DNA from: Syntrophorhabdaceae bacterium
Lineage (GTDB): Bacteria; Desulfobacterota; Syntrophorhabdia; Syntrophorhabdales; Syntrophorhabdaceae
Length of the DNA: 64,000 nt
Direction of reading: 5' to 3'
NCBI GenBank assembly: GCA_963665295.1
Contig: OY762209.1
Location: 2,080,001 to 2,144,000, forward strand
In this document: one piece after another, positions 1 to 64,000 of the stretch
How positions within the stretch are numbered: position 1 is the first letter of the stretch
Layout: each line of letters begins with the position of its first letter
The notes under the pieces: generated by a model
What the model was told of the DNA's origin: nothing
The model's input: only the letters and a program-made list of their open reading frames with translations
Database searches by the model: none
Made by a program: the position numbers and the translations under genes

Positions 1-1
1 C

Positions 2-832
2 GATTACGCCGCCTCGGGCGGTTATTACGGGAGCGACACCAGGTTAGGCCGGGTAGTGTTCGACCCGGACAAGAACAGTGTCACCCTGTACATCTTTAAG
101 GAGCAGACGAAAACACCGGCAATCACCCTCGTATACAATGACGGCTATTACCACGATACAGAGGGCAACCGGTACTATTTTACCGACATGGGTGGCGAAG
201 GTTATCTGGTGAACTGCCCGTCCATGGCCGTGATCGATACGATCACCATGCAAAAAGTCAAGGCCATGGAAAACCCTCAAAGCCTCAGGATCGATATGGA
301 CGGCAAAGTATGGCTCAGGCGCAATGTTTCGCCTTTCGAGTCGGTTATCGCGGTGGATTCGCATCTTTCAAAATCACTGTTGTACAAAGACCTGCCGGGA
401 TATGTGTTTTTCAACGGCATCAAAAGGATCACTTCTCCTCGATTCGGCGGTATGTCCTTTGACTCTATCCGTGACCAGACGGAGCTTACCCTCTTTGAAC
501 AGGATGGGGCCACCTGGGCATGGGTTTCGGACCTGCTCTACAGCCCCGCGGAGAAGGCCGCTCTATTGAAACCCGGGGAGAATTCCGTGAAAATAGGGAC
601 CCGGGGATACAATGAATGGCTGGCGGTAAAGGAAGACATGGTCCTAAACTTCACAAAGCCGGAAGAGGGAAGGATAATCGTAATCGCCCCCGACGACACC
701 GCTACCTACGACAGCGCCCTCGATAAAGGCGGCACCTTCGCCGCCCGGGGCAGTTACATCGAAGCGGCGGGTTTTGCGGGCCATGTCTTTACCATAAAAG
801 GCCGGCCTACATCGACAGGTGAAAGGAAGTAA
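2..832 (+). CDS. Hypothetical protein, 5'-truncated by the window edge
   Basis: Frame is open from position 2 (DYAASGGYYGSDTRLGRVVFDPDK...) to TAA at 832; no motif I can assign with confidence. Confidence 0.7.
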   Translation, partial: DYAASGGYYGSDTRLGRVVFDPDKNSVTLYIFKEQTKTPAITLVYNDGYYHDTEGNRYYFTDMGGEGYLVNCPSMAVIDTITMQKVKAMENPQSLRIDMDGKVWLRRNVSPFESVIAVDSHLSKSLLYKDLPGYVFFNGIKRITSPRFGGMSFDSIRDQTELTLFEQDGATWAWVSDLLYSPAEKAALLKPGENSVKIGTRGYNEWLAVKEDMVLNFTKPEEGRIIVIAPDDTATYDSALDKGGTFAARGSYIEAAGFAGHVFTIKGRPTSTGERK

Positions 833-1168
833 GGGATTCGGACACCGGGGAAGCGGCGCTTGTCCTGCCCGTCTCCCCGGCTCCATTTGACCGCCGGGAC
901 GACGCCGCACCTGGAAGCGTTCGTCAAGCCGGTTCTTCGGATAGGGGCGCGGGATCTTGCAAAGGGGGCCGTCCTTTGCGTACATCGATAGGATCGTGTA
1001 AATAATCAGGAGCTTCAGACAAGGATTTTCCGGGGTCGGTCAGTATAATAGATATACTCCCGGGACGTCCACGGCCATCCCGATGGGGAATGATTATAGT
1101 GAAAGCGCGGCCCGTTGATGGGGATGCCGCCATGCATCACCTGTTGTTCGGATCTAAGGAGGAATAAT

Positions 1169-1699
1169 ATGGGAGTTGGTATTCAAGGTTCAGGATTGAC
1201 GGAGCGCAAAAAGGTACTGGTTGCCTATTTTTCCCACAGCGGCAACACCCGTGAAATTGCCGAAGAGATTCATGAGAATGTGGGGGGCGGCATCTTTGAG
1301 ATTAAGGCCGCAGAGTCCTATCCCCATGATTACGACGCAGTGGTAAAGAGGGCAAAACAGGAGTTGGACCCGGACTACAGGGCGGAATTGAAAGCGAAGA
1401 TCGAGAACATCGAGTCCTACGACATGATCTTCATAGGATACCCCAACTGGTGCGGCACCATCCCCGCTCCGGTGGGAACCTTCCTGTGGGAAAACGATTT
1501 CTCGGGGAAAACCATCATACCCTTTTGCACGCACGAGGGAAGCGGTTTCGGGCGAAGCATTTCGGATATCTCCAAGCTTTGCCCGGAATCGGCATTGCTT
1601 GACGGCATTTCCATCCGGGGAAGAGATGTAAAAACCGCCCGGAAGGAGATATCCGAGTGGCTGCGAACGATTAAGATAGGGGACAAAAAGATCGATTGA
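1169..1699 (+). CDS. Flavodoxin-like protein (Flavodoxin_4 type)
   Basis: AYFSHSGNT FMN loop, IGYPNW, PFCTHEGSG; AGGAGG RBS before ATG 1169 (ORF track starts at 1115). Confidence 0.9.
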   Translation: MGVGIQGSGLTERKKVLVAYFSHSGNTREIAEEIHENVGGGIFEIKAAESYPHDYDAVVKRAKQELDPDYRAELKAKIENIESYDMIFIGYPNWCGTIPAPVGTFLWENDFSGKTIIPFCTHEGSGFGRSISDISKLCPESALLDGISIRGRDVKTARKEISEWLRTIKIGDKKID

Positions 1700-1714
1700 G
1701 GAGGAGATACTATT

Positions 1715-2881
1715 ATGTTGAACTTTGATTTTTACAATCCCACGCGGATCCTGTTCGGAAAGGACAGGCTTGACGGCATTGATAGGTATGTTCCTGCCGG
1801 TGCCGTTGTCTTGATAACCTATGGAGGCGGAAGCGCCGGAAAGAGCGGCCTTATAGACAGGGTCAAAGCGGTGCTCGGCAGCAGGAAGGTCCATGAATTC
1901 GGCGGAATAGAACCGAACCCCCGTTTTGAAACACTGATAAAAGCGGTGGATATCATAGGGAATGAGCATATCGATTTCCTGCTTGCCGTGGGTGGAGGGT
2001 CTGTCATTGACGGAACCAAATTTATAGCCCTTGCATCTTGTTACGAGGGCGATCCACGGGACCTGTTGAAGTATGCGCTGGCCCCTGTTCCTTTGGATGT
2101 AGCAAAAAGGGCAATGCCCTTCGGAACGGTGCTGACCTTGCCTGCCACCGGCTCTGAAATGAATTGCGGAGCCGTAATCAGCTACGGTCACGGAAAATAC
2201 CCCGTCATGAGTGAGTTGACCTTCCCCAGGTTTTCCATATTGGATCCCACCATTACTTTTACCCTTCCCGGGATTCAGGTTGCCAACGGAGTGATTGACG
2301 CATTTGTGCACGTAGTTGAGCAGTACCTTACATATCCTGTCGATGCCAGGGTGCAGGACCGTTTCGCCGAGGGTCTTTTGCAGACATTGATCGAAATAGG
2401 TGAGACTACAGTTGGTGAGTCCGGGAATTACGATGCACGGGCAAACCTGGTGTGGAGCGCAACCCTTGCGTTGAATGGGGTAATCGGTGCGGGGGTTCCC
2501 CAGGATTGGACGGCTCACATGATCGGACACGAGCTTACCGCCTTATATGGCATCGACCACGGGCAGACCCTGGCCATCGTGCTGCCGTCATTACTGGAGG
2601 TGCGTCGCGAACAAAAACGGTCGAAACTTCTGCAGTATGCAGAACGGGTATGGCATATCGAAAGAGGCAGCGAAGACGAAAGGATAGACCTGGCAATTCG
2701 GAAAACCAGGGAATTCTTCGAAAGCCTCGGCGTAAAGACCCGGCTGTCTCAATATGGCCTCGGACCTGATAAAATACCGGTCGTTGTTGAACATCTGAAG
2801 GCCCACGGGATGACGGCGCTTTCGGAGACCCGGGACGTTACATTGGATATAAGTCGAAGGATTCTCGAAGGGGCATTGTGA
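1715..2881 (+). CDS. yqhD: Iron-containing NADPH-dependent alcohol dehydrogenase, YqhD-like
   Basis: FYNPTRILFG, TYGGGS, AVGGGSVIDGTK, ATGSE, HMIGHELTALYGIDHG metal ligands; strong RBS. Confidence 0.9.
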   Translation: MLNFDFYNPTRILFGKDRLDGIDRYVPAGAVVLITYGGGSAGKSGLIDRVKAVLGSRKVHEFGGIEPNPRFETLIKAVDIIGNEHIDFLLAVGGGSVIDGTKFIALASCYEGDPRDLLKYALAPVPLDVAKRAMPFGTVLTLPATGSEMNCGAVISYGHGKYPVMSELTFPRFSILDPTITFTLPGIQVANGVIDAFVHVVEQYLTYPVDARVQDRFAEGLLQTLIEIGETTVGESGNYDARANLVWSATLALNGVIGAGVPQDWTAHMIGHELTALYGIDHGQTLAIVLPSLLEVRREQKRSKLLQYAERVWHIERGSEDERIDLAIRKTREFFESLGVKTRLSQYGLGPDKIPVVVEHLKAHGMTALSETRDVTLDISRRILEGAL

Positions 2882-3005
2882 CATTCCTCCATTGATTCGC
2901 CCCTGTACGCCGTAGGACGGGGCATTTCGAACTGCCTGTGCCGGGGCGGGAAGCCTACAGATGCGACGCGTCGCGTATGCCTGCAACATGGGGCTGATAC
3001 TTCTA

Positions 3006-3034
3006 TTGACATACCGAGCGGTATGTAATAAGAT
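3006..3034 (+). promoter_or_regulatory. Sigma70 promoter overlapped by a perfect palindromic operator
   Basis: TTGACA(3006)-N17-TAAGAT(3029); inverted repeat ACATACCG-AG-CGGTATGT at 3009-3026. Confidence 0.7.
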
Positions 3035-3149
3035 TGGGGTGGATTACTGCCGCAAGAGGTCGGCCGCCGGCCCGGACCGTGGAGAACCAATATCGGTTTG
3101 AACCGGATTCAGAGGACATAAGGGAATACGCGCAGAGGAGAGAAACGGC

Positions 3150-3521
3150 ATGGCAGGGACATTTCAGATAAGCTTGCTTAAAGACGCCTTCATCGGCAAA
3201 AGAGTATCATCGGAAAAGTTGGACCACTTCGGCTGGGAGAGACAATCGACAAGGATGGACGGCAAACCCGAAGGACCAGGCGAGCCATGGGTGCATTCAA
3301 ACACTTTCCTCTCCCAGAAAGACACGAACAACGATCAACGTCCGGAATTCGAAGAGTACATTATACTTGCCCTACAACATTCAGGGTCAAAGATCATCGA
3401 TATCTTTTGCGCCGCCTTCGCAAAGCCGGACGTACCTGAAATGGGCGTCTTCGAGCCGCATTATCTCTTCCGGCCCGACTATGATAAAGCGGTGGAACTG
3501 ATTTCCCAAGTCCTGGCATAG
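3150..3521 (+). CDS. Hypothetical protein (123 aa)
   Basis: GAGGAG RBS, fills the intergenic gap downstream of a clear promoter; no recognised motif. Confidence 0.65.
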   Translation: MAGTFQISLLKDAFIGKRVSSEKLDHFGWERQSTRMDGKPEGPGEPWVHSNTFLSQKDTNNDQRPEFEEYIILALQHSGSKIIDIFCAAFAKPDVPEMGVFEPHYLFRPDYDKAVELISQVLA

Positions 3522-3826
3522 GTGTTGAATCGTTGAAGAAGATCCCGACCGTCCTTACAGGACATCACCTTGCCCCTCCTCGCGGGAATGCCGTGTGACA
3601 TAGATCACATATGCCGCCCCGGTCCCGGAATACAATTTGATAAGGGACACACGCTTTGCGCGGACGTTCCGCAGTTTTCCCACATTGGTCGCAACGTGTC
3701 TTATACTTTGATATGGGGCTTCATTGAGCGCAAAAGGGGGACAGGATAAAAGACAGACCGAACACGGATTTAACGCCTGCTGAAGAGATATCCGCTCTAA
3801 AACAAAGAATCCGGGAACTGGAAAGG

Positions 3827-5584
3827 GTGGAAACCGACCTCACCCTGGCGGAAAAAACGCTACGGGAGAGGGAAGCCTTTCTCAACTCGCTCCTCGACGC
3901 GATCCCCATCCCTGTGTTCTATAAGGACAGGGATGGACTGTACCGGGGAGCGAACAAGGCCTTTGAGGCATTCCTGGGTATAGCGAGGGAGGACCTGAAC
4001 GGCAAGACCGTGCTCGACATCAACCCGCCGGACCTTGCCCATATCTATCAGACCAAGGACGCGGAGCTGTTCCGCAAGGGAGGAACGCAGCAGTATGACT
4101 CCCAAATGAAGAACGCCCACGGCCTCATACGCGATGTCATCTTCAACAAAGCGGTCTTTACCGACAGTGAGGGGACCATCACGGGGCTTATCGGGGCAAT
4201 CCTTGACATCACGGAACGTAAGCAGGCAGAGCAGGCCCTTGTTGCGGAAAAGGACCTTTCCGAGTCGATAATAGACAGCATGCCGGGCGTGTTCTATTGC
4301 TATGACGACCAATTGCGATTCAAAAGATGGAACAGGAATTTCGAGCGGGTGAGCGGGTATTCCGCCGAAGAGTTGCTCCACGCGAGTCCCCTTGATTTCT
4401 TTGCCGGCCATGGCAGGGAAACTGTCGAAAGGAAGATAGGAGAAGTCTTTTCAAAGGGTGAGTCGAGCGCGGAGGCGGATTTTGTATCGAAGGACGGGCG
4501 TAAGACCCCTTATTTCTTTACGGGCCTGAAGGTCAGGATCGACAACGCCGACCACCTTGTGGGGGTCGGAATAGACATCTCGGAAATCAAACAGGCAAAG
4601 GAGGCCCTGCGGGCGAGCGAGGCAAAATATCACTCCATCTTCGAGAATTCCCTGGAAGGCATATACCGGACGACCAAAGAGGGGAGGTTTCTCATGGCGA
4701 ACACGGCGTTCTGTGATCAACTCGGCTACAGTTCCTTCGAAGAGCTGGCCGCAACGGTTACAAATGTGGCGACCCAACTCTACGTGCGGCCCGAAGACCG
4801 GGAATACCTCCTCCAAATGCTTGAAGAAGAATCGGCCGTCAAGGGGTTCGAGACCAGGTTTTACAGAAAAGACAAACGCATCGTATGGGTTCGTATCAAC
4901 ATAACGGCTGTCCGGGATGAATCAGGGAATATCCTTTACTATGACGGTATAGATGAGGATACTACGCAGCGTAAGGAGGTCGAAAGAGAACAAGCGAGGA
5001 GCGCGGCGCAAGTACGCAAAGCCATGATGGACACTATTCATGCCCTGGTCTCCATGAGTGAATTCAGGGACCCCTATACGACGGGTCACCAGAACAGGGT
5101 CGCCGATATCGCCGCGGCCATAGCGGAGGAACTCGGCCTTCCGGAGGAGCAGATCAGCGGGATCAGGATCGCGGGGCTTATCCATGATGTAGGCAAAATA
5201 TGCATACCCACGGAGATACTGAGCAAACCGGGACAATTATCGCAAATAGAAATGGACCTCATACGCTCCCACGTGGCGGCGGGCTATGAGATAATCAAGG
5301 ATATCGAGTTTCCATGGCCCATACGCAAGGCGGTGCTCCAGCACCACGAGAGGCTTGACGGCTCCGGGTATCCTTCAGGCATATCGGGTGATGACATCGT
5401 GATGGAAGCGAGCATCATTGCCGTTGCGGACGTTGTTGAGGCCATGGCTTCCCACCGTCCCTACAGGGCGGCCCAGGGGCTGGAGGCGGCTCTTGAAGAG
5501 ATAGAGAAGAACAAGGGCATCCTCTATGACGAGAAGGTGGCGGAAGCGTGTCTCAGACTGTACCGGGACAAAGATAACATTTGA
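3827..5584 (+). CDS. 3xPAS + HD-GYP c-di-GMP phosphodiesterase
   Basis: Three PAS/PAC units ending DITERK/DISEIK/DTTQRK; HDVGK and HHERLDGSGYP motifs; true start may be upstream (ATA 3746). Confidence 0.92.
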   Translation: METDLTLAEKTLREREAFLNSLLDAIPIPVFYKDRDGLYRGANKAFEAFLGIAREDLNGKTVLDINPPDLAHIYQTKDAELFRKGGTQQYDSQMKNAHGLIRDVIFNKAVFTDSEGTITGLIGAILDITERKQAEQALVAEKDLSESIIDSMPGVFYCYDDQLRFKRWNRNFERVSGYSAEELLHASPLDFFAGHGRETVERKIGEVFSKGESSAEADFVSKDGRKTPYFFTGLKVRIDNADHLVGVGIDISEIKQAKEALRASEAKYHSIFENSLEGIYRTTKEGRFLMANTAFCDQLGYSSFEELAATVTNVATQLYVRPEDREYLLQMLEEESAVKGFETRFYRKDKRIVWVRINITAVRDESGNILYYDGIDEDTTQRKEVEREQARSAAQVRKAMMDTIHALVSMSEFRDPYTTGHQNRVADIAAAIAEELGLPEEQISGIRIAGLIHDVGKICIPTEILSKPGQLSQIEMDLIRSHVAAGYEIIKDIEFPWPIRKAVLQHHERLDGSGYPSGISGDDIVMEASIIAVADVVEAMASHRPYRAAQGLEAALEEIEKNKGILYDEKVAEACLRLYRDKDNI

Positions 5585-5606
5585 AGAGGTGCAAGAGGGT
5601 GTCTTC

Positions 5607-8207
5607 CTAGCGCTCCGTCGGTCCTTCGGTGATCTGGACGAGGTCGCCGGGGCGGAGCCATTTTGCGAAGGCGGCTTTGACGTCTTCGGGGGTAAGCTTG
5701 AGGTAACGACGGGCGGCCTGTATGGGCTCGTCGAGGGGAAGGTTATGGATGGAGCGGTAGAGCAGGCCGTCTGCAATGAGGTCTACGTTCGATTCCGCGA
5801 GAAGGATCTCCCGGAGGAGGAGCGCCTTGGCCTGCTGGAGTCGGTCCGCGGGCACAGGAGCGGTCTGCATTTCCTTCAGATTGCGCTCAACGATGGCGCG
5901 GGCCCTCGGCACGTTTTGCGGGTCGCAGCCGAAGTTGACTACATAGAGGGAGCGGGTGAGGCCTACTTCGAAGGAAGAGGTGACATAATAGACGAGCCCC
6001 GTCTCCTCGCGCAGGTCCCGGTAGAGGCGGCTTGCGAAGAATGAGCCTCCCAGAATGTGGTTGCCCAGGTCCAGTGCGTAGTAATCGGGATCGGAGCGGA
6101 ACAGGCCCAGGGTTTGAACGAGGGTTACCCGGGTTTGGACGCGGTTTCTGTTCCGGACTGCGGTAGTAGACGGCTTGTTCGCGGGAACCGGCGCCAGGAG
6201 GGTGTCGGGTCTTGGTCCGGTCGCCTGCCATGGGCCGAAGCGTTCTTCGATCACCGACAGGGCCCGCTCCGGCGTCACCCGGCCCACCGCCACGATGGTG
6301 GTGAGATCGGGACGGAAAACCTTCCGGTAGTAGTCCTTTACATCCTTAAGAGTCAGGGATGAGACGGATGCGGGGGTTGCCTGCCGGAGAGTCGGATCGT
6401 TTTCCGGGAAGAGGGCGGCCTTGAGGGCCCTTTCCGCCAGGTAGTCGGGGCTACGGAGGCGGCCTGCAATGGTGGAGGCAACCTGCTGCCGCGTCACGGT
6501 GAAGGCATCTTCAGGCAAGGCAGGGTTAAGTTCGTTGTCCGCGAGAAGTTCTACGCCCCTTTCGAAATACTGTGACAGGACCTGGAGGGAGAAATCCGTG
6601 CCCGCCGACTCGTTCGCCCCGATCTCGTCCAGGGCCTTTTGGAAGGCGAGACGGTCAAGGGTTGTTGTGCCGTAAGAAAGAAGGCGGCTCAATACCTGAT
6701 CCACCCCGTCCTTGCCCTCGGGTGCCTGCAAATCCGGTTTGTTCCTGATATGACCGTACACGCTTACCGTATCGCTCACGGACTCCGGCTCGACAATGAG
6801 GGTGATCCCGTTCGCCAGCACGGTGACAAAGGGATTGACCCTGGAAGGGGGCCTGGGGACCCTCTTGAGGGTTTTTTCCGCCCAGTGGGGAAGCTTGACA
6901 GGTTTAACCCGTGGGGACGGGAAAGGCTTTACATTGCCGGAGGAGGCTGAGGTGACGGCCTTGCGGGAGCCCTCGGGGGTCAGGATGGTGGTGATGGCTT
7001 CATTCATCTTCAGGTGCCTCGCGGCCACCCGGTCCACGTCGGCGACGGATACCTTCCTCACTGCCACGAGTCCGTCCTCGGGGGATTGCCTTCCCTCTAC
7101 CGCGAGCGCTTTGGACCAAGCGGCGGCGAGGCCGGAAACCGAGTTTTTTTGAAGCTCCCCGTTCATGAGCCTCGCCCGCTTGGCGGCTTCCACCAGATCC
7201 GCGGGAAAACCCTTCTCTCCGTCCCGGGCCAGGATCCGGCGCACCCGATCCACCAATATGGACGAATCCGCCCCTTTCGGAAACGCGGCTATCGCGTAAC
7301 CCAGGCCCGCGTCGGGCAGGGTATTCAGGCGGAAACCCGTGAAAAGGGCATTGCCTTCAGGCACAAGAGTGAAAAGGCTGCCGCGCTGGTTGTTCAGTAC
7401 ATCGGCAAGGACCTGGCTCACGGGGTAATCAGGGCTCCGGTACCCGGGCATGCGAAAGGAGATCATGATGAGCCCATAAGCCTGGTCGGTCTTGAGGCGG
7501 AGCGTCTCGGGCCGGACGGGTTGGAAGCGGATCTCCGGGCGGTCCGGGATCTTTTTGGCGGGGATGGGGCCGAAAAACTTCTTGACCCCGGCCAGCGCCT
7601 TCTTAGGCTCCACATTCCCCACGATCACGAGGATCGCGTTGTTGGGCGCGTACCAGGCGTCGTAAAATTTCCTGAGCATGGTCCCCGTTGTCCTGTCGAA
7701 GGATGCGATGCTGCCGAGGGGCGTGTGGGCATAGGGCGTCCCTTTGAAGAGTCCGGCCAGTGCCCTGGTGTAGGAGATATAGTCAGGGCTCGAGAGGTCG
7801 TCCGCGATCTCCTGTTCGATGGCGCCCCTTTCCAGGGACCACAGCCTTCCTGTATCGAGAACGCCCCTCATCCTGATCGCCTCGATCTGCAGGGCTACTT
7901 CCAGGTCCTGGGTGGGAAGGGTGAGGAAATACTGGGTCACCGTCTGCTGGGTATTGGCATCGAAGGTGCCGCCCATGGCGGCGATGACATCGGTAAGCTG
8001 GGTTGCGGTGAGCCCCGGGCTTCCCCTGAACATCATGTGCTCCTGGGCGTGGGCCATGCCCGGAAACCCCTCCGGCGCTTCGTTCGACCCGACCAGATAA
8101 TTGACCGCCGTGGTGACTACGGGGGCCAGATTATTTCGGACGATAACGGCCCTGAGGCCGTTTTCGAGGGTGGCCTTCAGCGTTTCATCTTCCGGAACCC
8201 GGTCCAT
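5607..8207 (-). CDS. M16 family zinc peptidase (pitrilysin/PqqL-like, two-lobed)
   Basis: Inverted zinc motif HAQEH in GMAHAQEHMMFRGS; SRLYRDLRE..GLVY in the C-terminal half; AAGGAGG spacing favours ATG 8207 over GTG 8216. Confidence 0.9.
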   Translation of the reverse strand: MDRVPEDETLKATLENGLRAVIVRNNLAPVVTTAVNYLVGSNEAPEGFPGMAHAQEHMMFRGSPGLTATQLTDVIAAMGGTFDANTQQTVTQYFLTLPTQDLEVALQIEAIRMRGVLDTGRLWSLERGAIEQEIADDLSSPDYISYTRALAGLFKGTPYAHTPLGSIASFDRTTGTMLRKFYDAWYAPNNAILVIVGNVEPKKALAGVKKFFGPIPAKKIPDRPEIRFQPVRPETLRLKTDQAYGLIMISFRMPGYRSPDYPVSQVLADVLNNQRGSLFTLVPEGNALFTGFRLNTLPDAGLGYAIAAFPKGADSSILVDRVRRILARDGEKGFPADLVEAAKRARLMNGELQKNSVSGLAAAWSKALAVEGRQSPEDGLVAVRKVSVADVDRVAARHLKMNEAITTILTPEGSRKAVTSASSGNVKPFPSPRVKPVKLPHWAEKTLKRVPRPPSRVNPFVTVLANGITLIVEPESVSDTVSVYGHIRNKPDLQAPEGKDGVDQVLSRLLSYGTTTLDRLAFQKALDEIGANESAGTDFSLQVLSQYFERGVELLADNELNPALPEDAFTVTRQQVASTIAGRLRSPDYLAERALKAALFPENDPTLRQATPASVSSLTLKDVKDYYRKVFRPDLTTIVAVGRVTPERALSVIEERFGPWQATGPRPDTLLAPVPANKPSTTAVRNRNRVQTRVTLVQTLGLFRSDPDYYALDLGNHILGGSFFASRLYRDLREETGLVYYVTSSFEVGLTRSLYVVNFGCDPQNVPRARAIVERNLKEMQTAPVPADRLQQAKALLLREILLAESNVDLIADGLLYRSIHNLPLDEPIQAARRYLKLTPEDVKAAFAKWLRPGDLVQITEGPTER

Positions 8208-8345
8208 TCGCTGCACCCTCCTTTTGTCGGTGATTTGCCGGTTCCTGACCCGCTAATAGAAAGATAGGTTCCCCGTCCGCCGTTTTCAACGCTTTCACAA
8301 CTATTCCTATATGTGCAGAGGTGGGACGTGCTATCGGAAGCCGGA

Positions 8346-9794
8346 TCAGTCGAGTCCGAGCCGTTTCATCTTCTCTATGAGGGTAGTCCTGTTCATGCTC
8401 AGGATTTGGGCGGCCTTGCTCTTGACCCCTTTCGTCTCGTTCAGGGCCTGGAGAATGAGGGTCTTTTCGAAGTCGGAGACAAGCGTTTCGTATCCCTTCT
8501 CTATGGCGAGTTGCTGGGGGGTCTCCTGCTTCGCATCGTAGAATTTCTCAGGGAGGTCGTCGATGTCTATGCAGCCCGTCTTTTTCAGTACCACAAGTCT
8601 TTCGACGAGGTTCTGGAGTTCCCGGACGTTTCCCGGATAGTCGTAGTCGATGAGAATGCTCATGGCGTCCTCGGTGAATCCCTCTATCTGGGCGTTGTTC
8701 AACTGATTCGACCTTTCCAGGAAGTAGCTGAAAAGGAGCGGAATATCCTGTCTCCTTTCGCGGAGCGGCGGGATATGGATGGGGACCACGTTGAGCCTGT
8801 AATAGAGGTCTTCCCTGAATTTGCTCTCCGCCACGAGGTCTTCGAGTTTCCTGTTCGTGGCGGCGATGATTCTCAGGTCCACCTTGATCGTCTTTGAGCC
8901 GCCGATCCTCTCGAAGGTCTTTTCCTGCAGGACCCGAAGGAGCTTCACCTGAAGGTTGAAACTCATGTCCCCTATTTCGTCGAGGAAGATGGAGCCTCCG
9001 TTGGCGAGCTCGAACCGCCCGTACCGAGTGCTCACGGCCCCGGTAAAGGCGCCCTTCTCGTAACCGAAAAGCTCGCTCTCCAGGAGGGTCTCGGGGATGG
9101 CCCCGCAGTTCACCACCACAAGGGGATTATCCCTCTTGGAGGAGTTGTAGTGGATCGCCCTTGCCACAAGCTCTTTACCGACCCCGCTCTCCCCTGTAAT
9201 GAGCACCGTGGCGTTCGTGTCCGCCACCTTCTCTATCAGCTCAAAAACCTTCTGAATAGGGAAGCTTATGCCTATGATGTTTTCGAACCTGTACTTGTCC
9301 TTGAGGCAGTTCCGGAGGATGGTGTTCTCTCTTATGAGCTTGCTCTCCGAGAATTTTCGAAGGAGGTTCGCCTTGAGGGTCAGGCCCTTGGGTATGCTCT
9401 CGCTCTTCAGGAGCTTGTAATAATATATGGCGGATTCGACGGTGGTCAGGACCTCTTCGAACTTGAAGGGTTTGAGGAGGTAGTCGAAGGCGCCGCAGCG
9501 CATGGCGGTAATGGCCGTCTCCAGGCTTCCATAGCCGGTTATCACTATGCCCAGGGTGTCGAGGAATTCCTTCTGGATGAAGTTTATGAGCTGGAGGCCA
9601 TCGACCTTGGGCATCATGAGGTCGGTGATGAGGACCTGATAGTGGTTATTCTTGAGGGCGACGAGCGCCTTTTTGCTCTCAAGGAAAGAGTCCACTTCGT
9701 AGCCGCTGGAAATGAGGAAGTCGGTGAGCATGGTAAGGATGCTCTCCTCGTCCTCGACGATGATTATCTTCCCCTTTTCCTTGCTCTCAGCCAT
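8346..9794 (-). CDS. Sigma54-dependent response regulator (REC-AAA+-HTH), candidate FleQ/FlrA-type flagellar activator
   Basis: REC (DLMMP), Walker [22 protein letters not shown]-terminal Fis-type HTH; the flagellar role is inferred from context only. Confidence 0.9.
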
Positions 9795-9924
9795 GAAGGG
9801 CTATCCTTGATATGAGTCCCTTTCCCATAGGCATCATTATACAACTTTTTCAGTTTTTTTGTTGGTCAATAAATGCACCTGGGCCTGTCCGCCGGCGGAA
9901 TGTACCTATGATTTTCCCCGCCGG

Positions 9925-10989
9925 TCACCCGCAGAGCCTCACGACCTCCTTGGCTATGGAGGTGAGGGGAAGGGTGCGGTCCACGCCGCCCAGGCGTACC
10001 GCCTCCTTGGGCATGCCGAATACGATGCACGACTCCTCGTCCTGGGCGATATTGAAAGCCCCGGCTTCCTTGAGCTCCCGCATTCCTTTCGCGCCGTCAT
10101 CCCCCATTCCCGTCATGATGACACCCACCGCGTTCTTGCCCGCGTATCGCGCCGCGGACCGGAAGAGGACATCCACGGAAGGCCGGTGGCGGCACACCAG
10201 GGGCCCGTCCCTGACCTCCACGTAATAACGCGCCCCGCTCCGTTTGAGAAGGGTATGCCGGTTGCCCGGGGCAATCAGGGCCCGTCCCCTTACCACGGTG
10301 TCGTCATTCTCCGCTTCCTTGACGGAGATGCGGCAGATGCTGTCGAGCCTCCGGGCAAAGGCGGCAGTGAAGTGTTCGGGCATATGTTGTACTATGACAA
10401 TGCCCGGGGCATCGAGGGGCATGGCTTCGAGAAAGGTTTTGAGTGCTTCCGTGCCGCCCGTGGACGCCCCGACCACCACCACCTTGTCCGTGGTCTGGAT
10501 CATTGCCTTCGAGGACGGCTTTTCGATTACCGCGTCGGCGGTGAGTTTCGGCGCCACCTGGTAGGTCTTGGGAGATATCTTCGTCAGGTGCGCCAGGCGC
10601 GCCGCCTTGACCGCGTCGCAGATGAGGACCTTCGATTCCTCCAGGAACTGCTTGATGCCGAGGCGGGGCTTCTCGATAATGTCGGCGGCCCCGTATTCGA
10701 GCGCCTTCAGGGCGGTCTCCGAATGGGTGCCCGCGAGGCTGGAGCAGATGACCACGGGTATGGGGTGCTGGCTCATGATCTTCTGGAGGAACGTTATCCC
10801 GTCCATGCGGGGCATTTCGATATCGAGGGTGATTACGTCAGGCACCTCATCTCTTATTCTCTCGGCGGCGACAAAAGGGTCCCGTGCTGTTGCGATCACT
10901 TCTATGGCCGGGTCCGAAGAGAGCACCTCTTCGAGAGCCTGGCGGACCACCGCTGAATCATCTACTATGAGGACCTTGATCTTTTTCAT
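9925..10989 (-). CDS. cheB: Chemotaxis methylesterase CheB
   Basis: REC plus GASTGG, QHMP, HRPSVD, TGMGDDG. Confidence 0.96.
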
Positions 10990-11509
10990 CCCTTACCCCG
11001 TAAAATTGAGTTTTTCTGATGCGTTTGAGCAGGACATCCCCTGTATGGGTATGGAAGAACAACTTCCGGCCCTGTTTTCCTCTCACGTCTTCCGCAACAA
11101 GGATGAGACGTTCTCTTCTGATGACCTCCCGCGCCCGTTCCACGTTCTGGGTGCCTACGGTAGCGGGGATGTTCTCTCCTGCCCGGGTGTCCAGAACGTC
11201 CGACCCGCCGAAAAGCTTCACCTCTATGTCCGCCCGCTTGATCCCTAACGAGGTGAACCCTTCGACAAGATAGATAATGGCAGTATCGACGAAGCGGAAC
11301 ACATCGATGTCGGAGGCTTCGCCGCTCCCGGGGAGCAGGGCGTGGCACATGCCCCCCACCATATAGCGCGGATTGAACATGGTAACCGACACACACGATC
11401 CGAGTACCGTGGAAACAACGGTGGGCTCCCGTGCGATGAATACCTCTCCGGGTTTCAGAAAGACCGTGGAGATTAAGCAATCCCGCTTATGAGCGCCTGC
11501 GGGCTTCAT
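10958..11509 (-). CDS. cheD: Chemoreceptor glutamine deamidase CheD
   Basis: [28 protein letters not shown]. Confidence 0.93.
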
Positions 11510-12390
11510 ATCTTCCTGTATATGGTAGGAGCCACGGACACGAGGGGCACGTCCATCCCGAAGAGAGTCTCGGAATGGCCCATGAAGATATAACCTCCCC
11601 GGGAAAGAGATTTGCAGAACCGGTTAAGGAGCCTCTCCTGGGTGGGCTTGTCAAAATAGATGATCACATTCCTGCAGAATATGATATTGAGCGGCTCTCT
11701 GAAGCCGAAATCGTCATCCATGAAATTGAGCCGCCTGAATTTCACGAGGGACCTGATTTCGGGGGTTACCCGGAAGAGTTTCTTGCTCCTGTCCTTGTTT
11801 CTGAGCAGATATTTCTGCCGGAACTCAAAGGGGACAGGGGCCACGCGCTCCTCGTCGTAGACGGCGGTTTCCGCCTTCTTGAGCACGGTCGTGGAGATAT
11901 CGGTGGCCAGTATGAGAAAACCGAAATCAAGCCCGGGAAACCGTTCCGCATATTCCTTTAACACCATGGCGAGGGTGAAGGGCTCCTCTCCGCTTGAGCA
12001 TCCCGCGCTCCACAGGGTGAGCCTTTTGCGGACACCCAGGCCATAGGTCTTGATCAGCTCCGGCAGGGCGGTTTCAACAAGATACTGGAAATGGGCCGGT
12101 TCTCTGAAGAAATCGGTCTTGTTGGTGCTCACCTCGTCAATCATGAAGGCGAGTTCCTCCTCCTGGCCTTTAGGGCTGAAGAGATAATCACAATAATCCG
12201 TGAACCCGGTGAGCCCGAGGCGTCTCAGCCTCTTCTGGAGGCGCGCCTCAAGCATGGTCTTTTTCGCCTCCGTCATCTTTATGCCGAACTCCCGGTGTAT
12301 GAACGTGCTGAGGCGGGTGAAGTCGTGGGCCGACATGCTTGTAGTGCCCTGTGAGGTGTCGGATCTATCCTGCTCTTTCATTTCCCTCAT
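11506..12390 (-). CDS. cheR: Chemotaxis methyltransferase CheR
   Basis: TNKTDFFRE, WSAGCSSGEE, FCRNVIIYF, GHSE. Confidence 0.96.
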   Translation of the reverse strand: MREMKEQDRSDTSQGTTSMSAHDFTRLSTFIHREFGIKMTEAKKTMLEARLQKRLRRLGLTGFTDYCDYLFSPKGQEEELAFMIDEVSTNKTDFFREPAHFQYLVETALPELIKTYGLGVRKRLTLWSAGCSSGEEPFTLAMVLKEYAERFPGLDFGFLILATDISTTVLKKAETAVYDEERVAPVPFEFRQKYLLRNKDRSKKLFRVTPEIRSLVKFRRLNFMDDDFGFREPLNIIFCRNVIIYFDKPTQERLLNRFCKSLSRGGYIFMGHSETLFGMDVPLVSVAPTIYRKI

Positions 12391-12911
12391 GCACCAACGG
12401 CCGGAATCGTAGCAGCCCTGATCTCCTCATCGCTCGCCATTTCCACCATTTCCAACTCTTCCTGTGAAAACAGCTTGTCTATATCGAGGATGATAATGAA
12501 TTGTTCATCTCTTTTCCCCATGCCCTTTATAAATTCCGTTTTGAGGCCCGTACCGATCCTCGGCGCGGGCTCGATCTGATCCGGCTCGAAATCGATCACT
12601 TCCTGCACCGAATCGACGAGGGCCCCGAGGATGACCTTTTCATCCTCTATGAGGACTTCCACCACGATAATGCACGTATTGACCGTCTTTTCCATTGTCG
12701 GAAGGTTCAGCTTTACCCTCATATCCACAACAGGCACGACGCTGCCCCTCAGATTCATTACCCCCCTCATAAACTCAGGGGTCTGGGGGACTTTTGTAAC
12801 CCCCGTGAATTCGAGTATCTCCCTCACGTTCGCCACATCGAGGGCGAAGGATTCGTCGCCCAGGCTGAAGGTCAGGTATTGTCTTGTCTCGGTGATGCCG
12901 GGTACGCTCAT
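12387..12911 (-). CDS. cheW: Coupling protein CheW
   Basis: YLTFSL, GVMNLRGSVVPVVD, GALVDSV. Confidence 0.95.
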   Translation of the reverse strand: MSVPGITETRQYLTFSLGDESFALDVANVREILEFTGVTKVPQTPEFMRGVMNLRGSVVPVVDMRVKLNLPTMEKTVNTCIIVVEVLIEDEKVILGALVDSVQEVIDFEPDQIEPAPRIGTGLKTEFIKGMGKRDEQFIIILDIDKLFSQEELEMVEMASDEEIRAATIPAVGA

Positions 12912-12989
12912 GATATTGCCTCCTTGGTACGGGGCGAGGGTCCCCGGACACCTCTGTCCGGGAGCCTCCGTCTCCGGTGCCTTTATCCT

Positions 12990-14708
12990 TTAAAATCTCT
13001 CGAACTCGTCGTCAAGTGCATCCTTTCCGTCGCCGAGGTTGAGTGCTATGCCCTTGGGTTTTGCCCCGTTTCCGTTGCTCCCGTTACGGCCCGGCCGTAC
13101 AAGACCGGCGAATTTGGCGGGTTTGCCGGCCCTCACGGGTTTTCCCGCAGCCTGCTGATGAACGATGGGCTGTTGTGACCGGGGTCGCTCCATGTCTCCG
13201 GACCTGAAGAATGCGATAGTGTCCTGAAGCTGTTCGGCCTGACCGGAAAGTTCTTCCGAGGTCGATGCCATCTCTTCCGTGCCGGACGCGTTCTGTTGGA
13301 TCACCTGGTCCAACTGTTGTATTGCCTTGTTGATCTGCTCCGCCCCGGCATTCTGTTCGTTACTCGCGGCGCTGATCTCCTGGACAAGTTCCGCGGTCTT
13401 CTGGATGTCGGGCACAAGCCTCGTGAGCATCTCTCCCGCCTGCTCGGCGACCTGCACGCTTGTGGTGGAAAGCCTGCTTATCTCCGCTGCTGCGGTCTGG
13501 CTTCTCTCGGCGAGTTTGCGAACCTCGCTGGCCACAACCGCGAACCCCTTGCCGTGCTCGCCTGCCCGTGCCGCTTCTATGGCCGCGTTGAGGGCGAGGA
13601 GGTTGGTCTGGCGGGCAATCTCTTCGATGATGGATATCTTGCCGGCGATATCCTTCATGGCAACCACGGTCTCCGCCACGGCCCTGCCGCCTTCCCGTGC
13701 GTCATGGGCCGACTTGAGGGCTATCTTCTCCGTCTGCTGGGCGTTATCCGCGTTCTGCTTGATATTTGAGACCATCTGCTCCATGGAGGAGGAGACTTCC
13801 TCGGCGGAGGCCGCCTGTTCCGTCGCTCCCTGCGACATCTCTTCGGAAGAGGCGCTCAGTTCTCCCGAGGCTGAAGCGACGTTGTCCGCCGCCCCCTTGA
13901 CATCGGCCACTATTACCTTCAGCTTTTCCGTCATGTTCTTCATGCCGGTGAGCAGTTGGCCCGCCTCGTCGGCGCCGCCTGCCTCCACGTACACGGTCAG
14001 GTCCCCTTCGGAAAGCCGTTCAGCCACGGTAACGGCCTGACGCAGGGCGCGGGTGATTATCCGCGAGACAAAGAAGGCGATGCTGAGAATGAGGGCCGCC
14101 ACGACCAGGGAACCGGTGATGATCTTTATCCGGAGTTTCGACATCTCCGCATTCACATCGTCGATATAGATGCCCGTGCCTATGGTCCATCCCCAGGGGG
14201 CGAAATACTTCGCGTACGAGAGTTTCGGCGTCGGTTTCGCGGCATTCGGCTTCAGCCAGAGGTATTCGACAAAGCCATCGCCTTTGCTCTTGGCTATTTC
14301 CAGCATCTCCTTTCCGAAGGCCCTTCCCGAGGGGTCCTTTAAAAGGGGATCGTTTATATCCTTACCGATCAATTCGGGTTTGAGGCCGTGCATCACCATC
14401 TTCCCGTTCGTGTCGAGAACGAAGAAATACTCGTTGGTGTGGTAGCGGAGGTTCTTTACCGCGTCCAGGGCCCTCTTCTGAGCTTCGTCCATCTTGATTT
14501 CACCCGCTCTTGCCCTTGCCTCCAGCGGCGCTATCATGGTAGAGGTGACTTCGGCCGCGTATTTCAGCTCGTTCTTCTTCTCGTCCATGAGCTTCTCTTC
14601 CACGAGGGGCAGGACATAGAGTAATATGCCTGCCAGGATCAGGACAATGGTGAACACCGAGATCCCCATTATCTTCGTGGAAATTTTCCAATTTTTAAAA
14701 CCTTTCAT
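12990..14708 (-). CDS. Methyl-accepting chemotaxis protein (2 TM, single Cache, HAMP)
   Basis: EYFFVLD and [11 protein letters not shown]ache signatures; [27 protein letters not shown] tip; C-terminal EFERF pentapeptide. Confidence 0.95.
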
Positions 14709-14742
14709 GTGAGCCTCCTTTCAGCCTTTCATATCCCTCTTG

Positions 14743-16839
14743 TCACCGGCTTTCACCCCAGGACTGCCTTTCCGCCATCTTCTGAAGCCTTGCCACATCT
14801 ACAATAAGGGCCACCGTCCCATCTCCCAGAATGGTCGCCCCCGATATACCCTCGACGGTGCGGTACACACTGCCCAGGGACTTTATTACCGTCTGTCGTT
14901 GCCCGGCCACGTGGTCCACCACGAACCCGATCCTCGTCCGGTCTATTTCCGTAATGACAATCTGTTCGATATCGGGCAGGTTGCCTTCCATGCCGAAGGC
15001 CTCTCTCAGCCTCACGTAGGGGACCAACTGGCCGCGGACCCCCGCCACGTGTCTCCCGTGGCTCTTCTTAACGTCCTCCCGTGAGAGTTCGACGCATTCT
15101 TCCACCGTGGAGAGGGGAAGAACGAAGCGGTCCGGGCCGATCTCGACGAGAAGTCCTTCGATGATCGCAAGAGTGAGGGGGAGCTTCAGGCTTATGGTGG
15201 TGCCCCGCCCCTTCACACTTTCCACCCCTATGGCGCCCCGGAGCGAGTCGATAGTCTTTCTCACCACGTCCATGCCCACACCCCGGCCCGAAACATTCGT
15301 GACGCTTTGAGCGGTGGAGAAGCCGGGAGCAAAAATGAAGGCGTAAATATCTTTCTCGGACACTTCGGCGTCAGGTGCGATAAGACCCCTTTCCACCGCC
15401 TTGGCCCGGATTTTTTCTCTGTCGAGACCTGCTCCGTCGTCGGTAATCTTCACCATTACATGGGCGCCCGAATGGGCCGCGGAGAGACTCAGCCGTCCCT
15501 GGCGCGGTTTCCCGGCCGCCTCCCGCTCGGCGGGAGATTCTATCCCGTGATCGATGGAGTTCCTGATGATATGGACGAGAGGATCGTTCAACTTTTCGAT
15601 GACCGTCTTGTCGAGTTCCGTTTCGCCGCCTTCCGTGTAAAGGTCTATCTCCTTCCCCAAATCCGCCGACAAGTCACGGACCAGACGCTTGAACTTGCTG
15701 AAGGTGGTCCCTATGGGGAGCATCCTTATGCTCATGGTTGTATCGCGCAGTTCCTCGGTGAGGCGTTCCACTCCCTCGGCGATAAGGGTGACCTCGGGGT
15801 CCTTGCCGGTGGAGGCCTTCTGGGTGAGGGCGGCCTGGATGGTCACCAACTCGCCCACGAGGTTTACGAGCCTGTCGAGTTTGTCTGCCGTCACCCTGAT
15901 GCTCGAGACGGCGTCCTCTCTGTGGCGCTTTTCCCGCGCCTCCTTGATACGTGATTGTTCGGCCAGGGCCGACTGGACCTTGTCGGGGGTGACGAGTCCC
16001 GCGTCTACAAGGAGTTCGCCGATGGGCTTCTTCTCCTTGAGCACTTTCGCGAGGTCGGCCTTTTTCACATCCCCCCGTTCGACGAATATTTCGCCGAGCC
16101 TCTTGGGCGGTTCCGTATCAGGCTGAAAGTCTTCCGGGTCTATGAGATCTATGGAGATTTCCGACGCGTCTTCCACAAAGATGAAGACGTCCTTTATGTC
16201 GTTCATGCCTTTGTCTGTGGTAAGTATGACGTCCCACCAGGTATAGCAAAGTTCGGGATCCATATCCCCTAAAGGGGGAATGGCGTCGAGTTGGGCGATC
16301 ACCGTGGCTTCCCCCAGTTGCCTGAGTTCATTGAGGAGCGGGATGGGGTTGGTGCCGGTGGCGAAAAGATCCGGCTCAGGACGAAAGCGGATGCGGTAGG
16401 TCGCCGCCTTGACGTCGAGATCCGGCCCGGGAGCCATTGTTTGGACTGCGCCGCCCGAAGTGGTCCGACCTTCGCTTGTAGGTAGAAATCTCCTGAAGGA
16501 AGCGATGAGTGCTCCTGCGTCCGTCTTTCCCTTATCATCGCCCTCGAGCATGGCGTGGATCAGGTCGCGGGCCTTCAGGGTGAGGTCTATCAATTCCTTT
16601 TGAACGGCCACCTTTCCATTGCGCACCATATCGAACACCGTTTCCACTTCATGGGTGAAGGCGGCAATGTCGTCGAAACCGAACATGGCGCCCGAACCCT
16701 TGATTGTATGAAGGGCACGGAAGATCTGCCCTATGATCTCGCTGTTTGTGGGAGATTCCTCAAGTTCGAGGAGGGATATCTCAAGTTCCGACAGCCTTTC
16801 GAATGCCTCTTCTCTGAATGTTTCCGCCGGTGTGTTCAT
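14743..16839 (-). CDS. cheA: Chemotaxis histidine kinase CheA
   Basis: Hpt FRALHTIKG, HIIRNSIDHG, DDGAG, SGRGVGMDVV, CheW-like P5 domain. Confidence 0.97.
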   Translation of the reverse strand: MNTPAETFREEAFERLSELEISLLELEESPTNSEIIGQIFRALHTIKGSGAMFGFDDIAAFTHEVETVFDMVRNGKVAVQKELIDLTLKARDLIHAMLEGDDKGKTDAGALIASFRRFLPTSEGRTTSGGAVQTMAPGPDLDVKAATYRIRFRPEPDLFATGTNPIPLLNELRQLGEATVIAQLDAIPPLGDMDPELCYTWWDVILTTDKGMNDIKDVFIFVEDASEISIDLIDPEDFQPDTEPPKRLGEIFVERGDVKKADLAKVLKEKKPIGELLVDAGLVTPDKVQSALAEQSRIKEAREKRHREDAVSSIRVTADKLDRLVNLVGELVTIQAALTQKASTGKDPEVTLIAEGVERLTEELRDTTMSIRMLPIGTTFSKFKRLVRDLSADLGKEIDLYTEGGETELDKTVIEKLNDPLVHIIRNSIDHGIESPAEREAAGKPRQGRLSLSAAHSGAHVMVKITDDGAGLDREKIRAKAVERGLIAPDAEVSEKDIYAFIFAPGFSTAQSVTNVSGRGVGMDVVRKTIDSLRGAIGVESVKGRGTTISLKLPLTLAIIEGLLVEIGPDRFVLPLSTVEECVELSREDVKKSHGRHVAGVRGQLVPYVRLREAFGMEGNLPDIEQIVITEIDRTRIGFVVDHVAGQRQTVIKSLGSVYRTVEGISGATILGDGTVALIVDVARLQKMAERQSWGESR

Positions 16840-17204
16840 CCCAGTACCTTCCTTACCACCGCGAGGAGCTGGTCCGATTTAAAGGGCTTGACGATCCATC
16901 CCGTGGCCCCCGCTGCTTTTCCCTCCCGTTTCTTTGTATCCTGCGATTCGGTGGTAAGCATGATAATGGGGACGAATTTGAATGACGGGATAGCGCGCAG
17001 CTTCGTAATGAGGCCGATGCCATCGAGGTTGGGCATATTGAGGTCTGTAATGACCATATTGACAGAAGCACCGTTCAACTTGGCAATGGCATCGTTGCCG
17101 TCGCACGCCTCCACCACCTCGTACCCGGCGTCCTTCAGGGTAAAGCTGACCATTTGCCGTACACTTGCGGAATCGTCCACGGTCATAATCCGTTTAGCGG
17201 CCAT
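16836..17204 (-). CDS. cheY: Chemotaxis response regulator CheY
   Basis: VDDS, TDLNMP, LTTES, KPF; AAGGAGG before ATG 17204 (ORF track overextends to 17324). Confidence 0.92.
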   Translation of the reverse strand: MAAKRIMTVDDSASVRQMVSFTLKDAGYEVVEACDGNDAIAKLNGASVNMVITDLNMPNLDGIGLITKLRAIPSFKFVPIIMLTTESQDTKKREGKAAGATGWIVKPFKSDQLLAVVRKVLG

Positions 17205-17547
17205 GATTGCCTCCTTTGATCCATATACAGTCCGACCGCTCTTCAGGGAAGCACCCCTCTTCGCGATGGTATCCTGCATCGTCGGCCGCCATGTCCACCG
17301 CAGCCGCAATTCCTGTGACCTCAACCTTCCTCATCTCGTGACGCCACGCCCTGTGAGCCGCGCAAAGCACCTGGAGACCGGCGATGTCGGCTGCCGTTAT
17401 CCCCGTAAGGTCGAGGGAAAACCGGTCCCTTCCGCCGTGGGAGGCGGTGAGGAGGTCCTTCAGAACCCCCGCGTTTTCCACGGTGAGTTCGCCATAAAGT
17501 TTTAATACCGCGCCTTCGCGGGTGTCTTCAAAGCGTGAGTCGATCAT
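17194..17547 (-). CDS. STAS domain protein
   Basis: LKLYGELT, LDLTGITAADIAGLQVL; usual position before cheY-cheA. Confidence 0.85.
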   Translation of the reverse strand: MIDSRFEDTREGAVLKLYGELTVENAGVLKDLLTASHGGRDRFSLDLTGITAADIAGLQVLCAAHRAWRHEMRKVEVTGIAAAVDMAADDAGYHREEGCFPEERSDCIWIKGGNHGR

Positions 17548-17556
17548 AAATTCCTC

Positions 17557-19554
17557 CTAAAAAAGCTCCACATTATCGCCAAGGGCCTCATCGTTTTCGT
17601 GCGAAGGGACGGGCTCGCCTGAGCGAATACTCGACCGGTGCACAGAGCGTTCCCTGTGCATGGTGTAACGGTCTTCGAATCGTTTAAGATAGGCGGCTTT
17701 TTCACCGGGGCTCCGGGTCGATGGTCCGAATTCTCCTGCCTGCCGCGCTACGCCCTCAATTTCACTGATTACTTTTTTGAGCACCCTTTCGGTTGTCTCA
17801 TGGGCGGTGACCCCCTGCGCGAGGTCGTCTATCTCGGCGGCAAGGTCGCGGCCCGCTTTTTCCATGCCGTCAATGGCGGCCGCAATACGCCTATCCACCT
17901 CACCGAAGGAGAGGAGAAGTTCGTTCAGGCGGTCTACCATGGTTTCAACAATAGGGGCTGCAACCACAGGGGTTTGCGCGGTTACCGGAACCTGCATCGG
18001 TTCCCCGGCCAGCGAAGCTGCCCGATCCTCCCCCTCCTCGTCATGCTCGCCGAATGGACCGGCGGAACTCGTCGGGTCTGCCGTTATACCGTCTATCCGG
18101 GCTGGGATTGTCCCGTCGGCGGGCAGGGACGTCCCGGCATCCTCCTCCGGCGCGTGTTCCTCGCCCGCTTTGCAGCCGGATTGGTTCTCGGGGTCGATCA
18201 GGTCGTCGCCCAGGGACTTCGCGATGTTGGTCACCCGGGCCAGGGTGTCGGAGACTGTGCGGGTCTGGTCCCTGGAGGTATCCGAGAGGTTGCGCACCCC
18301 TTCCGCGAGGACTCCGAGGGCAGCGCCCTCGACACCTGTTTTCGCCGCGGTCACCCTGGCGTTGAGGGCGATAAGCTCGATCTCCGTGCCCACCTCTTCG
18401 ATGTCGCCCACGAAGGCGGACAACTCGTCTATGGTGCGGGTGACCCGCCTGATTGCGGTGGAAAGCTCGTGGTTTGCTTCGCCGTTTTCTTTGAGGGAAG
18501 ATATGATCTTGACCACGTCGGTTTTCAGGCGCACAAGAAACGAGGCATCATCCTTGCCGGACATGCCGACCAGTTCGGCTGTCTCCCGCGAAATGGCCGC
18601 CGCGCTTTGGGCAATGTTCCGAAGGCCCTCGATGGTCTTGCCGACGGCGCCCATAAGTTCCCGTTTTGCGTTCGAGAGTTGCCGGGCCTGTAAATCGCAG
18701 ACTTCACGAAGGCAGAGGTCCCGCATGCCCGGCACGGGGTCTTCCGCCGCCCTGAGGGTCGATACCGTAGAGCACATCTCTCTTACAGCCTCTATGGCAT
18801 GTTCGATCTGCTGGCGAGTGATGTCGTGGAACTGAAGAGAGCTTACGATGCCTCCGATATGTGCGCCTATCTCGTCCGAGACGCGGGCAACCGTGTCGGC
18901 GGTGGTGGAGGAAAGGGCATGTTTTCCGGAGAGGGAGGAGAGCCCTGCAACCATATCGTTGACCATGGTGCGCGCATGGCCCTGTTTCCATGTCTCGAGG
19001 TCCCCCACCTTGGAGAGCGTCTCTGCGATGGCATCGTGCAGGGAGTTGATGGTCTGGAGGATTCCCGTCGATTTTGAGTCGATGAGACCCGAAAGTTTTT
19101 CCACGTCATCGGCTATGGCGCCGAAGCCGGTCTCTCCGGTCGCGAGGCGGGCGCTCTCTATCTTGGTGGACACGCTGAGCATCCTCAGGTGTTTTACGAT
19201 CCTTCTGAAACCCGCGAGAGGCGTGCGCGCCTTATCCACCTCTTTGAGTATGGCCGTGAGAGTGCCCGTGCTTCGGGTCAGTTTCCCTTCGGAGGATTTC
19301 AGATAGAGGTCCATTTGATCGAAGAGTTCCTGGAGCGCGTCCATGTCCTCCTCGAGTTCTCCGCTCCTTATAAGACCCGCCGCTGATCTTGCCATGGCCG
19401 ATATCCCTCCGGCCCTGGAAGAAATGTCTCTCAGGTGTGCGCCTATGGTGAGGAAGTCATTCTCCGTGGAGCTGTTGAGGGAGAGCAGATTCGAGGCGCA
19501 CTCCTCCAGGCGTTCCGTCATTCTTTCTATGGTCATCACGTTGGACATGGGCAT
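17557..19554 (-). CDS. Atypical soluble MCP-like chemotaxis protein
   Basis: No TM segment; two tip-like segments (LRMLSVSTKIESAR, IELIALNARVTAAK), LQFHDITRQQIEH, C-terminal NVELF. Confidence 0.8.
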   Translation of the reverse strand: MPMSNVMTIERMTERLEECASNLLSLNSSTENDFLTIGAHLRDISSRAGGISAMARSAAGLIRSGELEEDMDALQELFDQMDLYLKSSEGKLTRSTGTLTAILKEVDKARTPLAGFRRIVKHLRMLSVSTKIESARLATGETGFGAIADDVEKLSGLIDSKSTGILQTINSLHDAIAETLSKVGDLETWKQGHARTMVNDMVAGLSSLSGKHALSSTTADTVARVSDEIGAHIGGIVSSLQFHDITRQQIEHAIEAVREMCSTVSTLRAAEDPVPGMRDLCLREVCDLQARQLSNAKRELMGAVGKTIEGLRNIAQSAAAISRETAELVGMSGKDDASFLVRLKTDVVKIISSLKENGEANHELSTAIRRVTRTIDELSAFVGDIEEVGTEIELIALNARVTAAKTGVEGAALGVLAEGVRNLSDTSRDQTRTVSDTLARVTNIAKSLGDDLIDPENQSGCKAGEEHAPEEDAGTSLPADGTIPARIDGITADPTSSAGPFGEHDEEGEDRAASLAGEPMQVPVTAQTPVVAAPIVETMVDRLNELLLSFGEVDRRIAAAIDGMEKAGRDLAAEIDDLAQGVTAHETTERVLKKVISEIEGVARQAGEFGPSTRSPGEKAAYLKRFEDRYTMHRERSVHRSSIRSGEPVPSHENDEALGDNVELF

Positions 19555-20012
19555 TCACCGCCGTTTTTACATCCGTTCAGGGCGGACCGGACTCTTTCGA
19601 TAAGTTCGCCGGGATCGAATGGCTTTTGGAGGAGACCGATGCAACCTTTGGTGCAGAGTTCCTCCATAAGATTGTTATCGGCAAAACCGGAAACTATTAA
19701 AATAGGAACGGCGATATTTCGGTTATTTAATTCACTTACCAGTTCCACCCCCGACATACCCGGCATCTGGATATCCACGAGGAGAAGGTCGAAAGGTTGC
19801 CCTTTTCCGACCTCCAGGATAAGGCGAAGAGCCTCTTTCGCGTTCTCCGCTTCCGTTATGGCGTATCCCGCCCTCCTCAGGGCAATGCCCGTGGCAAAAC
19901 GGAAGTTCGGCTCATCATCAACGATCAGCACGTGTCCCTGCCATCCCAGATTCTTTGTCCGCTGTCTCATGAGAAGGGCTATTTCATCATCTTTGCCGAA
20001 GACTGCCGCCAT
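19536..20012 (-). CDS. Single-domain response regulator
   Basis: VDDE, DIQMP, SG, KPF; start may be ATG 19970 given the adjacent sigma54 site. Confidence 0.85.
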   Translation of the reverse strand: MAAVFGKDDEIALLMRQRTKNLGWQGHVLIVDDEPNFRFATGIALRRAGYAITEAENAKEALRLILEVGKGQPFDLLLVDIQMPGMSGVELVSELNNRNIAVPILIVSGFADNNLMEELCTKGCIGLLQKPFDPGELIERVRSALNGCKNGGECPCPT

Positions 20013-20024
20013 GCCTCTCCTAAA

Positions 20025-20040
20025 AGCAAGGCTTGTGCCA
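20025..20040 (-). promoter_or_regulatory. Sigma54 promoter of the che operon
   Basis: TGGCAC-AAGCC-TTGCT on the minus strand, GG-N10-GC spacing. Confidence 0.85.
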
Positions 20041-20221
20041 CACGACGGTGAACGCTATAAAGCCCATAAAGTAAAGGGTATGACGGTTCAAACCATCGGG
20101 GCGCGGGGAGAGGGAGGGGTGCGACAATTGTTGCAGTCACGTATCCTCGGCGAGACAAAAAGCTAAGAGGATGGAGCCGTTTCTCTCCAAGGGGACAAAA
20201 GTTTACAGTGCAAAAAATGTC

Positions 20222-21673
20222 TCAGGCCTTTGCAGGTGGTTTGCCGGTGTTTTTTCTGATAAGTCTTTTGTTGAGGGCCTGTCGCGTAAGGCCGAGCATA
20301 GAGGCGGCGACACCCTGGTTGTTACGGGAAATGCGCAAAGCCTCCGCGATGAGGTAATCCTCCGTTTCGCGCAGGGTGGGGAAGCGCTCCGCGGGCCAGG
20401 AGACGAGGCTGAATCCGTGGCTTTCGGCATCGACGGGCTTCCCGGGGACGCGATGGTCCTGCTCGATCCTGTTCTTGAAGCTTTCCATGGAAAGTATCCC
20501 TGTCTTATGACGGGCAACGGCGTCGAACACCATGGTTTCGAGTTCGCGCACATTGCCGGGAAAATAGTAGCTCGTAAGAAGAGTGACCAGTTCATGGGGA
20601 TAGGTGGGACCCTTCTTGCCCAGTTCCCTTGATGCTTCCTCAAGAAAGTGGTTGAGGAGCAGGGGGAGGTCATCGGGCCTCTCCCTCAGAGGAGGGACGT
20701 GGACCTGGTGGGTCATAAGGCGGTAGTAGAGATCGTTTCGAAAGGTGCCGTTCTCCATCCTTGTTCTGAGGTCGCGGTTTGTGGCAACCACTATACGCGC
20801 CCTGCTCCTGATTGCCCCATCCGACCCGAGGGGATAGTACTCATGTTCCTGGAGGAGTCTCAAGAGCCTTACCTGGGAGATCTCGTTCATGTCGCCTATT
20901 TCATCAAGGAAAAGGGTCCCCTCGTGGGCTTTGCTGATCAGGCCGTCGCGGGACCTGTCCGCCCCGGTGTAGGCCCCCTTTTTGTGACCGAAGAGGGTGT
21001 CGGAAAACATATTGTCATCGAGACCCGCAACGTTGACGGGTACGAAGGCGCCCTTGCGCGCTGAAAGGGTGTGGATGGCCGTTGCGATCAACTCCTTGCC
21101 CACCCCTGTCTCACCGGTAATGAGCACGGGCTGGTCGGTCCCTGCAATCGCCTCGATATACTGGAACACGGCTCTCATCTTCTTGCTCCGGGCGATTATT
21201 GAGGAGAAGGCGTCTCCGTGCCTCAACTGATCGGTGAGGAGGTACTGGGTAAGGGACGAGACCTCGTTGTGGAGGCTTCGCACTTCAAGCGCCCTCCGGA
21301 TGCTGTAGACAAACCTGTCCTTCTCTACGGGCTTTACAAGGTAGTCGAAGGCGCCTTTCTTCATGCACTCCACTGCCATGCCTATTTCGTTCACCGCGGT
21401 CATGACGATGACAGGAACCTGCGGGTGGTTGTAGACAAGTTCTCCGAGGAGTTCCATACCCGAAAGGTGTGGCATGTAGAGGTCGAGAACGATTACACCC
21501 ACTTCGTGATCATTAAGAAAAGGCGTTACATCCCTGCTGTCCTCGAGGGTATGGACGTTCTCGAAGCCTTCGCTTCTCAGGAGGAGTCTGGAGACGAAGA
21601 GAATCTGAGGCTCATCGTCCACCAGCAGGATAGGGAGAAGGGCGTCGCGTGTGGCAGCCGGCAAAGGGGTCAT
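20222..21673 (-). CDS. Sigma54-dependent response regulator (NtrC family)
   Basis: REC DLYMP, GETGVGKE, GAYTGA, FLDEIG, HTH. Confidence 0.93.
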   Translation of the reverse strand: MTPLPAATRDALLPILLVDDEPQILFVSRLLLRSEGFENVHTLEDSRDVTPFLNDHEVGVIVLDLYMPHLSGMELLGELVYNHPQVPVIVMTAVNEIGMAVECMKKGAFDYLVKPVEKDRFVYSIRRALEVRSLHNEVSSLTQYLLTDQLRHGDAFSSIIARSKKMRAVFQYIEAIAGTDQPVLITGETGVGKELIATAIHTLSARKGAFVPVNVAGLDDNMFSDTLFGHKKGAYTGADRSRDGLISKAHEGTLFLDEIGDMNEISQVRLLRLLQEHEYYPLGSDGAIRSRARIVVATNRDLRTRMENGTFRNDLYYRLMTHQVHVPPLRERPDDLPLLLNHFLEEASRELGKKGPTYPHELVTLLTSYYFPGNVRELETMVFDAVARHKTGILSMESFKNRIEQDHRVPGKPVDAESHGFSLVSWPAERFPTLRETEDYLIAEALRISRNNQGVAASMLGLTRQALNKRLIRKNTGKPPAKA

Positions 21674-24600
21674 ATGACGGGAATCCTTACGACGGCGGTA
21701 GTGCCCCTGTCCGGCTGGGATTCGAATTCCATGAAACCCGAATGGTCCTTGATTATGGAATGTGAAATGGACAGGCCGAGTCCTGTGCCGCCCGTAGCCA
21801 GTTTGGTGGTAAAGAAAGGTTCCGTAATCTTCTTCATGACCTCCCCTGACATACCGATTCCCTCGTCCCTGACAACGACGCGCACGTGCCCTCTGTCGGG
21901 ATCGAGGAGAGTGGTCACCCGGATTCCCCGGCCGGGGTCGGGCAGAGACTGGAGGGCATTCATTACGAGGTTGATAATTACCTGCTCCAGTTGCTGGAAA
22001 TTCCCCTTCACCGCAGGAAGGTCCGGGGCGAGTTCCAGGGAGAAGGTTGAGGTGTGCCGCTTGATCTGGCTCGCGAGGAGCATGGTGGAATCAGAGACGA
22101 CCTTGTTCATATCGACCCTGTCCGTGAGTCCCGTATTGTCCTGCCTCGCGAAGTCCTTCAAATTGTCGACGATGCCCTTGATTCTCCGGGAGCCGTCGGT
22201 AATGCCCTGAAGCAGCCGCGCCACCACGCTGCGCATTTCGCTGAAAGGGAGACCGCCCAGAGAAAACTCGCCATTTTCACTACTGTATTCGGCAAGCACT
22301 CTCAAGGCATCCTGCCACGCGTCGGCGAGAAGGGAGGCATTGAACATGATGAAATTGTTGGGATTGTTAACCTCATGGGCAACGCTCGACACGAGGACGC
22401 CGAGAGAGGTCATCTTGTTGGCATGGATCAGCTTGGAGTGAAGGCGGGCCGCCTCTTCTTTCAGGCGTATCTCTTCCGTCATGTCCCGAAAAGCGCAGTA
22501 GACCACATCGGCATCGGAGAGGGTAATCGTTTTGCCCCGGATGTTCACTCGCAGACTCATACCGCCTTTGGCTATGGTTTGCATGTTTTCAAGGGCGAAA
22601 CTTCTTGTCTTCCCCGCACTTTTCAGGATATTCTCGAACCGCCGGAGTTCGGGCGGTGGAAAGATAAGGGAAGCGCCGTGCTTTGCCAGGGCACCTCTCC
22701 TGTACCCGTAGAGGCTCACTGCAGCGGGGTTCGCGTCGAGTATCTCCCCTGTCCCGGACCGGAAGATTACAAGGGCATCCTCGTTTTGCTCGAATAACTG
22801 GTGAAACCTTTCCTCACTTTCTCTCAACGCCATTTCGGCCCGTTTTCTCTCGGATATATCGAGGAGGGTGCCTATGACGGCAGGCCGCCCGCGGTAGATG
22901 GTCCTGGAGCCATGGGCCTCAACGGTGATAAGCCGCCTGTCCCCGGTGACCGCCCTGAATTCGGAGTGGGTGGCTTCCACTTCACCGGAGAGTTTCTTCC
23001 GGATACTTTCCGTTACCACGGCCCGGTCTTCAGGGAAAACGATATCCTCCGGCCTCCATTCAGGGGGGATGGCGGAAACCTCGTACCCGAGCACCTTGGC
23101 GAAAGCAGGATTCAGGTAGACAAAACGGTCGTCTTGCAGGAGGTATACGCCCACGGGGGTCTTTTCCGCAAGGCTCCTGAATTTGCTCTCCGATTCCTTG
23201 AGCGCGTCTTCGGCCTGCCTGCGTTCGGTGATATCGCGGACGATGACGCACGCATACTCATCGTTGTTGAAGGTCAAATGGTTCGAGGATACCTCGACGG
23301 GGTGGACAGTCCCGTCCTTCGACCGGTGGGCGGACTCGAACGTTGTGGAACCGCGCCGCCCCGTGAGGGTCCAGCTCTCGTTCCAGCGCTCCATGGTGAA
23401 GTTCGGGTCGATGTCGGGGACAGCCATGGAGAGGAGTTCGGCATGAGTATATCCGAGCACCTCCGAAGCCGCCTCGTTGACGTGTACGAACCTTGCTTCC
23501 CTGTTCACCCAGAAGATAGGGTCCTTTGACGTGTCCACGGCGAACTGGCTGAACCGGAGCCTTTCCTCCGCCTTCTTGCGCTCCGTAATGTCCCGCCACA
23601 CACAATGGAAGACCTTTTTGCCGTCCACGGGTATGGAAGTAAGGAGGACTTCCACGGGAAAGTCGGTGCCGTCCATTCTTCTGTGTACCCATTCAAATCT
23701 GAAAGACCCGGTCCTAAAGCATGTATCGGTTATCTCCCGTGCCTTCCGTGTGGACAGGAGTCCGTCGGGCTGTCTTGCGGGTGACAGGTCGGAAGGCCGG
23801 CGGTTGAGCAGGACGCCTTTGTCGGCGCACCCCATCATCTCTATGGCAGCGCGATTGCAGTCCACAAAAACACGGCCGTCGTAAAGGAATGTGGCATCCC
23901 GGGACCCCTCGAAAAGGGCCCTGAATTTTTGCTCACTCTCCCTGAGGGTCTTTTCCGTTGCTCTGCTCCGGGTGAGGTCCGATACCATCGCCATTGTCCT
24001 GTTGCCTTCGAGTCCGGCGGCCCTGAATTCAACCTCCTTTATCTCCCCCGTCTTGCAGCGGACGCTGAATACGCCGTCGGTAACGTCCTTTCCGGCAATG
24101 GCCTTTCTCCATGAATCGACCACAGACTCCCGGTACCCGTCATCAGGATAAGCCCTGACGAGCCAGTCTTTCCCGGTAGGGATATCCTCGAGGCCATATC
24201 CCGTGATGGCGGTAAACTCCGCGTTGATAAAGATGTTGCGTGCCTTGTCGTCAAGGATTATCACGCCATAGGGCGCTTTGACGAGGCCGGAACGAAAGGT
24301 ATCCTTTTCCTTCTTTTCCCGTATCCCGGCATCCATCCATTTTGTAATATCAACAAATGTAACGAGCAGCGCCCCTTCAGCCAGGGAGTGCCGGGAGACG
24401 AGGACCGTCTTCCTGTCCCCCTTCCTGTCAACCAGTTGACATGGATGGTCTTTAAAGGAGACTCCGTTTACAGGAGGGGTCATGGAAGGCAACAGGCGCT
24501 GAAAAAGACGGGTCCCCTCATCCTTGCCCTCAAATTCACGGCGCAAAAAACCGGACATCCTTTCGAAGGCCTTGTTTACGATGATTACCGTTTCATCGGC

Positions 24601-24783
24601 CCCGAGCAGCACCGCCGGTATTTTCAGGGCGCGAAGGAGATCTTCGAGGTCCATGACGGCCTTACGGGACCTCACTCCTTCAGGAGGACCATACCTGTAC
24701 CATCCGGTCCTTGCCGCTGCGTCCCGGCCCCTGTCCCGCGCCTTCAATCCGTCCGCACCCGGTGTTTTTGAATATGGATCCAT
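21670..24783 (-). CDS. Cytoplasmic multi-PAS sensor histidine kinase (about 6 PAS)
   Basis: Repeated PAS/PAC units, H-box VAHEVNNP, NLVMNA, DEGIG, GTGLGL; no TM; 4-bp overlap with the NtrC gene. Confidence 0.93.
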   Translation of the reverse strand: MDPYSKTPGADGLKARDRGRDAAARTGWYRYGPPEGVRSRKAVMDLEDLLRALKIPAVLLGADETVIIVNKAFERMSGFLRREFEGKDEGTRLFQRLLPSMTPPVNGVSFKDHPCQLVDRKGDRKTVLVSRHSLAEGALLVTFVDITKWMDAGIREKKEKDTFRSGLVKAPYGVIILDDKARNIFINAEFTAITGYGLEDIPTGKDWLVRAYPDDGYRESVVDSWRKAIAGKDVTDGVFSVRCKTGEIKEVEFRAAGLEGNRTMAMVSDLTRSRATEKTLRESEQKFRALFEGSRDATFLYDGRVFVDCNRAAIEMMGCADKGVLLNRRPSDLSPARQPDGLLSTRKAREITDTCFRTGSFRFEWVHRRMDGTDFPVEVLLTSIPVDGKKVFHCVWRDITERKKAEERLRFSQFAVDTSKDPIFWVNREARFVHVNEAASEVLGYTHAELLSMAVPDIDPNFTMERWNESWTLTGRRGSTTFESAHRSKDGTVHPVEVSSNHLTFNNDEYACVIVRDITERRQAEDALKESESKFRSLAEKTPVGVYLLQDDRFVYLNPAFAKVLGYEVSAIPPEWRPEDIVFPEDRAVVTESIRKKLSGEVEATHSEFRAVTGDRRLITVEAHGSRTIYRGRPAVIGTLLDISERKRAEMALRESEERFHQLFEQNEDALVIFRSGTGEILDANPAAVSLYGYRRGALAKHGASLIFPPPELRRFENILKSAGKTRSFALENMQTIAKGGMSLRVNIRGKTITLSDADVVYCAFRDMTEEIRLKEEAARLHSKLIHANKMTSLGVLVSSVAHEVNNPNNFIMFNASLLADAWQDALRVLAEYSSENGEFSLGGLPFSEMRSVVARLLQGITDGSRRIKGIVDNLKDFARQDNTGLTDRVDMNKVVSDSTMLLASQIKRHTSTFSLELAPDLPAVKGNFQQLEQVIINLVMNALQSLPDPGRGIRVTTLLDPDRGHVRVVVRDEGIGMSGEVMKKITEPFFTTKLATGGTGLGLSISHSIIKDHSGFMEFESQPDRGTTAVVRIPVI

Positions 24784-24855
24784 ACTCGACCCCCCCCCGA
24801 AATATGCTCTTTACCGCTCCCGTCCCTTGGGACGGACTCTCCAATCACATGGTGA

Positions 24856-24871
24856 TGCAAGGTTTATACCA
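24856..24871 (-). promoter_or_regulatory. Sigma54 promoter upstream of the PAS kinase/NtrC pair
   Basis: TGGTAT-AAACC-TTGCA on the minus strand. Confidence 0.7.
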
Positions 24872-24922
24872 GCAGGAAAGCCGGGCGCCCGGCGGGGGGT
24901 CGGGGACGGTCCGCGGGAGACC

Positions 24923-27900
24923 TTACCTGTCCAGTATGTCCCGTATTTTCCTTGCCAGGTCTTCGAAGGAATAGGGCTTCTGGATGGCGTCAATCCCCTG
25001 CTGGAGAATGAAGTTCGTATGGATGCCGTTCAGGCTGTAACCCGTCATGAAGAGGGCACGGATAGAAGGCTTGATCTGTTTCATGGCCTCGTAGGTTTCC
25101 TTTCCTCCGAGCTTGGGCATGACCACGTCTATGAGGGCGAGGTCGATCTCGCCGCACCGTTCCTTGAATATGTCTATGGCCTCTTCCCCGTCGGCCGCGG
25201 TGATAACCCTGTAACCGATGGTTTCGAGCACTTCCGCGGCGATATTCCGGAGGGGGTCTTCGTCTTCCACTACGAGGACGGTCTCCCCGCCCACCTTCCT
25301 TGCCTGGTGGGAGGACGGCGCTTCTCTCACCACATCCTCGGACGCGGAGGGGAGGTATATCTTGAAAGTCGTTCCCTTGCCTATTTCGCTGTACACGTTG
25401 ATAAAACCGCTATGCTGCTGCACTATGCCGTATACCACGGAGAGTCCGAGACCCGTCCCCATCCCCTTGCCGCTGAAGAAAGGCTCGAAAATCTTGTCCA
25501 GCGTCTCCTGGTCCATTCCCATACCCGTATCCGTGATGGAAAGGACCACGTAATTCCCCGGTTTTGCGTCGGGGTTGAAGCGGCAGTATTCTTCACTCAG
25601 GGCCCGCTCGTGGGTCTCCATGAGGATTTCACCACCCTGGGCCATGGAATCCCTTGCGTTGATCACGAGGTTGAGGAGTATCTGGTCGATCTGACCCACG
25701 TCCACCTTTACAGGGGGGAGCGTCCGCGCCGTAATTACCCTCATATCGATGTTTTCACCGATGACCCGATCCACCATCTTTGCAAAATTCCTGAGGGTGT
25801 CGTTCATATCGACTACTTTCAGTTCGAGGAGCTGGCGCCTGCTGAAGGCGAGCAACTGTTTCACGAACTCAGCGGCCCGGAAGACGGCCCTCTCTATGGA
25901 CGTGCAATAATCGAAAACCCTGTGGTCCTCGGGAACGAATGTCTTGGCAAGTTGGGCGTTTCCAAGGATAATATTAAGCATGTTGTTGAAATCGTGGGCT
26001 ATACCTCCGGCAAGCCTTCCCACGGTCTCAAGCTTTTGAGACTGGAGAAGCTGGCGCTCAAGGATCTTCTCCTTGCTTATGTCGAGCACCGTTCCCACTA
26101 CGGCGGGGCGTCTCTTGTAAGAAGACCTGGACTCCAGCACCTTGAGGGTGCGGGTATCCCCGTCGCCCACTATGATCCTGAATTCGAATTCGTGAGACTT
26201 CGGGAAGTCCTCCTCCTTTTTTTGCAGGAATTCGTTCACCACATCGGCATCTTCCGGATGGATCATGTGGAAGGGCCCCCCTTCGCTCATGGCCTGTTCG
26301 GAGGTGATGTTATGGATCTCGCAGAATTTATGGTTCACGAATCTGAAAGCGTTGTCCTGCATGATGAAGATACCCACGAGGGACGACTCGATGATATTAC
26401 GGTATTCCTCCTCCGATTCGCGAAGCGCATCTTCAGCGCGCACGACCTCGGTAATGTCTTCGCACGTGACGAGAAAATCGCCGGTCTCCAGTCTTATGGA
26501 CTTGAAGTTGACCATCTTGCTGCTCCCGTCCTTGCAGGCCACTGAAAGGGCTACAGGTGTGCGTTCTCCGGTCCGGGCCGCCGCCTCGTCCTTGGGCCAT
26601 GAAAGTTTGGCCAGATGCCGGTATTCCGCCTGGGGAAAGGCATTTCTGAACCAGCCGGCGGCATCCGGGATATCATCGAGGCCGTAGCCGAAGAGTTCCT
26701 GAAATTTCGGGTTTATATACCGGAATGTGTTGTCTTCCCCGACCATCACCATTCCGAAGGGCGCACGGTCTATGAGAAGCCGGAACTTCCTCCGTTCCGC
26801 CTCGAGAGCCTGCTCCGCCCTGATACGTTCCGTAATATCCCGGAGATAGGCGAGCGAGACGGATTGTCCGCCATATGCTATGTTGGCGGCCGACACTTCG
26901 AGAGAGATTATGTCGCCGTTCTTCCTGATGCCCCGGAACACGTATCGCGAGGGAACGGGGTCCCCAAGCTGCCTCAATCTGTTGATCTCGCCGACCCGTT
27001 CCCTGTCTTCGGGGTGGACCATCATGGAGACCGGTTGATCCATGACCTCCTCCATGGTGTCATATCCGAAGACCTCGAGGTACTGCCGGTTCACATAGGC
27101 GTGGGTGTCCCCTGTTATCATGGATACGGCGTCGTTGGAGTTCTCTATCGCCACCCGGTAGCGCTCCTCGGACTCCCTGAGTTCCGACTGAGCCTTTTTG
27201 CGCTCCGTAATGTCGAAAATAGTGACTATTCCCGCCGGCCTTCCCTCCAATTCCATAACCCCTATGGAGGCATCGACCCATTTCCCGTCCGGCCCTTTGT
27301 CCACGAGGCGCATCTCATGGATGGCACGGGACGCTTTATCCCCATCCGGGCGGATATGCCCCGCTTCCCTGAACAGGTCCCGGTAATCGTCATGAGCGAT
27401 CTCCCAGAAATGCATCTTCGTGATCTCCTCGTACGACGAACCGACGATGCGGAGGGCGGCCGGGTTGGCATAGACGAAAAGGTCGTCACGATAGATCAGT
27501 ATGCCGGAAGAGGTGGTCTCCGCAAGAGTCCTGAACCTGTATTCGCTCTCTTCGAGCAATTCCTTGGACACGGTAGTCGAACTCAACTTGGCGACCATGG
27601 CGTTGAAATCCTGGACAAGTTCTCCCGCCTCACCGGTAACGGACGAGTCGACTCTCACGTCGAAATTTCCGTCGTTTACCTCCTTTGTCGCCTCTTTGAG
27701 CCTCACTATGACTTTCGAGAAATATGTGCCCGCCCAGCAGGCCGCGGCGAGCACGATCAGGAGCCCTATGCCCATGATCAGCATGCCTACGCCCATGAAA
27801 GACCGGACAATCCTGTCCACCGTTATCCTGAGGTGGTGGTCGGAGTTCCCCCGGATATCACGCACGGCCTCTATGGGACCTACCAGTTCGTTGATGTAGG

Positions 27901-28552
27901 CGGAGGCGATCACGTTCATCTGAACCCCATCCGCGGTCTTTCTTTCAAGAGGGATCGCATAGAGGTACTTCTGGTCCATCTTTCCGTCGGGTCTCTCCCA
28001 CGTGTAATAACCGTTTGACGGTTTTCCCCACGATGTGGTTTCCATTACCGTCCAGGCCACGGCGAATTCCTCGGAAAGGCGGCGGGGGTCCTGGTTCTCT
28101 ATGGACCGGTCCTGATGAAAGCGTATTATGCCCGAAGCGGTTTCGCCGACGGATGTAAACCCCGTCTTCCCCACGGGTTGGACGGCTATCTGCCTGAATT
28201 CATCACTTTGCTGCAGGTCTTTCAGCGTACGTGCCGGGTGGGTCTTCAGGTAATGCTCTATCTGTGAACTCACACTGACCGTCTTGCGGCGGATGGACTC
28301 TTCCGCCAACCCCCAGAGTACCTTTTCCGTGCGCTGCCATTCCTCGGTGCCCAGTTGACTTATTGTCGCCGTCACTTCCCGGTGGATCTTGCTCCCGTAA
28401 ACCTGGATCAGTACCCCGAAAATGAGTATGGGGATCAGTCCGGAGATGAAGCTTATGAGCATGAGGCGGGTACTCAGCTTTTTCGGTTTTAATTTTGACA
28501 GCACTGCTCCAGCTCCTTTATGTAAAGTCAATCCACGTAATCCATGCCGCAT
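24923..28552 (-). CDS. Membrane hybrid sensor kinase (2 TM, Cache-like, HAMP, 4 PAS, HisKA, HATPase, REC)
   Basis: IAHDFNN H-box, NLVINARD, GTGLGL, C-terminal REC DVVMP; start uncertain. Confidence 0.93.
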   Translation of the reverse strand: MRHGLRGLTLHKGAGAVLSKLKPKKLSTRLMLISFISGLIPILIFGVLIQVYGSKIHREVTATISQLGTEEWQRTEKVLWGLAEESIRRKTVSVSSQIEHYLKTHPARTLKDLQQSDEFRQIAVQPVGKTGFTSVGETASGIIRFHQDRSIENQDPRRLSEEFAVAWTVMETTSWGKPSNGYYTWERPDGKMDQKYLYAIPLERKTADGVQMNVIASAYINELVGPIEAVRDIRGNSDHHLRITVDRIVRSFMGVGMLIMGIGLLIVLAAACWAGTYFSKVIVRLKEATKEVNDGNFDVRVDSSVTGEAGELVQDFNAMVAKLSSTTVSKELLEESEYRFRTLAETTSSGILIYRDDLFVYANPAALRIVGSSYEEITKMHFWEIAHDDYRDLFREAGHIRPDGDKASRAIHEMRLVDKGPDGKWVDASIGVMELEGRPAGIVTIFDITERKKAQSELRESEERYRVAIENSNDAVSMITGDTHAYVNRQYLEVFGYDTMEEVMDQPVSMMVHPEDRERVGEINRLRQLGDPVPSRYVFRGIRKNGDIISLEVSAANIAYGGQSVSLAYLRDITERIRAEQALEAERRKFRLLIDRAPFGMVMVGEDNTFRYINPKFQELFGYGLDDIPDAAGWFRNAFPQAEYRHLAKLSWPKDEAAARTGERTPVALSVACKDGSSKMVNFKSIRLETGDFLVTCEDITEVVRAEDALRESEEEYRNIIESSLVGIFIMQDNAFRFVNHKFCEIHNITSEQAMSEGGPFHMIHPEDADVVNEFLQKKEEDFPKSHEFEFRIIVGDGDTRTLKVLESRSSYKRRPAVVGTVLDISKEKILERQLLQSQKLETVGRLAGGIAHDFNNMLNIILGNAQLAKTFVPEDHRVFDYCTSIERAVFRAAEFVKQLLAFSRRQLLELKVVDMNDTLRNFAKMVDRVIGENIDMRVITARTLPPVKVDVGQIDQILLNLVINARDSMAQGGEILMETHERALSEEYCRFNPDAKPGNYVVLSITDTGMGMDQETLDKIFEPFFSGKGMGTGLGLSVVYGIVQQHSGFINVYSEIGKGTTFKIYLPSASEDVVREAPSSHQARKVGGETVLVVEDEDPLRNIAAEVLETIGYRVITAADGEEAIDIFKERCGEIDLALIDVVMPKLGGKETYEAMKQIKPSIRALFMTGYSLNGIHTNFILQQGIDAIQKPYSFEDLARKIRDILDR

Positions 28553-28923
28553 ATGTGTCAGGGATCTAATCAGAAATGAACACTATACAATTTGATGGAC
28601 ACTTTTGATTTATTCTATACCGCTTTTCGCGGCTATGTCAATTTTAACCAGTCTTATCGACACCTTCCGGTCTTGCTTCCGGGAAAGGCGACGTGAAGGC
28701 CCGACGGGGATTGGTGATCCGTGAGGGCCGGTGCGCGACATCCTCCGTCCGCGCGACACAAAGCGTGGCCATCGGCCGCGCCCGCGAGCACCACATCCTT
28801 TCCTACCCCCGCTCTCCTCGGCGCGACATGGCGCAACTCCGGAACGATGAGCGGGGGAGAATGGACAGGCCCGCACTTCCTCAGGCTTGAGGAGCGGCTG
28901 CGGCCGGTCTCGTGTGATATGTT

Positions 28924-29400
28924 TTATTCAAACGAAAAATCGAGGAACATTACCTCTTTCGTTCCGTTCCCGTCCACGGAAAAGTAAAATGGGAGGGAGA
29001 TGATGGGAATCTTTGTGATGAAATTCAATTCCACATTGTGACCCACCACTACCATCGGTATCGCGGCCTTGAGATTGATGCCGCTCTTTTCGAACTCCTT
29101 CCGGGCTTGTCCTGAAATGATGTTCGTCAGTTCGCCGACAGCGTCGACCACTTCGGGGCCGATACTCTGGCATTCATCGCCCACCAGGGTCTTGAACACG
29201 AACAACGCGCCTGTTTCCCTGAAACTTATAGCGATAGTTCCTTTCTTGTCTCCCACGAGTCCCATGATGCCCGTCACGTCCCCGGACGTTGCCCTCACGT
29301 CCTTCAATATCGGCTTACCCATGGCTGTCTCCATTCCAAGCATGGTTTTGAAGACGACCTGGGATGCGGTCACGAAGGGATTAATAAATTTCACGTCCAT
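28924..29400 (-). CDS. cheX: Chemotaxis phosphatase CheX
   Basis: INPF N-terminus, DAVGELTNIISG (E-x-x-N motif). Confidence 0.92.
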   Translation of the reverse strand: MDVKFINPFVTASQVVFKTMLGMETAMGKPILKDVRATSGDVTGIMGLVGDKKGTIAISFRETGALFVFKTLVGDECQSIGPEVVDAVGELTNIISGQARKEFEKSGINLKAAIPMVVVGHNVELNFITKIPIISLPFYFSVDGNGTKEVMFLDFSFE

Positions 29401-29431
29401 GTTCTTTCCTCCACTGTGCGTTAGATTAGGG

Positions 29432-29806
29432 CTATTTACCCACCCTCGCCCTCGCCTTGTCGATGGCGTCTTTCAGTTTCTCGGGGGTAAACGGTTTTAC
29501 TATATAGTTGTCAACCCCTGACTTGATGGCCTCCATAATGTTGTCCTTCTGGGCTTCGGCGGTGACCATGATAAAGGGGATCGACTTGTACGTATCGTCG
29601 CCCTTGCAAGCCTTCAGGAATTCTATCCCCGTCATCTCGGGCATGATCCAGTCGCTGATGATCAGATCTACACTGTCGTTCTTCAATACGGACAGGGCGT
29701 GCTTTCCGCTCTCGGCCTCAAGCACGTCCTCAAGGTTGATCTGCTTCAGAACATTCTTGATGATTTTTCTCATTGTCGCAAAATCGTCCACGACGAGGAC
29801 TTTCAT
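29432..29806 (-). CDS. cheY: CheY (enteric-like, likely motor-binding)
   Basis: VVDDFATMRKII, SDWIMP, MVTAEA, YIVKPF. Confidence 0.93.
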   Translation of the reverse strand: MKVLVVDDFATMRKIIKNVLKQINLEDVLEAESGKHALSVLKNDSVDLIISDWIMPEMTGIEFLKACKGDDTYKSIPFIMVTAEAQKDNIMEAIKSGVDNYIVKPFTPEKLKDAIDKARARVGK

Positions 29807-29852
29807 CGTTTACCTCCTGTTTAATGAACTTTGAAATTTGCATTCTCTATAG

Positions 29853-29879
29853 TTGTCGTGTGATGAAGAATAAACTTAA
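29853..29879 (-). promoter_or_regulatory. Sigma28-like promoter of cheY-cheX
   Basis: TTAAGTTT-N11-CACGACAA, same -35 and spacing as the fliC promoter. Confidence 0.6.
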
Positions 29880-29924
29880 ATGGACTTTCCGCGATTAACG
29901 GGGCAGGGCTGAAAATCTCCCGCC

Positions 29925-29951
29925 TTAACCTTTTTGCAAAAATGGCGATAA
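29925..29951 (+). promoter_or_regulatory. Sigma28-like promoter upstream of a small ORF
   Basis: TTAACCTT-N11-GGCGATAA; -10 identical to that of the flgM promoter. Confidence 0.55.
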
Positions 29952-30026
29952 GGGAAACAGGAGAAAAGATATGAAAGCCGACACTCATATTCATGAAGAC
30001 CGGTCCACCCACGGCAGGAGGGGCAT

Positions 30027-30167
30027 ATGTGGAGCCTTGAACTGATCCGGGAGATCGTCCGCATTCTGATGGGAAGCAGGTGTTACTTCGACCTGGATTT
30101 GAGGGAGAGACACGGTCTCGTCAAGTATATGCTCGGAGACCAGTCGGTGCGCCACCTTGGTTCGTAG
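30027..30167 (+). CDS. Small hypothetical protein (46 aa), below the ORF-track cutoff
   Basis: AGGAGG at 30016-30021, ATG 30027, MWSLELIREIVRILMGSRCYFDLDLRERHGLVKYMLGDQSVRHLGS, TAG 30165. Confidence 0.55.
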   Translation: MWSLELIREIVRILMGSRCYFDLDLRERHGLVKYMLGDQSVRHLGS

Positions 30168-30220
30168 TACCGGCCGCCCCTGATCCACGGAACCCGTTCA
30201 TCTGCCCGCCCTGCTGAAGG

Positions 30221-30922
30221 TCATGCCGGGCCCTCCGTTCCGTCGGTGCGGGAAGGTCCCGCGTCAGCCACTGTAAGCCTTTTATATTCCGAGATAACGT
30301 TCTTAAGGCTGCTTATTCTTCCTTTCCATCCCTTGAGGTATTTATTGTAGGACTGGGGCCTCACCTCAGCGAGGCGGGTGTAGCGCTGCTCCCTCGAGTC
30401 GAGGTATACTTCGAGGTCGCCGTCCGACCTTTTGAGGAGCCTTTTTGCCGCTGCGGGGCTGTTGATGAATGTGTCGAAGTGGACGAGGGCCATGGGGTAG
30501 GCAAGAGCCTTGGCCCCCGACTTGTCCCACAGCTTCTTGTATATCTTTTCCACATCCCCCTTCGAAATATTCCTTATGTCGCCCTTGAACCCCAAAGCCT
30601 TTGCCGTTGATTGAAGGATGCCGTACCTCGACGCCTCCTTGCCCCCGTCATCGGACACATATTTACTCCCTTCCTGGCTAAGCACAAATTTCAGGCACTC
30701 ACGGAACTTCAACTGGTCCTCCACCTCCTCGGGAGATATGGGGGACTGAGAAGCGCCCGTGTAGACAGGGCCCTTCGTCGCCGTCTTCTCTATGGACCTC
30801 GTCAAAAGCTTGTCGAAAGAAGCGTCCGTCACCCGCGCTGCCGGGGCCTTCGTCCCCCTTCTTTCCAAATATAGATTCTGGTACTGCATAGCGGCTTGAA
30901 TAAGGTCGGTATAAGATGCCAT
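30221..30922 (-). CDS. Glycoside hydrolase family 108-like peptidoglycan hydrolase with N-terminal extension
   Basis: FVLSQEGSKYVSDDGG..SRYGI, IYKKLWD, FDTFINS and C-terminal YLKGWKGRI resemble GH108 plus PG_binding_3. Confidence 0.72.
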   Translation of the reverse strand: MASYTDLIQAAMQYQNLYLERRGTKAPAARVTDASFDKLLTRSIEKTATKGPVYTGASQSPISPEEVEDQLKFRECLKFVLSQEGSKYVSDDGGKEASRYGILQSTAKALGFKGDIRNISKGDVEKIYKKLWDKSGAKALAYPMALVHFDTFINSPAAAKRLLKRSDGDLEVYLDSREQRYTRLAEVRPQSYNKYLKGWKGRISSLKNVISEYKRLTVADAGPSRTDGTEGPA

Positions 30923-30961
30923 AGGCTCTCCAGGATAAAGGAATATAATAAGGTAGCAAGA

Positions 30962-30977
30962 TGCAATATAGGTGCCA
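30962..30977 (-). promoter_or_regulatory. Sigma54 promoter of the GH108-like gene
   Basis: TGGCAC-CTATA-TTGCA, about 40 bp upstream of the ATG. Confidence 0.85.
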
Positions 30978-31236
30978 ATTGAGGCAGATCACCTGTTCAC
31001 CAGCATTCCCGTCCTTGGGCACCATTTGAGGTTTCTTTTGCCCGGCTTGTGCGACGCCCCTCTTTTTGAGGGCCCTTTTCCGTCCTTTCTTTCTCCAACC
31101 GGCAGCCGCGGCCGCGGTGGGCGTTACCCTGCCTGTCATGAAGGGTGACAAATTTTTGACAGCTTCGGGATTTCCTGTACGGACGGGGTTCTTCGCTCCT
31201 TCCCGGCGCGCTCCCGGGATATCTCCCGACAAGAGC

Positions 31237-31263
31237 TTAAGTTTTTTCCGTCATGTGCGATCA
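31237..31263 (+). promoter_or_regulatory. Sigma28-like promoter of cheW
   Basis: TTAAGTTT-N11-TGCGATCA. Confidence 0.55.
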
Positions 31264-31312
31264 CTACCTCTAGAATAAGATTTGTTTCGTCTATTCTGAT
31301 CAAAGGAGGCGC

Positions 31313-31783
31313 ATGATGGAAGATGGCAAGATACTGCAACTGGTGACATTCAAGCTGGAAAGCGAGGAATTCGGCGTCGATATCCTGAAGGTCCAGGAGA
31401 TCAACCGGATGATGAATATTACAAGGATACCCAATGCCCCCACCTTTATAGAGGGTGTCATAAACCTGCGCGGGAAGATTATACCCATCGTGGACCTGAG
31501 GAAGAGGCTCGGGTTCAGGAACGGGAGCTTTGACAAGGCCACACGAATAATAGTTGTGGAGCTCGACGGACTTGTTCTCGGCTTCATCGTGGACTCCGTG
31601 TCGGAAGTGCTCCGGATACCGGGGAACACGATAGAACCGCCTCCGTCAATTGTGGCGGGTATTGAATCGGAGTATATCGAGGGAGTGGGGAAACTCGACA
31701 ACAGGCTTCTCATACTTCTCGAACTGAAGAAGGTGTTCTCATCTCCGGACAGAAAAGAGCTTGAGAATATTGAAAACAATTAA
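31313..31783 (+). CDS. cheW: Coupling protein CheW (second copy)
   Basis: QLVTFKL, GVINLRGKIIPIVD, GFIVDSVSEV; AAGGAGG RBS. Confidence 0.95.
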   Translation: MMEDGKILQLVTFKLESEEFGVDILKVQEINRMMNITRIPNAPTFIEGVINLRGKIIPIVDLRKRLGFRNGSFDKATRIIVVELDGLVLGFIVDSVSEVLRIPGNTIEPPPSIVAGIESEYIEGVGKLDNRLLILLELKKVFSSPDRKELENIENN

Positions 31784-31801
31784 ATTAAAGGACAGGACGG
31801 G

Positions 31802-32026
31802 ATGGGCGACACCTTCGATACGAATTTACTCAGCCAGGTGACGGCGCTGAGCGGAAAATTGTCCGTTTCCAGGGAGCGTGTCAGCCTGTTCCGGAAGGCC
31901 AGGGAGAACGAACATAAGAAAGGCGGCCCTTCTTCAAAGGCTCAGCCGCCCGAGGAGCAGCCTGCCGAGGCTGATCATCCCCGCCGGGACGGGCCCGAGG
32001 AGGGCAAAATAGACATAACCATATGA
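31802..32026 (+). CDS. Small hypothetical protein (74 aa)
   Basis: Follows cheW with an RBS-like AGGA; low-complexity body ending GKIDITI. Confidence 0.55.
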   Translation: MGDTFDTNLLSQVTALSGKLSVSRERVSLFRKARENEHKKGGPSSKAQPPEEQPAEADHPRRDGPEEGKIDITI

Positions 32027-32111
32027 AAAGTTTGCCCACATAGGAAAATTTTTCCCCCCTTCGCGGACGTCATTTTTTCAGCCCCCATTGATATTTCAAG
32101 GAAACCGGTAG

Positions 32112-32127
32112 TGGCATAAGGATTGCA
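32112..32127 (+). promoter_or_regulatory. Sigma54 promoter of the flgF operon
   Basis: TGGCAT-AAGGA-TTGCA, 24 bp before ATG 32151. Confidence 0.85.
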
Positions 32128-32150
32128 CCATATTGTGCCATGAGGTCGCC

Positions 32151-32879
32151 ATGCTAAATAGCTCATTTATCACGTTACCGGGAAAATATGTTCTTGAGAG
32201 GAAGATGGAAGCCATCACCAACAATCTCGCCAACGCATCCACGGCAGGATACAAATCCTCCAGACCCTCGTTTTCAATCTCCTCCACGGAGACGGCCACG
32301 ACCGAGGGCGGTGGACCTTCCCTCCCTCAGACGACCTTCACGAACCTCGACTTTCATATCCATTTTGACGAGGCACCCCTCGTACAGACAGGAAACGGCC
32401 TTGATGTAGCGATCCAGGGAAGCGGGTTCTTCGTCGTGTCAACGGAAGACGGGGTCGTCTATACGCGGAATGGGCAGTTTACCCTTAATAAAGACAAAAA
32501 ACTCGTAACCATGGATGGAAGCCCGGTGATGGGTCAGTCCGGAGAGATTACCCTGGACGGCAAAGAGATCGTGATCGAGGGCAACGGGTCGGTATACCTG
32601 GACAAGCGGGTAGTGGGGACATTGAAGATAGTGGACTTCAAGGACAAGACGACCTTGAGGAACCAGGGGAAAAGCTGCTTTGTGAATACGGATCCCGACA
32701 ACGGGGAGACCAGCGCCGGTAAGTTTGTGCTCAAGAGCGGGTTCTATGAGACTTCCAACGTGAACGTGATGGGTGAAATGGTTGAGATGATGTCTGCCAT
32801 GAGGGCTTACGAGTCGTACACCAAAGTGGAACAGGCTTTGAACGACGTAATGACCAAACTGGTAGATATCGCTAGATAG
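32151..32879 (+). CDS. flgF: Flagellar basal-body rod protein FlgF
   Basis: NNLANASTAGYK, YTRNGQF, ETSNVN; first gene before flgG. Confidence 0.9.
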   Translation: MLNSSFITLPGKYVLERKMEAITNNLANASTAGYKSSRPSFSISSTETATTEGGGPSLPQTTFTNLDFHIHFDEAPLVQTGNGLDVAIQGSGFFVVSTEDGVVYTRNGQFTLNKDKKLVTMDGSPVMGQSGEITLDGKEIVIEGNGSVYLDKRVVGTLKIVDFKDKTTLRNQGKSCFVNTDPDNGETSAGKFVLKSGFYETSNVNVMGEMVEMMSAMRAYESYTKVEQALNDVMTKLVDIAR

Positions 32880-32888
32880 GAGGATTTT

Positions 32889-33677
32889 ATGATAAGGGCA
32901 TTGTGGACTGCCGGAACCGGCATGAATGTGCAGCAGACAAACCTTGATGTGATCGCCAACAACATCGCCAACATCAACACCACGGGTTTCAAGAAGGGCA
33001 GGGCGGACTTCCAGGACCTCATGTACCAGACCGTGCGGCTTCAGGGGACAAAGAACGACGGCGGCAACCAGGTGCCCACGGGCATTCAGATAGGCCACGG
33101 AGCTATACTCGCGGCAGTGCAAAAGGTATTCATCCAGGGCGATTTTCAGCAGACCGACAATGAAACGGACCTGGCCATCGAAGGTATGGGCTTTATCCAG
33201 GTCACCATGCCCGACGGCACACTTGCGTACACCCGGGCCGGTACATTCAAAAAGGACTCGGAAGGGAGGCTCTGCACCTCCGACGGCTATCTCGTGACGC
33301 CCAACATCACTATCCCCAACAATGCCATCAAGACCTCCATAGGCTCGGATGGGACCGTATCGGTCCAGGTGCAGGGGCAATCCGCCCTTTCCCAGATCGG
33401 CAAGATCGAGCTCGCGTCCTTTCCCAACCCCACAGGTTTGACCTCCATTGGAAAGAGCTTCTACCAGCAGACGGACGCAAGTGGTTCTCCCGTGCTCGCA
33501 ACTCCGGGAACAAACGGCATGGGTACTCTCCTTCAGGGCTATCTCGAGCAGTCCAACGTCAACATCATGCAGGAGATGGTCAACCTTATCATAGGGCAGA
33601 GGGCATACGAAGTGAACTCCAAGGCCATACAGGCCGCCGACGAGATGCTGCAACTTGCGAACAATGTGAGGAAATAA
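32889..33677 (+). CDS. flgG: Flagellar distal rod protein FlgG
   Basis: MIRALWTAGTGM, FQDLMYQ, LEQSNV, QRAYEVNSK. Confidence 0.96.
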   Translation: MIRALWTAGTGMNVQQTNLDVIANNIANINTTGFKKGRADFQDLMYQTVRLQGTKNDGGNQVPTGIQIGHGAILAAVQKVFIQGDFQQTDNETDLAIEGMGFIQVTMPDGTLAYTRAGTFKKDSEGRLCTSDGYLVTPNITIPNNAIKTSIGSDGTVSVQVQGQSALSQIGKIELASFPNPTGLTSIGKSFYQQTDASGSPVLATPGTNGMGTLLQGYLEQSNVNIMQEMVNLIIGQRAYEVNSKAIQAADEMLQLANNVRK

Positions 33678-34456
33678 TGTCCGTGAAAAGCGCGGGACAC
33701 AAGATGAGTGAGCCGGAGCGGGTAACCGGAATGAATATGGACAGGGTGGGGAGTGTTATGCTCTCCGCCTGTTCCATCCTTTGCGTAGCTCTTCTCCTCT
33801 TCCCTCTCATTGCCTCTGCCGCCCCGGCGTCCACGGAAGACAGGTCCCTGGTTGAAAAAAAGCTCACCAGTTTCATAAAGGAGTTCTACCAGGAAGACAC
33901 GGACATTCAGGTGAAATTCAACAACATACCCGAATCCCTGAAAGGAAAGGCGAAGGTGAGGGGCATAAACTTCTCCAAGGTGCCTGACGCACAGGGCGAC
34001 GGCGTATGTCTCGTCGAGTTCGATATGAAGGAATCGAGAGAGCGGAACGCTTACGTGGCGTTCAAGGTCTACAAGAAGAGACAACTTTTTGTGCTGAAGC
34101 AGGGAGGCAAAAGAGGCAACGTCGTTACCGATGCCGACGTGGCGGAAAAAGAGGCATTCCTCACGGGAATGACCGCGTATCCTGCCTCACGCGGGGAAGT
34201 AATCGGCAAGAGACTGAGAAGGGACCTCCCGGCCGGCACCGTACTCACTCCCCAGGCCATCGAAGACCCGATCCTCATCCAGACCGGTGAAGTGGTGCAT
34301 ATTATCGCGGAGAACCCGAGACTGGTAATTCACACGAACGGCAAGGCGCTGGACAGGGGGAGAATGGGCGAGACGATAAGGGTGAAGAACCTGAACTCCG
34401 GCAAGGAAATACTCGGCAAGGTGACGGGGGGCAATACCGTCACCGTCGAATTTTAG
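33677..34456 (+). CDS. flgA: P-ring formation chaperone FlgA
   Basis: Hydrophobic signal region, SAF domain, GKALDRGRMGETIRVKNLNSGK; start uncertain. Confidence 0.9.
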   Translation: MSVKSAGHKMSEPERVTGMNMDRVGSVMLSACSILCVALLLFPLIASAAPASTEDRSLVEKKLTSFIKEFYQEDTDIQVKFNNIPESLKGKAKVRGINFSKVPDAQGDGVCLVEFDMKESRERNAYVAFKVYKKRQLFVLKQGGKRGNVVTDADVAEKEAFLTGMTAYPASRGEVIGKRLRRDLPAGTVLTPQAIEDPILIQTGEVVHIIAENPRLVIHTNGKALDRGRMGETIRVKNLNSGKEILGKVTGGNTVTVEF

Positions 34457-34465
34457 GAGCGGACC

Positions 34466-35173
34466 GTGAAAACAGCATCTTTGACAATTGTTGCGCTTTT
34501 CTCGTTGGCAGCCTGCAATACGGTGGCGCAGATGGAAATGTCCAAGATCAAGAACGAACCCTTCGTCGTCGACAATACGTACAAATACGCACGGCCCACA
34601 ACGGGAAAAAACATGGGAACCATATGGAAGGGTGAGCAGGTGTCCAATACCTTCTATGTGGACCAGAGGGCAAAGAGCATAGGCGATATCATTACCGTCA
34701 ACATCATAGAGGTGTCCCAGGCGTCGGAGGCCGCGACAACGGACCTCACCAAGAAGTCGACGACCCACGCGGGCATCCCCAACTTCTTCGGTTGGGAGAC
34801 GAAGTACGTGAACACCCATCCCTACATAGACCCGAGCAACCTCATAAACGCCAATACACAGAACGATTTCTCCGGTTCCGGGAATACCACGAGGGGCGGC
34901 TCCCTGACGGCCACCATCTCGGCGAAGGTGGTGGATGTGCTGCCGAGCGGCAACCTCGCCATAGAAGGCAAAAGAGAGATATACATCAACAATGAAAAGA
35001 AGGAAATATTGCTCCAGGGCGTTGTGAGGCCCAGGGACATAGCTTATGACAACTCGGTCCTTTCCACCCAGGTTGCCGATGCCAAGATGATCTATACGGG
35101 CATCGGGGTCGTGGGCGACAAACAGAGGCCGGGATGGCTCGCACGGGTACTGGATCTGGTATGGCCATTCTGA
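34466..35173 (+). CDS. flgH: Flagellar L-ring lipoprotein FlgH
   Basis: Lipobox LAAC, DQRAKSIGDIITV, GVVRPRDI, C-terminal WPF. Confidence 0.95.
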   Translation: MKTASLTIVALFSLAACNTVAQMEMSKIKNEPFVVDNTYKYARPTTGKNMGTIWKGEQVSNTFYVDQRAKSIGDIITVNIIEVSQASEAATTDLTKKSTTHAGIPNFFGWETKYVNTHPYIDPSNLINANTQNDFSGSGNTTRGGSLTATISAKVVDVLPSGNLAIEGKREIYINNEKKEILLQGVVRPRDIAYDNSVLSTQVADAKMIYTGIGVVGDKQRPGWLARVLDLVWPF

Positions 35174-36351
35174 TGAAGGGAGACAGGATGATACGGAGAG
35201 TGAAAGAAGGGAAGGGTAATCAGGCTCCCATGCCCGGCAGGCGCCACGCGATGCGTCCGGCGTTGACCGTTGCCCTTTGCGCTCTCCTTTTTCTCGTCCT
35301 GTCCGTTCCTCCGTCCCATGGGGCGAGGATAAAAGATATAGGCTCCATACAAGGGGTCAGGACAAACCAGTTGATAGGTTACGGGCTTGTCATCGGTCTC
35401 AAGGGAACGGGCGACAAGGTCCAGACGATTTTTACCACCCAGTCCCTTGCCAACATGCTCGAAAAAATGGGGATCAGGGTTGACCCCACCCAGACCAAGG
35501 TGAAGAATATCGCGGCCGTCGTGGTGACGGCAGACTTGCCCCCCTTTGCGAAAGCGGGGAACAAGGTTGACGTGGTAGTCTCTTCAATCGGGGATGCGAC
35601 CAGTATAGAAGGCGGCGTCCTCCTTCTCACACCCCTTAAAGGGGCTGACGGTGAGATATACGGTGTGGTTCAGGGACCGATAGTAGTCGGAGGCTTTCTC
35701 GCGAGCGGACAAGGGGCGTCGGTTACGAAGAACCATCCTACGGTAGGCAGAATCGCCAATGGCATGATCGTGGAGAAGGAGTTGAACTACGGAGACTATA
35801 AACCCGAGTCGATCCTTATCTCCCTCAAGGCTCCTGATTTTACCAATACCCGGCGGGTGGTGGAGCGCATAAACAGCGTGTTCGAAGGGGCTGCAACCGC
35901 GAAAGACGGCGGCACCATAACGGTTACTACCCCGGAGGAATTGAAGTCGGACCCCGTGAAGTTTGTGTCCATCGTGGAAAACCTTCAGATCAAGCCGGAC
36001 GCGCAGGCGAAGATCGTGGTGGATGAAAAGAACGGCACGGTGGTGATAGGAGAGAACGTCACTATCGCCACAGTCGCCATCGCCCATGGAAACATAAGCG
36101 TCCAGATCAAGGAAGATCCCAAGGTGAGCCAGCCCATGCCCTTCTCCGGCGGGCGCACCGTTGTCACCCCCAATACGAAGATTAAAGTCGAAGAAGAGAA
36201 GGCCAAGTTTGTGGTCGTGGAAGGCGGAGTTACCATACGGGAACTGGTGAAGGCCCTGAACGCCATCGGCGTTTCCCCGAGGGATATGATCACCATTCTG
36301 CAGACCATAAAGGCGGCGGGGGCATTACATGCCGAACTGGAGGTAATCTGA
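35173..36351 (+). CDS. flgI: Flagellar P-ring protein FlgI
   Basis: RIKDI..GVRTNQLIGYGLVIGL, AGALHAEL; start uncertain (35173, 35188 or 35251). Confidence 0.96.
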   Translation: MKGDRMIRRVKEGKGNQAPMPGRRHAMRPALTVALCALLFLVLSVPPSHGARIKDIGSIQGVRTNQLIGYGLVIGLKGTGDKVQTIFTTQSLANMLEKMGIRVDPTQTKVKNIAAVVVTADLPPFAKAGNKVDVVVSSIGDATSIEGGVLLLTPLKGADGEIYGVVQGPIVVGGFLASGQGASVTKNHPTVGRIANGMIVEKELNYGDYKPESILISLKAPDFTNTRRVVERINSVFEGAATAKDGGTITVTTPEELKSDPVKFVSIVENLQIKPDAQAKIVVDEKNGTVVIGENVTIATVAIAHGNISVQIKEDPKVSQPMPFSGGRTVVTPNTKIKVEEEKAKFVVVEGGVTIRELVKALNAIGVSPRDMITILQTIKAAGALHAELEVI

Positions 36352-36680
36352 TGAAGATTTTTGCTGATAAGGTCCCTTCTTACGACGAACTGGCGAAGGC
36401 GAAGGATTCAAAGAGCCTTGCGAAGATCGGCGAGGATTTCGAGGCCTTCTTCCTCACATCCATGCTGAAGGACCTCGACAAAACCGCCCACCTGTCGAAG
36501 AAGAGCTACCGGGAAGAGACGACCATGGCCATAATGTATGAGAAACTCGGTGGCTATCTCGCCAAGAAAGGGGTAGGCGTAAAAGAGATGCTGCTGAAAT
36601 ATATGGGAGACGCGGAAAACCCTAAAGTTTCGGAAAACCCTAAAGTTTCCGGCGAAACAGGCGATAATAGGGATGAGTAG
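36351..36680 (+). CDS. flgJ: Short FlgJ (rod-binding domain only, no muramidase domain)
   Basis: EDFEAFFLTSMLKDL rod-binding motif; 109 aa; between flgI and flgM. Confidence 0.8.
   Translation: MKIFADKVPSYDELAKAKDSKSLAKIGEDFEAFFLTSMLKDLDKTAHLSKKSYREETTMAIMYEKLGGYLAKKGVGVKEMLLKYMGDAENPKVSENPKVSGETGDNRDE
36613..36648 (+). repeat. Perfect 18-bp tandem duplication (2 copies)
   Basis: CGGAAAACCCTAAAGTTT at 36613-36630 and 36631-36648; encodes ENPKVS twice. Confidence 0.95.
36641..36667 (+). promoter_or_regulatory. Sigma28 promoter of flgM, inside the flgJ 3' end
   Basis: TAAAGTTT-N11-GGCGATAA, near-perfect FliA consensus. Confidence 0.85.
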
Positions 36681-36695
36681 AAGAGGAGGTGGATT

Positions 36696-37001
36696 ATGAA
36701 AGTACAAAATGACAATACAACCAATGTACTCGACAGTCTCGTCAGGTCCGCGCAGGTCAAGTCCTCGAAAGATACGGGGGCGAGCGCGAAGGTGGATGGA
36801 AGCGCTACTGATACGGTCGAATTATCGAGCAGAAAGGAAGAGATCCAGAGGATCAAGGACAGGGTGATGGCCGCTCCGGAAATGAGGCAGGACAAAGTGG
36901 AAAAGGTCCAGGGGGAGCTGAGCGCCCAGACGTACAACGTGAAAGGCGAATTGGTCGCAAGAAGCATTGTGAAGAGTCAACTTTTGGATGAGATATTATA
37001 G
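36696..37001 (+). CDS. flgM: Anti-sigma28 factor FlgM
   Basis: DTVELS, PEMRQDKVEKV, YNVKGELVA. Confidence 0.9.
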   Translation: MKVQNDNTTNVLDSLVRSAQVKSSKDTGASAKVDGSATDTVELSSRKEEIQRIKDRVMAAPEMRQDKVEKVQGELSAQTYNVKGELVARSIVKSQLLDEIL

Positions 37002-37003
37002 CC

Positions 37004-37438
37004 ATGAAAGATGAACTGATCTTCGAGATAACGCAAAAAGAGCTGGGCCTTCTGAAGGAGTTTTCGAAGGTCTTGAGAGGCGAGCGGGACGCGATCATCT
37101 CTTTTTCCCTGGAAGGCATCGTGTGTGAGAACAACCGCAAGGAAGAGATACTGAAAAGACTTGAATTTCTGAAGCAGGAGAAGGGGAACCTTTTGCGGGA
37201 CCCCATCGATCCGGAGACGACCGTAGGCGGCAGGACATGGAAGTCCCTGTGCGGAGAGGTTAACCAGGCCATAAAAGAGGTGAGGAGCGGTATCGACAAG
37301 AACATGAAGCTCCTTTCGTTCTCCATGGATCACGTGAAGTCATCTATAGAGAACATCGTGGGACTTCTGAACAGGTCCGCATATGGGAACAACAAGATGG
37401 AGAAAAGGGTCTCTTTCGTTCTCTCCAGGAGTGCTTGA
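37004..37438 (+). CDS. flgN: Flagellar export chaperone FlgN
   Basis: Helical protein between flgM and flgK; ERDAI and N..LL motifs. Confidence 0.8.
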   Translation: MKDELIFEITQKELGLLKEFSKVLRGERDAIISFSLEGIVCENNRKEEILKRLEFLKQEKGNLLRDPIDPETTVGGRTWKSLCGEVNQAIKEVRSGIDKNMKLLSFSMDHVKSSIENIVGLLNRSAYGNNKMEKRVSFVLSRSA

Positions 37439-39157
37439 GTGAGCATTTACTCAATACTCAACGTCGCCAGAGGGGCGCTCGCTGCAACCCAGACGGCCAT
37501 GCAGGTCACGTCCAATAATATTGCGAACGTGAATACCGCGGGCTATGCGCGCCAGGAGGCGGTCCTCGAAGAGGCCCGGCCTACGCCTTCCCCCGCGGGG
37601 CTCATGGGCGACGGAGTAACGGTAAAGACCATCAAGAGGTTCTACGACAAGTACCTTGAAAGCTCAATACGGACCAAAAATTCCGATGCAGAGGGAAACT
37701 CGGTTCTTTCCACGTATCTCGACCGGATCCAGCAGTTCCTCAATGAGGACAATTCTCATCTTGCAGGTAACATAACCACCTATTTCAACGATTGGCAGAG
37801 CCTTTCGACGGACCCGCAGAACACGGGAATGAAACAGACCATCGTATCTCAGGGGCAAACGCTCGCCCAGTCGATCCAGACCCTGTACTCGAACCTGAAA
37901 GACCTCCAGAGCGAGCTCAACGACCAGGTGAATTCGGAGGTGGACAGCGCCAACACGATCCTCGCCTCCATCGCAACCCTGAACACCCAGATCATCGAGA
38001 ACGGAGCGGATCAGGCCTCCACGAACATCTATCAGGACCAGAAGACGTCCCTCCTGAACGAACTTTCGAAGAAGTTGAGCATCCAGACCTTCGATGACAA
38101 GTATGGAAGGACCACGGTCCTCACGGCAGGAGGCAAACCTCTCGTGGAAGACGGGAGCGCATTGAAGTTCACCATTGTCCCCGGGGCGACCACCGGCTAC
38201 TCGAAAGTAGGATTGGAGGATAGCAGCGGAACCATAACCGACATTACATCCGACCTCGGGGGAGGCAAATTCAAGGCCCTCATCGATACCCGTGATACCT
38301 ACGTGGTAGGGTTTCTCGACGATCTCGACACTATGTCCGCCGCCCTTATCGATAACACGAAATGGACGGCCCAGATAGGCGGATTTATTACGGGCACCAG
38401 TTTCTTTCAGGGTACGGGCGCCGCGGATATCGCCGTCACGGACAGCCTTGTGGCCGATCCGACGAGCTTCAGCGCTTCCTCGGACCCCACCGGCAAACCA
38501 TCGGATAACGATATCGCGGTAAGGATCGCCGCCCTTGTCGAGAAGACCCTGATCGGGTCGCAGCAACTCGTTCACGCCTCCGGGTCCGATGCCCTGAGCA
38601 ATACCTACTCCAGCGCAGGCACGGCCATGACTTCCCTGCTGGGACTCAGCTCCGCCTGGAGCGGCACAATCCAGATCAAAGGAACCGACGGTGTGGCGAA
38701 GAGCGTGTCCATAGACCTTTCCCAGGATACGCTGACCCAGATCCGGGACAAGATAAACAATGCAGCCCCCACGGGTGTAACCGCGTCCCTCGCGACCACC
38801 ACCACAAACGGCGTCACCAGTTACCAACTCAAACTCACGAACGTGGATGCCACGGACCTTACGGACCAGAACGGCGTGCTCCAGACCCTCGGCCTGGTTA
38901 CCGGTACCACGACCCTCACGGACTTTGCTTCGTCCATGGTGAGCAATGCGGGTCAGCTTGCTCAGGACGCCGAGAATGCGGCCCAGACCAGCAGCGACAG
39001 TGCGGCGGTGTTGACGGCTCAGAGGGAGGGCGTGTCGGGGGTGTCCATCGATGAGGAGATGGCAAACCTCATAAAGTACCAGTATGCCTATCAAGCGAGT
39101 GCCAAGCTCTTCAGCATTGCCGATGAGCTTCTTCAATCTCTCCTGGCGGTGACATGA
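37439..39157 (+). CDS. flgK: Hook-associated protein FlgK
   Basis: SNNIANVNTAGYARQ; SGVSIDEEMANLIKYQYAYQASAK. Confidence 0.95.
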   Translation: MSIYSILNVARGALAATQTAMQVTSNNIANVNTAGYARQEAVLEEARPTPSPAGLMGDGVTVKTIKRFYDKYLESSIRTKNSDAEGNSVLSTYLDRIQQFLNEDNSHLAGNITTYFNDWQSLSTDPQNTGMKQTIVSQGQTLAQSIQTLYSNLKDLQSELNDQVNSEVDSANTILASIATLNTQIIENGADQASTNIYQDQKTSLLNELSKKLSIQTFDDKYGRTTVLTAGGKPLVEDGSALKFTIVPGATTGYSKVGLEDSSGTITDITSDLGGGKFKALIDTRDTYVVGFLDDLDTMSAALIDNTKWTAQIGGFITGTSFFQGTGAADIAVTDSLVADPTSFSASSDPTGKPSDNDIAVRIAALVEKTLIGSQQLVHASGSDALSNTYSSAGTAMTSLLGLSSAWSGTIQIKGTDGVAKSVSIDLSQDTLTQIRDKINNAAPTGVTASLATTTTNGVTSYQLKLTNVDATDLTDQNGVLQTLGLVTGTTTLTDFASSMVSNAGQLAQDAENAAQTSSDSAAVLTAQREGVSGVSIDEEMANLIKYQYAYQASAKLFSIADELLQSLLAVT

Positions 39158-40071
39158 TGAGAGTTTCCGATAATTACAGGTTTGAATTCTTCAAGGCCAG
39201 CGTCCAGGCCCTCAAGGGTAAACTGGATAGGAATCAGGAGAAGATATCCTCCCAAAAGGAGATCCTCGCCCCCAGCGACGATCCCGTGGGAACCGCGCAG
39301 TACATTCAGTTGCAGACCCAGCAGGATAAGAATACCCAGTATGTGAAGAACCTTGAGCGTCTTACCACGCTTTCGGGGATGTATGAGACATCGATCAACA
39401 GCGTCTCCGACGTTCTGACGGCAGCGAAGCAGCTCGCGGTCACCATGTCATCCGATACGGTGACCAAGGAAAACAGGGCCGCCGCAGTGTCGGAAGTGGA
39501 GGGCATGATCGAACAGCTCGCATCCCTGGGCAACACAAAGGTGGGTGGAACCTATATTTTCGGCGGAAAGAAGACAGATACCGCCCCTTACGCGGTGAAT
39601 ACGACCGTGGACCCGTCGGACGGCAACTATTATTCCGTCTCCTTTTCCGGGACGAGCGATGTGCCTTCCGTCAATATCTCGAGCGGTCAGACGGAGAAGC
39701 TGGGTATGTCGGGCGATACCGTGTTCGGCTCCGGCGCCTCCAGCATCTTTACAGCTCTCAAGGGCCTCAGGGACGGGCTTGCGAGCAACAACACGACTGC
39801 CATCAAGAACTCCATGACTACCATCGACGCGGGGGTGGACCTCACCGCAAACAACCTGTCTTCCATAGGCGCCTTTACTCAGAAGATTTCGAACCTGTCC
39901 CAGGTTACCACGGATAACACCACACAATTGAAAACGACCGCTTCCAAAATCATGGACGTGGATATGATCTCGGCCCTTACCGACTATAACCTGCTCACCA
40001 CCGCCTATGAGACGGCGCTCAGCGTCATGGGGAAGATGCAGGCGATGAACATCCTTAACTACATTAAATAG
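39154..40071 (+). CDS. flgL: Hook-associated protein FlgL
   Basis: PSDDPVG, YIFGG, C-terminal NILNYI. Confidence 0.93.
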   Translation: MMRVSDNYRFEFFKASVQALKGKLDRNQEKISSQKEILAPSDDPVGTAQYIQLQTQQDKNTQYVKNLERLTTLSGMYETSINSVSDVLTAAKQLAVTMSSDTVTKENRAAAVSEVEGMIEQLASLGNTKVGGTYIFGGKKTDTAPYAVNTTVDPSDGNYYSVSFSGTSDVPSVNISSGQTEKLGMSGDTVFGSGASSIFTALKGLRDGLASNNTTAIKNSMTTIDAGVDLTANNLSSIGAFTQKISNLSQVTTDNTTQLKTTASKIMDVDMISALTDYNLLTTAYETALSVMGKMQAMNILNYIK

Positions 40072-40077
40072 GAGACT

Positions 40078-40314
40078 ATGCTCGTCCTCTCGCGAAAAAA
40101 GAACGAAGGCATCATCATCAAAGGTAAAGAGGGAGACATACGCATCGTGGTGATCGAGGTGGACAAGGGAAAGGTAAGGCTTGGCATAGAAGCGCCGAAA
40201 GGCTGCGGTATTATCAGAGAGGAATTATTCTTCGAGGTGGAAGGGGCGAATAAGTTGTCCGCCCTCGAAAATATGGAAAAAATAAAGAAATTTCTAGGGG
40301 ATCACAGTGGGTGA
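40078..40314 (+). CDS. csrA: Carbon storage regulator CsrA
   Basis: MLVLSRKKNE, VRLGIEAPK, IREEL. Confidence 0.95.
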   Translation: MLVLSRKKNEGIIIKGKEGDIRIVVIEVDKGKVRLGIEAPKGCGIIREELFFEVEGANKLSALENMEKIKKFLGDHSG

Positions 40315-40696
40315 GGTCAGATTGAAAGGAAAGATCATCGGTTTCGAGGAGTGTATGTATTACGTGATGGAGAACCCCGTCGGCGAAGGGTCGCCCTTCA
40401 GGCTTCTTTCCTGCACTGAAGCCCCCGTGAACTTCGTGGTGGTGAATCCGTACCACGTGGTTGAGGACTACTCCTTCGAGATCGAGGACAGCGTGTTGAA
40501 CGGTCTCTTCCAGGGTGATAATTACATGGAGGATATCGCGGTGCTCTGTGTGGTGAGGGCGGATGATAATTCGCTCTATGTGAACCTGAGATCACCCCTT
40601 ATTGTAAACACAAGAACGGGCACTTTCGTGCAGACCATCCTGCCCAACGAGACCTACGGGGTGTCGGTACCCTTCACCGTAAGAAAAGCGGTCTGA
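40307..40696 (+). CDS. fliW: Flagellar assembly factor FliW
   Basis: IIGFE, FVVVNP, VNLRSPLIVN; adjacent to csrA. Confidence 0.9.
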   Translation: MGEVRLKGKIIGFEECMYYVMENPVGEGSPFRLLSCTEAPVNFVVVNPYHVVEDYSFEIEDSVLNGLFQGDNYMEDIAVLCVVRADDNSLYVNLRSPLIVNTRTGTFVQTILPNETYGVSVPFTVRKAV

Positions 40697-40701
40697 CATC
40701 A

Positions 40702-42177
40702 ATGTCAAATCATCCGGCCATTTCCGTCTGCATGATCGTGAAGAACGAGGAAACGAACCTCCCGAGACTCCTCGCGTCGATAAGGGGGCTTGCGGACGAG
40801 GTCATTGTAGTCGACACGGGCTCGACGGATAGAACGGTCGAAATAGCGAAAAGCTTCGGGGCGAAGACCTACCATTTCGAATGGTGTGACGATTTTTCCG
40901 CCGCGAGAAACGAGTCCCTGAAATATGCCACAGGGGATTATATCTTGTGGCTGGATGGCGACGACGAAATATCGGAGCAGGACCACCCGGCGATAAAGGA
41001 GCATCTGTTGGGACATCCCGGCTCCGCGGTCTACCTGAAAGTGGTAAGCATCGCGGAGGAGGGGCCCACCGAAGCCATGCAGCTTCGCATGTTTCCGAAC
41101 CTCAAGGGCCTCGCGTTTTCCGGCAAGGTTCATGAACAGATTCACGACGCTCTTGCTGAAAAGGGCGTGCCTTTCACGGGCTGCCATGCCCGGGTGACCC
41201 ATTTCGGGTATCACACGCGGGAGGCTCTCGAGGAAAAGCTGAAAAGAAACAAGGCGATCCACGAGAAGGAATTGGAGGAAAATCCGAACAACCTCCATTC
41301 CCTCTTTTTTGCCGCAAGGGCCCTGAAGGGCCTGAACGAGGTCGAAGAGGCCCTGGAATACATGGAAAAGGTTCTTGTCCTGGGGAATGAGAGCAGGGAC
41401 AGGGATGTGCTCATGGTCACCGTCGTTGACATGGCGGACGCCCTCTGCAAGTTTGGGAGGGACGGTGAAGCCATATCGCTCCTTGAACGATGGAAGACTC
41501 CACTCAAGAATCCCCCTCTCCTGGGTTACACCCTCGGGGAACTCTATTTTAAGGGCAGAGACTACGGGAAGGCATATGTCGCCCTCGCTCCTCTCAAAAA
41601 CGAAAAGTTTGAAAATGAGATCGTGCCCCTTCTCGTGGGGGGGACGCGATTCACCATGCTGAGGGACCTCGGGGTATCCGCCCTTTTCGCGGGCGACCTG
41701 ACCCTGGCGGAGGAATGTTTTACGAACTGCCTTGAGATGGACGATCAGAATGACGAGGCATGGCATTACCTCTCTCTCACAAAAGAACGGAACTCGGACA
41801 TGAAAGGCGCCGTCGAAGTATGCCGCAAAGGACTTGCAACCATTAAAGACAATGGGTTTCTTAAGAAACGGCTCTTCCTCAGCCTTATCAGGAACAATGA
41901 ACCGGAGCAGGCCCTTAAGGAATACGACGGCCTGAACGGACAGAAGGATAAGGACCTGGAGGTAATGGCCGGCATGTTCCATATACATTGTATAAGACTC
42001 GACATGGACGGCATAAACCGGTTTTACTCGCTTATCCGCAGGGAACTGTCCCTTTCCCCCGATGTATTTCCCGAGGGACTGGACCGTGTAAGGAAGACCC
42101 TTCCTCTTTTAGGGGAGGCGAAGGCCGGAGAATTATTTGAATCGGGAATTTCGCACTTGCTCCGGATAAACCCTTAA
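40702..42177 (+). CDS. GT2 glycosyltransferase with TPR tail, candidate flagellin O-glycosyltransferase
   Basis: SVCMIVKNEE, VDTGSTD, DFSAARN, WLDGDD, VHEQ, HFGY; immediately upstream of fliC. Confidence 0.9.
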   Translation: MSNHPAISVCMIVKNEETNLPRLLASIRGLADEVIVVDTGSTDRTVEIAKSFGAKTYHFEWCDDFSAARNESLKYATGDYILWLDGDDEISEQDHPAIKEHLLGHPGSAVYLKVVSIAEEGPTEAMQLRMFPNLKGLAFSGKVHEQIHDALAEKGVPFTGCHARVTHFGYHTREALEEKLKRNKAIHEKELEENPNNLHSLFFAARALKGLNEVEEALEYMEKVLVLGNESRDRDVLMVTVVDMADALCKFGRDGEAISLLERWKTPLKNPPLLGYTLGELYFKGRDYGKAYVALAPLKNEKFENEIVPLLVGGTRFTMLRDLGVSALFAGDLTLAEECFTNCLEMDDQNDEAWHYLSLTKERNSDMKGAVEVCRKGLATIKDNGFLKKRLFLSLIRNNEPEQALKEYDGLNGQKDKDLEVMAGMFHIHCIRLDMDGINRFYSLIRRELSLSPDVFPEGLDRVRKTLPLLGEAKAGELFESGISHLLRINP

Positions 42178-42200
42178 GTTTGCCGGCCACGTGACGATAA
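42174..42200 (+). promoter_or_regulatory. Sigma28 promoter of flagellin
   Basis: TTAAGTTT-N11-GACGATAA, about 105 bp upstream of fliC. Confidence 0.85.
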
Positions 42201-42304
42201 CTGTATTTAGAAGGGATAGAAAAGAAAGGAGGTGCAGAGGATAAACCTTTCTTATCCCAAAAAAAGGGCACGATGCCCAATAAAAAACAAACAGGAGGTT
42301 TACC

Positions 42305-43441
42305 ATGGCTTTTAGAGTTAACACGAACGTATCGTCCTTAAACACTCAGAGATGGTTAGGAATATCAGGAACAGCTCAGGCGAAATCACTGGAAAGACTC
42401 TCAAGCGGCTTCAAAATCAACAAGGCGTCCGATGACGCGGCAGGTATTGCAATCGCCACAAAGTTGAACGTGAAATCGGTCTCCATGACAAAGGCCATCG
42501 ACAACGGCAACCAGGCACTCTCCATGTTGCAGACGGCAGAAGGTGGCATCGACCAGATCTCCAACATCCTCACAAGGCTTAAAGAACTTGCCACCCAGGC
42601 GGCTTCCGACAACACCACGGACAGAACGGCACTGGACAATGAGAGGAGCTACCTCGAGACGGAAATCGGCAACATAAGAAGCAACACTACCTACGGCACA
42701 ACCGGTCTCCTTCAGGGCGGCGCGACTATCGCTGCGGGCGCTTCCGGCACCAGCTTGACTGCAGGCGGCGGTATCGCGAACATCGATGTCACCTCAGCGG
42801 CAGCGGGCGTCTTCACGTTGACCAACACGGCCCTTACGGCCGGCGCAGGAACCATTACCCTGGCAGGAGCAGGCGGAACACAGTCAGTGTACGTAAGCGG
42901 CGTCACCGGATTTAACGAAGTGACGGCTAACTTCTCGACCCTTGGCGTGAAAGTAACGGTCAACGCGGCCCTGGCAGTGAATGCCGGCGCAAGTGGAGCC
43001 ACAAGTGGGTTCACAGTAAGTACGGGTTCATCTTCCTTCACGTACCAGATGGGTGACACAAACCAGACCATGAACCAGGTTGGCGTGTCCATAATGGACT
43101 TCGCCGTTACCGGTTCGGTCCTCAACATTACATCAGGTTCCAACGTTGCCAGCAAGTCGTCGGCACAGGCCTACATGACCTTGATCGATACGGCCGTCGG
43201 CAACCTCACTACCCAGCGAGGTAACCTCGGTGCTTCCATGAACCAGATCAGCTACCACGTGGCGAACCTGAGTACCATGAGTGAGAATGTCAAGTCGTCG
43301 GTATCGACGATCAAGGACGCAGACTTCGCTGCCGAGATGGCGGATTTCACGAAGAACCAGATTCTGCAGCAGTCCGGTGTAGCAATGCTCGCTCAGGCAA
43401 ACTCTCTCCCGCAGCAGGTACTCTCTCTGCTGAAAGGGTAA
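42305..43441 (+). CDS. fliC: Flagellin
   Basis: RVNTN, ERLSSGFKINKASDDAAG, IKDADFAAEM, AMLAQAN..PQQVLSLL. Confidence 0.98.
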   Translation: MAFRVNTNVSSLNTQRWLGISGTAQAKSLERLSSGFKINKASDDAAGIAIATKLNVKSVSMTKAIDNGNQALSMLQTAEGGIDQISNILTRLKELATQAASDNTTDRTALDNERSYLETEIGNIRSNTTYGTTGLLQGGATIAAGASGTSLTAGGGIANIDVTSAAAGVFTLTNTALTAGAGTITLAGAGGTQSVYVSGVTGFNEVTANFSTLGVKVTVNAALAVNAGASGATSGFTVSTGSSSFTYQMGDTNQTMNQVGVSIMDFAVTGSVLNITSGSNVASKSSAQAYMTLIDTAVGNLTTQRGNLGASMNQISYHVANLSTMSENVKSSVSTIKDADFAAEMADFTKNQILQQSGVAMLAQANSLPQQVLSLLKG

Positions 43442-43460
43442 GGGATAACAACGGAAACAG

Positions 43461-43486
43461 GCCCCCTTCCCTCACGGGAGGGGGGC
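43461..43486 (+). terminator. GC-rich hairpin after fliC (terminator or mRNA stabiliser)
   Basis: GCCCCCTTCCC-TCAC-GGGAGGGGGGC, 11-bp stem with one G:U pair; weak U tail. Confidence 0.65.
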
Positions 43487-43508
43487 ACATTTGATTAGGG
43501 AGCAGACC

Positions 43509-43850
43509 ATGCTGGTGGATACGAAAAACATGATTTCGGACTTTGATTTCACCGCTGCCCCTGCGCCGAAAGCGAAGGAAGCCAGAAGAGCGGCGACCCC
43601 TCAGGAGGGGGCTGCCGATATTGCAAAGGTAAGTGAAGAGACGTTAAAGAAGATAGAAAACATGATCAAGGAGTTTGGTTCGTCGGACAAGGTGAGCATG
43701 CATTACGACAGGGACATCGACAGGGTAGTGGTGACAATTTCGAGCGGAGAGACTCAGGAGGTAATCAGGCAGATCCCCTCAGCTGAGTTTGTGTCTTTCT
43801 TGAAGAATTTCAACCAGATGCTGGGGTTGATGGTCAACAGGAGGTTATAG
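43509..43850 (+). CDS. flaG: Flagellar protein FlaG
   Basis: VVVTI..ETQEVIRQIPS, GLMVNRR; between fliC and fliD. Confidence 0.9.
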   Translation: MLVDTKNMISDFDFTAAPAPKAKEARRAATPQEGAADIAKVSEETLKKIENMIKEFGSSDKVSMHYDRDIDRVVVTISSGETQEVIRQIPSAEFVSFLKNFNQMLGLMVNRRL

Positions 43851-43852
43851 GG

Positions 43853-45574
43853 ATGAGCGGAACCGTATCCATGACCGGGCTTGTGAGCAATACCAACTGG
43901 TCGAGTCTTATTGATTCCATTATAAATGCGGAGAGGGCGTCTACGGAAAACCCCCTGACTGAGAGCAAGAACGCCTACCAGTTAAAGCTTACCGCGTGGC
44001 AGTCCTTCAATACGAAGCTTTCCGCTCTCACGGACTACATCGACAGCAATAAGCTCAACAAGACCGCCGGATACGGGGTCTACACATCTTCCCTCACGTC
44101 AAGCGACACGTCCGTCACCCCGTCGAGCGTGCTCAGCGTCTCGGTGGGCTCGTTGAGCGGGCCCGGTAAATATTCGATAGAGGTCTCGCAACTGGCCAAG
44201 GCGGAGAAGATATCGAGCGACGCCTTTACGTCGAACTCCACCGACCTCGCGTTGGCGGGAGATATTGTGGTCAACAACAAGGTGGTGACGATTCAGACCG
44301 GTGATAACCTGAATACCGTCGCTGCAAGGATAAACAACGCCGGTGCGGGAGTCACCGCCACGGTGCTCAAGGTGTCCGATTCGGAATACAGGCTGTCTCT
44401 GGAATCGAATACCACGGGAGCGACAGGGATGTCCCTCAGGAACGGCGGTTCCACGGACATTCTCGAATCTCTGAAGGTGCGCAGTTCCACCCAAACCCTC
44501 GCCCATGCGTCAGGCTCCGACGCCCTGAGCGACACGTATACGAATACGACGGGCGCAGTGGGAACGCTCATGGGCCTCACGTCGGCGCAGAGCGGGACCA
44601 TAAAGATCAACGGCACCGATGTGGCAGTCAACCTCGGCACGGATTCCCTGCAGACCATAGTGGACAATATCAATCTGGCCGCCCCTGCGGGCGTGACCGC
44701 TTCCATCGATACCGTGACCTCGGGGAGCGCCACTTCGTACCGGCTGAAACTTACGAATACGGGTGTATCCGACCTGGTGGACAGCAACAACATCCTCGAG
44801 TCCCTGGGGGTAGTCAAGTCTTCCGCAACCAATACTCTGAGAACGGGCCAGGACGCGTCCCTCAAAATCGACGGCTACGCCATCACATCGTCTTCGAATT
44901 CCATTACGACTGCCATAAGCGGGTTAACCCTTAACCTTGCCGGCACGAACGTGGGCAAGCCTGTCGATTTGACGATCAGCCAGAATACCACCCAGATAGC
45001 CACCAATGCCTCGACCCTGGTAACGGCCATAAACAACGTCATTTCCTATATCAACGAACAGAATACCTTCAAAAGCAGCACGGGCAGCAGCTCTACCGCG
45101 ACGCAGAATCCCCTGTTCGGTGATACCACCCTGGCATTGGTGAAGAGAAGTATCTCATCTGCCGTATTCACCACGGTGAGTGGAAATACCGCCTATACCA
45201 ATGCATCGGACATCGGGATCAGCTATCAGAAGGATGGGACGCTGGCCGTGGACAGCGCCAAGCTGTCGACCGCCCTCTCAACGAACAGCGACGAGACGGT
45301 GAAGGTGCTCAAGAACCTGGGGGATAACCTGTACAGCAATCTCCACGGTTTTGTGGACCCCGGCTCAGGGACATTGGTGCTCGCCACCAAGTCCATACAA
45401 AACAAGATGACCAGCATCGATACGAAGATATCCGACCTGGAAGCGCGGTACGAGAGAGAACGGGTGTTGATGGAGACCAAGTTCAATGCGCTCGAGGTGT
45501 TGATCAACCAGTCCAACACCACGAAGAGCTGGCTTACCCAGCAGTCTACCGTGTTGCAGAATACAAAGAGCTGA
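43853..45574 (+). CDS. fliD: Filament cap protein FliD
   Basis: GLVSN, VSQLAKA, GQDA, KFNALE; Ser/Thr-rich. Confidence 0.93.
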   Translation: MSGTVSMTGLVSNTNWSSLIDSIINAERASTENPLTESKNAYQLKLTAWQSFNTKLSALTDYIDSNKLNKTAGYGVYTSSLTSSDTSVTPSSVLSVSVGSLSGPGKYSIEVSQLAKAEKISSDAFTSNSTDLALAGDIVVNNKVVTIQTGDNLNTVAARINNAGAGVTATVLKVSDSEYRLSLESNTTGATGMSLRNGGSTDILESLKVRSSTQTLAHASGSDALSDTYTNTTGAVGTLMGLTSAQSGTIKINGTDVAVNLGTDSLQTIVDNINLAAPAGVTASIDTVTSGSATSYRLKLTNTGVSDLVDSNNILESLGVVKSSATNTLRTGQDASLKIDGYAITSSSNSITTAISGLTLNLAGTNVGKPVDLTISQNTTQIATNASTLVTAINNVISYINEQNTFKSSTGSSSTATQNPLFGDTTLALVKRSISSAVFTTVSGNTAYTNASDIGISYQKDGTLAVDSAKLSTALSTNSDETVKVLKNLGDNLYSNLHGFVDPGSGTLVLATKSIQNKMTSIDTKISDLEARYERERVLMETKFNALEVLINQSNTTKSWLTQQSTVLQNTKS

Positions 45575-45606
45575 TGCGCCTTCAGACAGGAGGAGATAGA
45601 TAATAG

Positions 45607-46047
45607 ATGAATCCCTACAGGGCCTATTCAGCGGCAGACAGCAACGTGAATGGAGACAGCAAGCCGAAGCTTCTCCTTAAAGTCTACCAGTCGATGCTTG
45701 ATAAGATCGATATCGTGAAGTCCGCCATTGAAAGAAGAGATTTTGAAAGCAAATACGACGGGCTCACGAAGCTCACCACTGTGCTCGAAATCCTCGATTC
45801 TTCCCTGGATATGACCCAGGGTGGCGACGTGTCAAAGAACCTTTCCGACCTTTATCAGTACCTTGTAAGGAGGCTTGTGTCCGTCCATATAAGCCAGGAC
45901 GTCAAGATCCTTGATGAATGCAGGTCCATTATAGTTCTTCTCAATGAAGGGTTTGTCGCTGCCTATGAAAAAGAGGCCAAAGAGAAGGGTCCTGCATCGG
46001 GAGACAGCGAACCCGGCAATGCGCCTTTCTCCTGCCGTATGGTGTAA
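45607..46047 (+). CDS. fliS: Flagellin export chaperone FliS
   Basis: YRAY, SLDMTQGGDVSKNLSDLYQY. Confidence 0.92.
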   Translation: MNPYRAYSAADSNVNGDSKPKLLLKVYQSMLDKIDIVKSAIERRDFESKYDGLTKLTTVLEILDSSLDMTQGGDVSKNLSDLYQYLVRRLVSVHISQDVKILDECRSIIVLLNEGFVAAYEKEAKEKGPASGDSEPGNAPFSCRMV

Positions 46048-46155
46048 TGAGCCCGGAGTCTCTCCGTGCTCCTCCGAATGTCTTGTCCTCCTCTCGCGCC
46101 GGGTCTCAAGGGTTACGGCCTGAACCGCGGGAAGTCCCCCGAATGGAACAAAGGT

Positions 46156-46692
46156 TCAGCCGCCGGCCGGCGTTTTCCGGGCAATCATATTGAGGCTGAT
46201 GAGTTCCCCTTTAAACCTCATGCTGCTGGTATCGTTGAAAATGCCGAATTCAGCGACCCTCCTGACGTCGCCGAAACCGGCTTCGCTCAGGTATGTATAG
46301 AGGAATTCCTGATTCAAACCGACATAATGGTAGTCGTGGGCATCCGTATGTCCTCCGAAGATCATGCGCATCACGTGAAACCGCTCAATCGGGTTCAACA
46401 GGTTTCTCGCGGAAAACAACCGGGCGAGAACGTCAAGATCGGGAACACTGACGTACAATGTTCCGGAAGGCTTCAAAACCCGGTTCCATTCCCTGAGGGC
46501 AGACAATAGCTCACCGTTATAATCGAAATGCTCCACCACATGGGACGCATAGATGTCATCAAAGGAAGCATCGGAAAAGCGGGACAGGTCATTGGCGTTG
46601 CCGAGATGATCGACATGGGGACCGGGAAGGACTTCCATAATTTCCCATCCTGGTGCGGCGGCGTTGCCGCCCACGTGTAATCTCCGTGCCAT
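46156..46692 (-). CDS. Class I SAM-dependent methyltransferase
   Basis: RLHVGG, IYASHVVEH, RVLKPSGTLYVSVPD. Confidence 0.88.
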   Translation of the reverse strand: MARRLHVGGNAAAPGWEIMEVLPGPHVDHLGNANDLSRFSDASFDDIYASHVVEHFDYNGELLSALREWNRVLKPSGTLYVSVPDLDVLARLFSARNLLNPIERFHVMRMIFGGHTDAHDYHYVGLNQEFLYTYLSEAGFGDVRRVAEFGIFNDTSSMRFKGELISLNMIARKTPAGG

Positions 46693-46821
46693 ATGCGCCC
46701 CCTTGAACGACCTGTGAAAGACTATATCGCGATTGAAACCGTCCGTGCAAGTGTTATCGTGCGGGATGCCCGGGCCAATCGCGCAGCCGGTTGTTTTTAC
46801 CGGATCTTATGGCTCCGCCGG

Positions 46822-46850
46822 TTGTAAAAGGTTTCTCAAAAATGTACAAT
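46822..46850 (+). promoter_or_regulatory. Candidate sigma70 promoter of the first GT41 gene
   Basis: TTGTAA-N17-TACAAT ending 10 bp before ATG 46861; no RBS. Confidence 0.45.
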
Positions 46851-46860
46851 TATCAGCGAC

Positions 46861-49077
46861 ATGGCAAAGAAAGTGAACAATACGAGGCCGGGAAACACCA
46901 ATGCCGCCGCTCTGCCCGGAATCCTTCGCTCGGCTGTTCAATGCTACGAAAAAGGGGATATATCCGGAGCGGAGACTTTTGCCCGATCAGCCATAAGGAT
47001 AGACCCCGGGAACGGTGATGCCCTGCTCATCCTGGGGGTGTGCGCCTATGGGATGAGGCGCTACGACGAGGCCTGCGAGCATTACCGGCACGCCTTGAGA
47101 ACATCGAAGTCGCCACTCGTTTACAACAACCTCGGGGCCGCCCTCAAGGAGTCGGGCAGGCTTGACGAGGCGATTGAGGCGTACGGACAGGCCTTGTTGC
47201 TCAAGCCCGACTATCCCGAGGCATACTGCAATCTCGGCAACGCGCTGAAAGACAAAGGAGATGTTGAGAGGGCCATAGGCGCCTACAACCAATCTCTTGG
47301 ACTCAACCCGTTGAACCCGGGGACGCTCAACAATCTCGGACACGCCTTGAGAGACGCGGGACGATTCGCCGAGGCAATAGAGGCCTACCGCAAGGCCATT
47401 CAACTGAACCCTGGTTTTGCCGACGCCTACCGGAGCCTCGGCATTGCCCTCAGGGAGTCGGGCAGGCTCGACGAGGCGATCGGGGCCTACCGGCAGGCCC
47501 TCGCGCTGAAGCCCGACTATCCCGAAGCGTATTACAATCTTGGGAACGCCCTGAGAGAGAAAGGAAGCACGGATGAAGCCATAGACGCTTACCGGCAGGC
47601 CCTCGCGCTGAAGCCCGACTATCCCGAGCCGTACTGCAACCTGGGAAACGCCCTGAGGGAGAAGGGGGATATAGAAGGGGCCGTAAGCGCCTGCCGGCAG
47701 GCTGCAGCCATGGCCCCCGGCTTTGCCGAAGCCTACAGCAATCTCGGTAATGCCTTGAAAGACCAGGGAAGGATAGAGGAAGCGATAGAGGCCTACGAAC
47801 AGGCGGTCAGACTGAACCCCCGACTCCTGGAAGCGCACAGCAACCTGATTTATTCGAGGCAGTTTCTTCCCGGTATCACTCTGGAGAGGATATTGGAGGA
47901 TCACCGGCAATGGAATGCGGTTCATTGCACGCGCTATGGGGAGCGGCGGGATTCCTTTGGAAATTCGAGGGACCCCGGCCGGGTACTCACCCTGGGGTTT
48001 GTCTGCGGTGATTTCAGAATGCATCCTGTCGGATATTTCCTGATACGGATATTCGAGGCCCTGGCCAAAGAGGATGTGAGGATTGTCTGTTACGCAAACC
48101 AGAAGGCCGGGGACGATCTGACCTCGCGTTTCAGGGCCGCGGCATCCGCGTGGAGGGATATCTATCATGTCTCCGACGATGAAGCCTGCCACATGGTCGC
48201 GAAGGACCATGTGGACATACTCTTCGATCTTACCGGGCATATCGAAAACAACCGCCTGGCCATATTCGCGCGAAAACCCGCGCCTGTCCAGATTACATGG
48301 GCCGGTTATATGGCGACCACAGGGATGGATGCCATGGACTATATAATCGGCGACCCGAATGAGATATGGGAAGGAGCGGAGAAATACTATACGGAAAAAG
48401 TCATAAGAATGCCTGACTCCTTTGTCTGCTACGAAGCCCCCCCGTATTCACCGGCTGTGTCACCTCTTCCTGCCCTGTCAAGGGGGTATGTCACTTTCGG
48501 CTGCTTCAATATATTGTGCAAGATTTCCCCCCAGGTGATCGCGGTGTGGAGGGATATCTTTGTCCGCCTTCCCCGTTCCAGACTCGTGCTCAAGACAAGA
48601 GAGTTGAGTTGCCGCAGCACCAGGGAACGATACCTCGGGCTCCTCGGCACCTATGGGATCGATCCGCACAGGGTAGACCTTATCGGCAGGACGCCTCACA
48701 AAGAACATATGGAATCTTACGGCGAAATCGATATCGCCCTGGACACTTTTCCCTTCTCGGGAAGCACTACCACGCTGGAATCGCTTTGGATGGGCGTGCC
48801 GGTGATCACCCTGCCCGGTGAGACCTTTGCCGGCCGTCATTCACTCAGTTTCCTTTCTTCCGTGGGCGTCAGGGAGACGATTGCCCGCGATGCGCAGGAC
48901 TTTGCGGAAATCGCGGTGGGCCTTGCCGGGGATATCCCCCGTCTCGCTCGTCTGCGCGCCTCCTTACGGGACAGGTTTGTGTCGTCACCTCTCTGTGACG
49001 GGACAAAGTTTGCCCGCCGTCTTATGGAAGAACTGCGGACGGTCTGGTCTTTTTGGTGTGGAGACCAAAGGACCTGA
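46861..49077 (+). CDS. TPR + GT41 glycosyltransferase, SPINDLY-like (copy 1)
   Basis: About 9 TPRs; DFRMHPVGYF, DLTGH, FGCFN..CKI, DTFPFSGSTTT, WMGVP. Confidence 0.9.
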   Translation: MAKKVNNTRPGNTNAAALPGILRSAVQCYEKGDISGAETFARSAIRIDPGNGDALLILGVCAYGMRRYDEACEHYRHALRTSKSPLVYNNLGAALKESGRLDEAIEAYGQALLLKPDYPEAYCNLGNALKDKGDVERAIGAYNQSLGLNPLNPGTLNNLGHALRDAGRFAEAIEAYRKAIQLNPGFADAYRSLGIALRESGRLDEAIGAYRQALALKPDYPEAYYNLGNALREKGSTDEAIDAYRQALALKPDYPEPYCNLGNALREKGDIEGAVSACRQAAAMAPGFAEAYSNLGNALKDQGRIEEAIEAYEQAVRLNPRLLEAHSNLIYSRQFLPGITLERILEDHRQWNAVHCTRYGERRDSFGNSRDPGRVLTLGFVCGDFRMHPVGYFLIRIFEALAKEDVRIVCYANQKAGDDLTSRFRAAASAWRDIYHVSDDEACHMVAKDHVDILFDLTGHIENNRLAIFARKPAPVQITWAGYMATTGMDAMDYIIGDPNEIWEGAEKYYTEKVIRMPDSFVCYEAPPYSPAVSPLPALSRGYVTFGCFNILCKISPQVIAVWRDIFVRLPRSRLVLKTRELSCRSTRERYLGLLGTYGIDPHRVDLIGRTPHKEHMESYGEIDIALDTFPFSGSTTTLESLWMGVPVITLPGETFAGRHSLSFLSSVGVRETIARDAQDFAEIAVGLAGDIPRLARLRASLRDRFVSSPLCDGTKFARRLMEELRTVWSFWCGDQRT

Positions 49078-49141
49078 TCTCCGTCTTGCCCCACGGTTCC
49101 GCCTCCGCGAACAATCACGAAACTACCGGACTCCCCCCCGT

Positions 49142-49157
49142 TGGCATCATTGTTGCA
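49142..49157 (+). promoter_or_regulatory. Sigma54 promoter upstream of GT41 copies 2-4
   Basis: TGGCAT-CATTG-TTGCA in the intergenic gap. Confidence 0.8.
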
Positions 49158-49260
49158 TGGTTCAAAAGGCAGGGAGTGGAATGCCCGGAGGAGGAACTAT
49201 GGATGACGACGCGGCACATGGACAGACCGGAGGTTCAGAGACCCCCATGGAGGGTCTCTG

Positions 49261-51372
49261 TTGAATAAACGAGGCAGGCAGGCCCATGGGTCTCCCGGCA
49301 TGAACGTCGAACTCGAAAAGGCGCTTCGATATCATAGATCGGGCCGGTTCGAGATGGCGGAGCCTATCTACCGCAATATACTCGTCGCGGACCCGGACCA
49401 TCCGGATGCGCTCCACCTCCTCGGCGTCCTTGCCCACCAGACGGGAAGGCACGATATTGCCATAGAACTGATAGGGAAGGCTATCCGCAATGATCCCCAT
49501 GCGCCTCAGTATTATGACAATATGGGAAATGCCTGTGCGTCTCTCGGCAGGCTGGAGGAGGCCGTCTCCTGTTACCAATCGGCCCTGAGACTCAGGCCGG
49601 ACTCCGCGGGCGCCCTGAGCAATCTCGCAAACGTGCTGAAATCCCTCGGCAGGCTGGAGGAAGCCGTCTCTTGCTACGAAAGGGCCATGGCTTTGGAACC
49701 GGGTCTGGCGGAACCCTGCAACAATCTGGGTAACCTGCTCAAGGCGCTGGGCAGGATCGGCGAGGCTATCGACCTTTTCAGAAAGGCCGTGAAGTTGAAA
49801 CCGGGTTACGCCGAGGCCCACAACAACCTCGGGGTGGCGCTTCACGACCAGGGAAAGGCGGACGAGGCATCCGTCTCATTCCGGAAGGCCCTTGATCTGA
49901 AACCGGATCTGGCCGAGGTCCACAACAACCTGGGCAACCTCCTCAAAGACCAGGGGAACGTCATGGAGGCTATCTCTTCCATCAGAAGGGCCCTGGAATT
50001 ACAACCGGGTTATGCGGAGGCCTGCAATAACATGGGCCTTGCCCTCGTCGACCTTGGAGAGATCGAAGGGGCTGTGTCCCTCTATGCGCGGGCTCGCGAA
50101 CTGAAACCCGACAACCCGGGATACCATTCGAACTATCTTCTGGGTCTCCATTACAGCGAGAAATACGACAGGAAGGTCTTATCCGGGGAGGCAATGGAAT
50201 GGGGCAGGAAACACGGCTCCCGGTCCGGTTCCCCCAGGCCTTTCACCAATACGGCGGACCCCGGCCGCAGGATCAGGGTGGGTTACGTGTCCGGTGATTT
50301 CCGCAGGCACCCCGTAGGCTATTTTATCGGTCCCATACTCGCGTGTCATGACCGGGACATGTTCGAGGTCTACTGCTACGCCAACCAGCATGAGTCCGAT
50401 GACCTTACACGGCGATTTCAGTCGCTGCCCGTTCACTGGCGGGGGATCGCGGATCTTCCCGATGAATCGGCGGGGGCCCTGATCGTGGAAGACGGCATCG
50501 ACATCCTCGTGGACCTTTCAGGGCATACGGCGAGAAACCGGCTCCTCCTGTTTGCAGAAAAACCGGCTCCGGTCCAGGCGACCTGGATCGGGTATTCCGA
50601 CACCACGGGCCTCGGCGCAATCGATTTCATCATTGCAGACAGACACGTGATACCGGAGGAAGACAGGACACTCTACACGGAAAGACCGGTGAGACTCCCC
50701 CACTCCTACCTCTGCTATTCGCCTCCCGCATACGCCCCGGAAGAAAACGGACTTCCCGCCCAACGCAACGGGCATATTACCTTCGGCTCTTTCAATAACA
50801 TTGCCAAGGTGAGCCTTACCGCCATAGAGACATGGTCGAAGGTCCTCCGGGAGGTCCCCGACTCGAGGCTCTGCGTCAAGGCCTCCGTCCTGGACGTGCA
50901 GGCCCTCAAAGGCAAGTACCTGGAGTTTTTCGCCATGAACGGGATCGGGGAAGACAGGATAGACGTGGCGGGGAGATCGCCGAACCACCGGGAACTGCTT
51001 GTCGGTTACGGGAATATCGATATCGCCCTCGACACGTTCCCTTACGCAGGGACCACCACAACGGCCGAGGCCCTTTGGATGGGCGTGCCCGTGGTCACCC
51101 TCGCCGCAGGCGCCTTTGTGGGCAGGGTGGGGGGCAGCCTGCTCTCCACGGTGGGGCTGAGTGAGTTCGTGGCCCGCACCTCCGATGAGTACATCGCAAT
51201 AGCCGCGGCGCTGGCCGGAGACCGGGAAAGACTCGTCGGCCTTCGTTCAACCCTTCGCCGTAAAATGAAGGAATCCCCCCTGTGCGACGGGAAAACGTTT
51301 ACCCGGGACCTGGAAGGCCTCTACCGCGGCATGTGGCGGCAGTGGTCCGGGAGAAAGGAGGATTCCCTTTGA
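49261..51372 (+). CDS. TPR + GT41 glycosyltransferase, SPINDLY-like (copy 2)
   Basis: TPRs; DFRRHPVGYF, DLSGHT, FGSFNNIAKV, DTFPYAGTTTT. Confidence 0.92.
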   Translation: MNKRGRQAHGSPGMNVELEKALRYHRSGRFEMAEPIYRNILVADPDHPDALHLLGVLAHQTGRHDIAIELIGKAIRNDPHAPQYYDNMGNACASLGRLEEAVSCYQSALRLRPDSAGALSNLANVLKSLGRLEEAVSCYERAMALEPGLAEPCNNLGNLLKALGRIGEAIDLFRKAVKLKPGYAEAHNNLGVALHDQGKADEASVSFRKALDLKPDLAEVHNNLGNLLKDQGNVMEAISSIRRALELQPGYAEACNNMGLALVDLGEIEGAVSLYARARELKPDNPGYHSNYLLGLHYSEKYDRKVLSGEAMEWGRKHGSRSGSPRPFTNTADPGRRIRVGYVSGDFRRHPVGYFIGPILACHDRDMFEVYCYANQHESDDLTRRFQSLPVHWRGIADLPDESAGALIVEDGIDILVDLSGHTARNRLLLFAEKPAPVQATWIGYSDTTGLGAIDFIIADRHVIPEEDRTLYTERPVRLPHSYLCYSPPAYAPEENGLPAQRNGHITFGSFNNIAKVSLTAIETWSKVLREVPDSRLCVKASVLDVQALKGKYLEFFAMNGIGEDRIDVAGRSPNHRELLVGYGNIDIALDTFPYAGTTTTAEALWMGVPVVTLAAGAFVGRVGGSLLSTVGLSEFVARTSDEYIAIAAALAGDRERLVGLRSTLRRKMKESPLCDGKTFTRDLEGLYRGMWRQWSGRKEDSL

Positions 51373-54261
51373 GCAGGACCGACAGAACCCACGCGGACGA
51401 ACTCGGCAGGGCCCTTCAATACCATCAGGCGGGTCAGTTCCTGATGGCGGAGCCCATTTACCGGAAGATACTCGCCGCCAATCCCGATCACGCGGACGCC
51501 CTTCACCTCCTCGGCGTCCTTGCCCACCAGGTGGGACGGCACGACATTGCAATCGAGTTGATAGGGCGGGCCATCCGCAATAACCCGCGGGCGGCCCATT
51601 ATCATGACAACATGGGAAATGCCTACACTGCCCTCGGCAGACTGGAAGAGGCGGTCTCTTCTTACAGGCGGGCCCTCGAGATCAAGCCTGATTATGCGGG
51701 AGCGTGCAATAACCTCGCGAATGCGCTGAAAGCCCTGGGCAGACCGGATGAGGCATTTTTCTACTATGAAAGGGCCGTCACGCTGAAACCGGACATGGCC
51801 GAAGCGTACTGCAACCTGGGCAACCTGTCAAAGGACCGGGGAGAGACGGACGAGGCGATCCGTTTTCTTGACAGGGCCATTGCCCTCAATCCCGGTTATG
51901 CCGAGGCATACTACAGCCTGGGACTCGTGCTCTACGATCAGGGGAAGGCGGACGAGGCCCTTGCCCGATACCGGCAGGCCGTTAACCTGAAGCCTGACTA
52001 TGCCGAGGCATACAATAACCTCGGGATCGCCCTTTTTGACCGGGGAGAGACGGAAGAAGCAATCTCCTGTTACAGGAAAGCCCTTGCCGTAAAACCGGAT
52101 ATGGCCGATGTCTGCAATAACCTGGGAAACGCGCTGAAGTCCCTCGGTAGGATGGATGAGGCCATGTCGTCATTTCAGTTGGCTCGCGAACTGAAACCCG
52201 ACAACCCGGGATACCATTCGAACTATCTTCTGGGTCTCCATTACAGCGAGAAATACGACAGGAAGGTCTTATCCGGGGAGGCAATGGAATGGGGCAGGAA
52301 ACACGGCTCCCGGTCCGGTTCCCCCAGGCCTTTCACCAATACGGCGGACCCCGGCCGCAGGATCAGGGTGGGTTACGTGTCCGGTGATTTCCGCAGGCAC
52401 CCCGTAGGCTATTTTATCGGTCCCATACTCGCGTGTCATGACCGGGACATGTTCGAGGTCTACTGCTACGCCAACCAGCATGAGTCCGATGACCTTACAC
52501 GGCGATTTCAGTCGCTGCCCGTTCACTGGCGGGGGATCGCGGATCTTCCCGATGAATCGGCGGGGGCCCTGATCGTGGAAGACGGCATCGACATCCTCGT
52601 GGACCTTTCAGGGCATACGGCGAGAAACCGGCTCCTCCTGTTTGCAGAAAAACCGGCTCCGGTCCAGGCGACCTGGATCGGGTATTCCGACACCACGGGC
52701 CTCGGCGCAATCGATTTCATCATTGCAGACAGACACGTGATACCGGAGGAAGACAGGACACTCTACACGGAAAGACCGGTGAGACTCCCCCACTCCTACC
52801 TCTGCTATTCGCCTCCCGCATACGCCCCGGAAGAAAACGGACTTCCCGCCCAACGCAACGGGCATATTACCTTCGGCTCTTTCAATAACATTGCCAAGGT
52901 GAGCCTTACCGCCATAGAGACATGGTCGAAGGTCCTCCGGGAGGTCCCCGACTCGAGGCTCTGCGTCAAGGCCTCCGTCCTGGACGTGCAGGCCCTCAAA
53001 GGCAAGTACCTGGAGTTTTTCGCCATGAACGGGATCGGGGAAGACAGGATAGACGTGGCGGGGAGATCGCCGAACCACCGGGAACTGCTTGTCGGTTACG
53101 GGAATATCGATATCGCCCTCGACACGTTCCCTTACGCAGGGACCACCACAACGGCCGAGGCCCTTTGGATGGGCGTGCCCGTGGTCACCCTCGCCGCAGG
53201 CGCCTTTGTGGGCAGGGTGGGGGGCAGCCTGCTCTCCACGGTGGGGCTGAGTGAGTTCGTGGCCCGCACCTCCGATGAGTACATCGCAATAGCCGCGGCG
53301 CTGGCCGGAGACCGGGAAAGACTCGTCGGCCTTCGTTCAACCCTTCGCCGTAAAATGAAGGAATCCCCCCTGTGCGACGGGAAAACGTTTACCCGGGACC
53401 TGGAAGGCCTCTACCGCGGCATGTGGCGGCAGTGGTGCGGGAGAAAGGAGGATTCCCTTTGAGCAGGACCGACAGAACCCACGCGGACGAACTCGGCAGG
53501 GCCCTTCAATACCATCAGGCGGGTCAGTTCCTGATGGCGGAGCCCATTTACCGGAAGATACTCGCCGCCAATCCCGATCACGCGGACGCCCTTCACCTCC
53601 TCGGCGTCCTTGCCCACCAGGTGGGACGGCACGACATTGCAATCGAGTTGATAGGGCGGGCCATCCGCAATAACCCGCGGGCGGCCCATTATCATGACAA
53701 CATGGGAAATGCCTACACTGCCCTCGGCAGACTGGAAGAGGCGGTCTCTTCTTACAGGCGGGCCCTCGAGATCAAGCCTGATTATGCGGGAGCGTGCAAT
53801 AACCTCGCGAATGCGCTGAAAGCCCTGGGCAGACCGGATGAGGCATTTTTCTACTATGAAAGGGCCGTCACGCTGAAACCGGACATGGCCGAAGCGTACT
53901 GCAACCTGGGCAACCTGTCAAAGGACCGGGGAGAGACGGACGAGGCGATCCGTTTTCTTGACAGGGCCATTGCCCTCAATCCCGGTTATGCCGAGGCATA
54001 CTACAGCCTGGGACTCGTGCTCTACGATCAGGGGAAGGCGGACGAGGCCCTTGCCCGATACCGGCAGGCCGTTAACCTGAAGCCTGACTATGCCGAGGCA
54101 TACAATAACCTCGGGATCGCCCTTTTTGACCGGGGAGAGACGGAAGAAGCGATCTCCTGTTACAGGAAAGCCCTTGCCGTAAAACCGGATATGGCCGATG
54201 TCTGCAATAACCTGGGAAACGCGCTGAAGTCCCTCGGCAGGATGGATGAGGCCATGTCGTC
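50091..54261 (+). repeat. Near-identical direct tandem repeat, period 2090 bp (50091-52171 vs 52181-54261)
   Basis: Same sequence at a 2090-bp offset, with duplicated ORF-track entries; differences seen at 51347/53437, 52061/54151, 52148/54238. Confidence 0.95.
51369..53462 (+). CDS. TPR + GT41 glycosyltransferase, SPINDLY-like (copy 3, mosaic)
   Basis: TTG start overlapping the upstream TGA, with AGGAG RBS; TPRs match copy 4 and the catalytic domain matches copy 2. Confidence 0.88.
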   Translation: MSRTDRTHADELGRALQYHQAGQFLMAEPIYRKILAANPDHADALHLLGVLAHQVGRHDIAIELIGRAIRNNPRAAHYHDNMGNAYTALGRLEEAVSSYRRALEIKPDYAGACNNLANALKALGRPDEAFFYYERAVTLKPDMAEAYCNLGNLSKDRGETDEAIRFLDRAIALNPGYAEAYYSLGLVLYDQGKADEALARYRQAVNLKPDYAEAYNNLGIALFDRGETEEAISCYRKALAVKPDMADVCNNLGNALKSLGRMDEAMSSFQLARELKPDNPGYHSNYLLGLHYSEKYDRKVLSGEAMEWGRKHGSRSGSPRPFTNTADPGRRIRVGYVSGDFRRHPVGYFIGPILACHDRDMFEVYCYANQHESDDLTRRFQSLPVHWRGIADLPDESAGALIVEDGIDILVDLSGHTARNRLLLFAEKPAPVQATWIGYSDTTGLGAIDFIIADRHVIPEEDRTLYTERPVRLPHSYLCYSPPAYAPEENGLPAQRNGHITFGSFNNIAKVSLTAIETWSKVLREVPDSRLCVKASVLDVQALKGKYLEFFAMNGIGEDRIDVAGRSPNHRELLVGYGNIDIALDTFPYAGTTTTAEALWMGVPVVTLAAGAFVGRVGGSLLSTVGLSEFVARTSDEYIAIAAALAGDRERLVGLRSTLRRKMKESPLCDGKTFTRDLEGLYRGMWRQWCGRKEDSL

Positions 54262-55846
54262 GTTTCTGAGGACCCTTGAGATTGAACCCGGTTATGCCGA
54301 GGCATACTACAGCCTGGGACTCGTGCTCTACGATCAGGGGAAGGCGGACGAGGCCCTTGCCCGATACCGGCAGGCCGTTAACCTGAAGCCTGACTATGCC
54401 GAGGCGTACAACGGTCTGGGGGTTACCCTTCATGCGAGGAAGGAGACGGACGAGGCCATCGGCCTGTATAGACAGGCCATTGCGCTGAAACAGGACCAAC
54501 CGGAGGCGCACAACAACCTGGGGGTTGCCCTTCACGACCAGGGAAAGACGGACGAGGCTATTCTCCATTACAAAAAAGCCCTTGAACTCAAACCGGATTA
54601 CGGTGATGCCCACTCGAACTACCTCATGGCATTGCATTATGACGGGAAGACCGACAGGGAGGGCCTGTTCAGGGAGGCCATGGAATGGAGCCGGAGACAT
54701 TGCCGGCCCCCTGCGTCTCCGGGTATTTTCGCCAATAAGGCCGATCCGGAGCGCACGCTGAGAATAGGGTATGTATCAGGAGATTTCCGCCGTCATCCAG
54801 TGGGTTTCTTCATGGAAGCCGTCCTTGCTCATCATGAGCGCCATGGGTTTGAAGTCACCTGCTACAGCAACCGCCATGGGGGTGACGACCTGACGCGAAG
54901 GCTCCGGTCATTGCCTGTCCAATGGAGGTCCATTGCAGGTGTTCCGGATGGCCCGGCGGAAAAGGCGATCCGTGACGACGGCATCGACATACTCATCGAC
55001 CTTTCCGGACATAGCGCGGGGCACCGGCTTGTCCTGTTTTCACGGAGACCGGCGCCGGTTCAGGCCACGTGGATCGGTTATTTCGACACCACGGCAGTGC
55101 CCGCAATGGACTATATCATTTCCGACAGGTATGTGATACCGGAAGGGGAGGAAAGGTTCTACACGGAAAAACCGGCGCGCCTTCCGAACGGCTATCTCTG
55201 CTACACGCCCCACGCCTATGCTCCCGAAGTGAAGGAGCTTCCCTTTCTCACCCGAGGTCATATTACCTTCGGCTGTTTCAACAATGTGAGCAAGGTCAAT
55301 CCCGCAGTAATAGAGACGTGGTCGAGGATCCTGACTGCGGTGCCTGGGTCGAGGCTCTGTTTTAGATCTCCTGCGCTGAGTTCACCTTCCGTGAGGGAGG
55401 CGTTCATGGATATGTTTCACCGGAACGGGATCGAAGGGCATCGGATCGAGTTGTCGGGCCCGATGGTGCACAAGGAATACCTTGCGTACTACGGGAATAT
55501 CGATATCATCCTCGACACATTCCCCTTCGCGGGCAACACGACCACGGCCGACGCCCTGTGGATGGGGGTGCCCGTACCTACCCTCGTTCATGAGAGTTTC
55601 CCCGGACGGTTCGGCCTCAGCATGCTTTCCACAGTAGGGCTTCACGATCTGATCGCGTACAGCCCCGACGAATACGTGGCGGTGGTGGCGGGGCTCGCAG
55701 GGGACGTTGAGCGCCTTTCCGCCCTTCGTTCCGGCCTGCGTGGAAAAATGGAGCAGTCGCCCCTGTGCGACGGGGAAAGGTTCACCCGTGACCTCGAAAA
55801 GCTCTATCGTGACATGTGGACGAAGTGGTGCGGGGAAGAGGCTTAG
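53459..55846 (+). CDS. TPR + GT41 glycosyltransferase, SPINDLY-like (copy 4)
   Basis: TTG start as in copy 3; three extra TPRs; DFRRHPVGFF, DLSGHS, FGCFNNVSKV, DTFPFAGNTTT. Confidence 0.92.
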   Translation: MSRTDRTHADELGRALQYHQAGQFLMAEPIYRKILAANPDHADALHLLGVLAHQVGRHDIAIELIGRAIRNNPRAAHYHDNMGNAYTALGRLEEAVSSYRRALEIKPDYAGACNNLANALKALGRPDEAFFYYERAVTLKPDMAEAYCNLGNLSKDRGETDEAIRFLDRAIALNPGYAEAYYSLGLVLYDQGKADEALARYRQAVNLKPDYAEAYNNLGIALFDRGETEEAISCYRKALAVKPDMADVCNNLGNALKSLGRMDEAMSSFLRTLEIEPGYAEAYYSLGLVLYDQGKADEALARYRQAVNLKPDYAEAYNGLGVTLHARKETDEAIGLYRQAIALKQDQPEAHNNLGVALHDQGKTDEAILHYKKALELKPDYGDAHSNYLMALHYDGKTDREGLFREAMEWSRRHCRPPASPGIFANKADPERTLRIGYVSGDFRRHPVGFFMEAVLAHHERHGFEVTCYSNRHGGDDLTRRLRSLPVQWRSIAGVPDGPAEKAIRDDGIDILIDLSGHSAGHRLVLFSRRPAPVQATWIGYFDTTAVPAMDYIISDRYVIPEGEERFYTEKPARLPNGYLCYTPHAYAPEVKELPFLTRGHITFGCFNNVSKVNPAVIETWSRILTAVPGSRLCFRSPALSSPSVREAFMDMFHRNGIEGHRIELSGPMVHKEYLAYYGNIDIILDTFPFAGNTTTADALWMGVPVPTLVHESFPGRFGLSMLSTVGLHDLIAYSPDEYVAVVAGLAGDVERLSALRSGLRGKMEQSPLCDGERFTRDLEKLYRDMWTKWCGEEA
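53981..54405 (+). repeat. 119-bp exact intragenic repeat (53981-54099 = 54287-54405; third copy 51891-52009)
   Basis: CCCGGTTATGCCGAGGCATACTAC...GACTATGCCGAGGC; the 306-bp offset equals three 34-aa TPRs. Confidence 0.9.
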
Positions 55847-57975
55847 GAAAGCCTTCCTCTTACCGCATCCTCCAGAAAGGACTCGAACCCCTTCACGCAC
55901 TCCATATCGTAATAGAGGCGTTGTTTGTTCGCCCTGAACGCCGCCCTGACCCGGTCTCTCATACTTTTGTCTTTTCCCAGTTTTACCGCACAATCGACGT
56001 AATCGTCGAGGTTCTCCGCGATAGTCTCATCTACGCCCATCATGGTCAGTATGGCGTAGGTGTGCCGTCCCCGCATGAGGTTGCCCGGCAGGCTCACCAC
56101 GGGAAGATCGCATTCTATCGCCTCAAGGGTTGAATTGCACCCGGACCATCCTATACTGTCCAGAAACACGTCGGACAGGGCATTCATGGCATGATAACGC
56201 GCCTTGTCCAGGCGGGGGAGGATGACGAGCCGGTCCGCGTTCGCAAGGGAGTGCTTTTCGAAGGCCTTCCCAAGGCGTCTGACAAAACGGTCGGTGAGGG
56301 CTTGCGCCTTGGTGTCCCCGATAAAGGCAAACTGGGAATTCCCAACCTCCGCCGCGATCCTCGGGAATATGTCATCGTATTGGGGGAGGTATTTGAAGAG
56401 AGACTGGGCGCAGAAATAGACCACGGAATCCGGGTTGAGACCGAAATCTTCACGGCGGAAGGAAGACCCGTCCCCGTGGATCGGGGTGTAGTGTATGGAG
56501 AGATTGGGGAGGCGGACGAGGGTCTCCGTGTAGTGGTTATCCCCGTCTTCAGGCTCCATGAGGTCGCTGCTCAGATAGTAGTCTATGGTGGGAAGCCCCG
56601 ATGTGTTGGGATGGCCCCACGATGTGCATTGGATAGGGGCGAGCCTTATTGCCGCGAGTTGGACCGTCATGGGGTCCATGCCTATTTCGGGGTAGATCAA
56701 TATGTCGAGGTCATCGCCCCGTATGGCCTCGCTCATTGCCGCGAAGGAGTGGACGCCCTCAACGAAACGGTCGAAGGAAGCCTTCGCCGCAGCCGTTTCA
56801 TCATCCCTTGCCTTGCCCGTATAATACCCGAAGAGCGCGAACCTGCTCTTGTCGATGTTTTCCACCCATCCCTTGATCGGCATCTTCCAGTTGGAATGGT
56901 AATAGAAGAACCCGGAAACAATGCCTACCCGTATCCTGCCGTCGACCCGGGGGCGGCCATTCCTGCCGGTGCCCGCAAGGTCCGGATATCTCGCCTGTTG
57001 AATGCGGCATACGAGATTTCCATATGCGGACTGCAGGACCTTGTCCACCCGGCCCTGGTAGGGGAGGTAGAAAGGCTGCGTGGCGCCCACCTGCCGGGAG
57101 GCCACGTCGATTTTCCGGGATGTGTCCAGTTCTATGGCCCCGTCCAGTTCGTGAAGGCTGTCGCGATAGTTGTTCCGGCATATCCGGATCTGGTCCTCCG
57201 AATCGTAGAGGATGGGGACCTGGGCCATACATTTACCCCACATGGCTTCGATGGAACCGGGAGATATGGCGAGGGCCTGGTCGTAATAGGTGATCGCGTG
57301 CTCGATCAACCCCACGGTCTTGAAGGTGAGGGCGAGATTGAGGTACGCCTCCGGGTAGCCGGGACTGAGTTCGATGGCCCGGGCGGCGTATTCGACGGCC
57401 TTTTCATATTCCTTCATATCCTTGTAGAGAACGGAAAGGTTATTGTATATTTCCGGGGACCCGGGAAGAAGGACCAGGGCTTTTTCATAACACTCCATGG
57501 CTTCATCGGCCTTGCCCTCTTCCTGACAGATGGCGCCCAGGTTGTAGAGCGTTTCCGGTGAACCAGGCGCGAGGGAGAGGGCCTTCCTGTATGCCTCCAC
57601 TGCCTCTTCGAATCTCCCCAGTTCCTTATAGGCGTTGCCGAGGTTGTTGTGCGCTTCCGGATAGGGGGCGTGTATTCTCAGGGCCTCCCTGTACTGGGTG
57701 ACGGCGCTCTCGTAATCCCTCAACCCCGCATAGGCGAGGCCAAGATTGCAGAAGAAGGCGGGGTTTGACCGGTCGATGGCTACCGCCCTGGTGATGAGGT
57801 CCACCGCTTCAGGGAAGCGGCCCGACTGGTAGGCGGCGATACCCAGGAAATGGTAAGCGTCAGGGTTTCGCGGTTCCTTCTCGAGTACTCGCCGGTAGAT
57901 TACCTCGGCTTCGTTCAGTTCTCCCCTCATCAGGTGCTGAAGGGCGGTATCGAGATCGCGGGCGGATTTTGCCAT
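55843..57975 (-). CDS. TPR + GT41 glycosyltransferase, non-SPY subtype (copy 5)
   Basis: TPRs; PFYLPYQG, HSNWK, YPEIGMDP, WGHPNTSG, CAQSLFKY, DSIGWSGCNST; ATG 57975 preferred because the sigma54 site overlaps the track start. Confidence 0.88.
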   Translation of the reverse strand: MAKSARDLDTALQHLMRGELNEAEVIYRRVLEKEPRNPDAYHFLGIAAYQSGRFPEAVDLITRAVAIDRSNPAFFCNLGLAYAGLRDYESAVTQYREALRIHAPYPEAHNNLGNAYKELGRFEEAVEAYRKALSLAPGSPETLYNLGAICQEEGKADEAMECYEKALVLLPGSPEIYNNLSVLYKDMKEYEKAVEYAARAIELSPGYPEAYLNLALTFKTVGLIEHAITYYDQALAISPGSIEAMWGKCMAQVPILYDSEDQIRICRNNYRDSLHELDGAIELDTSRKIDVASRQVGATQPFYLPYQGRVDKVLQSAYGNLVCRIQQARYPDLAGTGRNGRPRVDGRIRVGIVSGFFYYHSNWKMPIKGWVENIDKSRFALFGYYTGKARDDETAAAKASFDRFVEGVHSFAAMSEAIRGDDLDILIYPEIGMDPMTVQLAAIRLAPIQCTSWGHPNTSGLPTIDYYLSSDLMEPEDGDNHYTETLVRLPNLSIHYTPIHGDGSSFRREDFGLNPDSVVYFCAQSLFKYLPQYDDIFPRIAAEVGNSQFAFIGDTKAQALTDRFVRRLGKAFEKHSLANADRLVILPRLDKARYHAMNALSDVFLDSIGWSGCNSTLEAIECDLPVVSLPGNLMRGRHTYAILTMMGVDETIAENLDDYVDCAVKLGKDKSMRDRVRAAFRANKQRLYYDMECVKGFESFLEDAVRGRLS

Positions 57976-58033
57976 ATTGTTTTCTTTGCCTCCGGTTTTA
58001 TTGGTACTGCAATATGAGAGATAGTATCCTCCA

Positions 58034-58049
58034 TGCACAGATCATACCA
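58034..58049 (-). promoter_or_regulatory. Sigma54-like promoter of GT41 copy 5
   Basis: TGGTAT-GATCT-GTGCA with GG-N10-GC spacing. Confidence 0.55.
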
Positions 58050-58321
58050 TCCTTGTCCCCACGCCGGGCCTTTCACAGGCGCCCGCCCGCTTTCCTTTCT
58101 GCCGGTTCGGTGCGATGGGGTGGACGGTCTCCTCGCATTCGTTGAGGCCATGACACGCCAGCCAATATAATGACGCTTCGTTTTGCAAGGCGTGGCAAGA
58201 CAAAGAGGCTTTGGCGCCGGACGAAGACGCGGCTTTACGTTCGGCTGTATGCAGCAGTCCGACGCGTCCACCCTTGATGGGGAATCTTCGACGCCGTGGT
58301 TAGACCCTGCCGGGTGAACGA

Positions 58322-58337
58322 TGGCACGTTGATTGCA
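58322..58337 (+). promoter_or_regulatory. Sigma54 promoter of the giant multidomain gene
   Basis: TGGCAC-GTTGA-TTGCA, about 93 bp upstream of ATG 58430. Confidence 0.85.
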
Positions 58338-58429
58338 TCGATGAATCAGAGTAATACCGTGTGGAGTCCATGCCGGGTCAGGCCATGGGGAAACAGGGGT
58401 ACAGAATAAAACAGGAAGAGGGACAATAA

Positions 58430-61400
58430 ATGGCAAAGATTCATTGCATAGGGGACAGCCACGTATCTGTTTTTTCGGGTCTCAACGAGGTAGGACAGAA
58501 CTACGACGCACTGCCTTTCTTTAAAACGTACTGGCTTGGGCCGCACACGGCATACCATGCGATGGATATGCGCGACACCATAGACGCGCTGGTCACGGAG
58601 AACGTGAAGCCCGGGGATAGAATCCTCCTCTGTTTCGGTGAGATCGACTGCAGGGTCCACCTCCTGAAACAATCCGAATTAAGGAAAGAGCCTCTGGAAG
58701 ATATCGTCCGGGAATGCGTTGCCCGTTACTTCAAGGTCTTTCTCGCCCTCAAAGGGCAGGGATATGATCTCATTGCGTGGAATGTGCCTCCTCCAAGCGT
58801 CGAGGATATTGAATACTATGAATATTCCACGTATGGGAGCTATCCGGACCGACTCAAAGTGACCCGGATGTTCAACAATATGCTCGAGGAGCATTGTGCG
58901 GGAAGCGGCATTCCCTTCATTTCCATTTTCGAGCAACTCCTCGGCCCGGACGGGCTCACGAATCCTCTTCATTTCATGGATGAAATTCACCTCTCCCAGC
59001 GGTCCATGCCTCTTATTATGGAAGCCTTCAAGGCCGGTGGAATAGACCTCGGGTCTTGCGAGGAGATCCCCGACAACGACGGATACGTTCCGTCCGGGGA
59101 GGACGTGGTATCTGTCGCGGAGGATACGGGGACCCGGGCGCCCGACCACCAGATCATCAATGTTGTATACGGGCATCTCGCGGAATCGCAGATGCACGCC
59201 TTCTGCAAGGGCAACGCCTCGGTCGTCTGGTCGGCGGTCCCCCTCAAGGGATGCGACCTCTATGCATACCTCAACGCCTTCAGTTTCATGGGCAAACAGG
59301 ACGGCCTCGACGTGCTCCTCCTCTGGGAGCCCTACGTGGTGCTGCCGGGGCAATGGGATGATCAGGTATGGGCTCAATTCGACCGCATATTCACCCTGTA
59401 TAAGGCCCTTGAGAGAAAGGGACCGAATTTCAGGAGGGTCAGGGCCCCTCGCTCGGGCTGGGTCGTTCCCGTGGACGTTACCGAGGACCGGGAGGAACGG
59501 GAGAGGAAATACCCCCTCAAGGACCGCAGGAACGCCATATGCATGATCAACGGCCACAAGATCTCCGCCATACCGGGCGAGCTTTACTCGAAACGCTTCG
59601 ACGCGGCGAAATGGTTCCATGAAAATTCCGATATCCCCTTTGATATATACGGGACGCCCCCTTTCCCGCTGCCCAATTACATAGGCGCCCTTGACGCGGA
59701 CCGAAAACTGCCCACCATGGCCGGTTACATGTATTCCCTCTGTTTTGAGAACCTTTATCACCCTGCCTACTCATCGGGATACATAACGGAGAAGATACTT
59801 GACTGTCTCGAAACAAGGACGGTGCCCATCTATTTCGGGTGTTCCGACATCGAAAGGTACATACCGAAGGATTGCTTCATAGACTTCAGGGATTTCAAAG
59901 ATTTCAGCGACTTGAATGATTTCCTCGCCAACATGAGCCGGAAGAGGTATAAGAAGTATACCCACAGTATCGATCAGTGGGTAATGGAGGGCAACCTCCG
60001 GCAATATTCGTGGCAGGTCCTCTACGATGAACTGGTGAGCCTCCTCGATGAGACGGCCGGAAGAAAGAGCGCGTCCGTGGAAGAACGGGACGGGAAGGGC
60101 TGGATCTCCGGTATATCACCGGTTCTCAAGGACCGCCAATGGGTTCCTGCGGATGCGTCCGGAGTCTGGTCGTATGAGACCCTTGCCGCCACTATCCCTC
60201 CGGTGGTAGAGGTAATCACGGGTGAAGAGGAAGCAGGGCACGACCTGATGGAACGTCTTGGCGAAGTGAGTCCTGTTCCCGAAGAACGCGCCTTGAAGCT
60301 TCAGAAGATAAAGTCGGCAGATTGTTCCCTGAAGGCAGACTTTCTGAAGAAATTGCATGACGCCTTTGATCTCGACGTGTTCGTGGAAACCGGAACCGAT
60401 CTCGGCAATACAACCGATGAGGCTCAAGCGGTCTTCGATGAGGTTCACGCCATAGAATTGAGCCGGTCCCTTTATGAGAAGGCGGAGGACCGCTTCAAAG
60501 GCAGGACGAAGGTCCATGTCTATCACGGTGATGCCGTTTCACAACTCCCCAATGTCCTCACCCGGGCCCGGGGCAGGAAGGCGCTCCTGTGGCTCGACGC
60601 CCACTACAGCGAAGGGGTGACGGGAGCAGGGGCAAAGAATACGTCTATTATTGAAGAAATTACCCTCATAAAGGACTTAACCGTCAAGAATGAGATGTTT
60701 TTCCTTATCGATGACATAAGATTTTGTCAGGACTACATGGGCGCCACGCCGGAGGACCCGAGCCTCAGTGGCTACCCCACGGTCGCCCGGGTGTGCGATG
60801 CGATCCTTGGCATTGACGATTCATTTCAGTTTGCCGTGATGGGAGACGTTCTCCTTGCCTACCGGAAAAGAGCCGGCTTCCGGGTGTCGCCCGTGCTCCA
60901 CGCCTGCACGGTGTCGAGACTATTTGAAGGCGCCAATTTCCCGGAAGAGCAGGTCTTTAACGCGGAACAGGTGATCAGCGAGGCGGAAGGTATAGAACTG
61001 CGCGCGGTCCAGAGCCTCGTCAAAGACAACCTTGAGTCGGAAAACCTCAAGATTGGAGGCCACTACCGGCTGTGGCACGGCCTCACCCTTTGGGGCCGGA
61101 AACTCTATGACGAGGCATGCCTCGAATTTCTGACCGCCATGCAGACGGGTGTGAGACACTGGCGTCTCTACTGGTACATTGCGCGGAGCGCATTCATGGC
61201 GGACAACCCGGTCCTTGCCCGGAACGCCGCCAATGCAGCGCTGAATGCGGCCCCCGGGTTCAAGGAAGCAAGAAAGCTTCTCGAAGATCTGGATATGGGG
61301 GTCGCGGAATCCCCGGACGCGAAGGGAACGGCTTCCGGAGGCCATCTTGCCTCAGCGCTGTTCTTCCAGAATGAGGGGAGGTTCCCTGAAGCCATAGGCG

Positions 61401-64000
61401 CGATGGAGAAGGTCATTTCTACGGGGGTGGCGGACGCAAATGTGCACTACCAGTATGCCCAGCTTCTTATTGTTACGGGGCAGTACGACAGAAGCGTGGG
61501 GGAACTGAAGAAGGTAGTTGCCCTCAACCCCAGGCACACCTTTGCCCATAACGACCTCGGAGTTATTTACCAGCAGAAGGAGCTCTTCTACGAAGCCATA
61601 GCGGCCTTCGAGAAGTCTGTTTCCAGCGATAACGGCAATTACAATGCCTTGAGAAACCTTCTCAGGCTGTTCCTCATGAGAGACAGGCGCGATGGAGCGA
61701 TGAGGGTCGCCCGCATGCTCATGACGGATCGCCCGTGGGACAAGAAATTGAAGGATGTAGTGAAAGAATTCGATCTTCCTCTCGGCACGAGCGCCACGAC
61801 AGGGGGCGAGTTCGAGAGCATAATCTTTGTGAAGGATGCGGACTCCGGAGAAGAAGGGCTTTTCCGGAAGAAGGCCGGCGCCTATTACGGAAGTATGAAG
61901 GAGATATTCGGACTCGATTCAAGCGAGGGCTCTGTCTATCGATTCGTGCACCCCGTGTGGAAGGAGCAGTTGGACACCCTGGGCGCCCTCATCTCGGACG
62001 GCCTTCCGGATAATTTCCTTTACCACCCCATTTGTCTCGAGATGTTCGTGAGAGCCGGCTGGCAGCCACAGCAGCAGCATGAACTCGAATACCTCGAAGG
62101 CCTCGAGGGGGGATTGAAGGAAAGAATATTCTCCATTCAGGAGACACAGGTGGGGCTTCTTCCCCGGAATGTTCCGGGGCATGACATATCCATAAATACC
62201 CTGGGCATGCTCTGGTATTGCGCCCGCATAGAGGAGACCCTTGCCGGCCGCGTTAATACCGTGGTGGAATTCGGAGGCGGTTTCGGCTCTTTTGCCAGGG
62301 TCTTTACCCTCTTTGCCGATGGCCCTCTTACCTATATAATAATCGACTTACCGGAGATGCTGGCCCTCCAACTCTACTACCTCGGTCTGAGTCTGGGCGC
62401 CGACAAAGTGGTGGCCCATACGGACACGGCTGAAGCCCCTCGCCCGGGGAAGATCAATCTTTATCCCGTATACGGGCTCGAAGAGATGAATATCACATCC
62501 GACCTTTTTGTCTCCACCTTCGCCCTTTCCGAGACACCGGCCTTTACCCAGGACATGGTATGCAAAGGCAAGAAGTTCTTCAATGCCTCCCACATTTACA
62601 TAACGGGTCAGCTTGAAACGGAGCGGCTGGAACTCGGTTGGCAGAGGCCCCAGGATATCGTGCTCTCGGCCCTGCACCAGTACAAACATATGCAACTGGA
62701 CCACTTTCACATCGGCCACAACTATGAACTGAGAGCCCATAACGACCCGGGGGACGCGGTGCGCGTGGCGGGCAGAATATCTCCCGCAGCCCCTCTCCGG
62801 TCGGCTGAGGGAGGTATTCCGGAGAACGGATCGCAAGCCGGGCGGGACACGGTGGCCGTGGTATTCAGCAAGGACCGGGCTATGCAGCTTCACTGCACCC
62901 TGGCTTCGTTGATGCTCCATTGCAGGGACGTTGACGGAATCGATGTGCGCGTGCTCTACACCACCTCCCATCCTATGCACGAGGCGCAATACGAGAAACT
63001 GAAGAAAGATTTTCCCTCAGTGAGGTTTGTAAAGGAGGGGCCCTTCAAGGACGATCTTCTCTCGCTCATATCTGCGTACCGCTACGTACTGTTTCTTGTG
63101 GACGACAATATCTTCGTCAGGGATTTTGAAGTCAAAGATGCAATCGACGCTCTTGACTCGATCGAAGACGCAATCGGATTTTCACTTCGCCTCGGGACGA
63201 ATACCACCTATTGCTACATGCTCAACAGGGCGCAGGCACTTCCGCAGTTTCAAAGCGGGCAGTTTCAGAGAGTGGGAAACCGGTCCATGAAATTCGATTG
63301 GACTACCGCCGAGTGCGATTTCGGATATCCCCTCGAGGTCTCGAGTTCGGTGTACCGCGTCCCGGACCTGCTCGGTGTAATGCAGCTTTACTACAGGAAC
63401 CCGAATACCCTGGAGCTTATGCTGGACAAGAACAAGCACCTGTTCCGGGAGAATAGAAAGTCCCTTCTGTGCTTTGAACGGAGCGTCACGTTCTGCAACC
63501 CCGTAAATATGGTTCAGACCATGTGGATAAACAGGGCCGGCGGCGAGAGCGATTATTCAGCCGGAAAGCTCGCCGACATGTTCGACAAAGGACTGAGGGT
63601 TGATGTAAAGGCTTACTCGGGGTTTGTCCCGAACTCGTGCCACCAGGAAGTTGTCCTGAAGTTTTCGGGAGAAAGAGAGGAACCTGCCCGGCCGGTGGGC
63701 GACAAGGGGCCCCTGGTCTCCATTATGATCATCAGCTATAACGGCATAGACCACATACGGACATGCCTGGAATCGATAAAGAGGAACACCCCTGAGGATC
63801 ACGAAATTGTGGTCGTGGACAATGCGAGGAATGACGGGTCCCTGGACTTCGTAAGGTCGGTGCCCGGGGTCGTGGTTATAGAGAATCCGACGAACATAGG
63901 GTATTCTCCCGCCCGCGCCCAGGCCATGTCCGTGGTAAGGGGCAGATACATCGTCTCTCTCGACGATGATACGGTAGTGTCCCGGGGCTGGGTGACAAGG
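58430..64000 (+). CDS. Giant multidomain glycan-modifying protein, at least 1857 aa, 3'-truncated: SGNH - GT10 - SAM methyltransferase - TPR - sugar O-methyltransferase - GT-A-like - GT2
   Basis: Hand translation found no stop from ATG 58430 (GAGGG RBS) to the window end. Motifs all in one frame: IGDSH/FGEID/DEIH; YSLCFEN..GYITEKI..VPIYFG (CFEN at 59741); FVETGTDLG/WLDAH (60383); AHNDLG TPRs; VVEFGGGFG/IIDLPE (62261); VFSKDRAMQL/FLVDD (62861); VSIMIISYN/VVVDNA/SLDDD (63713 onward). Confidence 0.9.
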   Translation, partial: MAKIHCIGDSHVSVFSGLNEVGQNYDALPFFKTYWLGPHTAYHAMDMRDTIDALVTENVKPGDRILLCFGEIDCRVHLLKQSELRKEPLEDIVRECVARYFKVFLALKGQGYDLIAWNVPPPSVEDIEYYEYSTYGSYPDRLKVTRMFNNMLEEHCAGSGIPFISIFEQLLGPDGLTNPLHFMDEIHLSQRSMPLIMEAFKAGGIDLGSCEEIPDNDGYVPSGEDVVSVAEDTGTRAPDHQIINVVYGHLAESQMHAFCKGNASVVWSAVPLKGCDLYAYLNAFSFMGKQDGLDVLLLWEPYVVLPGQWDDQVWAQFDRIFTLYKALERKGPNFRRVRAPRSGWVVPVDVTEDREERERKYPLKDRRNAICMINGHKISAIPGELYSKRFDAAKWFHENSDIPFDIYGTPPFPLPNYIGALDADRKLPTMAGYMYSLCFENLYHPAYSSGYITEKILDCLETRTVPIYFGCSDIERYIPKDCFIDFRDFKDFSDLNDFLANMSRKRYKKYTHSIDQWVMEGNLRQYSWQVLYDELVSLLDETAGRKSASVEERDGKGWISGISPVLKDRQWVPADASGVWSYETLAATIPPVVEVITGEEEAGHDLMERLGEVSPVPEERALKLQKIKSADCSLKADFLKKLHDAFDLDVFVETGTDLGNTTDEAQAVFDEVHAIELSRSLYEKAEDRFKGRTKVHVYHGDAVSQLPNVLTRARGRKALLWLDAHYSEGVTGAGAKNTSIIEEITLIKDLTVKNEMFFLIDDIRFCQDYMGATPEDPSLSGYPTVARVCDAILGIDDSFQFAVMGDVLLAYRKRAGFRVSPVLHACTVSRLFEGANFPEEQVFNAEQVISEAEGIELRAVQSLVKDNLESENLKIGGHYRLWHGLTLWGRKLYDEACLEFLTAMQTGVRHWRLYWYIARSAFMADNPVLARNAANAALNAAPGFKEARKLLEDLDMGVAESPDAKGTASGGHLASALFFQNEGRFPEAIGAMEKVISTGVADANVHYQYAQLLIVTGQYDRSVGELKKVVALNPRHTFAHNDLGVIYQQKELFYEAIAAFEKSVSSDNGNYNALRNLLRLFLMRDRRDGAMRVARMLMTDRPWDKKLKDVVKEFDLPLGTSATTGGEFESIIFVKDADSGEEGLFRKKAGAYYGSMKEIFGLDSSEGSVYRFVHPVWKEQLDTLGALISDGLPDNFLYHPICLEMFVRAGWQPQQQHELEYLEGLEGGLKERIFSIQETQVGLLPRNVPGHDISINTLGMLWYCARIEETLAGRVNTVVEFGGGFGSFARVFTLFADGPLTYIIIDLPEMLALQLYYLGLSLGADKVVAHTDTAEAPRPGKINLYPVYGLEEMNITSDLFVSTFALSETPAFTQDMVCKGKKFFNASHIYITGQLETERLELGWQRPQDIVLSALHQYKHMQLDHFHIGHNYELRAHNDPGDAVRVAGRISPAAPLRSAEGGIPENGSQAGRDTVAVVFSKDRAMQLHCTLASLMLHCRDVDGIDVRVLYTTSHPMHEAQYEKLKKDFPSVRFVKEGPFKDDLLSLISAYRYVLFLVDDNIFVRDFEVKDAIDALDSIEDAIGFSLRLGTNTTYCYMLNRAQALPQFQSGQFQRVGNRSMKFDWTTAECDFGYPLEVSSSVYRVPDLLGVMQLYYRNPNTLELMLDKNKHLFRENRKSLLCFERSVTFCNPVNMVQTMWINRAGGESDYSAGKLADMFDKGLRVDVKAYSGFVPNSCHQEVVLKFSGEREEPARPVGDKGPLVSIMIISYNGIDHIRTCLESIKRNTPEDHEIVVVDNARNDGSLDFVRSVPGVVVIENPTNIGYSPARAQAMSVVRGRYIVSLDDDTVVSRGWVTR

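Follow-up and report, generated by a model that had tools for sequence, protein, structure and literature searches.

A predicted flagellin glycosylation island with a GmaR-like GT2-TPR enzyme and an array of SPINDLY-like TPR-GT41 genes in a Syntrophorhabdaceae bacterium

SPINDLY-like genes are common in bacteria. Very few of their products have been characterized according to PMC10027727, and the closest solved bacterial relative of the enzymes considered here, the Thermobaculum OGT (TtOGT), is described in PMC9715652 as lacking demonstrated activity. Arabidopsis SPINDLY (PDB 7Y4I, 8DTF), which acts as a regulator in the eukaryotic nucleus and cytoplasm and has hundreds of substrates, combines TPRs with a GT41 domain and lacks the intervening domain of the animal enzymes (PMC9715652; PMC10027727); its donor signature is formed by K689/A731/Y744 (PMC10027727). 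In Enterobacteriaceae, GT41 genes of the 'SPINDLY family' (COG3914) have been described in silico in flagellin glycosylation islands (De Maayer and Cowan 2016, PMC4875605) where one to three glycosyltransferases of a single family are inserted in the flagellin locus together with methyltransferase functions and sugar-nucleotide genes, most of the GT41s are fused to a methyltransferase domain, content varies by strain and functions are predicted from sequence alone. Among the listed papers on flagellin and GT41 or SPINDLY, judged by title and abstract, none reports experiments on a GT41 flagellin transferase, and the one relevant study, PMC4875605, is in silico.

Other described systems use different enzymes. 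Listeria monocytogenes GmaR (PDB 22ao, 7X9R) carries a TPR domain and transfers O-GlcNAc to flagellin (PMC9638930, there citing Shen et al. 2006), and acts in addition as MogR anti-repressor and thermosensor (PMC9638930). The GT2-based flagellin glycan pathways of C. difficile (CD0240-CD0244) and P. aeruginosa (PA1088-PA1091, with the GT2 FgtA, PA1091) are, as outlined in PMC11833859, small islands of four to five genes with no GT41, in which a GT2 primes Ser/Thr of flagellin with one sugar (GlcNAc or deoxyhexose) and neighbour genes then add and methylate further groups. Caulobacter crescentus FlmG, a soluble protein of 596 aa, transfers pseudaminic or legionaminic acid in the cytoplasm, before export. 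It binds flagellin through its N-terminal TPR domain, its donor is determined by the C-terminal GT-B domain, and chimeras swap specificity (PMC7591256; bioRxiv 10.1101/2022.03.25.485807).

The locus compared here with these systems lies in a window of 64,000 nt, the whole stretch analysed, from a Syntrophorhabdaceae bacterium (GCA_963665295.1, contig OY762209.1, 2,080,001-2,144,000, forward strand; GTDB lineage Bacteria; Desulfobacterota; Syntrophorhabdia; Syntrophorhabdales; Syntrophorhabdaceae). The order flgK-flgL-csrA-fliW is followed by a GT2-TPR gene and by fliC, flaG, fliD and fliS; after fliS come a small methyltransferase gene (minus strand), the GT41 genes G1-G4 (plus strand) and G5 (minus strand), a giant multi-enzyme gene, response regulators and motAB. 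The island is thus flanked by fliS on one side and by two response regulators, a PilZ gene and motAB on the other, and che and flg genes occur in the remainder of the window. The features are, in window coordinates:

37439-39157, plus strand: flgK, hook-filament junction protein (Pfam FlgK_D1 6.3e-46), proposed extra acceptor
39154-40071, plus strand: flgL, hook-filament junction protein (Pfam Flagellin_N/C), proposed extra acceptor
40078-40314, plus strand: presumably csrA, partner of fliW; named from the translation of the ORF
40307-40696, plus strand: fliW (Pfam FliW 2.4e-22), with csrA a flagellin-sensing partner-switch pair
40702-42177, plus strand: GT2-TPR, 491 aa (Glycos_transf_2 2.3e-26 at 8-164, plus TPRs)
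42305-43441, plus strand: fliC, 378-aa flagellin (Flagellin_N 6.3e-30, Flagellin_C 3.8e-27), presumed main acceptor
43461-43486, plus strand: terminator-like hairpin 3' of fliC, 11-bp stem with 9 G-C pairs
43491-43850, plus strand: flaG (Pfam FlaG 3.9e-16)
43853-45574, plus strand: fliD (Pfam FliD_C 3.9e-37)
45607-46047, plus strand: fliS (Pfam FliS 1.2e-24)
46156-46692, minus strand: small class I SAM methyltransferase-like gene, 178 aa (Methyltransf_11 3.4e-9), convergent with fliS
46861-49077, plus strand: G1, TPR-GT41, 738 aa (PF13844 171.6 bits), SPINDLY-like, donor signature K/S/F
49142-49156: sigma-54-like site with one mismatch, ahead of G2
49261-51372, plus strand: G2, TPR-GT41, 703 aa (PF13844 182.7 bits), donor signature K/G/Y, nearest to SPINDLY
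50091-52147 and 52181-54237, no strand assigned: duplicated unit in two copies (span 50091-54237, period 2090)
51282-53462, plus strand: G3, chimeric TPR-GT41 (PF13844 182.6 bits), donor signature K/G/Y
53372-55846, plus strand: G4, TPR-GT41, 824 aa (PF13844 185.8 bits), longest TPR array, donor signature R/Y/F
55843-58038, minus strand: G5, divergent TPR-GT41, 731 aa (PF13844 72.9 bits), donor signature I/M/W
58322-58336, plus strand: sigma-54-type -24/-12 site, perfect consensus match, about 95 nt ahead of the giant gene
58430 to the window-equivalent position 65041 (the window ends at 64000), plus strand: giant multi-enzyme, 2,203 aa

The glycosylation island inside a flagellar locus that a first-pass annotation had recognized is borne out by this gene order and by the linkage kept in relatives; the Pfam matches likewise put the GT2-TPR gene directly 5' of fliC, as had been claimed, and the giant enzyme is indeed a single ORF, which runs beyond the window. 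The methyltransferase gene announced after fliS is present, with its strand corrected to minus. A further ORF at 46066-46509 (plus strand) matches no family; because it also overlaps the methyltransferase gene, it was treated as spurious. The locus is a rich version of an already known type of flagellin glycosylation island: it shares with the enterobacterial islands the insertion of glycosyltransferases, SPINDLY-family GT41s included, and of methyltransferase functions in the flagellin locus, but it has a GmaR-like GT2-TPR enzyme, five separate TPR-GT41 genes and a GT10-like multi-enzyme, and its host is a Syntrophorhabdaceae-type anaerobe. No counterpart of the modifying chemistry of the C. 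difficile and P. aeruginosa pathways (phospho-N-methylthreonine) was detected in it. Gene content and order, family assignments and conservation of the island's position are direct observations; the enzymes are probably, judging from these sequences, a set that O-glycosylates flagellin, and perhaps other axial proteins, in the cytoplasm before export.

The enzyme conserved across the family is the GT2-TPR protein, not a GT41. Its best solved match is the GT domain of GmaR (22ao_A, E 2.8e-29, residues 4-196 against 8-203) and the second is SunS (E 4.5e-22); Pfam finds TPR families at about 185-420. The likeness to GmaR comprises the homologous GT domain, the TPRs after it and the gene beside flagellin, the comparison covering the GT domain (residues 4-196); GmaR is in addition an anti-repressor and thermosensor. 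Homologues of the GT2-TPR protein at E<=1e-20 occur in 32 of the 60 family relatives, and 31 of these 32 carry it on one contig with a Flagellin_N match that is no more than 5 kb away. GT41 genes, by contrast, are sporadic (10/76 class relatives, 4/59 family relatives), and the description of the system as 'GT41-based' in the first-pass annotation does not hold for its conserved core. The GT2-TPR protein is most likely the conserved, priming flagellin glycosyltransferase, a role assigned because of its likeness to Listeria GmaR only. In the whole genome there is no match to Maf (PF01973, MAF_flag10/MptE-like domain).

G1-G5 all exceed the gathering score of PF13844 (Glyco_transf_41, cut-off 25 bits), so that the count of five TPR-GT41 genes stands, with the reservations that G3 is not an independent copy and that G5 is divergent (29% identical to G1) and, being on the minus strand, convergent with G4. 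They carry 7, 6, 6, 9 and 5 TPR_1 stretches and 6, 4, 6, 8 and 4 N-L-G ladder-like motifs with 34-residue spacing, respectively; an acceptor peptide in extended form would, by prediction, be held along this ladder. In the five-way alignment, the equivalents of SPINDLY H495 (active-site His) and K665 (phosphate-binding Lys) are invariant. The SPINDLY motifs ascribed to copies 1-4 are only partly so distributed: DLxGH is present in all four, while the exact strings FGSFNNxAK and DTFPYAGTTTT, the latter identical to that of SPINDLY, are confined to G2 and G3; G1 has FGCFNILCK and DTFPFSGSTTT, G4 has FGCFNNVSK and DTFPFAGNTTT, and G5 lacks all three motifs.

Kinship was gauged from pairwise HMMER scores of the catalytic domains against solved chains. 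Copies 1-4 score 301-322 bits with Arabidopsis SPINDLY, 313-328 with the Thermobaculum OGT and 148-181 with human OGT, in agreement with the earlier statement that they are nearer to plant SPINDLY than to animal OGT; the SPINDLY alignment is continuous over about 390 residues. For SPINDLY, TtOGT and human OGT the values are 321.7, 312.6 and 148 bits in G1, 301.3, 325.7 and 179 in G2, and 316.3, 328.3 and 181 in G4, and G5 scores 99.3 bits with TtOGT and 91.4 with SPINDLY, so that the Thermobaculum protein (PDB 5DJS) matches G2, G4 and G5 as well as or better than SPINDLY. Where HMW1C/NGT chains are listed they score 32.8-49.5 bits, against 91-328 for SPINDLY/TtOGT, and HMW1C-type chains are absent among the matches listed for G1. 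In an NCBIfam search G1-G5 matched no specific family; they matched TPR families and, weakly, NGTferase (42-60 bits, cut-off 1000). Neither comparison places G1-G5 close to HMW1C/NGT. In metagenomic sequences, G5-type catalytic domains occur fused to GT10 (P0006) or GT2 (P0042, P0062, P0072) domains.

The donor pockets differ among the copies. At the positions of SPINDLY K689/A731/Y744, the three alignment positions on which the donor assignments depend, G2 and G3 have K/G/Y and G1 has K/S/F, near the signature without matching it exactly; G4 (R/Y/F) and G5 (I/M/W, with N replacing T748) do not conform to the signature, although the first position of G5 varies with the placement of a short insertion, MAFFT putting a Lys there after the insertion. 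None of the five has the L/R/C pattern of animal OGT. The GDP-fucose signature thus appears near-complete only in G2 and G3, and, since it differs among G1-G5, fucose is a plausible donor for some of the GT41 copies only. SPINDLY shares with G2/G3 the K/small/Y signature, and G1, G4 and G5 deviate from it.

G3 does not count as an independent copy: it is a chimera that arose from a recent tandem duplication of 2,090 bp. The stretch 50091-52147 is repeated at +2090 (52181-54237) with two mismatches (99.9% identical), so that G3 consists of the N-terminal TPRs of G4 and the last TPR and catalytic domain of G2. In short-read contigs of two studies, depth over the repeat unit is 58.5, roughly double the 25-31 of its flanks, and there is a junction unitig at 52118-52210. 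The true start of G3 probably lies downstream of 51282, because the frame overlaps G2 by 91 nt. A very recent event thus joined G4 TPRs to a G2 catalytic domain, a sign that acceptor and donor modules are being reshuffled at this locus; G3 parallels in nature the domain swaps that were engineered in FlmG. The likeness to FlmG is one of architecture only (N-terminal TPR and C-terminal GT-B); FlmG transfers pseudaminic or legionaminic acid, and this locus holds several paralogues with different pockets.

The giant protein had been described as a GT10/methyltransferase enzyme, and GT10-like, sugar O-methyltransferase and GT2 domains were all found in it. Its N-terminal half contains an SGNH-like domain (weak), the GT10-like domain (402-512), a methyltransferase-like region near 650 (weak) and TPRs near 980-1070; the C-terminal half contains the sugar O-methyltransferase (1237-1370), a GT-A-like region (1490-1765, a lead only), the GT2 domain (1764-1976) and further TPRs (2050-2190).

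The flagellar linkage of the GT41 array recurs in relatives, which is the outcome of the synteny check suggested in the first-pass annotation. In G001, of the same genus, the order is flgK-flgL-fliW-GT2TPR (61%)-fliC-flaG-fliD-fliS-small ORF-G5 orthologue (68%), followed by a split transketolase and by dehydratase-like and Fcl-like sugar genes, and on a second contig a giant orthologue (60%) adjoins a G1 orthologue (67%). In G037, of another family in the same order, flgK-flgL-fliW-GT2TPR (47%)-fliC-fliD is followed by sugar-nucleotide genes, a GT10-like gene (47% to the giant), a G1 orthologue (54%), a response regulator and motAB. The island's position between fliD/fliS and the response-regulator/motAB genes is therefore conserved. 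In G024 and G047 a GT41 gene lies about 1.5 kb or less from a flagellin-type gene on the same contig, and in G024 it sits between two such genes. The linkage characterizes this order and turns up in scattered lineages elsewhere, but the clade as a whole does not share it.

Taken together, these data favour a division of labour in which the GmaR-like GT2-TPR enzyme, whose gene stands between fliW and fliC, would prime flagellin, and the TPR-GT41s would be accessory protein O-glycosyltransferases gained by some lineages only, the TPR array of each predicted to hold the acceptor peptide and the catalytic domain to set the donor sugar. Since the donor pockets differ and none is of the L/R/C type, the GT41s would probably attach sugars that differ from one another and are smaller than GlcNAc, either at additional sites or to additional flagellins; for G1 and G2/G3 the donor may be a GDP-linked 6-deoxyhexose, fucose for instance. 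The giant protein, with its GT10-like, GT-A-like, GT2, two methyltransferase-like and SGNH-like regions, and the small methyltransferase may then extend and methylate the glycan. The model of the first-pass annotation, where the GT41s themselves prime with GDP-fucose, each TPR array picks one axial protein (FliC, FliD, FlgK or FlgL) and the giant protein extends or caps the O-fucose, seems unlikely. The signatures of G1-G3 and the SPINDLY-identical motif of G2/G3 speak for it, as does a gmd gene above cut-off (547.8 bits against 415) accompanied by three Fcl-like genes in the genome, and a GT10-like domain travels with the G1-type GT41 genes in G000, G001 and G037; characterized members of the GT10 family use GDP-fucose. 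A module of about 105 aa, 53% identical between FliD and FlgK, could also be a common acceptor. Nevertheless, the G4 and G5 pockets are without the signature, and all three Fcl-like proteins remain under the equivalog cut-off (228-269 bits against 500). The earlier expectation of gmd/fcl elsewhere in the genome is met for gmd, which lies 0.7 Mb from the island, but the gene does not discriminate: it is uninformative because it is so common in the class (56/76 relatives; 8/10 GT41 carriers against 48/66 relatives without GT41), and it was not found in G078, which has five GT41 genes. The conserved flagellin-adjacent enzyme is moreover a GT2, and the four flagellin genes of the genome, fliC included, fit several enzymes equally well as FliD, FlgK and FlgL do.

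It is rather improbable that the array acts on non-flagellar targets, such as cytoplasmic motility regulators in an OGT-like signalling role or other surface proteins like pilins, with its motility location incidental. The nearest GT41 relatives from outside this order are for the most part not flagellar: a flagellar gene lies within 10 kb at only 6 of the 76 loci with the closest GT41 catalytic domains, many of these loci being short, and cyanobacterial genomes are among the other 70; a cyanobacterial Ogt is required for pilin glycosylation as reported in PMC9306852. GT41 genes and flagellin are also on separate contigs in the fairly contiguous G029, G077 and G078, and the sixth GT41 gene of the host genome, at 1.846 Mb, has non-flagellar neighbours. 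However, G1- or G5-type orthologues keep the same island position in G001 and G037, the gene adjoins flagellin in three of the four family GT41 carriers (the fourth is too fragmented to tell), and dedicated glycan enzymes, not regulators, flank the array. Still less probable is that at least one of the TPR glycosyltransferases, most likely G5, is FlmG-like and transfers a nonulosonic acid of the pseudaminic/legionaminic type onto flagellin. The TPR plus GT-B architecture beside flagellin genes, the lack of Maf, a G5 pocket unlike both SPINDLY and OGT, FlaF adjoining the GT41 gene in G024, and a cluster at 3.18 Mb with a NeuB-type synthase (212 bits) and PseC-like, dehydratase, acetyltransferase and cytidylyltransferase-like genes would agree with it; yet this cluster lies at a distance of 1 Mb, and the Wzt-like ABC exporter at its start hints at a polysaccharide. 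Moreover, G5 is a clear GT41 member, and in G001 the G5 orthologue is accompanied by transketolase, dehydratase-like and Fcl-like genes instead of genes for nonulosonate.

Within the preferred reading, that of a GmaR-like primer with accessory GT41s, it may tentatively be proposed, although it is more doubtful than the reading itself, that the SPINDLY-type GT41s are protein O-(6-deoxyhexosyl)transferases, fucose included, on flagellar proteins, and that acceptor-donor pairings evolve by swaps of TPR and catalytic modules, as in G3. If so, a substrate would for the first time be defined for prokaryotic relatives of SPINDLY, and the G3 swap would have been caught almost in the act. Several SPINDLY-like enzymes beside an obvious substrate, flagellin, offer a direct route to donors and acceptors, and with K/G/Y, K/S/F, R/Y/F and I/M/W the locus supplies natural variants on which the three-residue donor code could be tested.

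The Ser/Thr richness noted earlier for FliC, FliD, FlgK and FlgL is real (Ser+Thr 23.5%, 28.8%, 22.9% and 23.0%, where the proteome averages 11.3% and has its 99th percentile at 22.5%), but is spread over the whole proteins instead of being central, and is not diagnostic because it is usual in flagellar axial proteins. The host family is syntrophic, and Shimoyama and co-workers are said to have reported in 2009 that a syntroph uses its flagellar cap protein to signal to the partner methanogen; if such signalling holds, a heavily decorated filament could, speculatively, bear on partner recognition.

Regarding promoters, a sigma-28 consensus scan gave 17 matches against 10.6 expected, a number reached in 3 of 100 shuffles and not above chance; a sigma-28-like site before fliC (42174-42199, two mismatches) is a lead only. 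The sigma-54 -24/-12 consensus is matched 10 times in the window, where 2.84 matches are expected, a count that 0 of 100 shuffles reach, with sigma-54-like sites ahead of the giant gene, G2, flagellar rod genes and a gene at 30922.

The block under study lies in a single-contig host genome of 5.5 Mb, of which the window covers bases 2,080,001-2,144,000. The first 35 kb of the window are occupied by che genes, sigma-54 activators and flgF/G/A/H, and the giant ORF is followed 3' by two response regulators, a PilZ protein, motA and motB, which places the whole block within a motility supercluster:

up to 37438, flgI, flgM and flgN
37439-39157, flgK
39154-40071, flgL
40078-40314, csrA
40307-40696, fliW
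40702-42177, GT2-TPR
42305-43441, fliC
43461-43486, strong hairpin after fliC
up to 46047, flaG, fliD (43853-45574) and fliS
46156-46692, minus strand, methyltransferase of 178 aa
46861-49077, G1, TPR-GT41
49261-51372, G2, TPR-GT41
51282-53462, G3, TPR-GT41
53372-55846, G4, TPR-GT41
55843-58038, minus strand, G5, TPR-GT41
58430 to window-equivalent 65041, giant ORF of 2,203 aa

Sigma-54-type -24/-12 matches (at 20026, 30963, 32112, 49142, 58322 and others) are enriched in the window, with 10 against 2.84 expected, a count reached by 0 of 100 shuffles. They precede the flgF-type rod gene (32133), the gene at 30922, G2 (one mismatch) and the giant gene, where a perfect site lies ~95 nt 5'.

The best-supported account of the locus, as read from sequence, is a flagellin glycosylation island, in which the GmaR-like GT2-TPR enzyme would be the conserved primer and the GT41 enzymes would act as accessory protein O-glycosylating modules whose donor pockets differ. 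Elaboration of the glycan would fall to the small methyltransferase and the giant enzyme. By analogy with FlmG, where the TPR is described as the acceptor side and the catalytic domain as the donor side (PMC7591256; bioRxiv 10.1101/2022.03.25.485807), we infer that the TPR would pick the acceptor and the catalytic domain the donor. Islands of genes for flagellin glycosylation are already known, as are GT2 primers and flagellin transferases guided by TPRs; in Enterobacteriaceae, islands of this kind that carry GT41 'SPINDLY family' genes are described in silico (PMC4875605). Our literature search did not turn up any experiments on a flagellin transferase of the GT41 family. The contribution of this locus is that a GmaR-like enzyme occurs together with four old GT41 lineages, each with its own type of pocket, with a fresh chimera born of a domain swap and with a multi-enzyme that bears GT10.

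The best solved relative of the GT2-TPR protein is the GT domain of GmaR, the Listeria flagellin O-GlcNAc transferase (E 2.8e-29); second comes SunS, a peptide glycosyltransferase whose NCBIfam family is matched under cut-off (3.7e-26). Homologues at E<=1e-20 occur in 32/60 family relatives, which represent 12/15 genera and, being kin, are not independent; in the Flagellin_N comparison (45/60 relatives), 31 of the 32 lie <=5 kb from a match on the same contig, the sole exception being in a genome (G063) without a flagellin match. Thirteen are GT2-TPR proteins (open frames of ~495-576 aa, nine matching over full length), and 19 are GT2 segments at the N terminus of ORFs of 146-3,728 aa, mostly >1,000 aa, which makes giant multi-domain glycan enzymes next to flagellin a family trait. 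The GT41 genes are an add-on confined to a few lineages.

The giant protein of the window comprises, from N to C terminus:

SGNH/GDSL match, weak (E 6.4e-4)
402-512, GT10-like domain (E 4e-14)
near residue 650, methyltransferase-like stretch, weak
TPRs
NanM-type sugar O-methyltransferase (TIGR04371, 51.6 bits against 44)
1490-1765, stretch for which the nearest clusters in the ESM Atlas bear the name glycosyltransferase (0.93-0.98), no more than a lead
1764-1976, GT2 domain
C-terminal TPRs

In a five-way alignment, G1 shares 42-45% identity with G2-G4 and 29% with G5. Bases 50091-52147 recur 2,090 bp further downstream with two mismatches, which makes G3 a chimera, identical to G4 over its first 289 residues and to G2 over its last ~427. 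In Logan contigs from runs of two studies, contig ends coincide with the ends of the repeat, the depth of the unit is ~2x that of its flanks in one contig set (58.5 against 24.8-30.9), and a 93-nt unitig spans the new junction; together these indicate that the duplication is real in the sequenced populations, with support that is not fully independent, as the assembly itself may derive from one of these runs. The G+C content (0.57-0.60 across the GT41 genes against 0.53-0.54 across fliC-fliD) and the closest catalytic domains beyond the order, ~50% identical and in Geobacteraceae MAGs, fit a possible acquisition of the GT41 genes from outside. A sixth TPR-GT41 of 815 aa (genome 1845473-1847821; L010 7443-9890, minus strand) has non-flagellar neighbours (MarC, NAD synthase-like, histidine kinase and PMT_2 glycosyltransferase genes); its nearest kin, at 43% identity in G024 and probably also in G047, adjoin flagellin. 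G5-type catalytic domains (55-62% identical) are fused to GT10 or GT2 in the metagenomic proteins P0006, P0042, P0062 and P0072, Rosetta-stone hints that such GT41 enzymes may partner those transferases.

Catalytic domains searched alone against all solved chains bear out the first-pass annotation in placing copies 1-4 nearer SPINDLY (301.3-321.7 bits) than animal OGT (148-181 bits for human OGT), and Thermobaculum OGT, presented in PMC9715652 as a bacterial protein of undemonstrated activity, is as close (312.6-328.3 bits). SPINDLY K689, A731 and Y744 are discriminated from human OGT L866, R904 and C917 (Kumar et al., PMC10027727), and Y744 is reported to set donor-pocket size (Zhu et al., PMC9715652).

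Scores of GT41 catalytic domains (bits) and residues at the three donor positions, from HMMER alignments to chain 7y4i_A (numbering of the papers) and the five-way alignment
G1: SPINDLY 321.7; Thermobaculum OGT 312.6; human OGT 148; Xanthomonas OGT 157; HMW1C/NGT not listed; K/S/F
G2 (= G3): SPINDLY 301.3; Thermobaculum OGT 325.7; human OGT 179; Xanthomonas OGT 130; HMW1C/NGT 49.5; K/G/Y
G4: SPINDLY 316.3; Thermobaculum OGT 328.3; human OGT 181; Xanthomonas OGT 161; HMW1C/NGT 44.5; R/Y/F
G5: SPINDLY 91.4; Thermobaculum OGT 99.3; human OGT 72; Xanthomonas OGT 58; HMW1C/NGT 45.3; I/M/W, with N at the place of T748

The first position of G5 is ambiguous, a Lys standing four residues further on, past an insertion. 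At the aligned positions the human OGT pattern occurs in none of the five copies, and the equivalents of SPINDLY H495 (His) and K665 (Lys) are invariant. These residues make a GDP-linked small sugar a plausible donor for G1 and G2/G3 and a possible one for G4, and a SPINDLY-type donor unlikely for G5.

Among class relatives >=90% complete, PF13844 matches occur in 10/76 (4/59 in the same family), and G037, from another family of the order and 80% complete, is an eleventh carrier. A Flagellin_N match lies <10 kb from GT41 on the same contig in G001 (same genus), G024 and G047, and 21 kb away inside one continuous island in G037. In G029, G077 and G078 (9, 20 and 50 contigs), GT41 and flagellin genes occupy separate contigs. 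Beyond the order the linkage weakens, with a flagellar gene <=10 kb at only 6/76 loci with the closest catalytic domains. Four further genomes (G010, G031, G036 and G079) are too fragmented for this reading. The G037 island runs flgK-flgL-fliW-GT2TPR-513 aa-fliC-fliD, then a GT10-like 1,105-aa protein, sugar-nucleotide genes and a C-methyltransferase, and ends with a GT10-like 704-aa protein, a G1 orthologue (54%, full length), a response regulator, motA and motB, an order indicating that island position and the pairing of G1-type with GT10 genes are kept across two families. In the flagellin locus of G024, of the same family, a FlaF gene (L090, G024:C174, 7568-7942) adjoins a TPR protein and a 1,674-aa multi-glycosyltransferase; FlaF is best known from Alphaproteobacteria.

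Regarding donor supply, the fucose-based variant of the first-pass annotation called for gmd and fcl elsewhere in the genome. A gmd gene is present at 2.83 Mb (547.8 bits against a cut-off of 415), but the three adjoining Fcl-like genes all score under the equivalog cut-off. The cluster also holds two copies each of galE and a split transketolase, a block duplicated exactly around gmd and the Fcl-like genes (genome 2833082-2845088, L097; identical family scores), and is followed by a GT10-like gene. In G001, transketolase and dehydratase-like (58-63% identical) and Fcl-like (~35% over a cut fragment) orthologues directly adjoin the flagellar-locus orthologue of G5, which ties that sugar pathway to the island. 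The presence of gmd in itself says little, because 56/76 class relatives (8/10 GT41 carriers) have it and none was found in G078 despite its five GT41 genes. In G057 (C1:13494-14534) and G045 (C32:1275-2312), family relatives without GT41 genes, gmd lies within ~10 kb of flagellin-type genes and a giant GT2-bearing ORF, a hint that the family may habitually carry GDP-6-deoxyhexose glycans on flagellin, with or without GT41. The host genome also carries a NeuB-type cluster at 3.18 Mb, whose first gene is a Wzt-like exporter; no Maf gene was found anywhere in the genome.

As to acceptors, the host genome encodes four flagellins (378, 495, 495 and 485 aa), and more than one enzyme could act on more than one flagellin or site. 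The near-identical 495-aa copies flank an IS, being split by a DDE/IS630-type transposase gene (genome 2205808-2210524; L093 9808-14521), and the 485-aa gene, at 5.48 Mb, adjoins a sigma-54 activator with a cNMP-binding domain; no glycosyltransferase gene lies directly beside these three. That FliD and FlgK are also acceptors is a guess. FliD residues 213-316 and FlgK residues 374-482 have in common a module of ~105 aa (53% identity, E 2e-27), overlapping in FliD the region of the Pfam Flagellin hook IN motif match, which may represent a shared surface or acceptor module.
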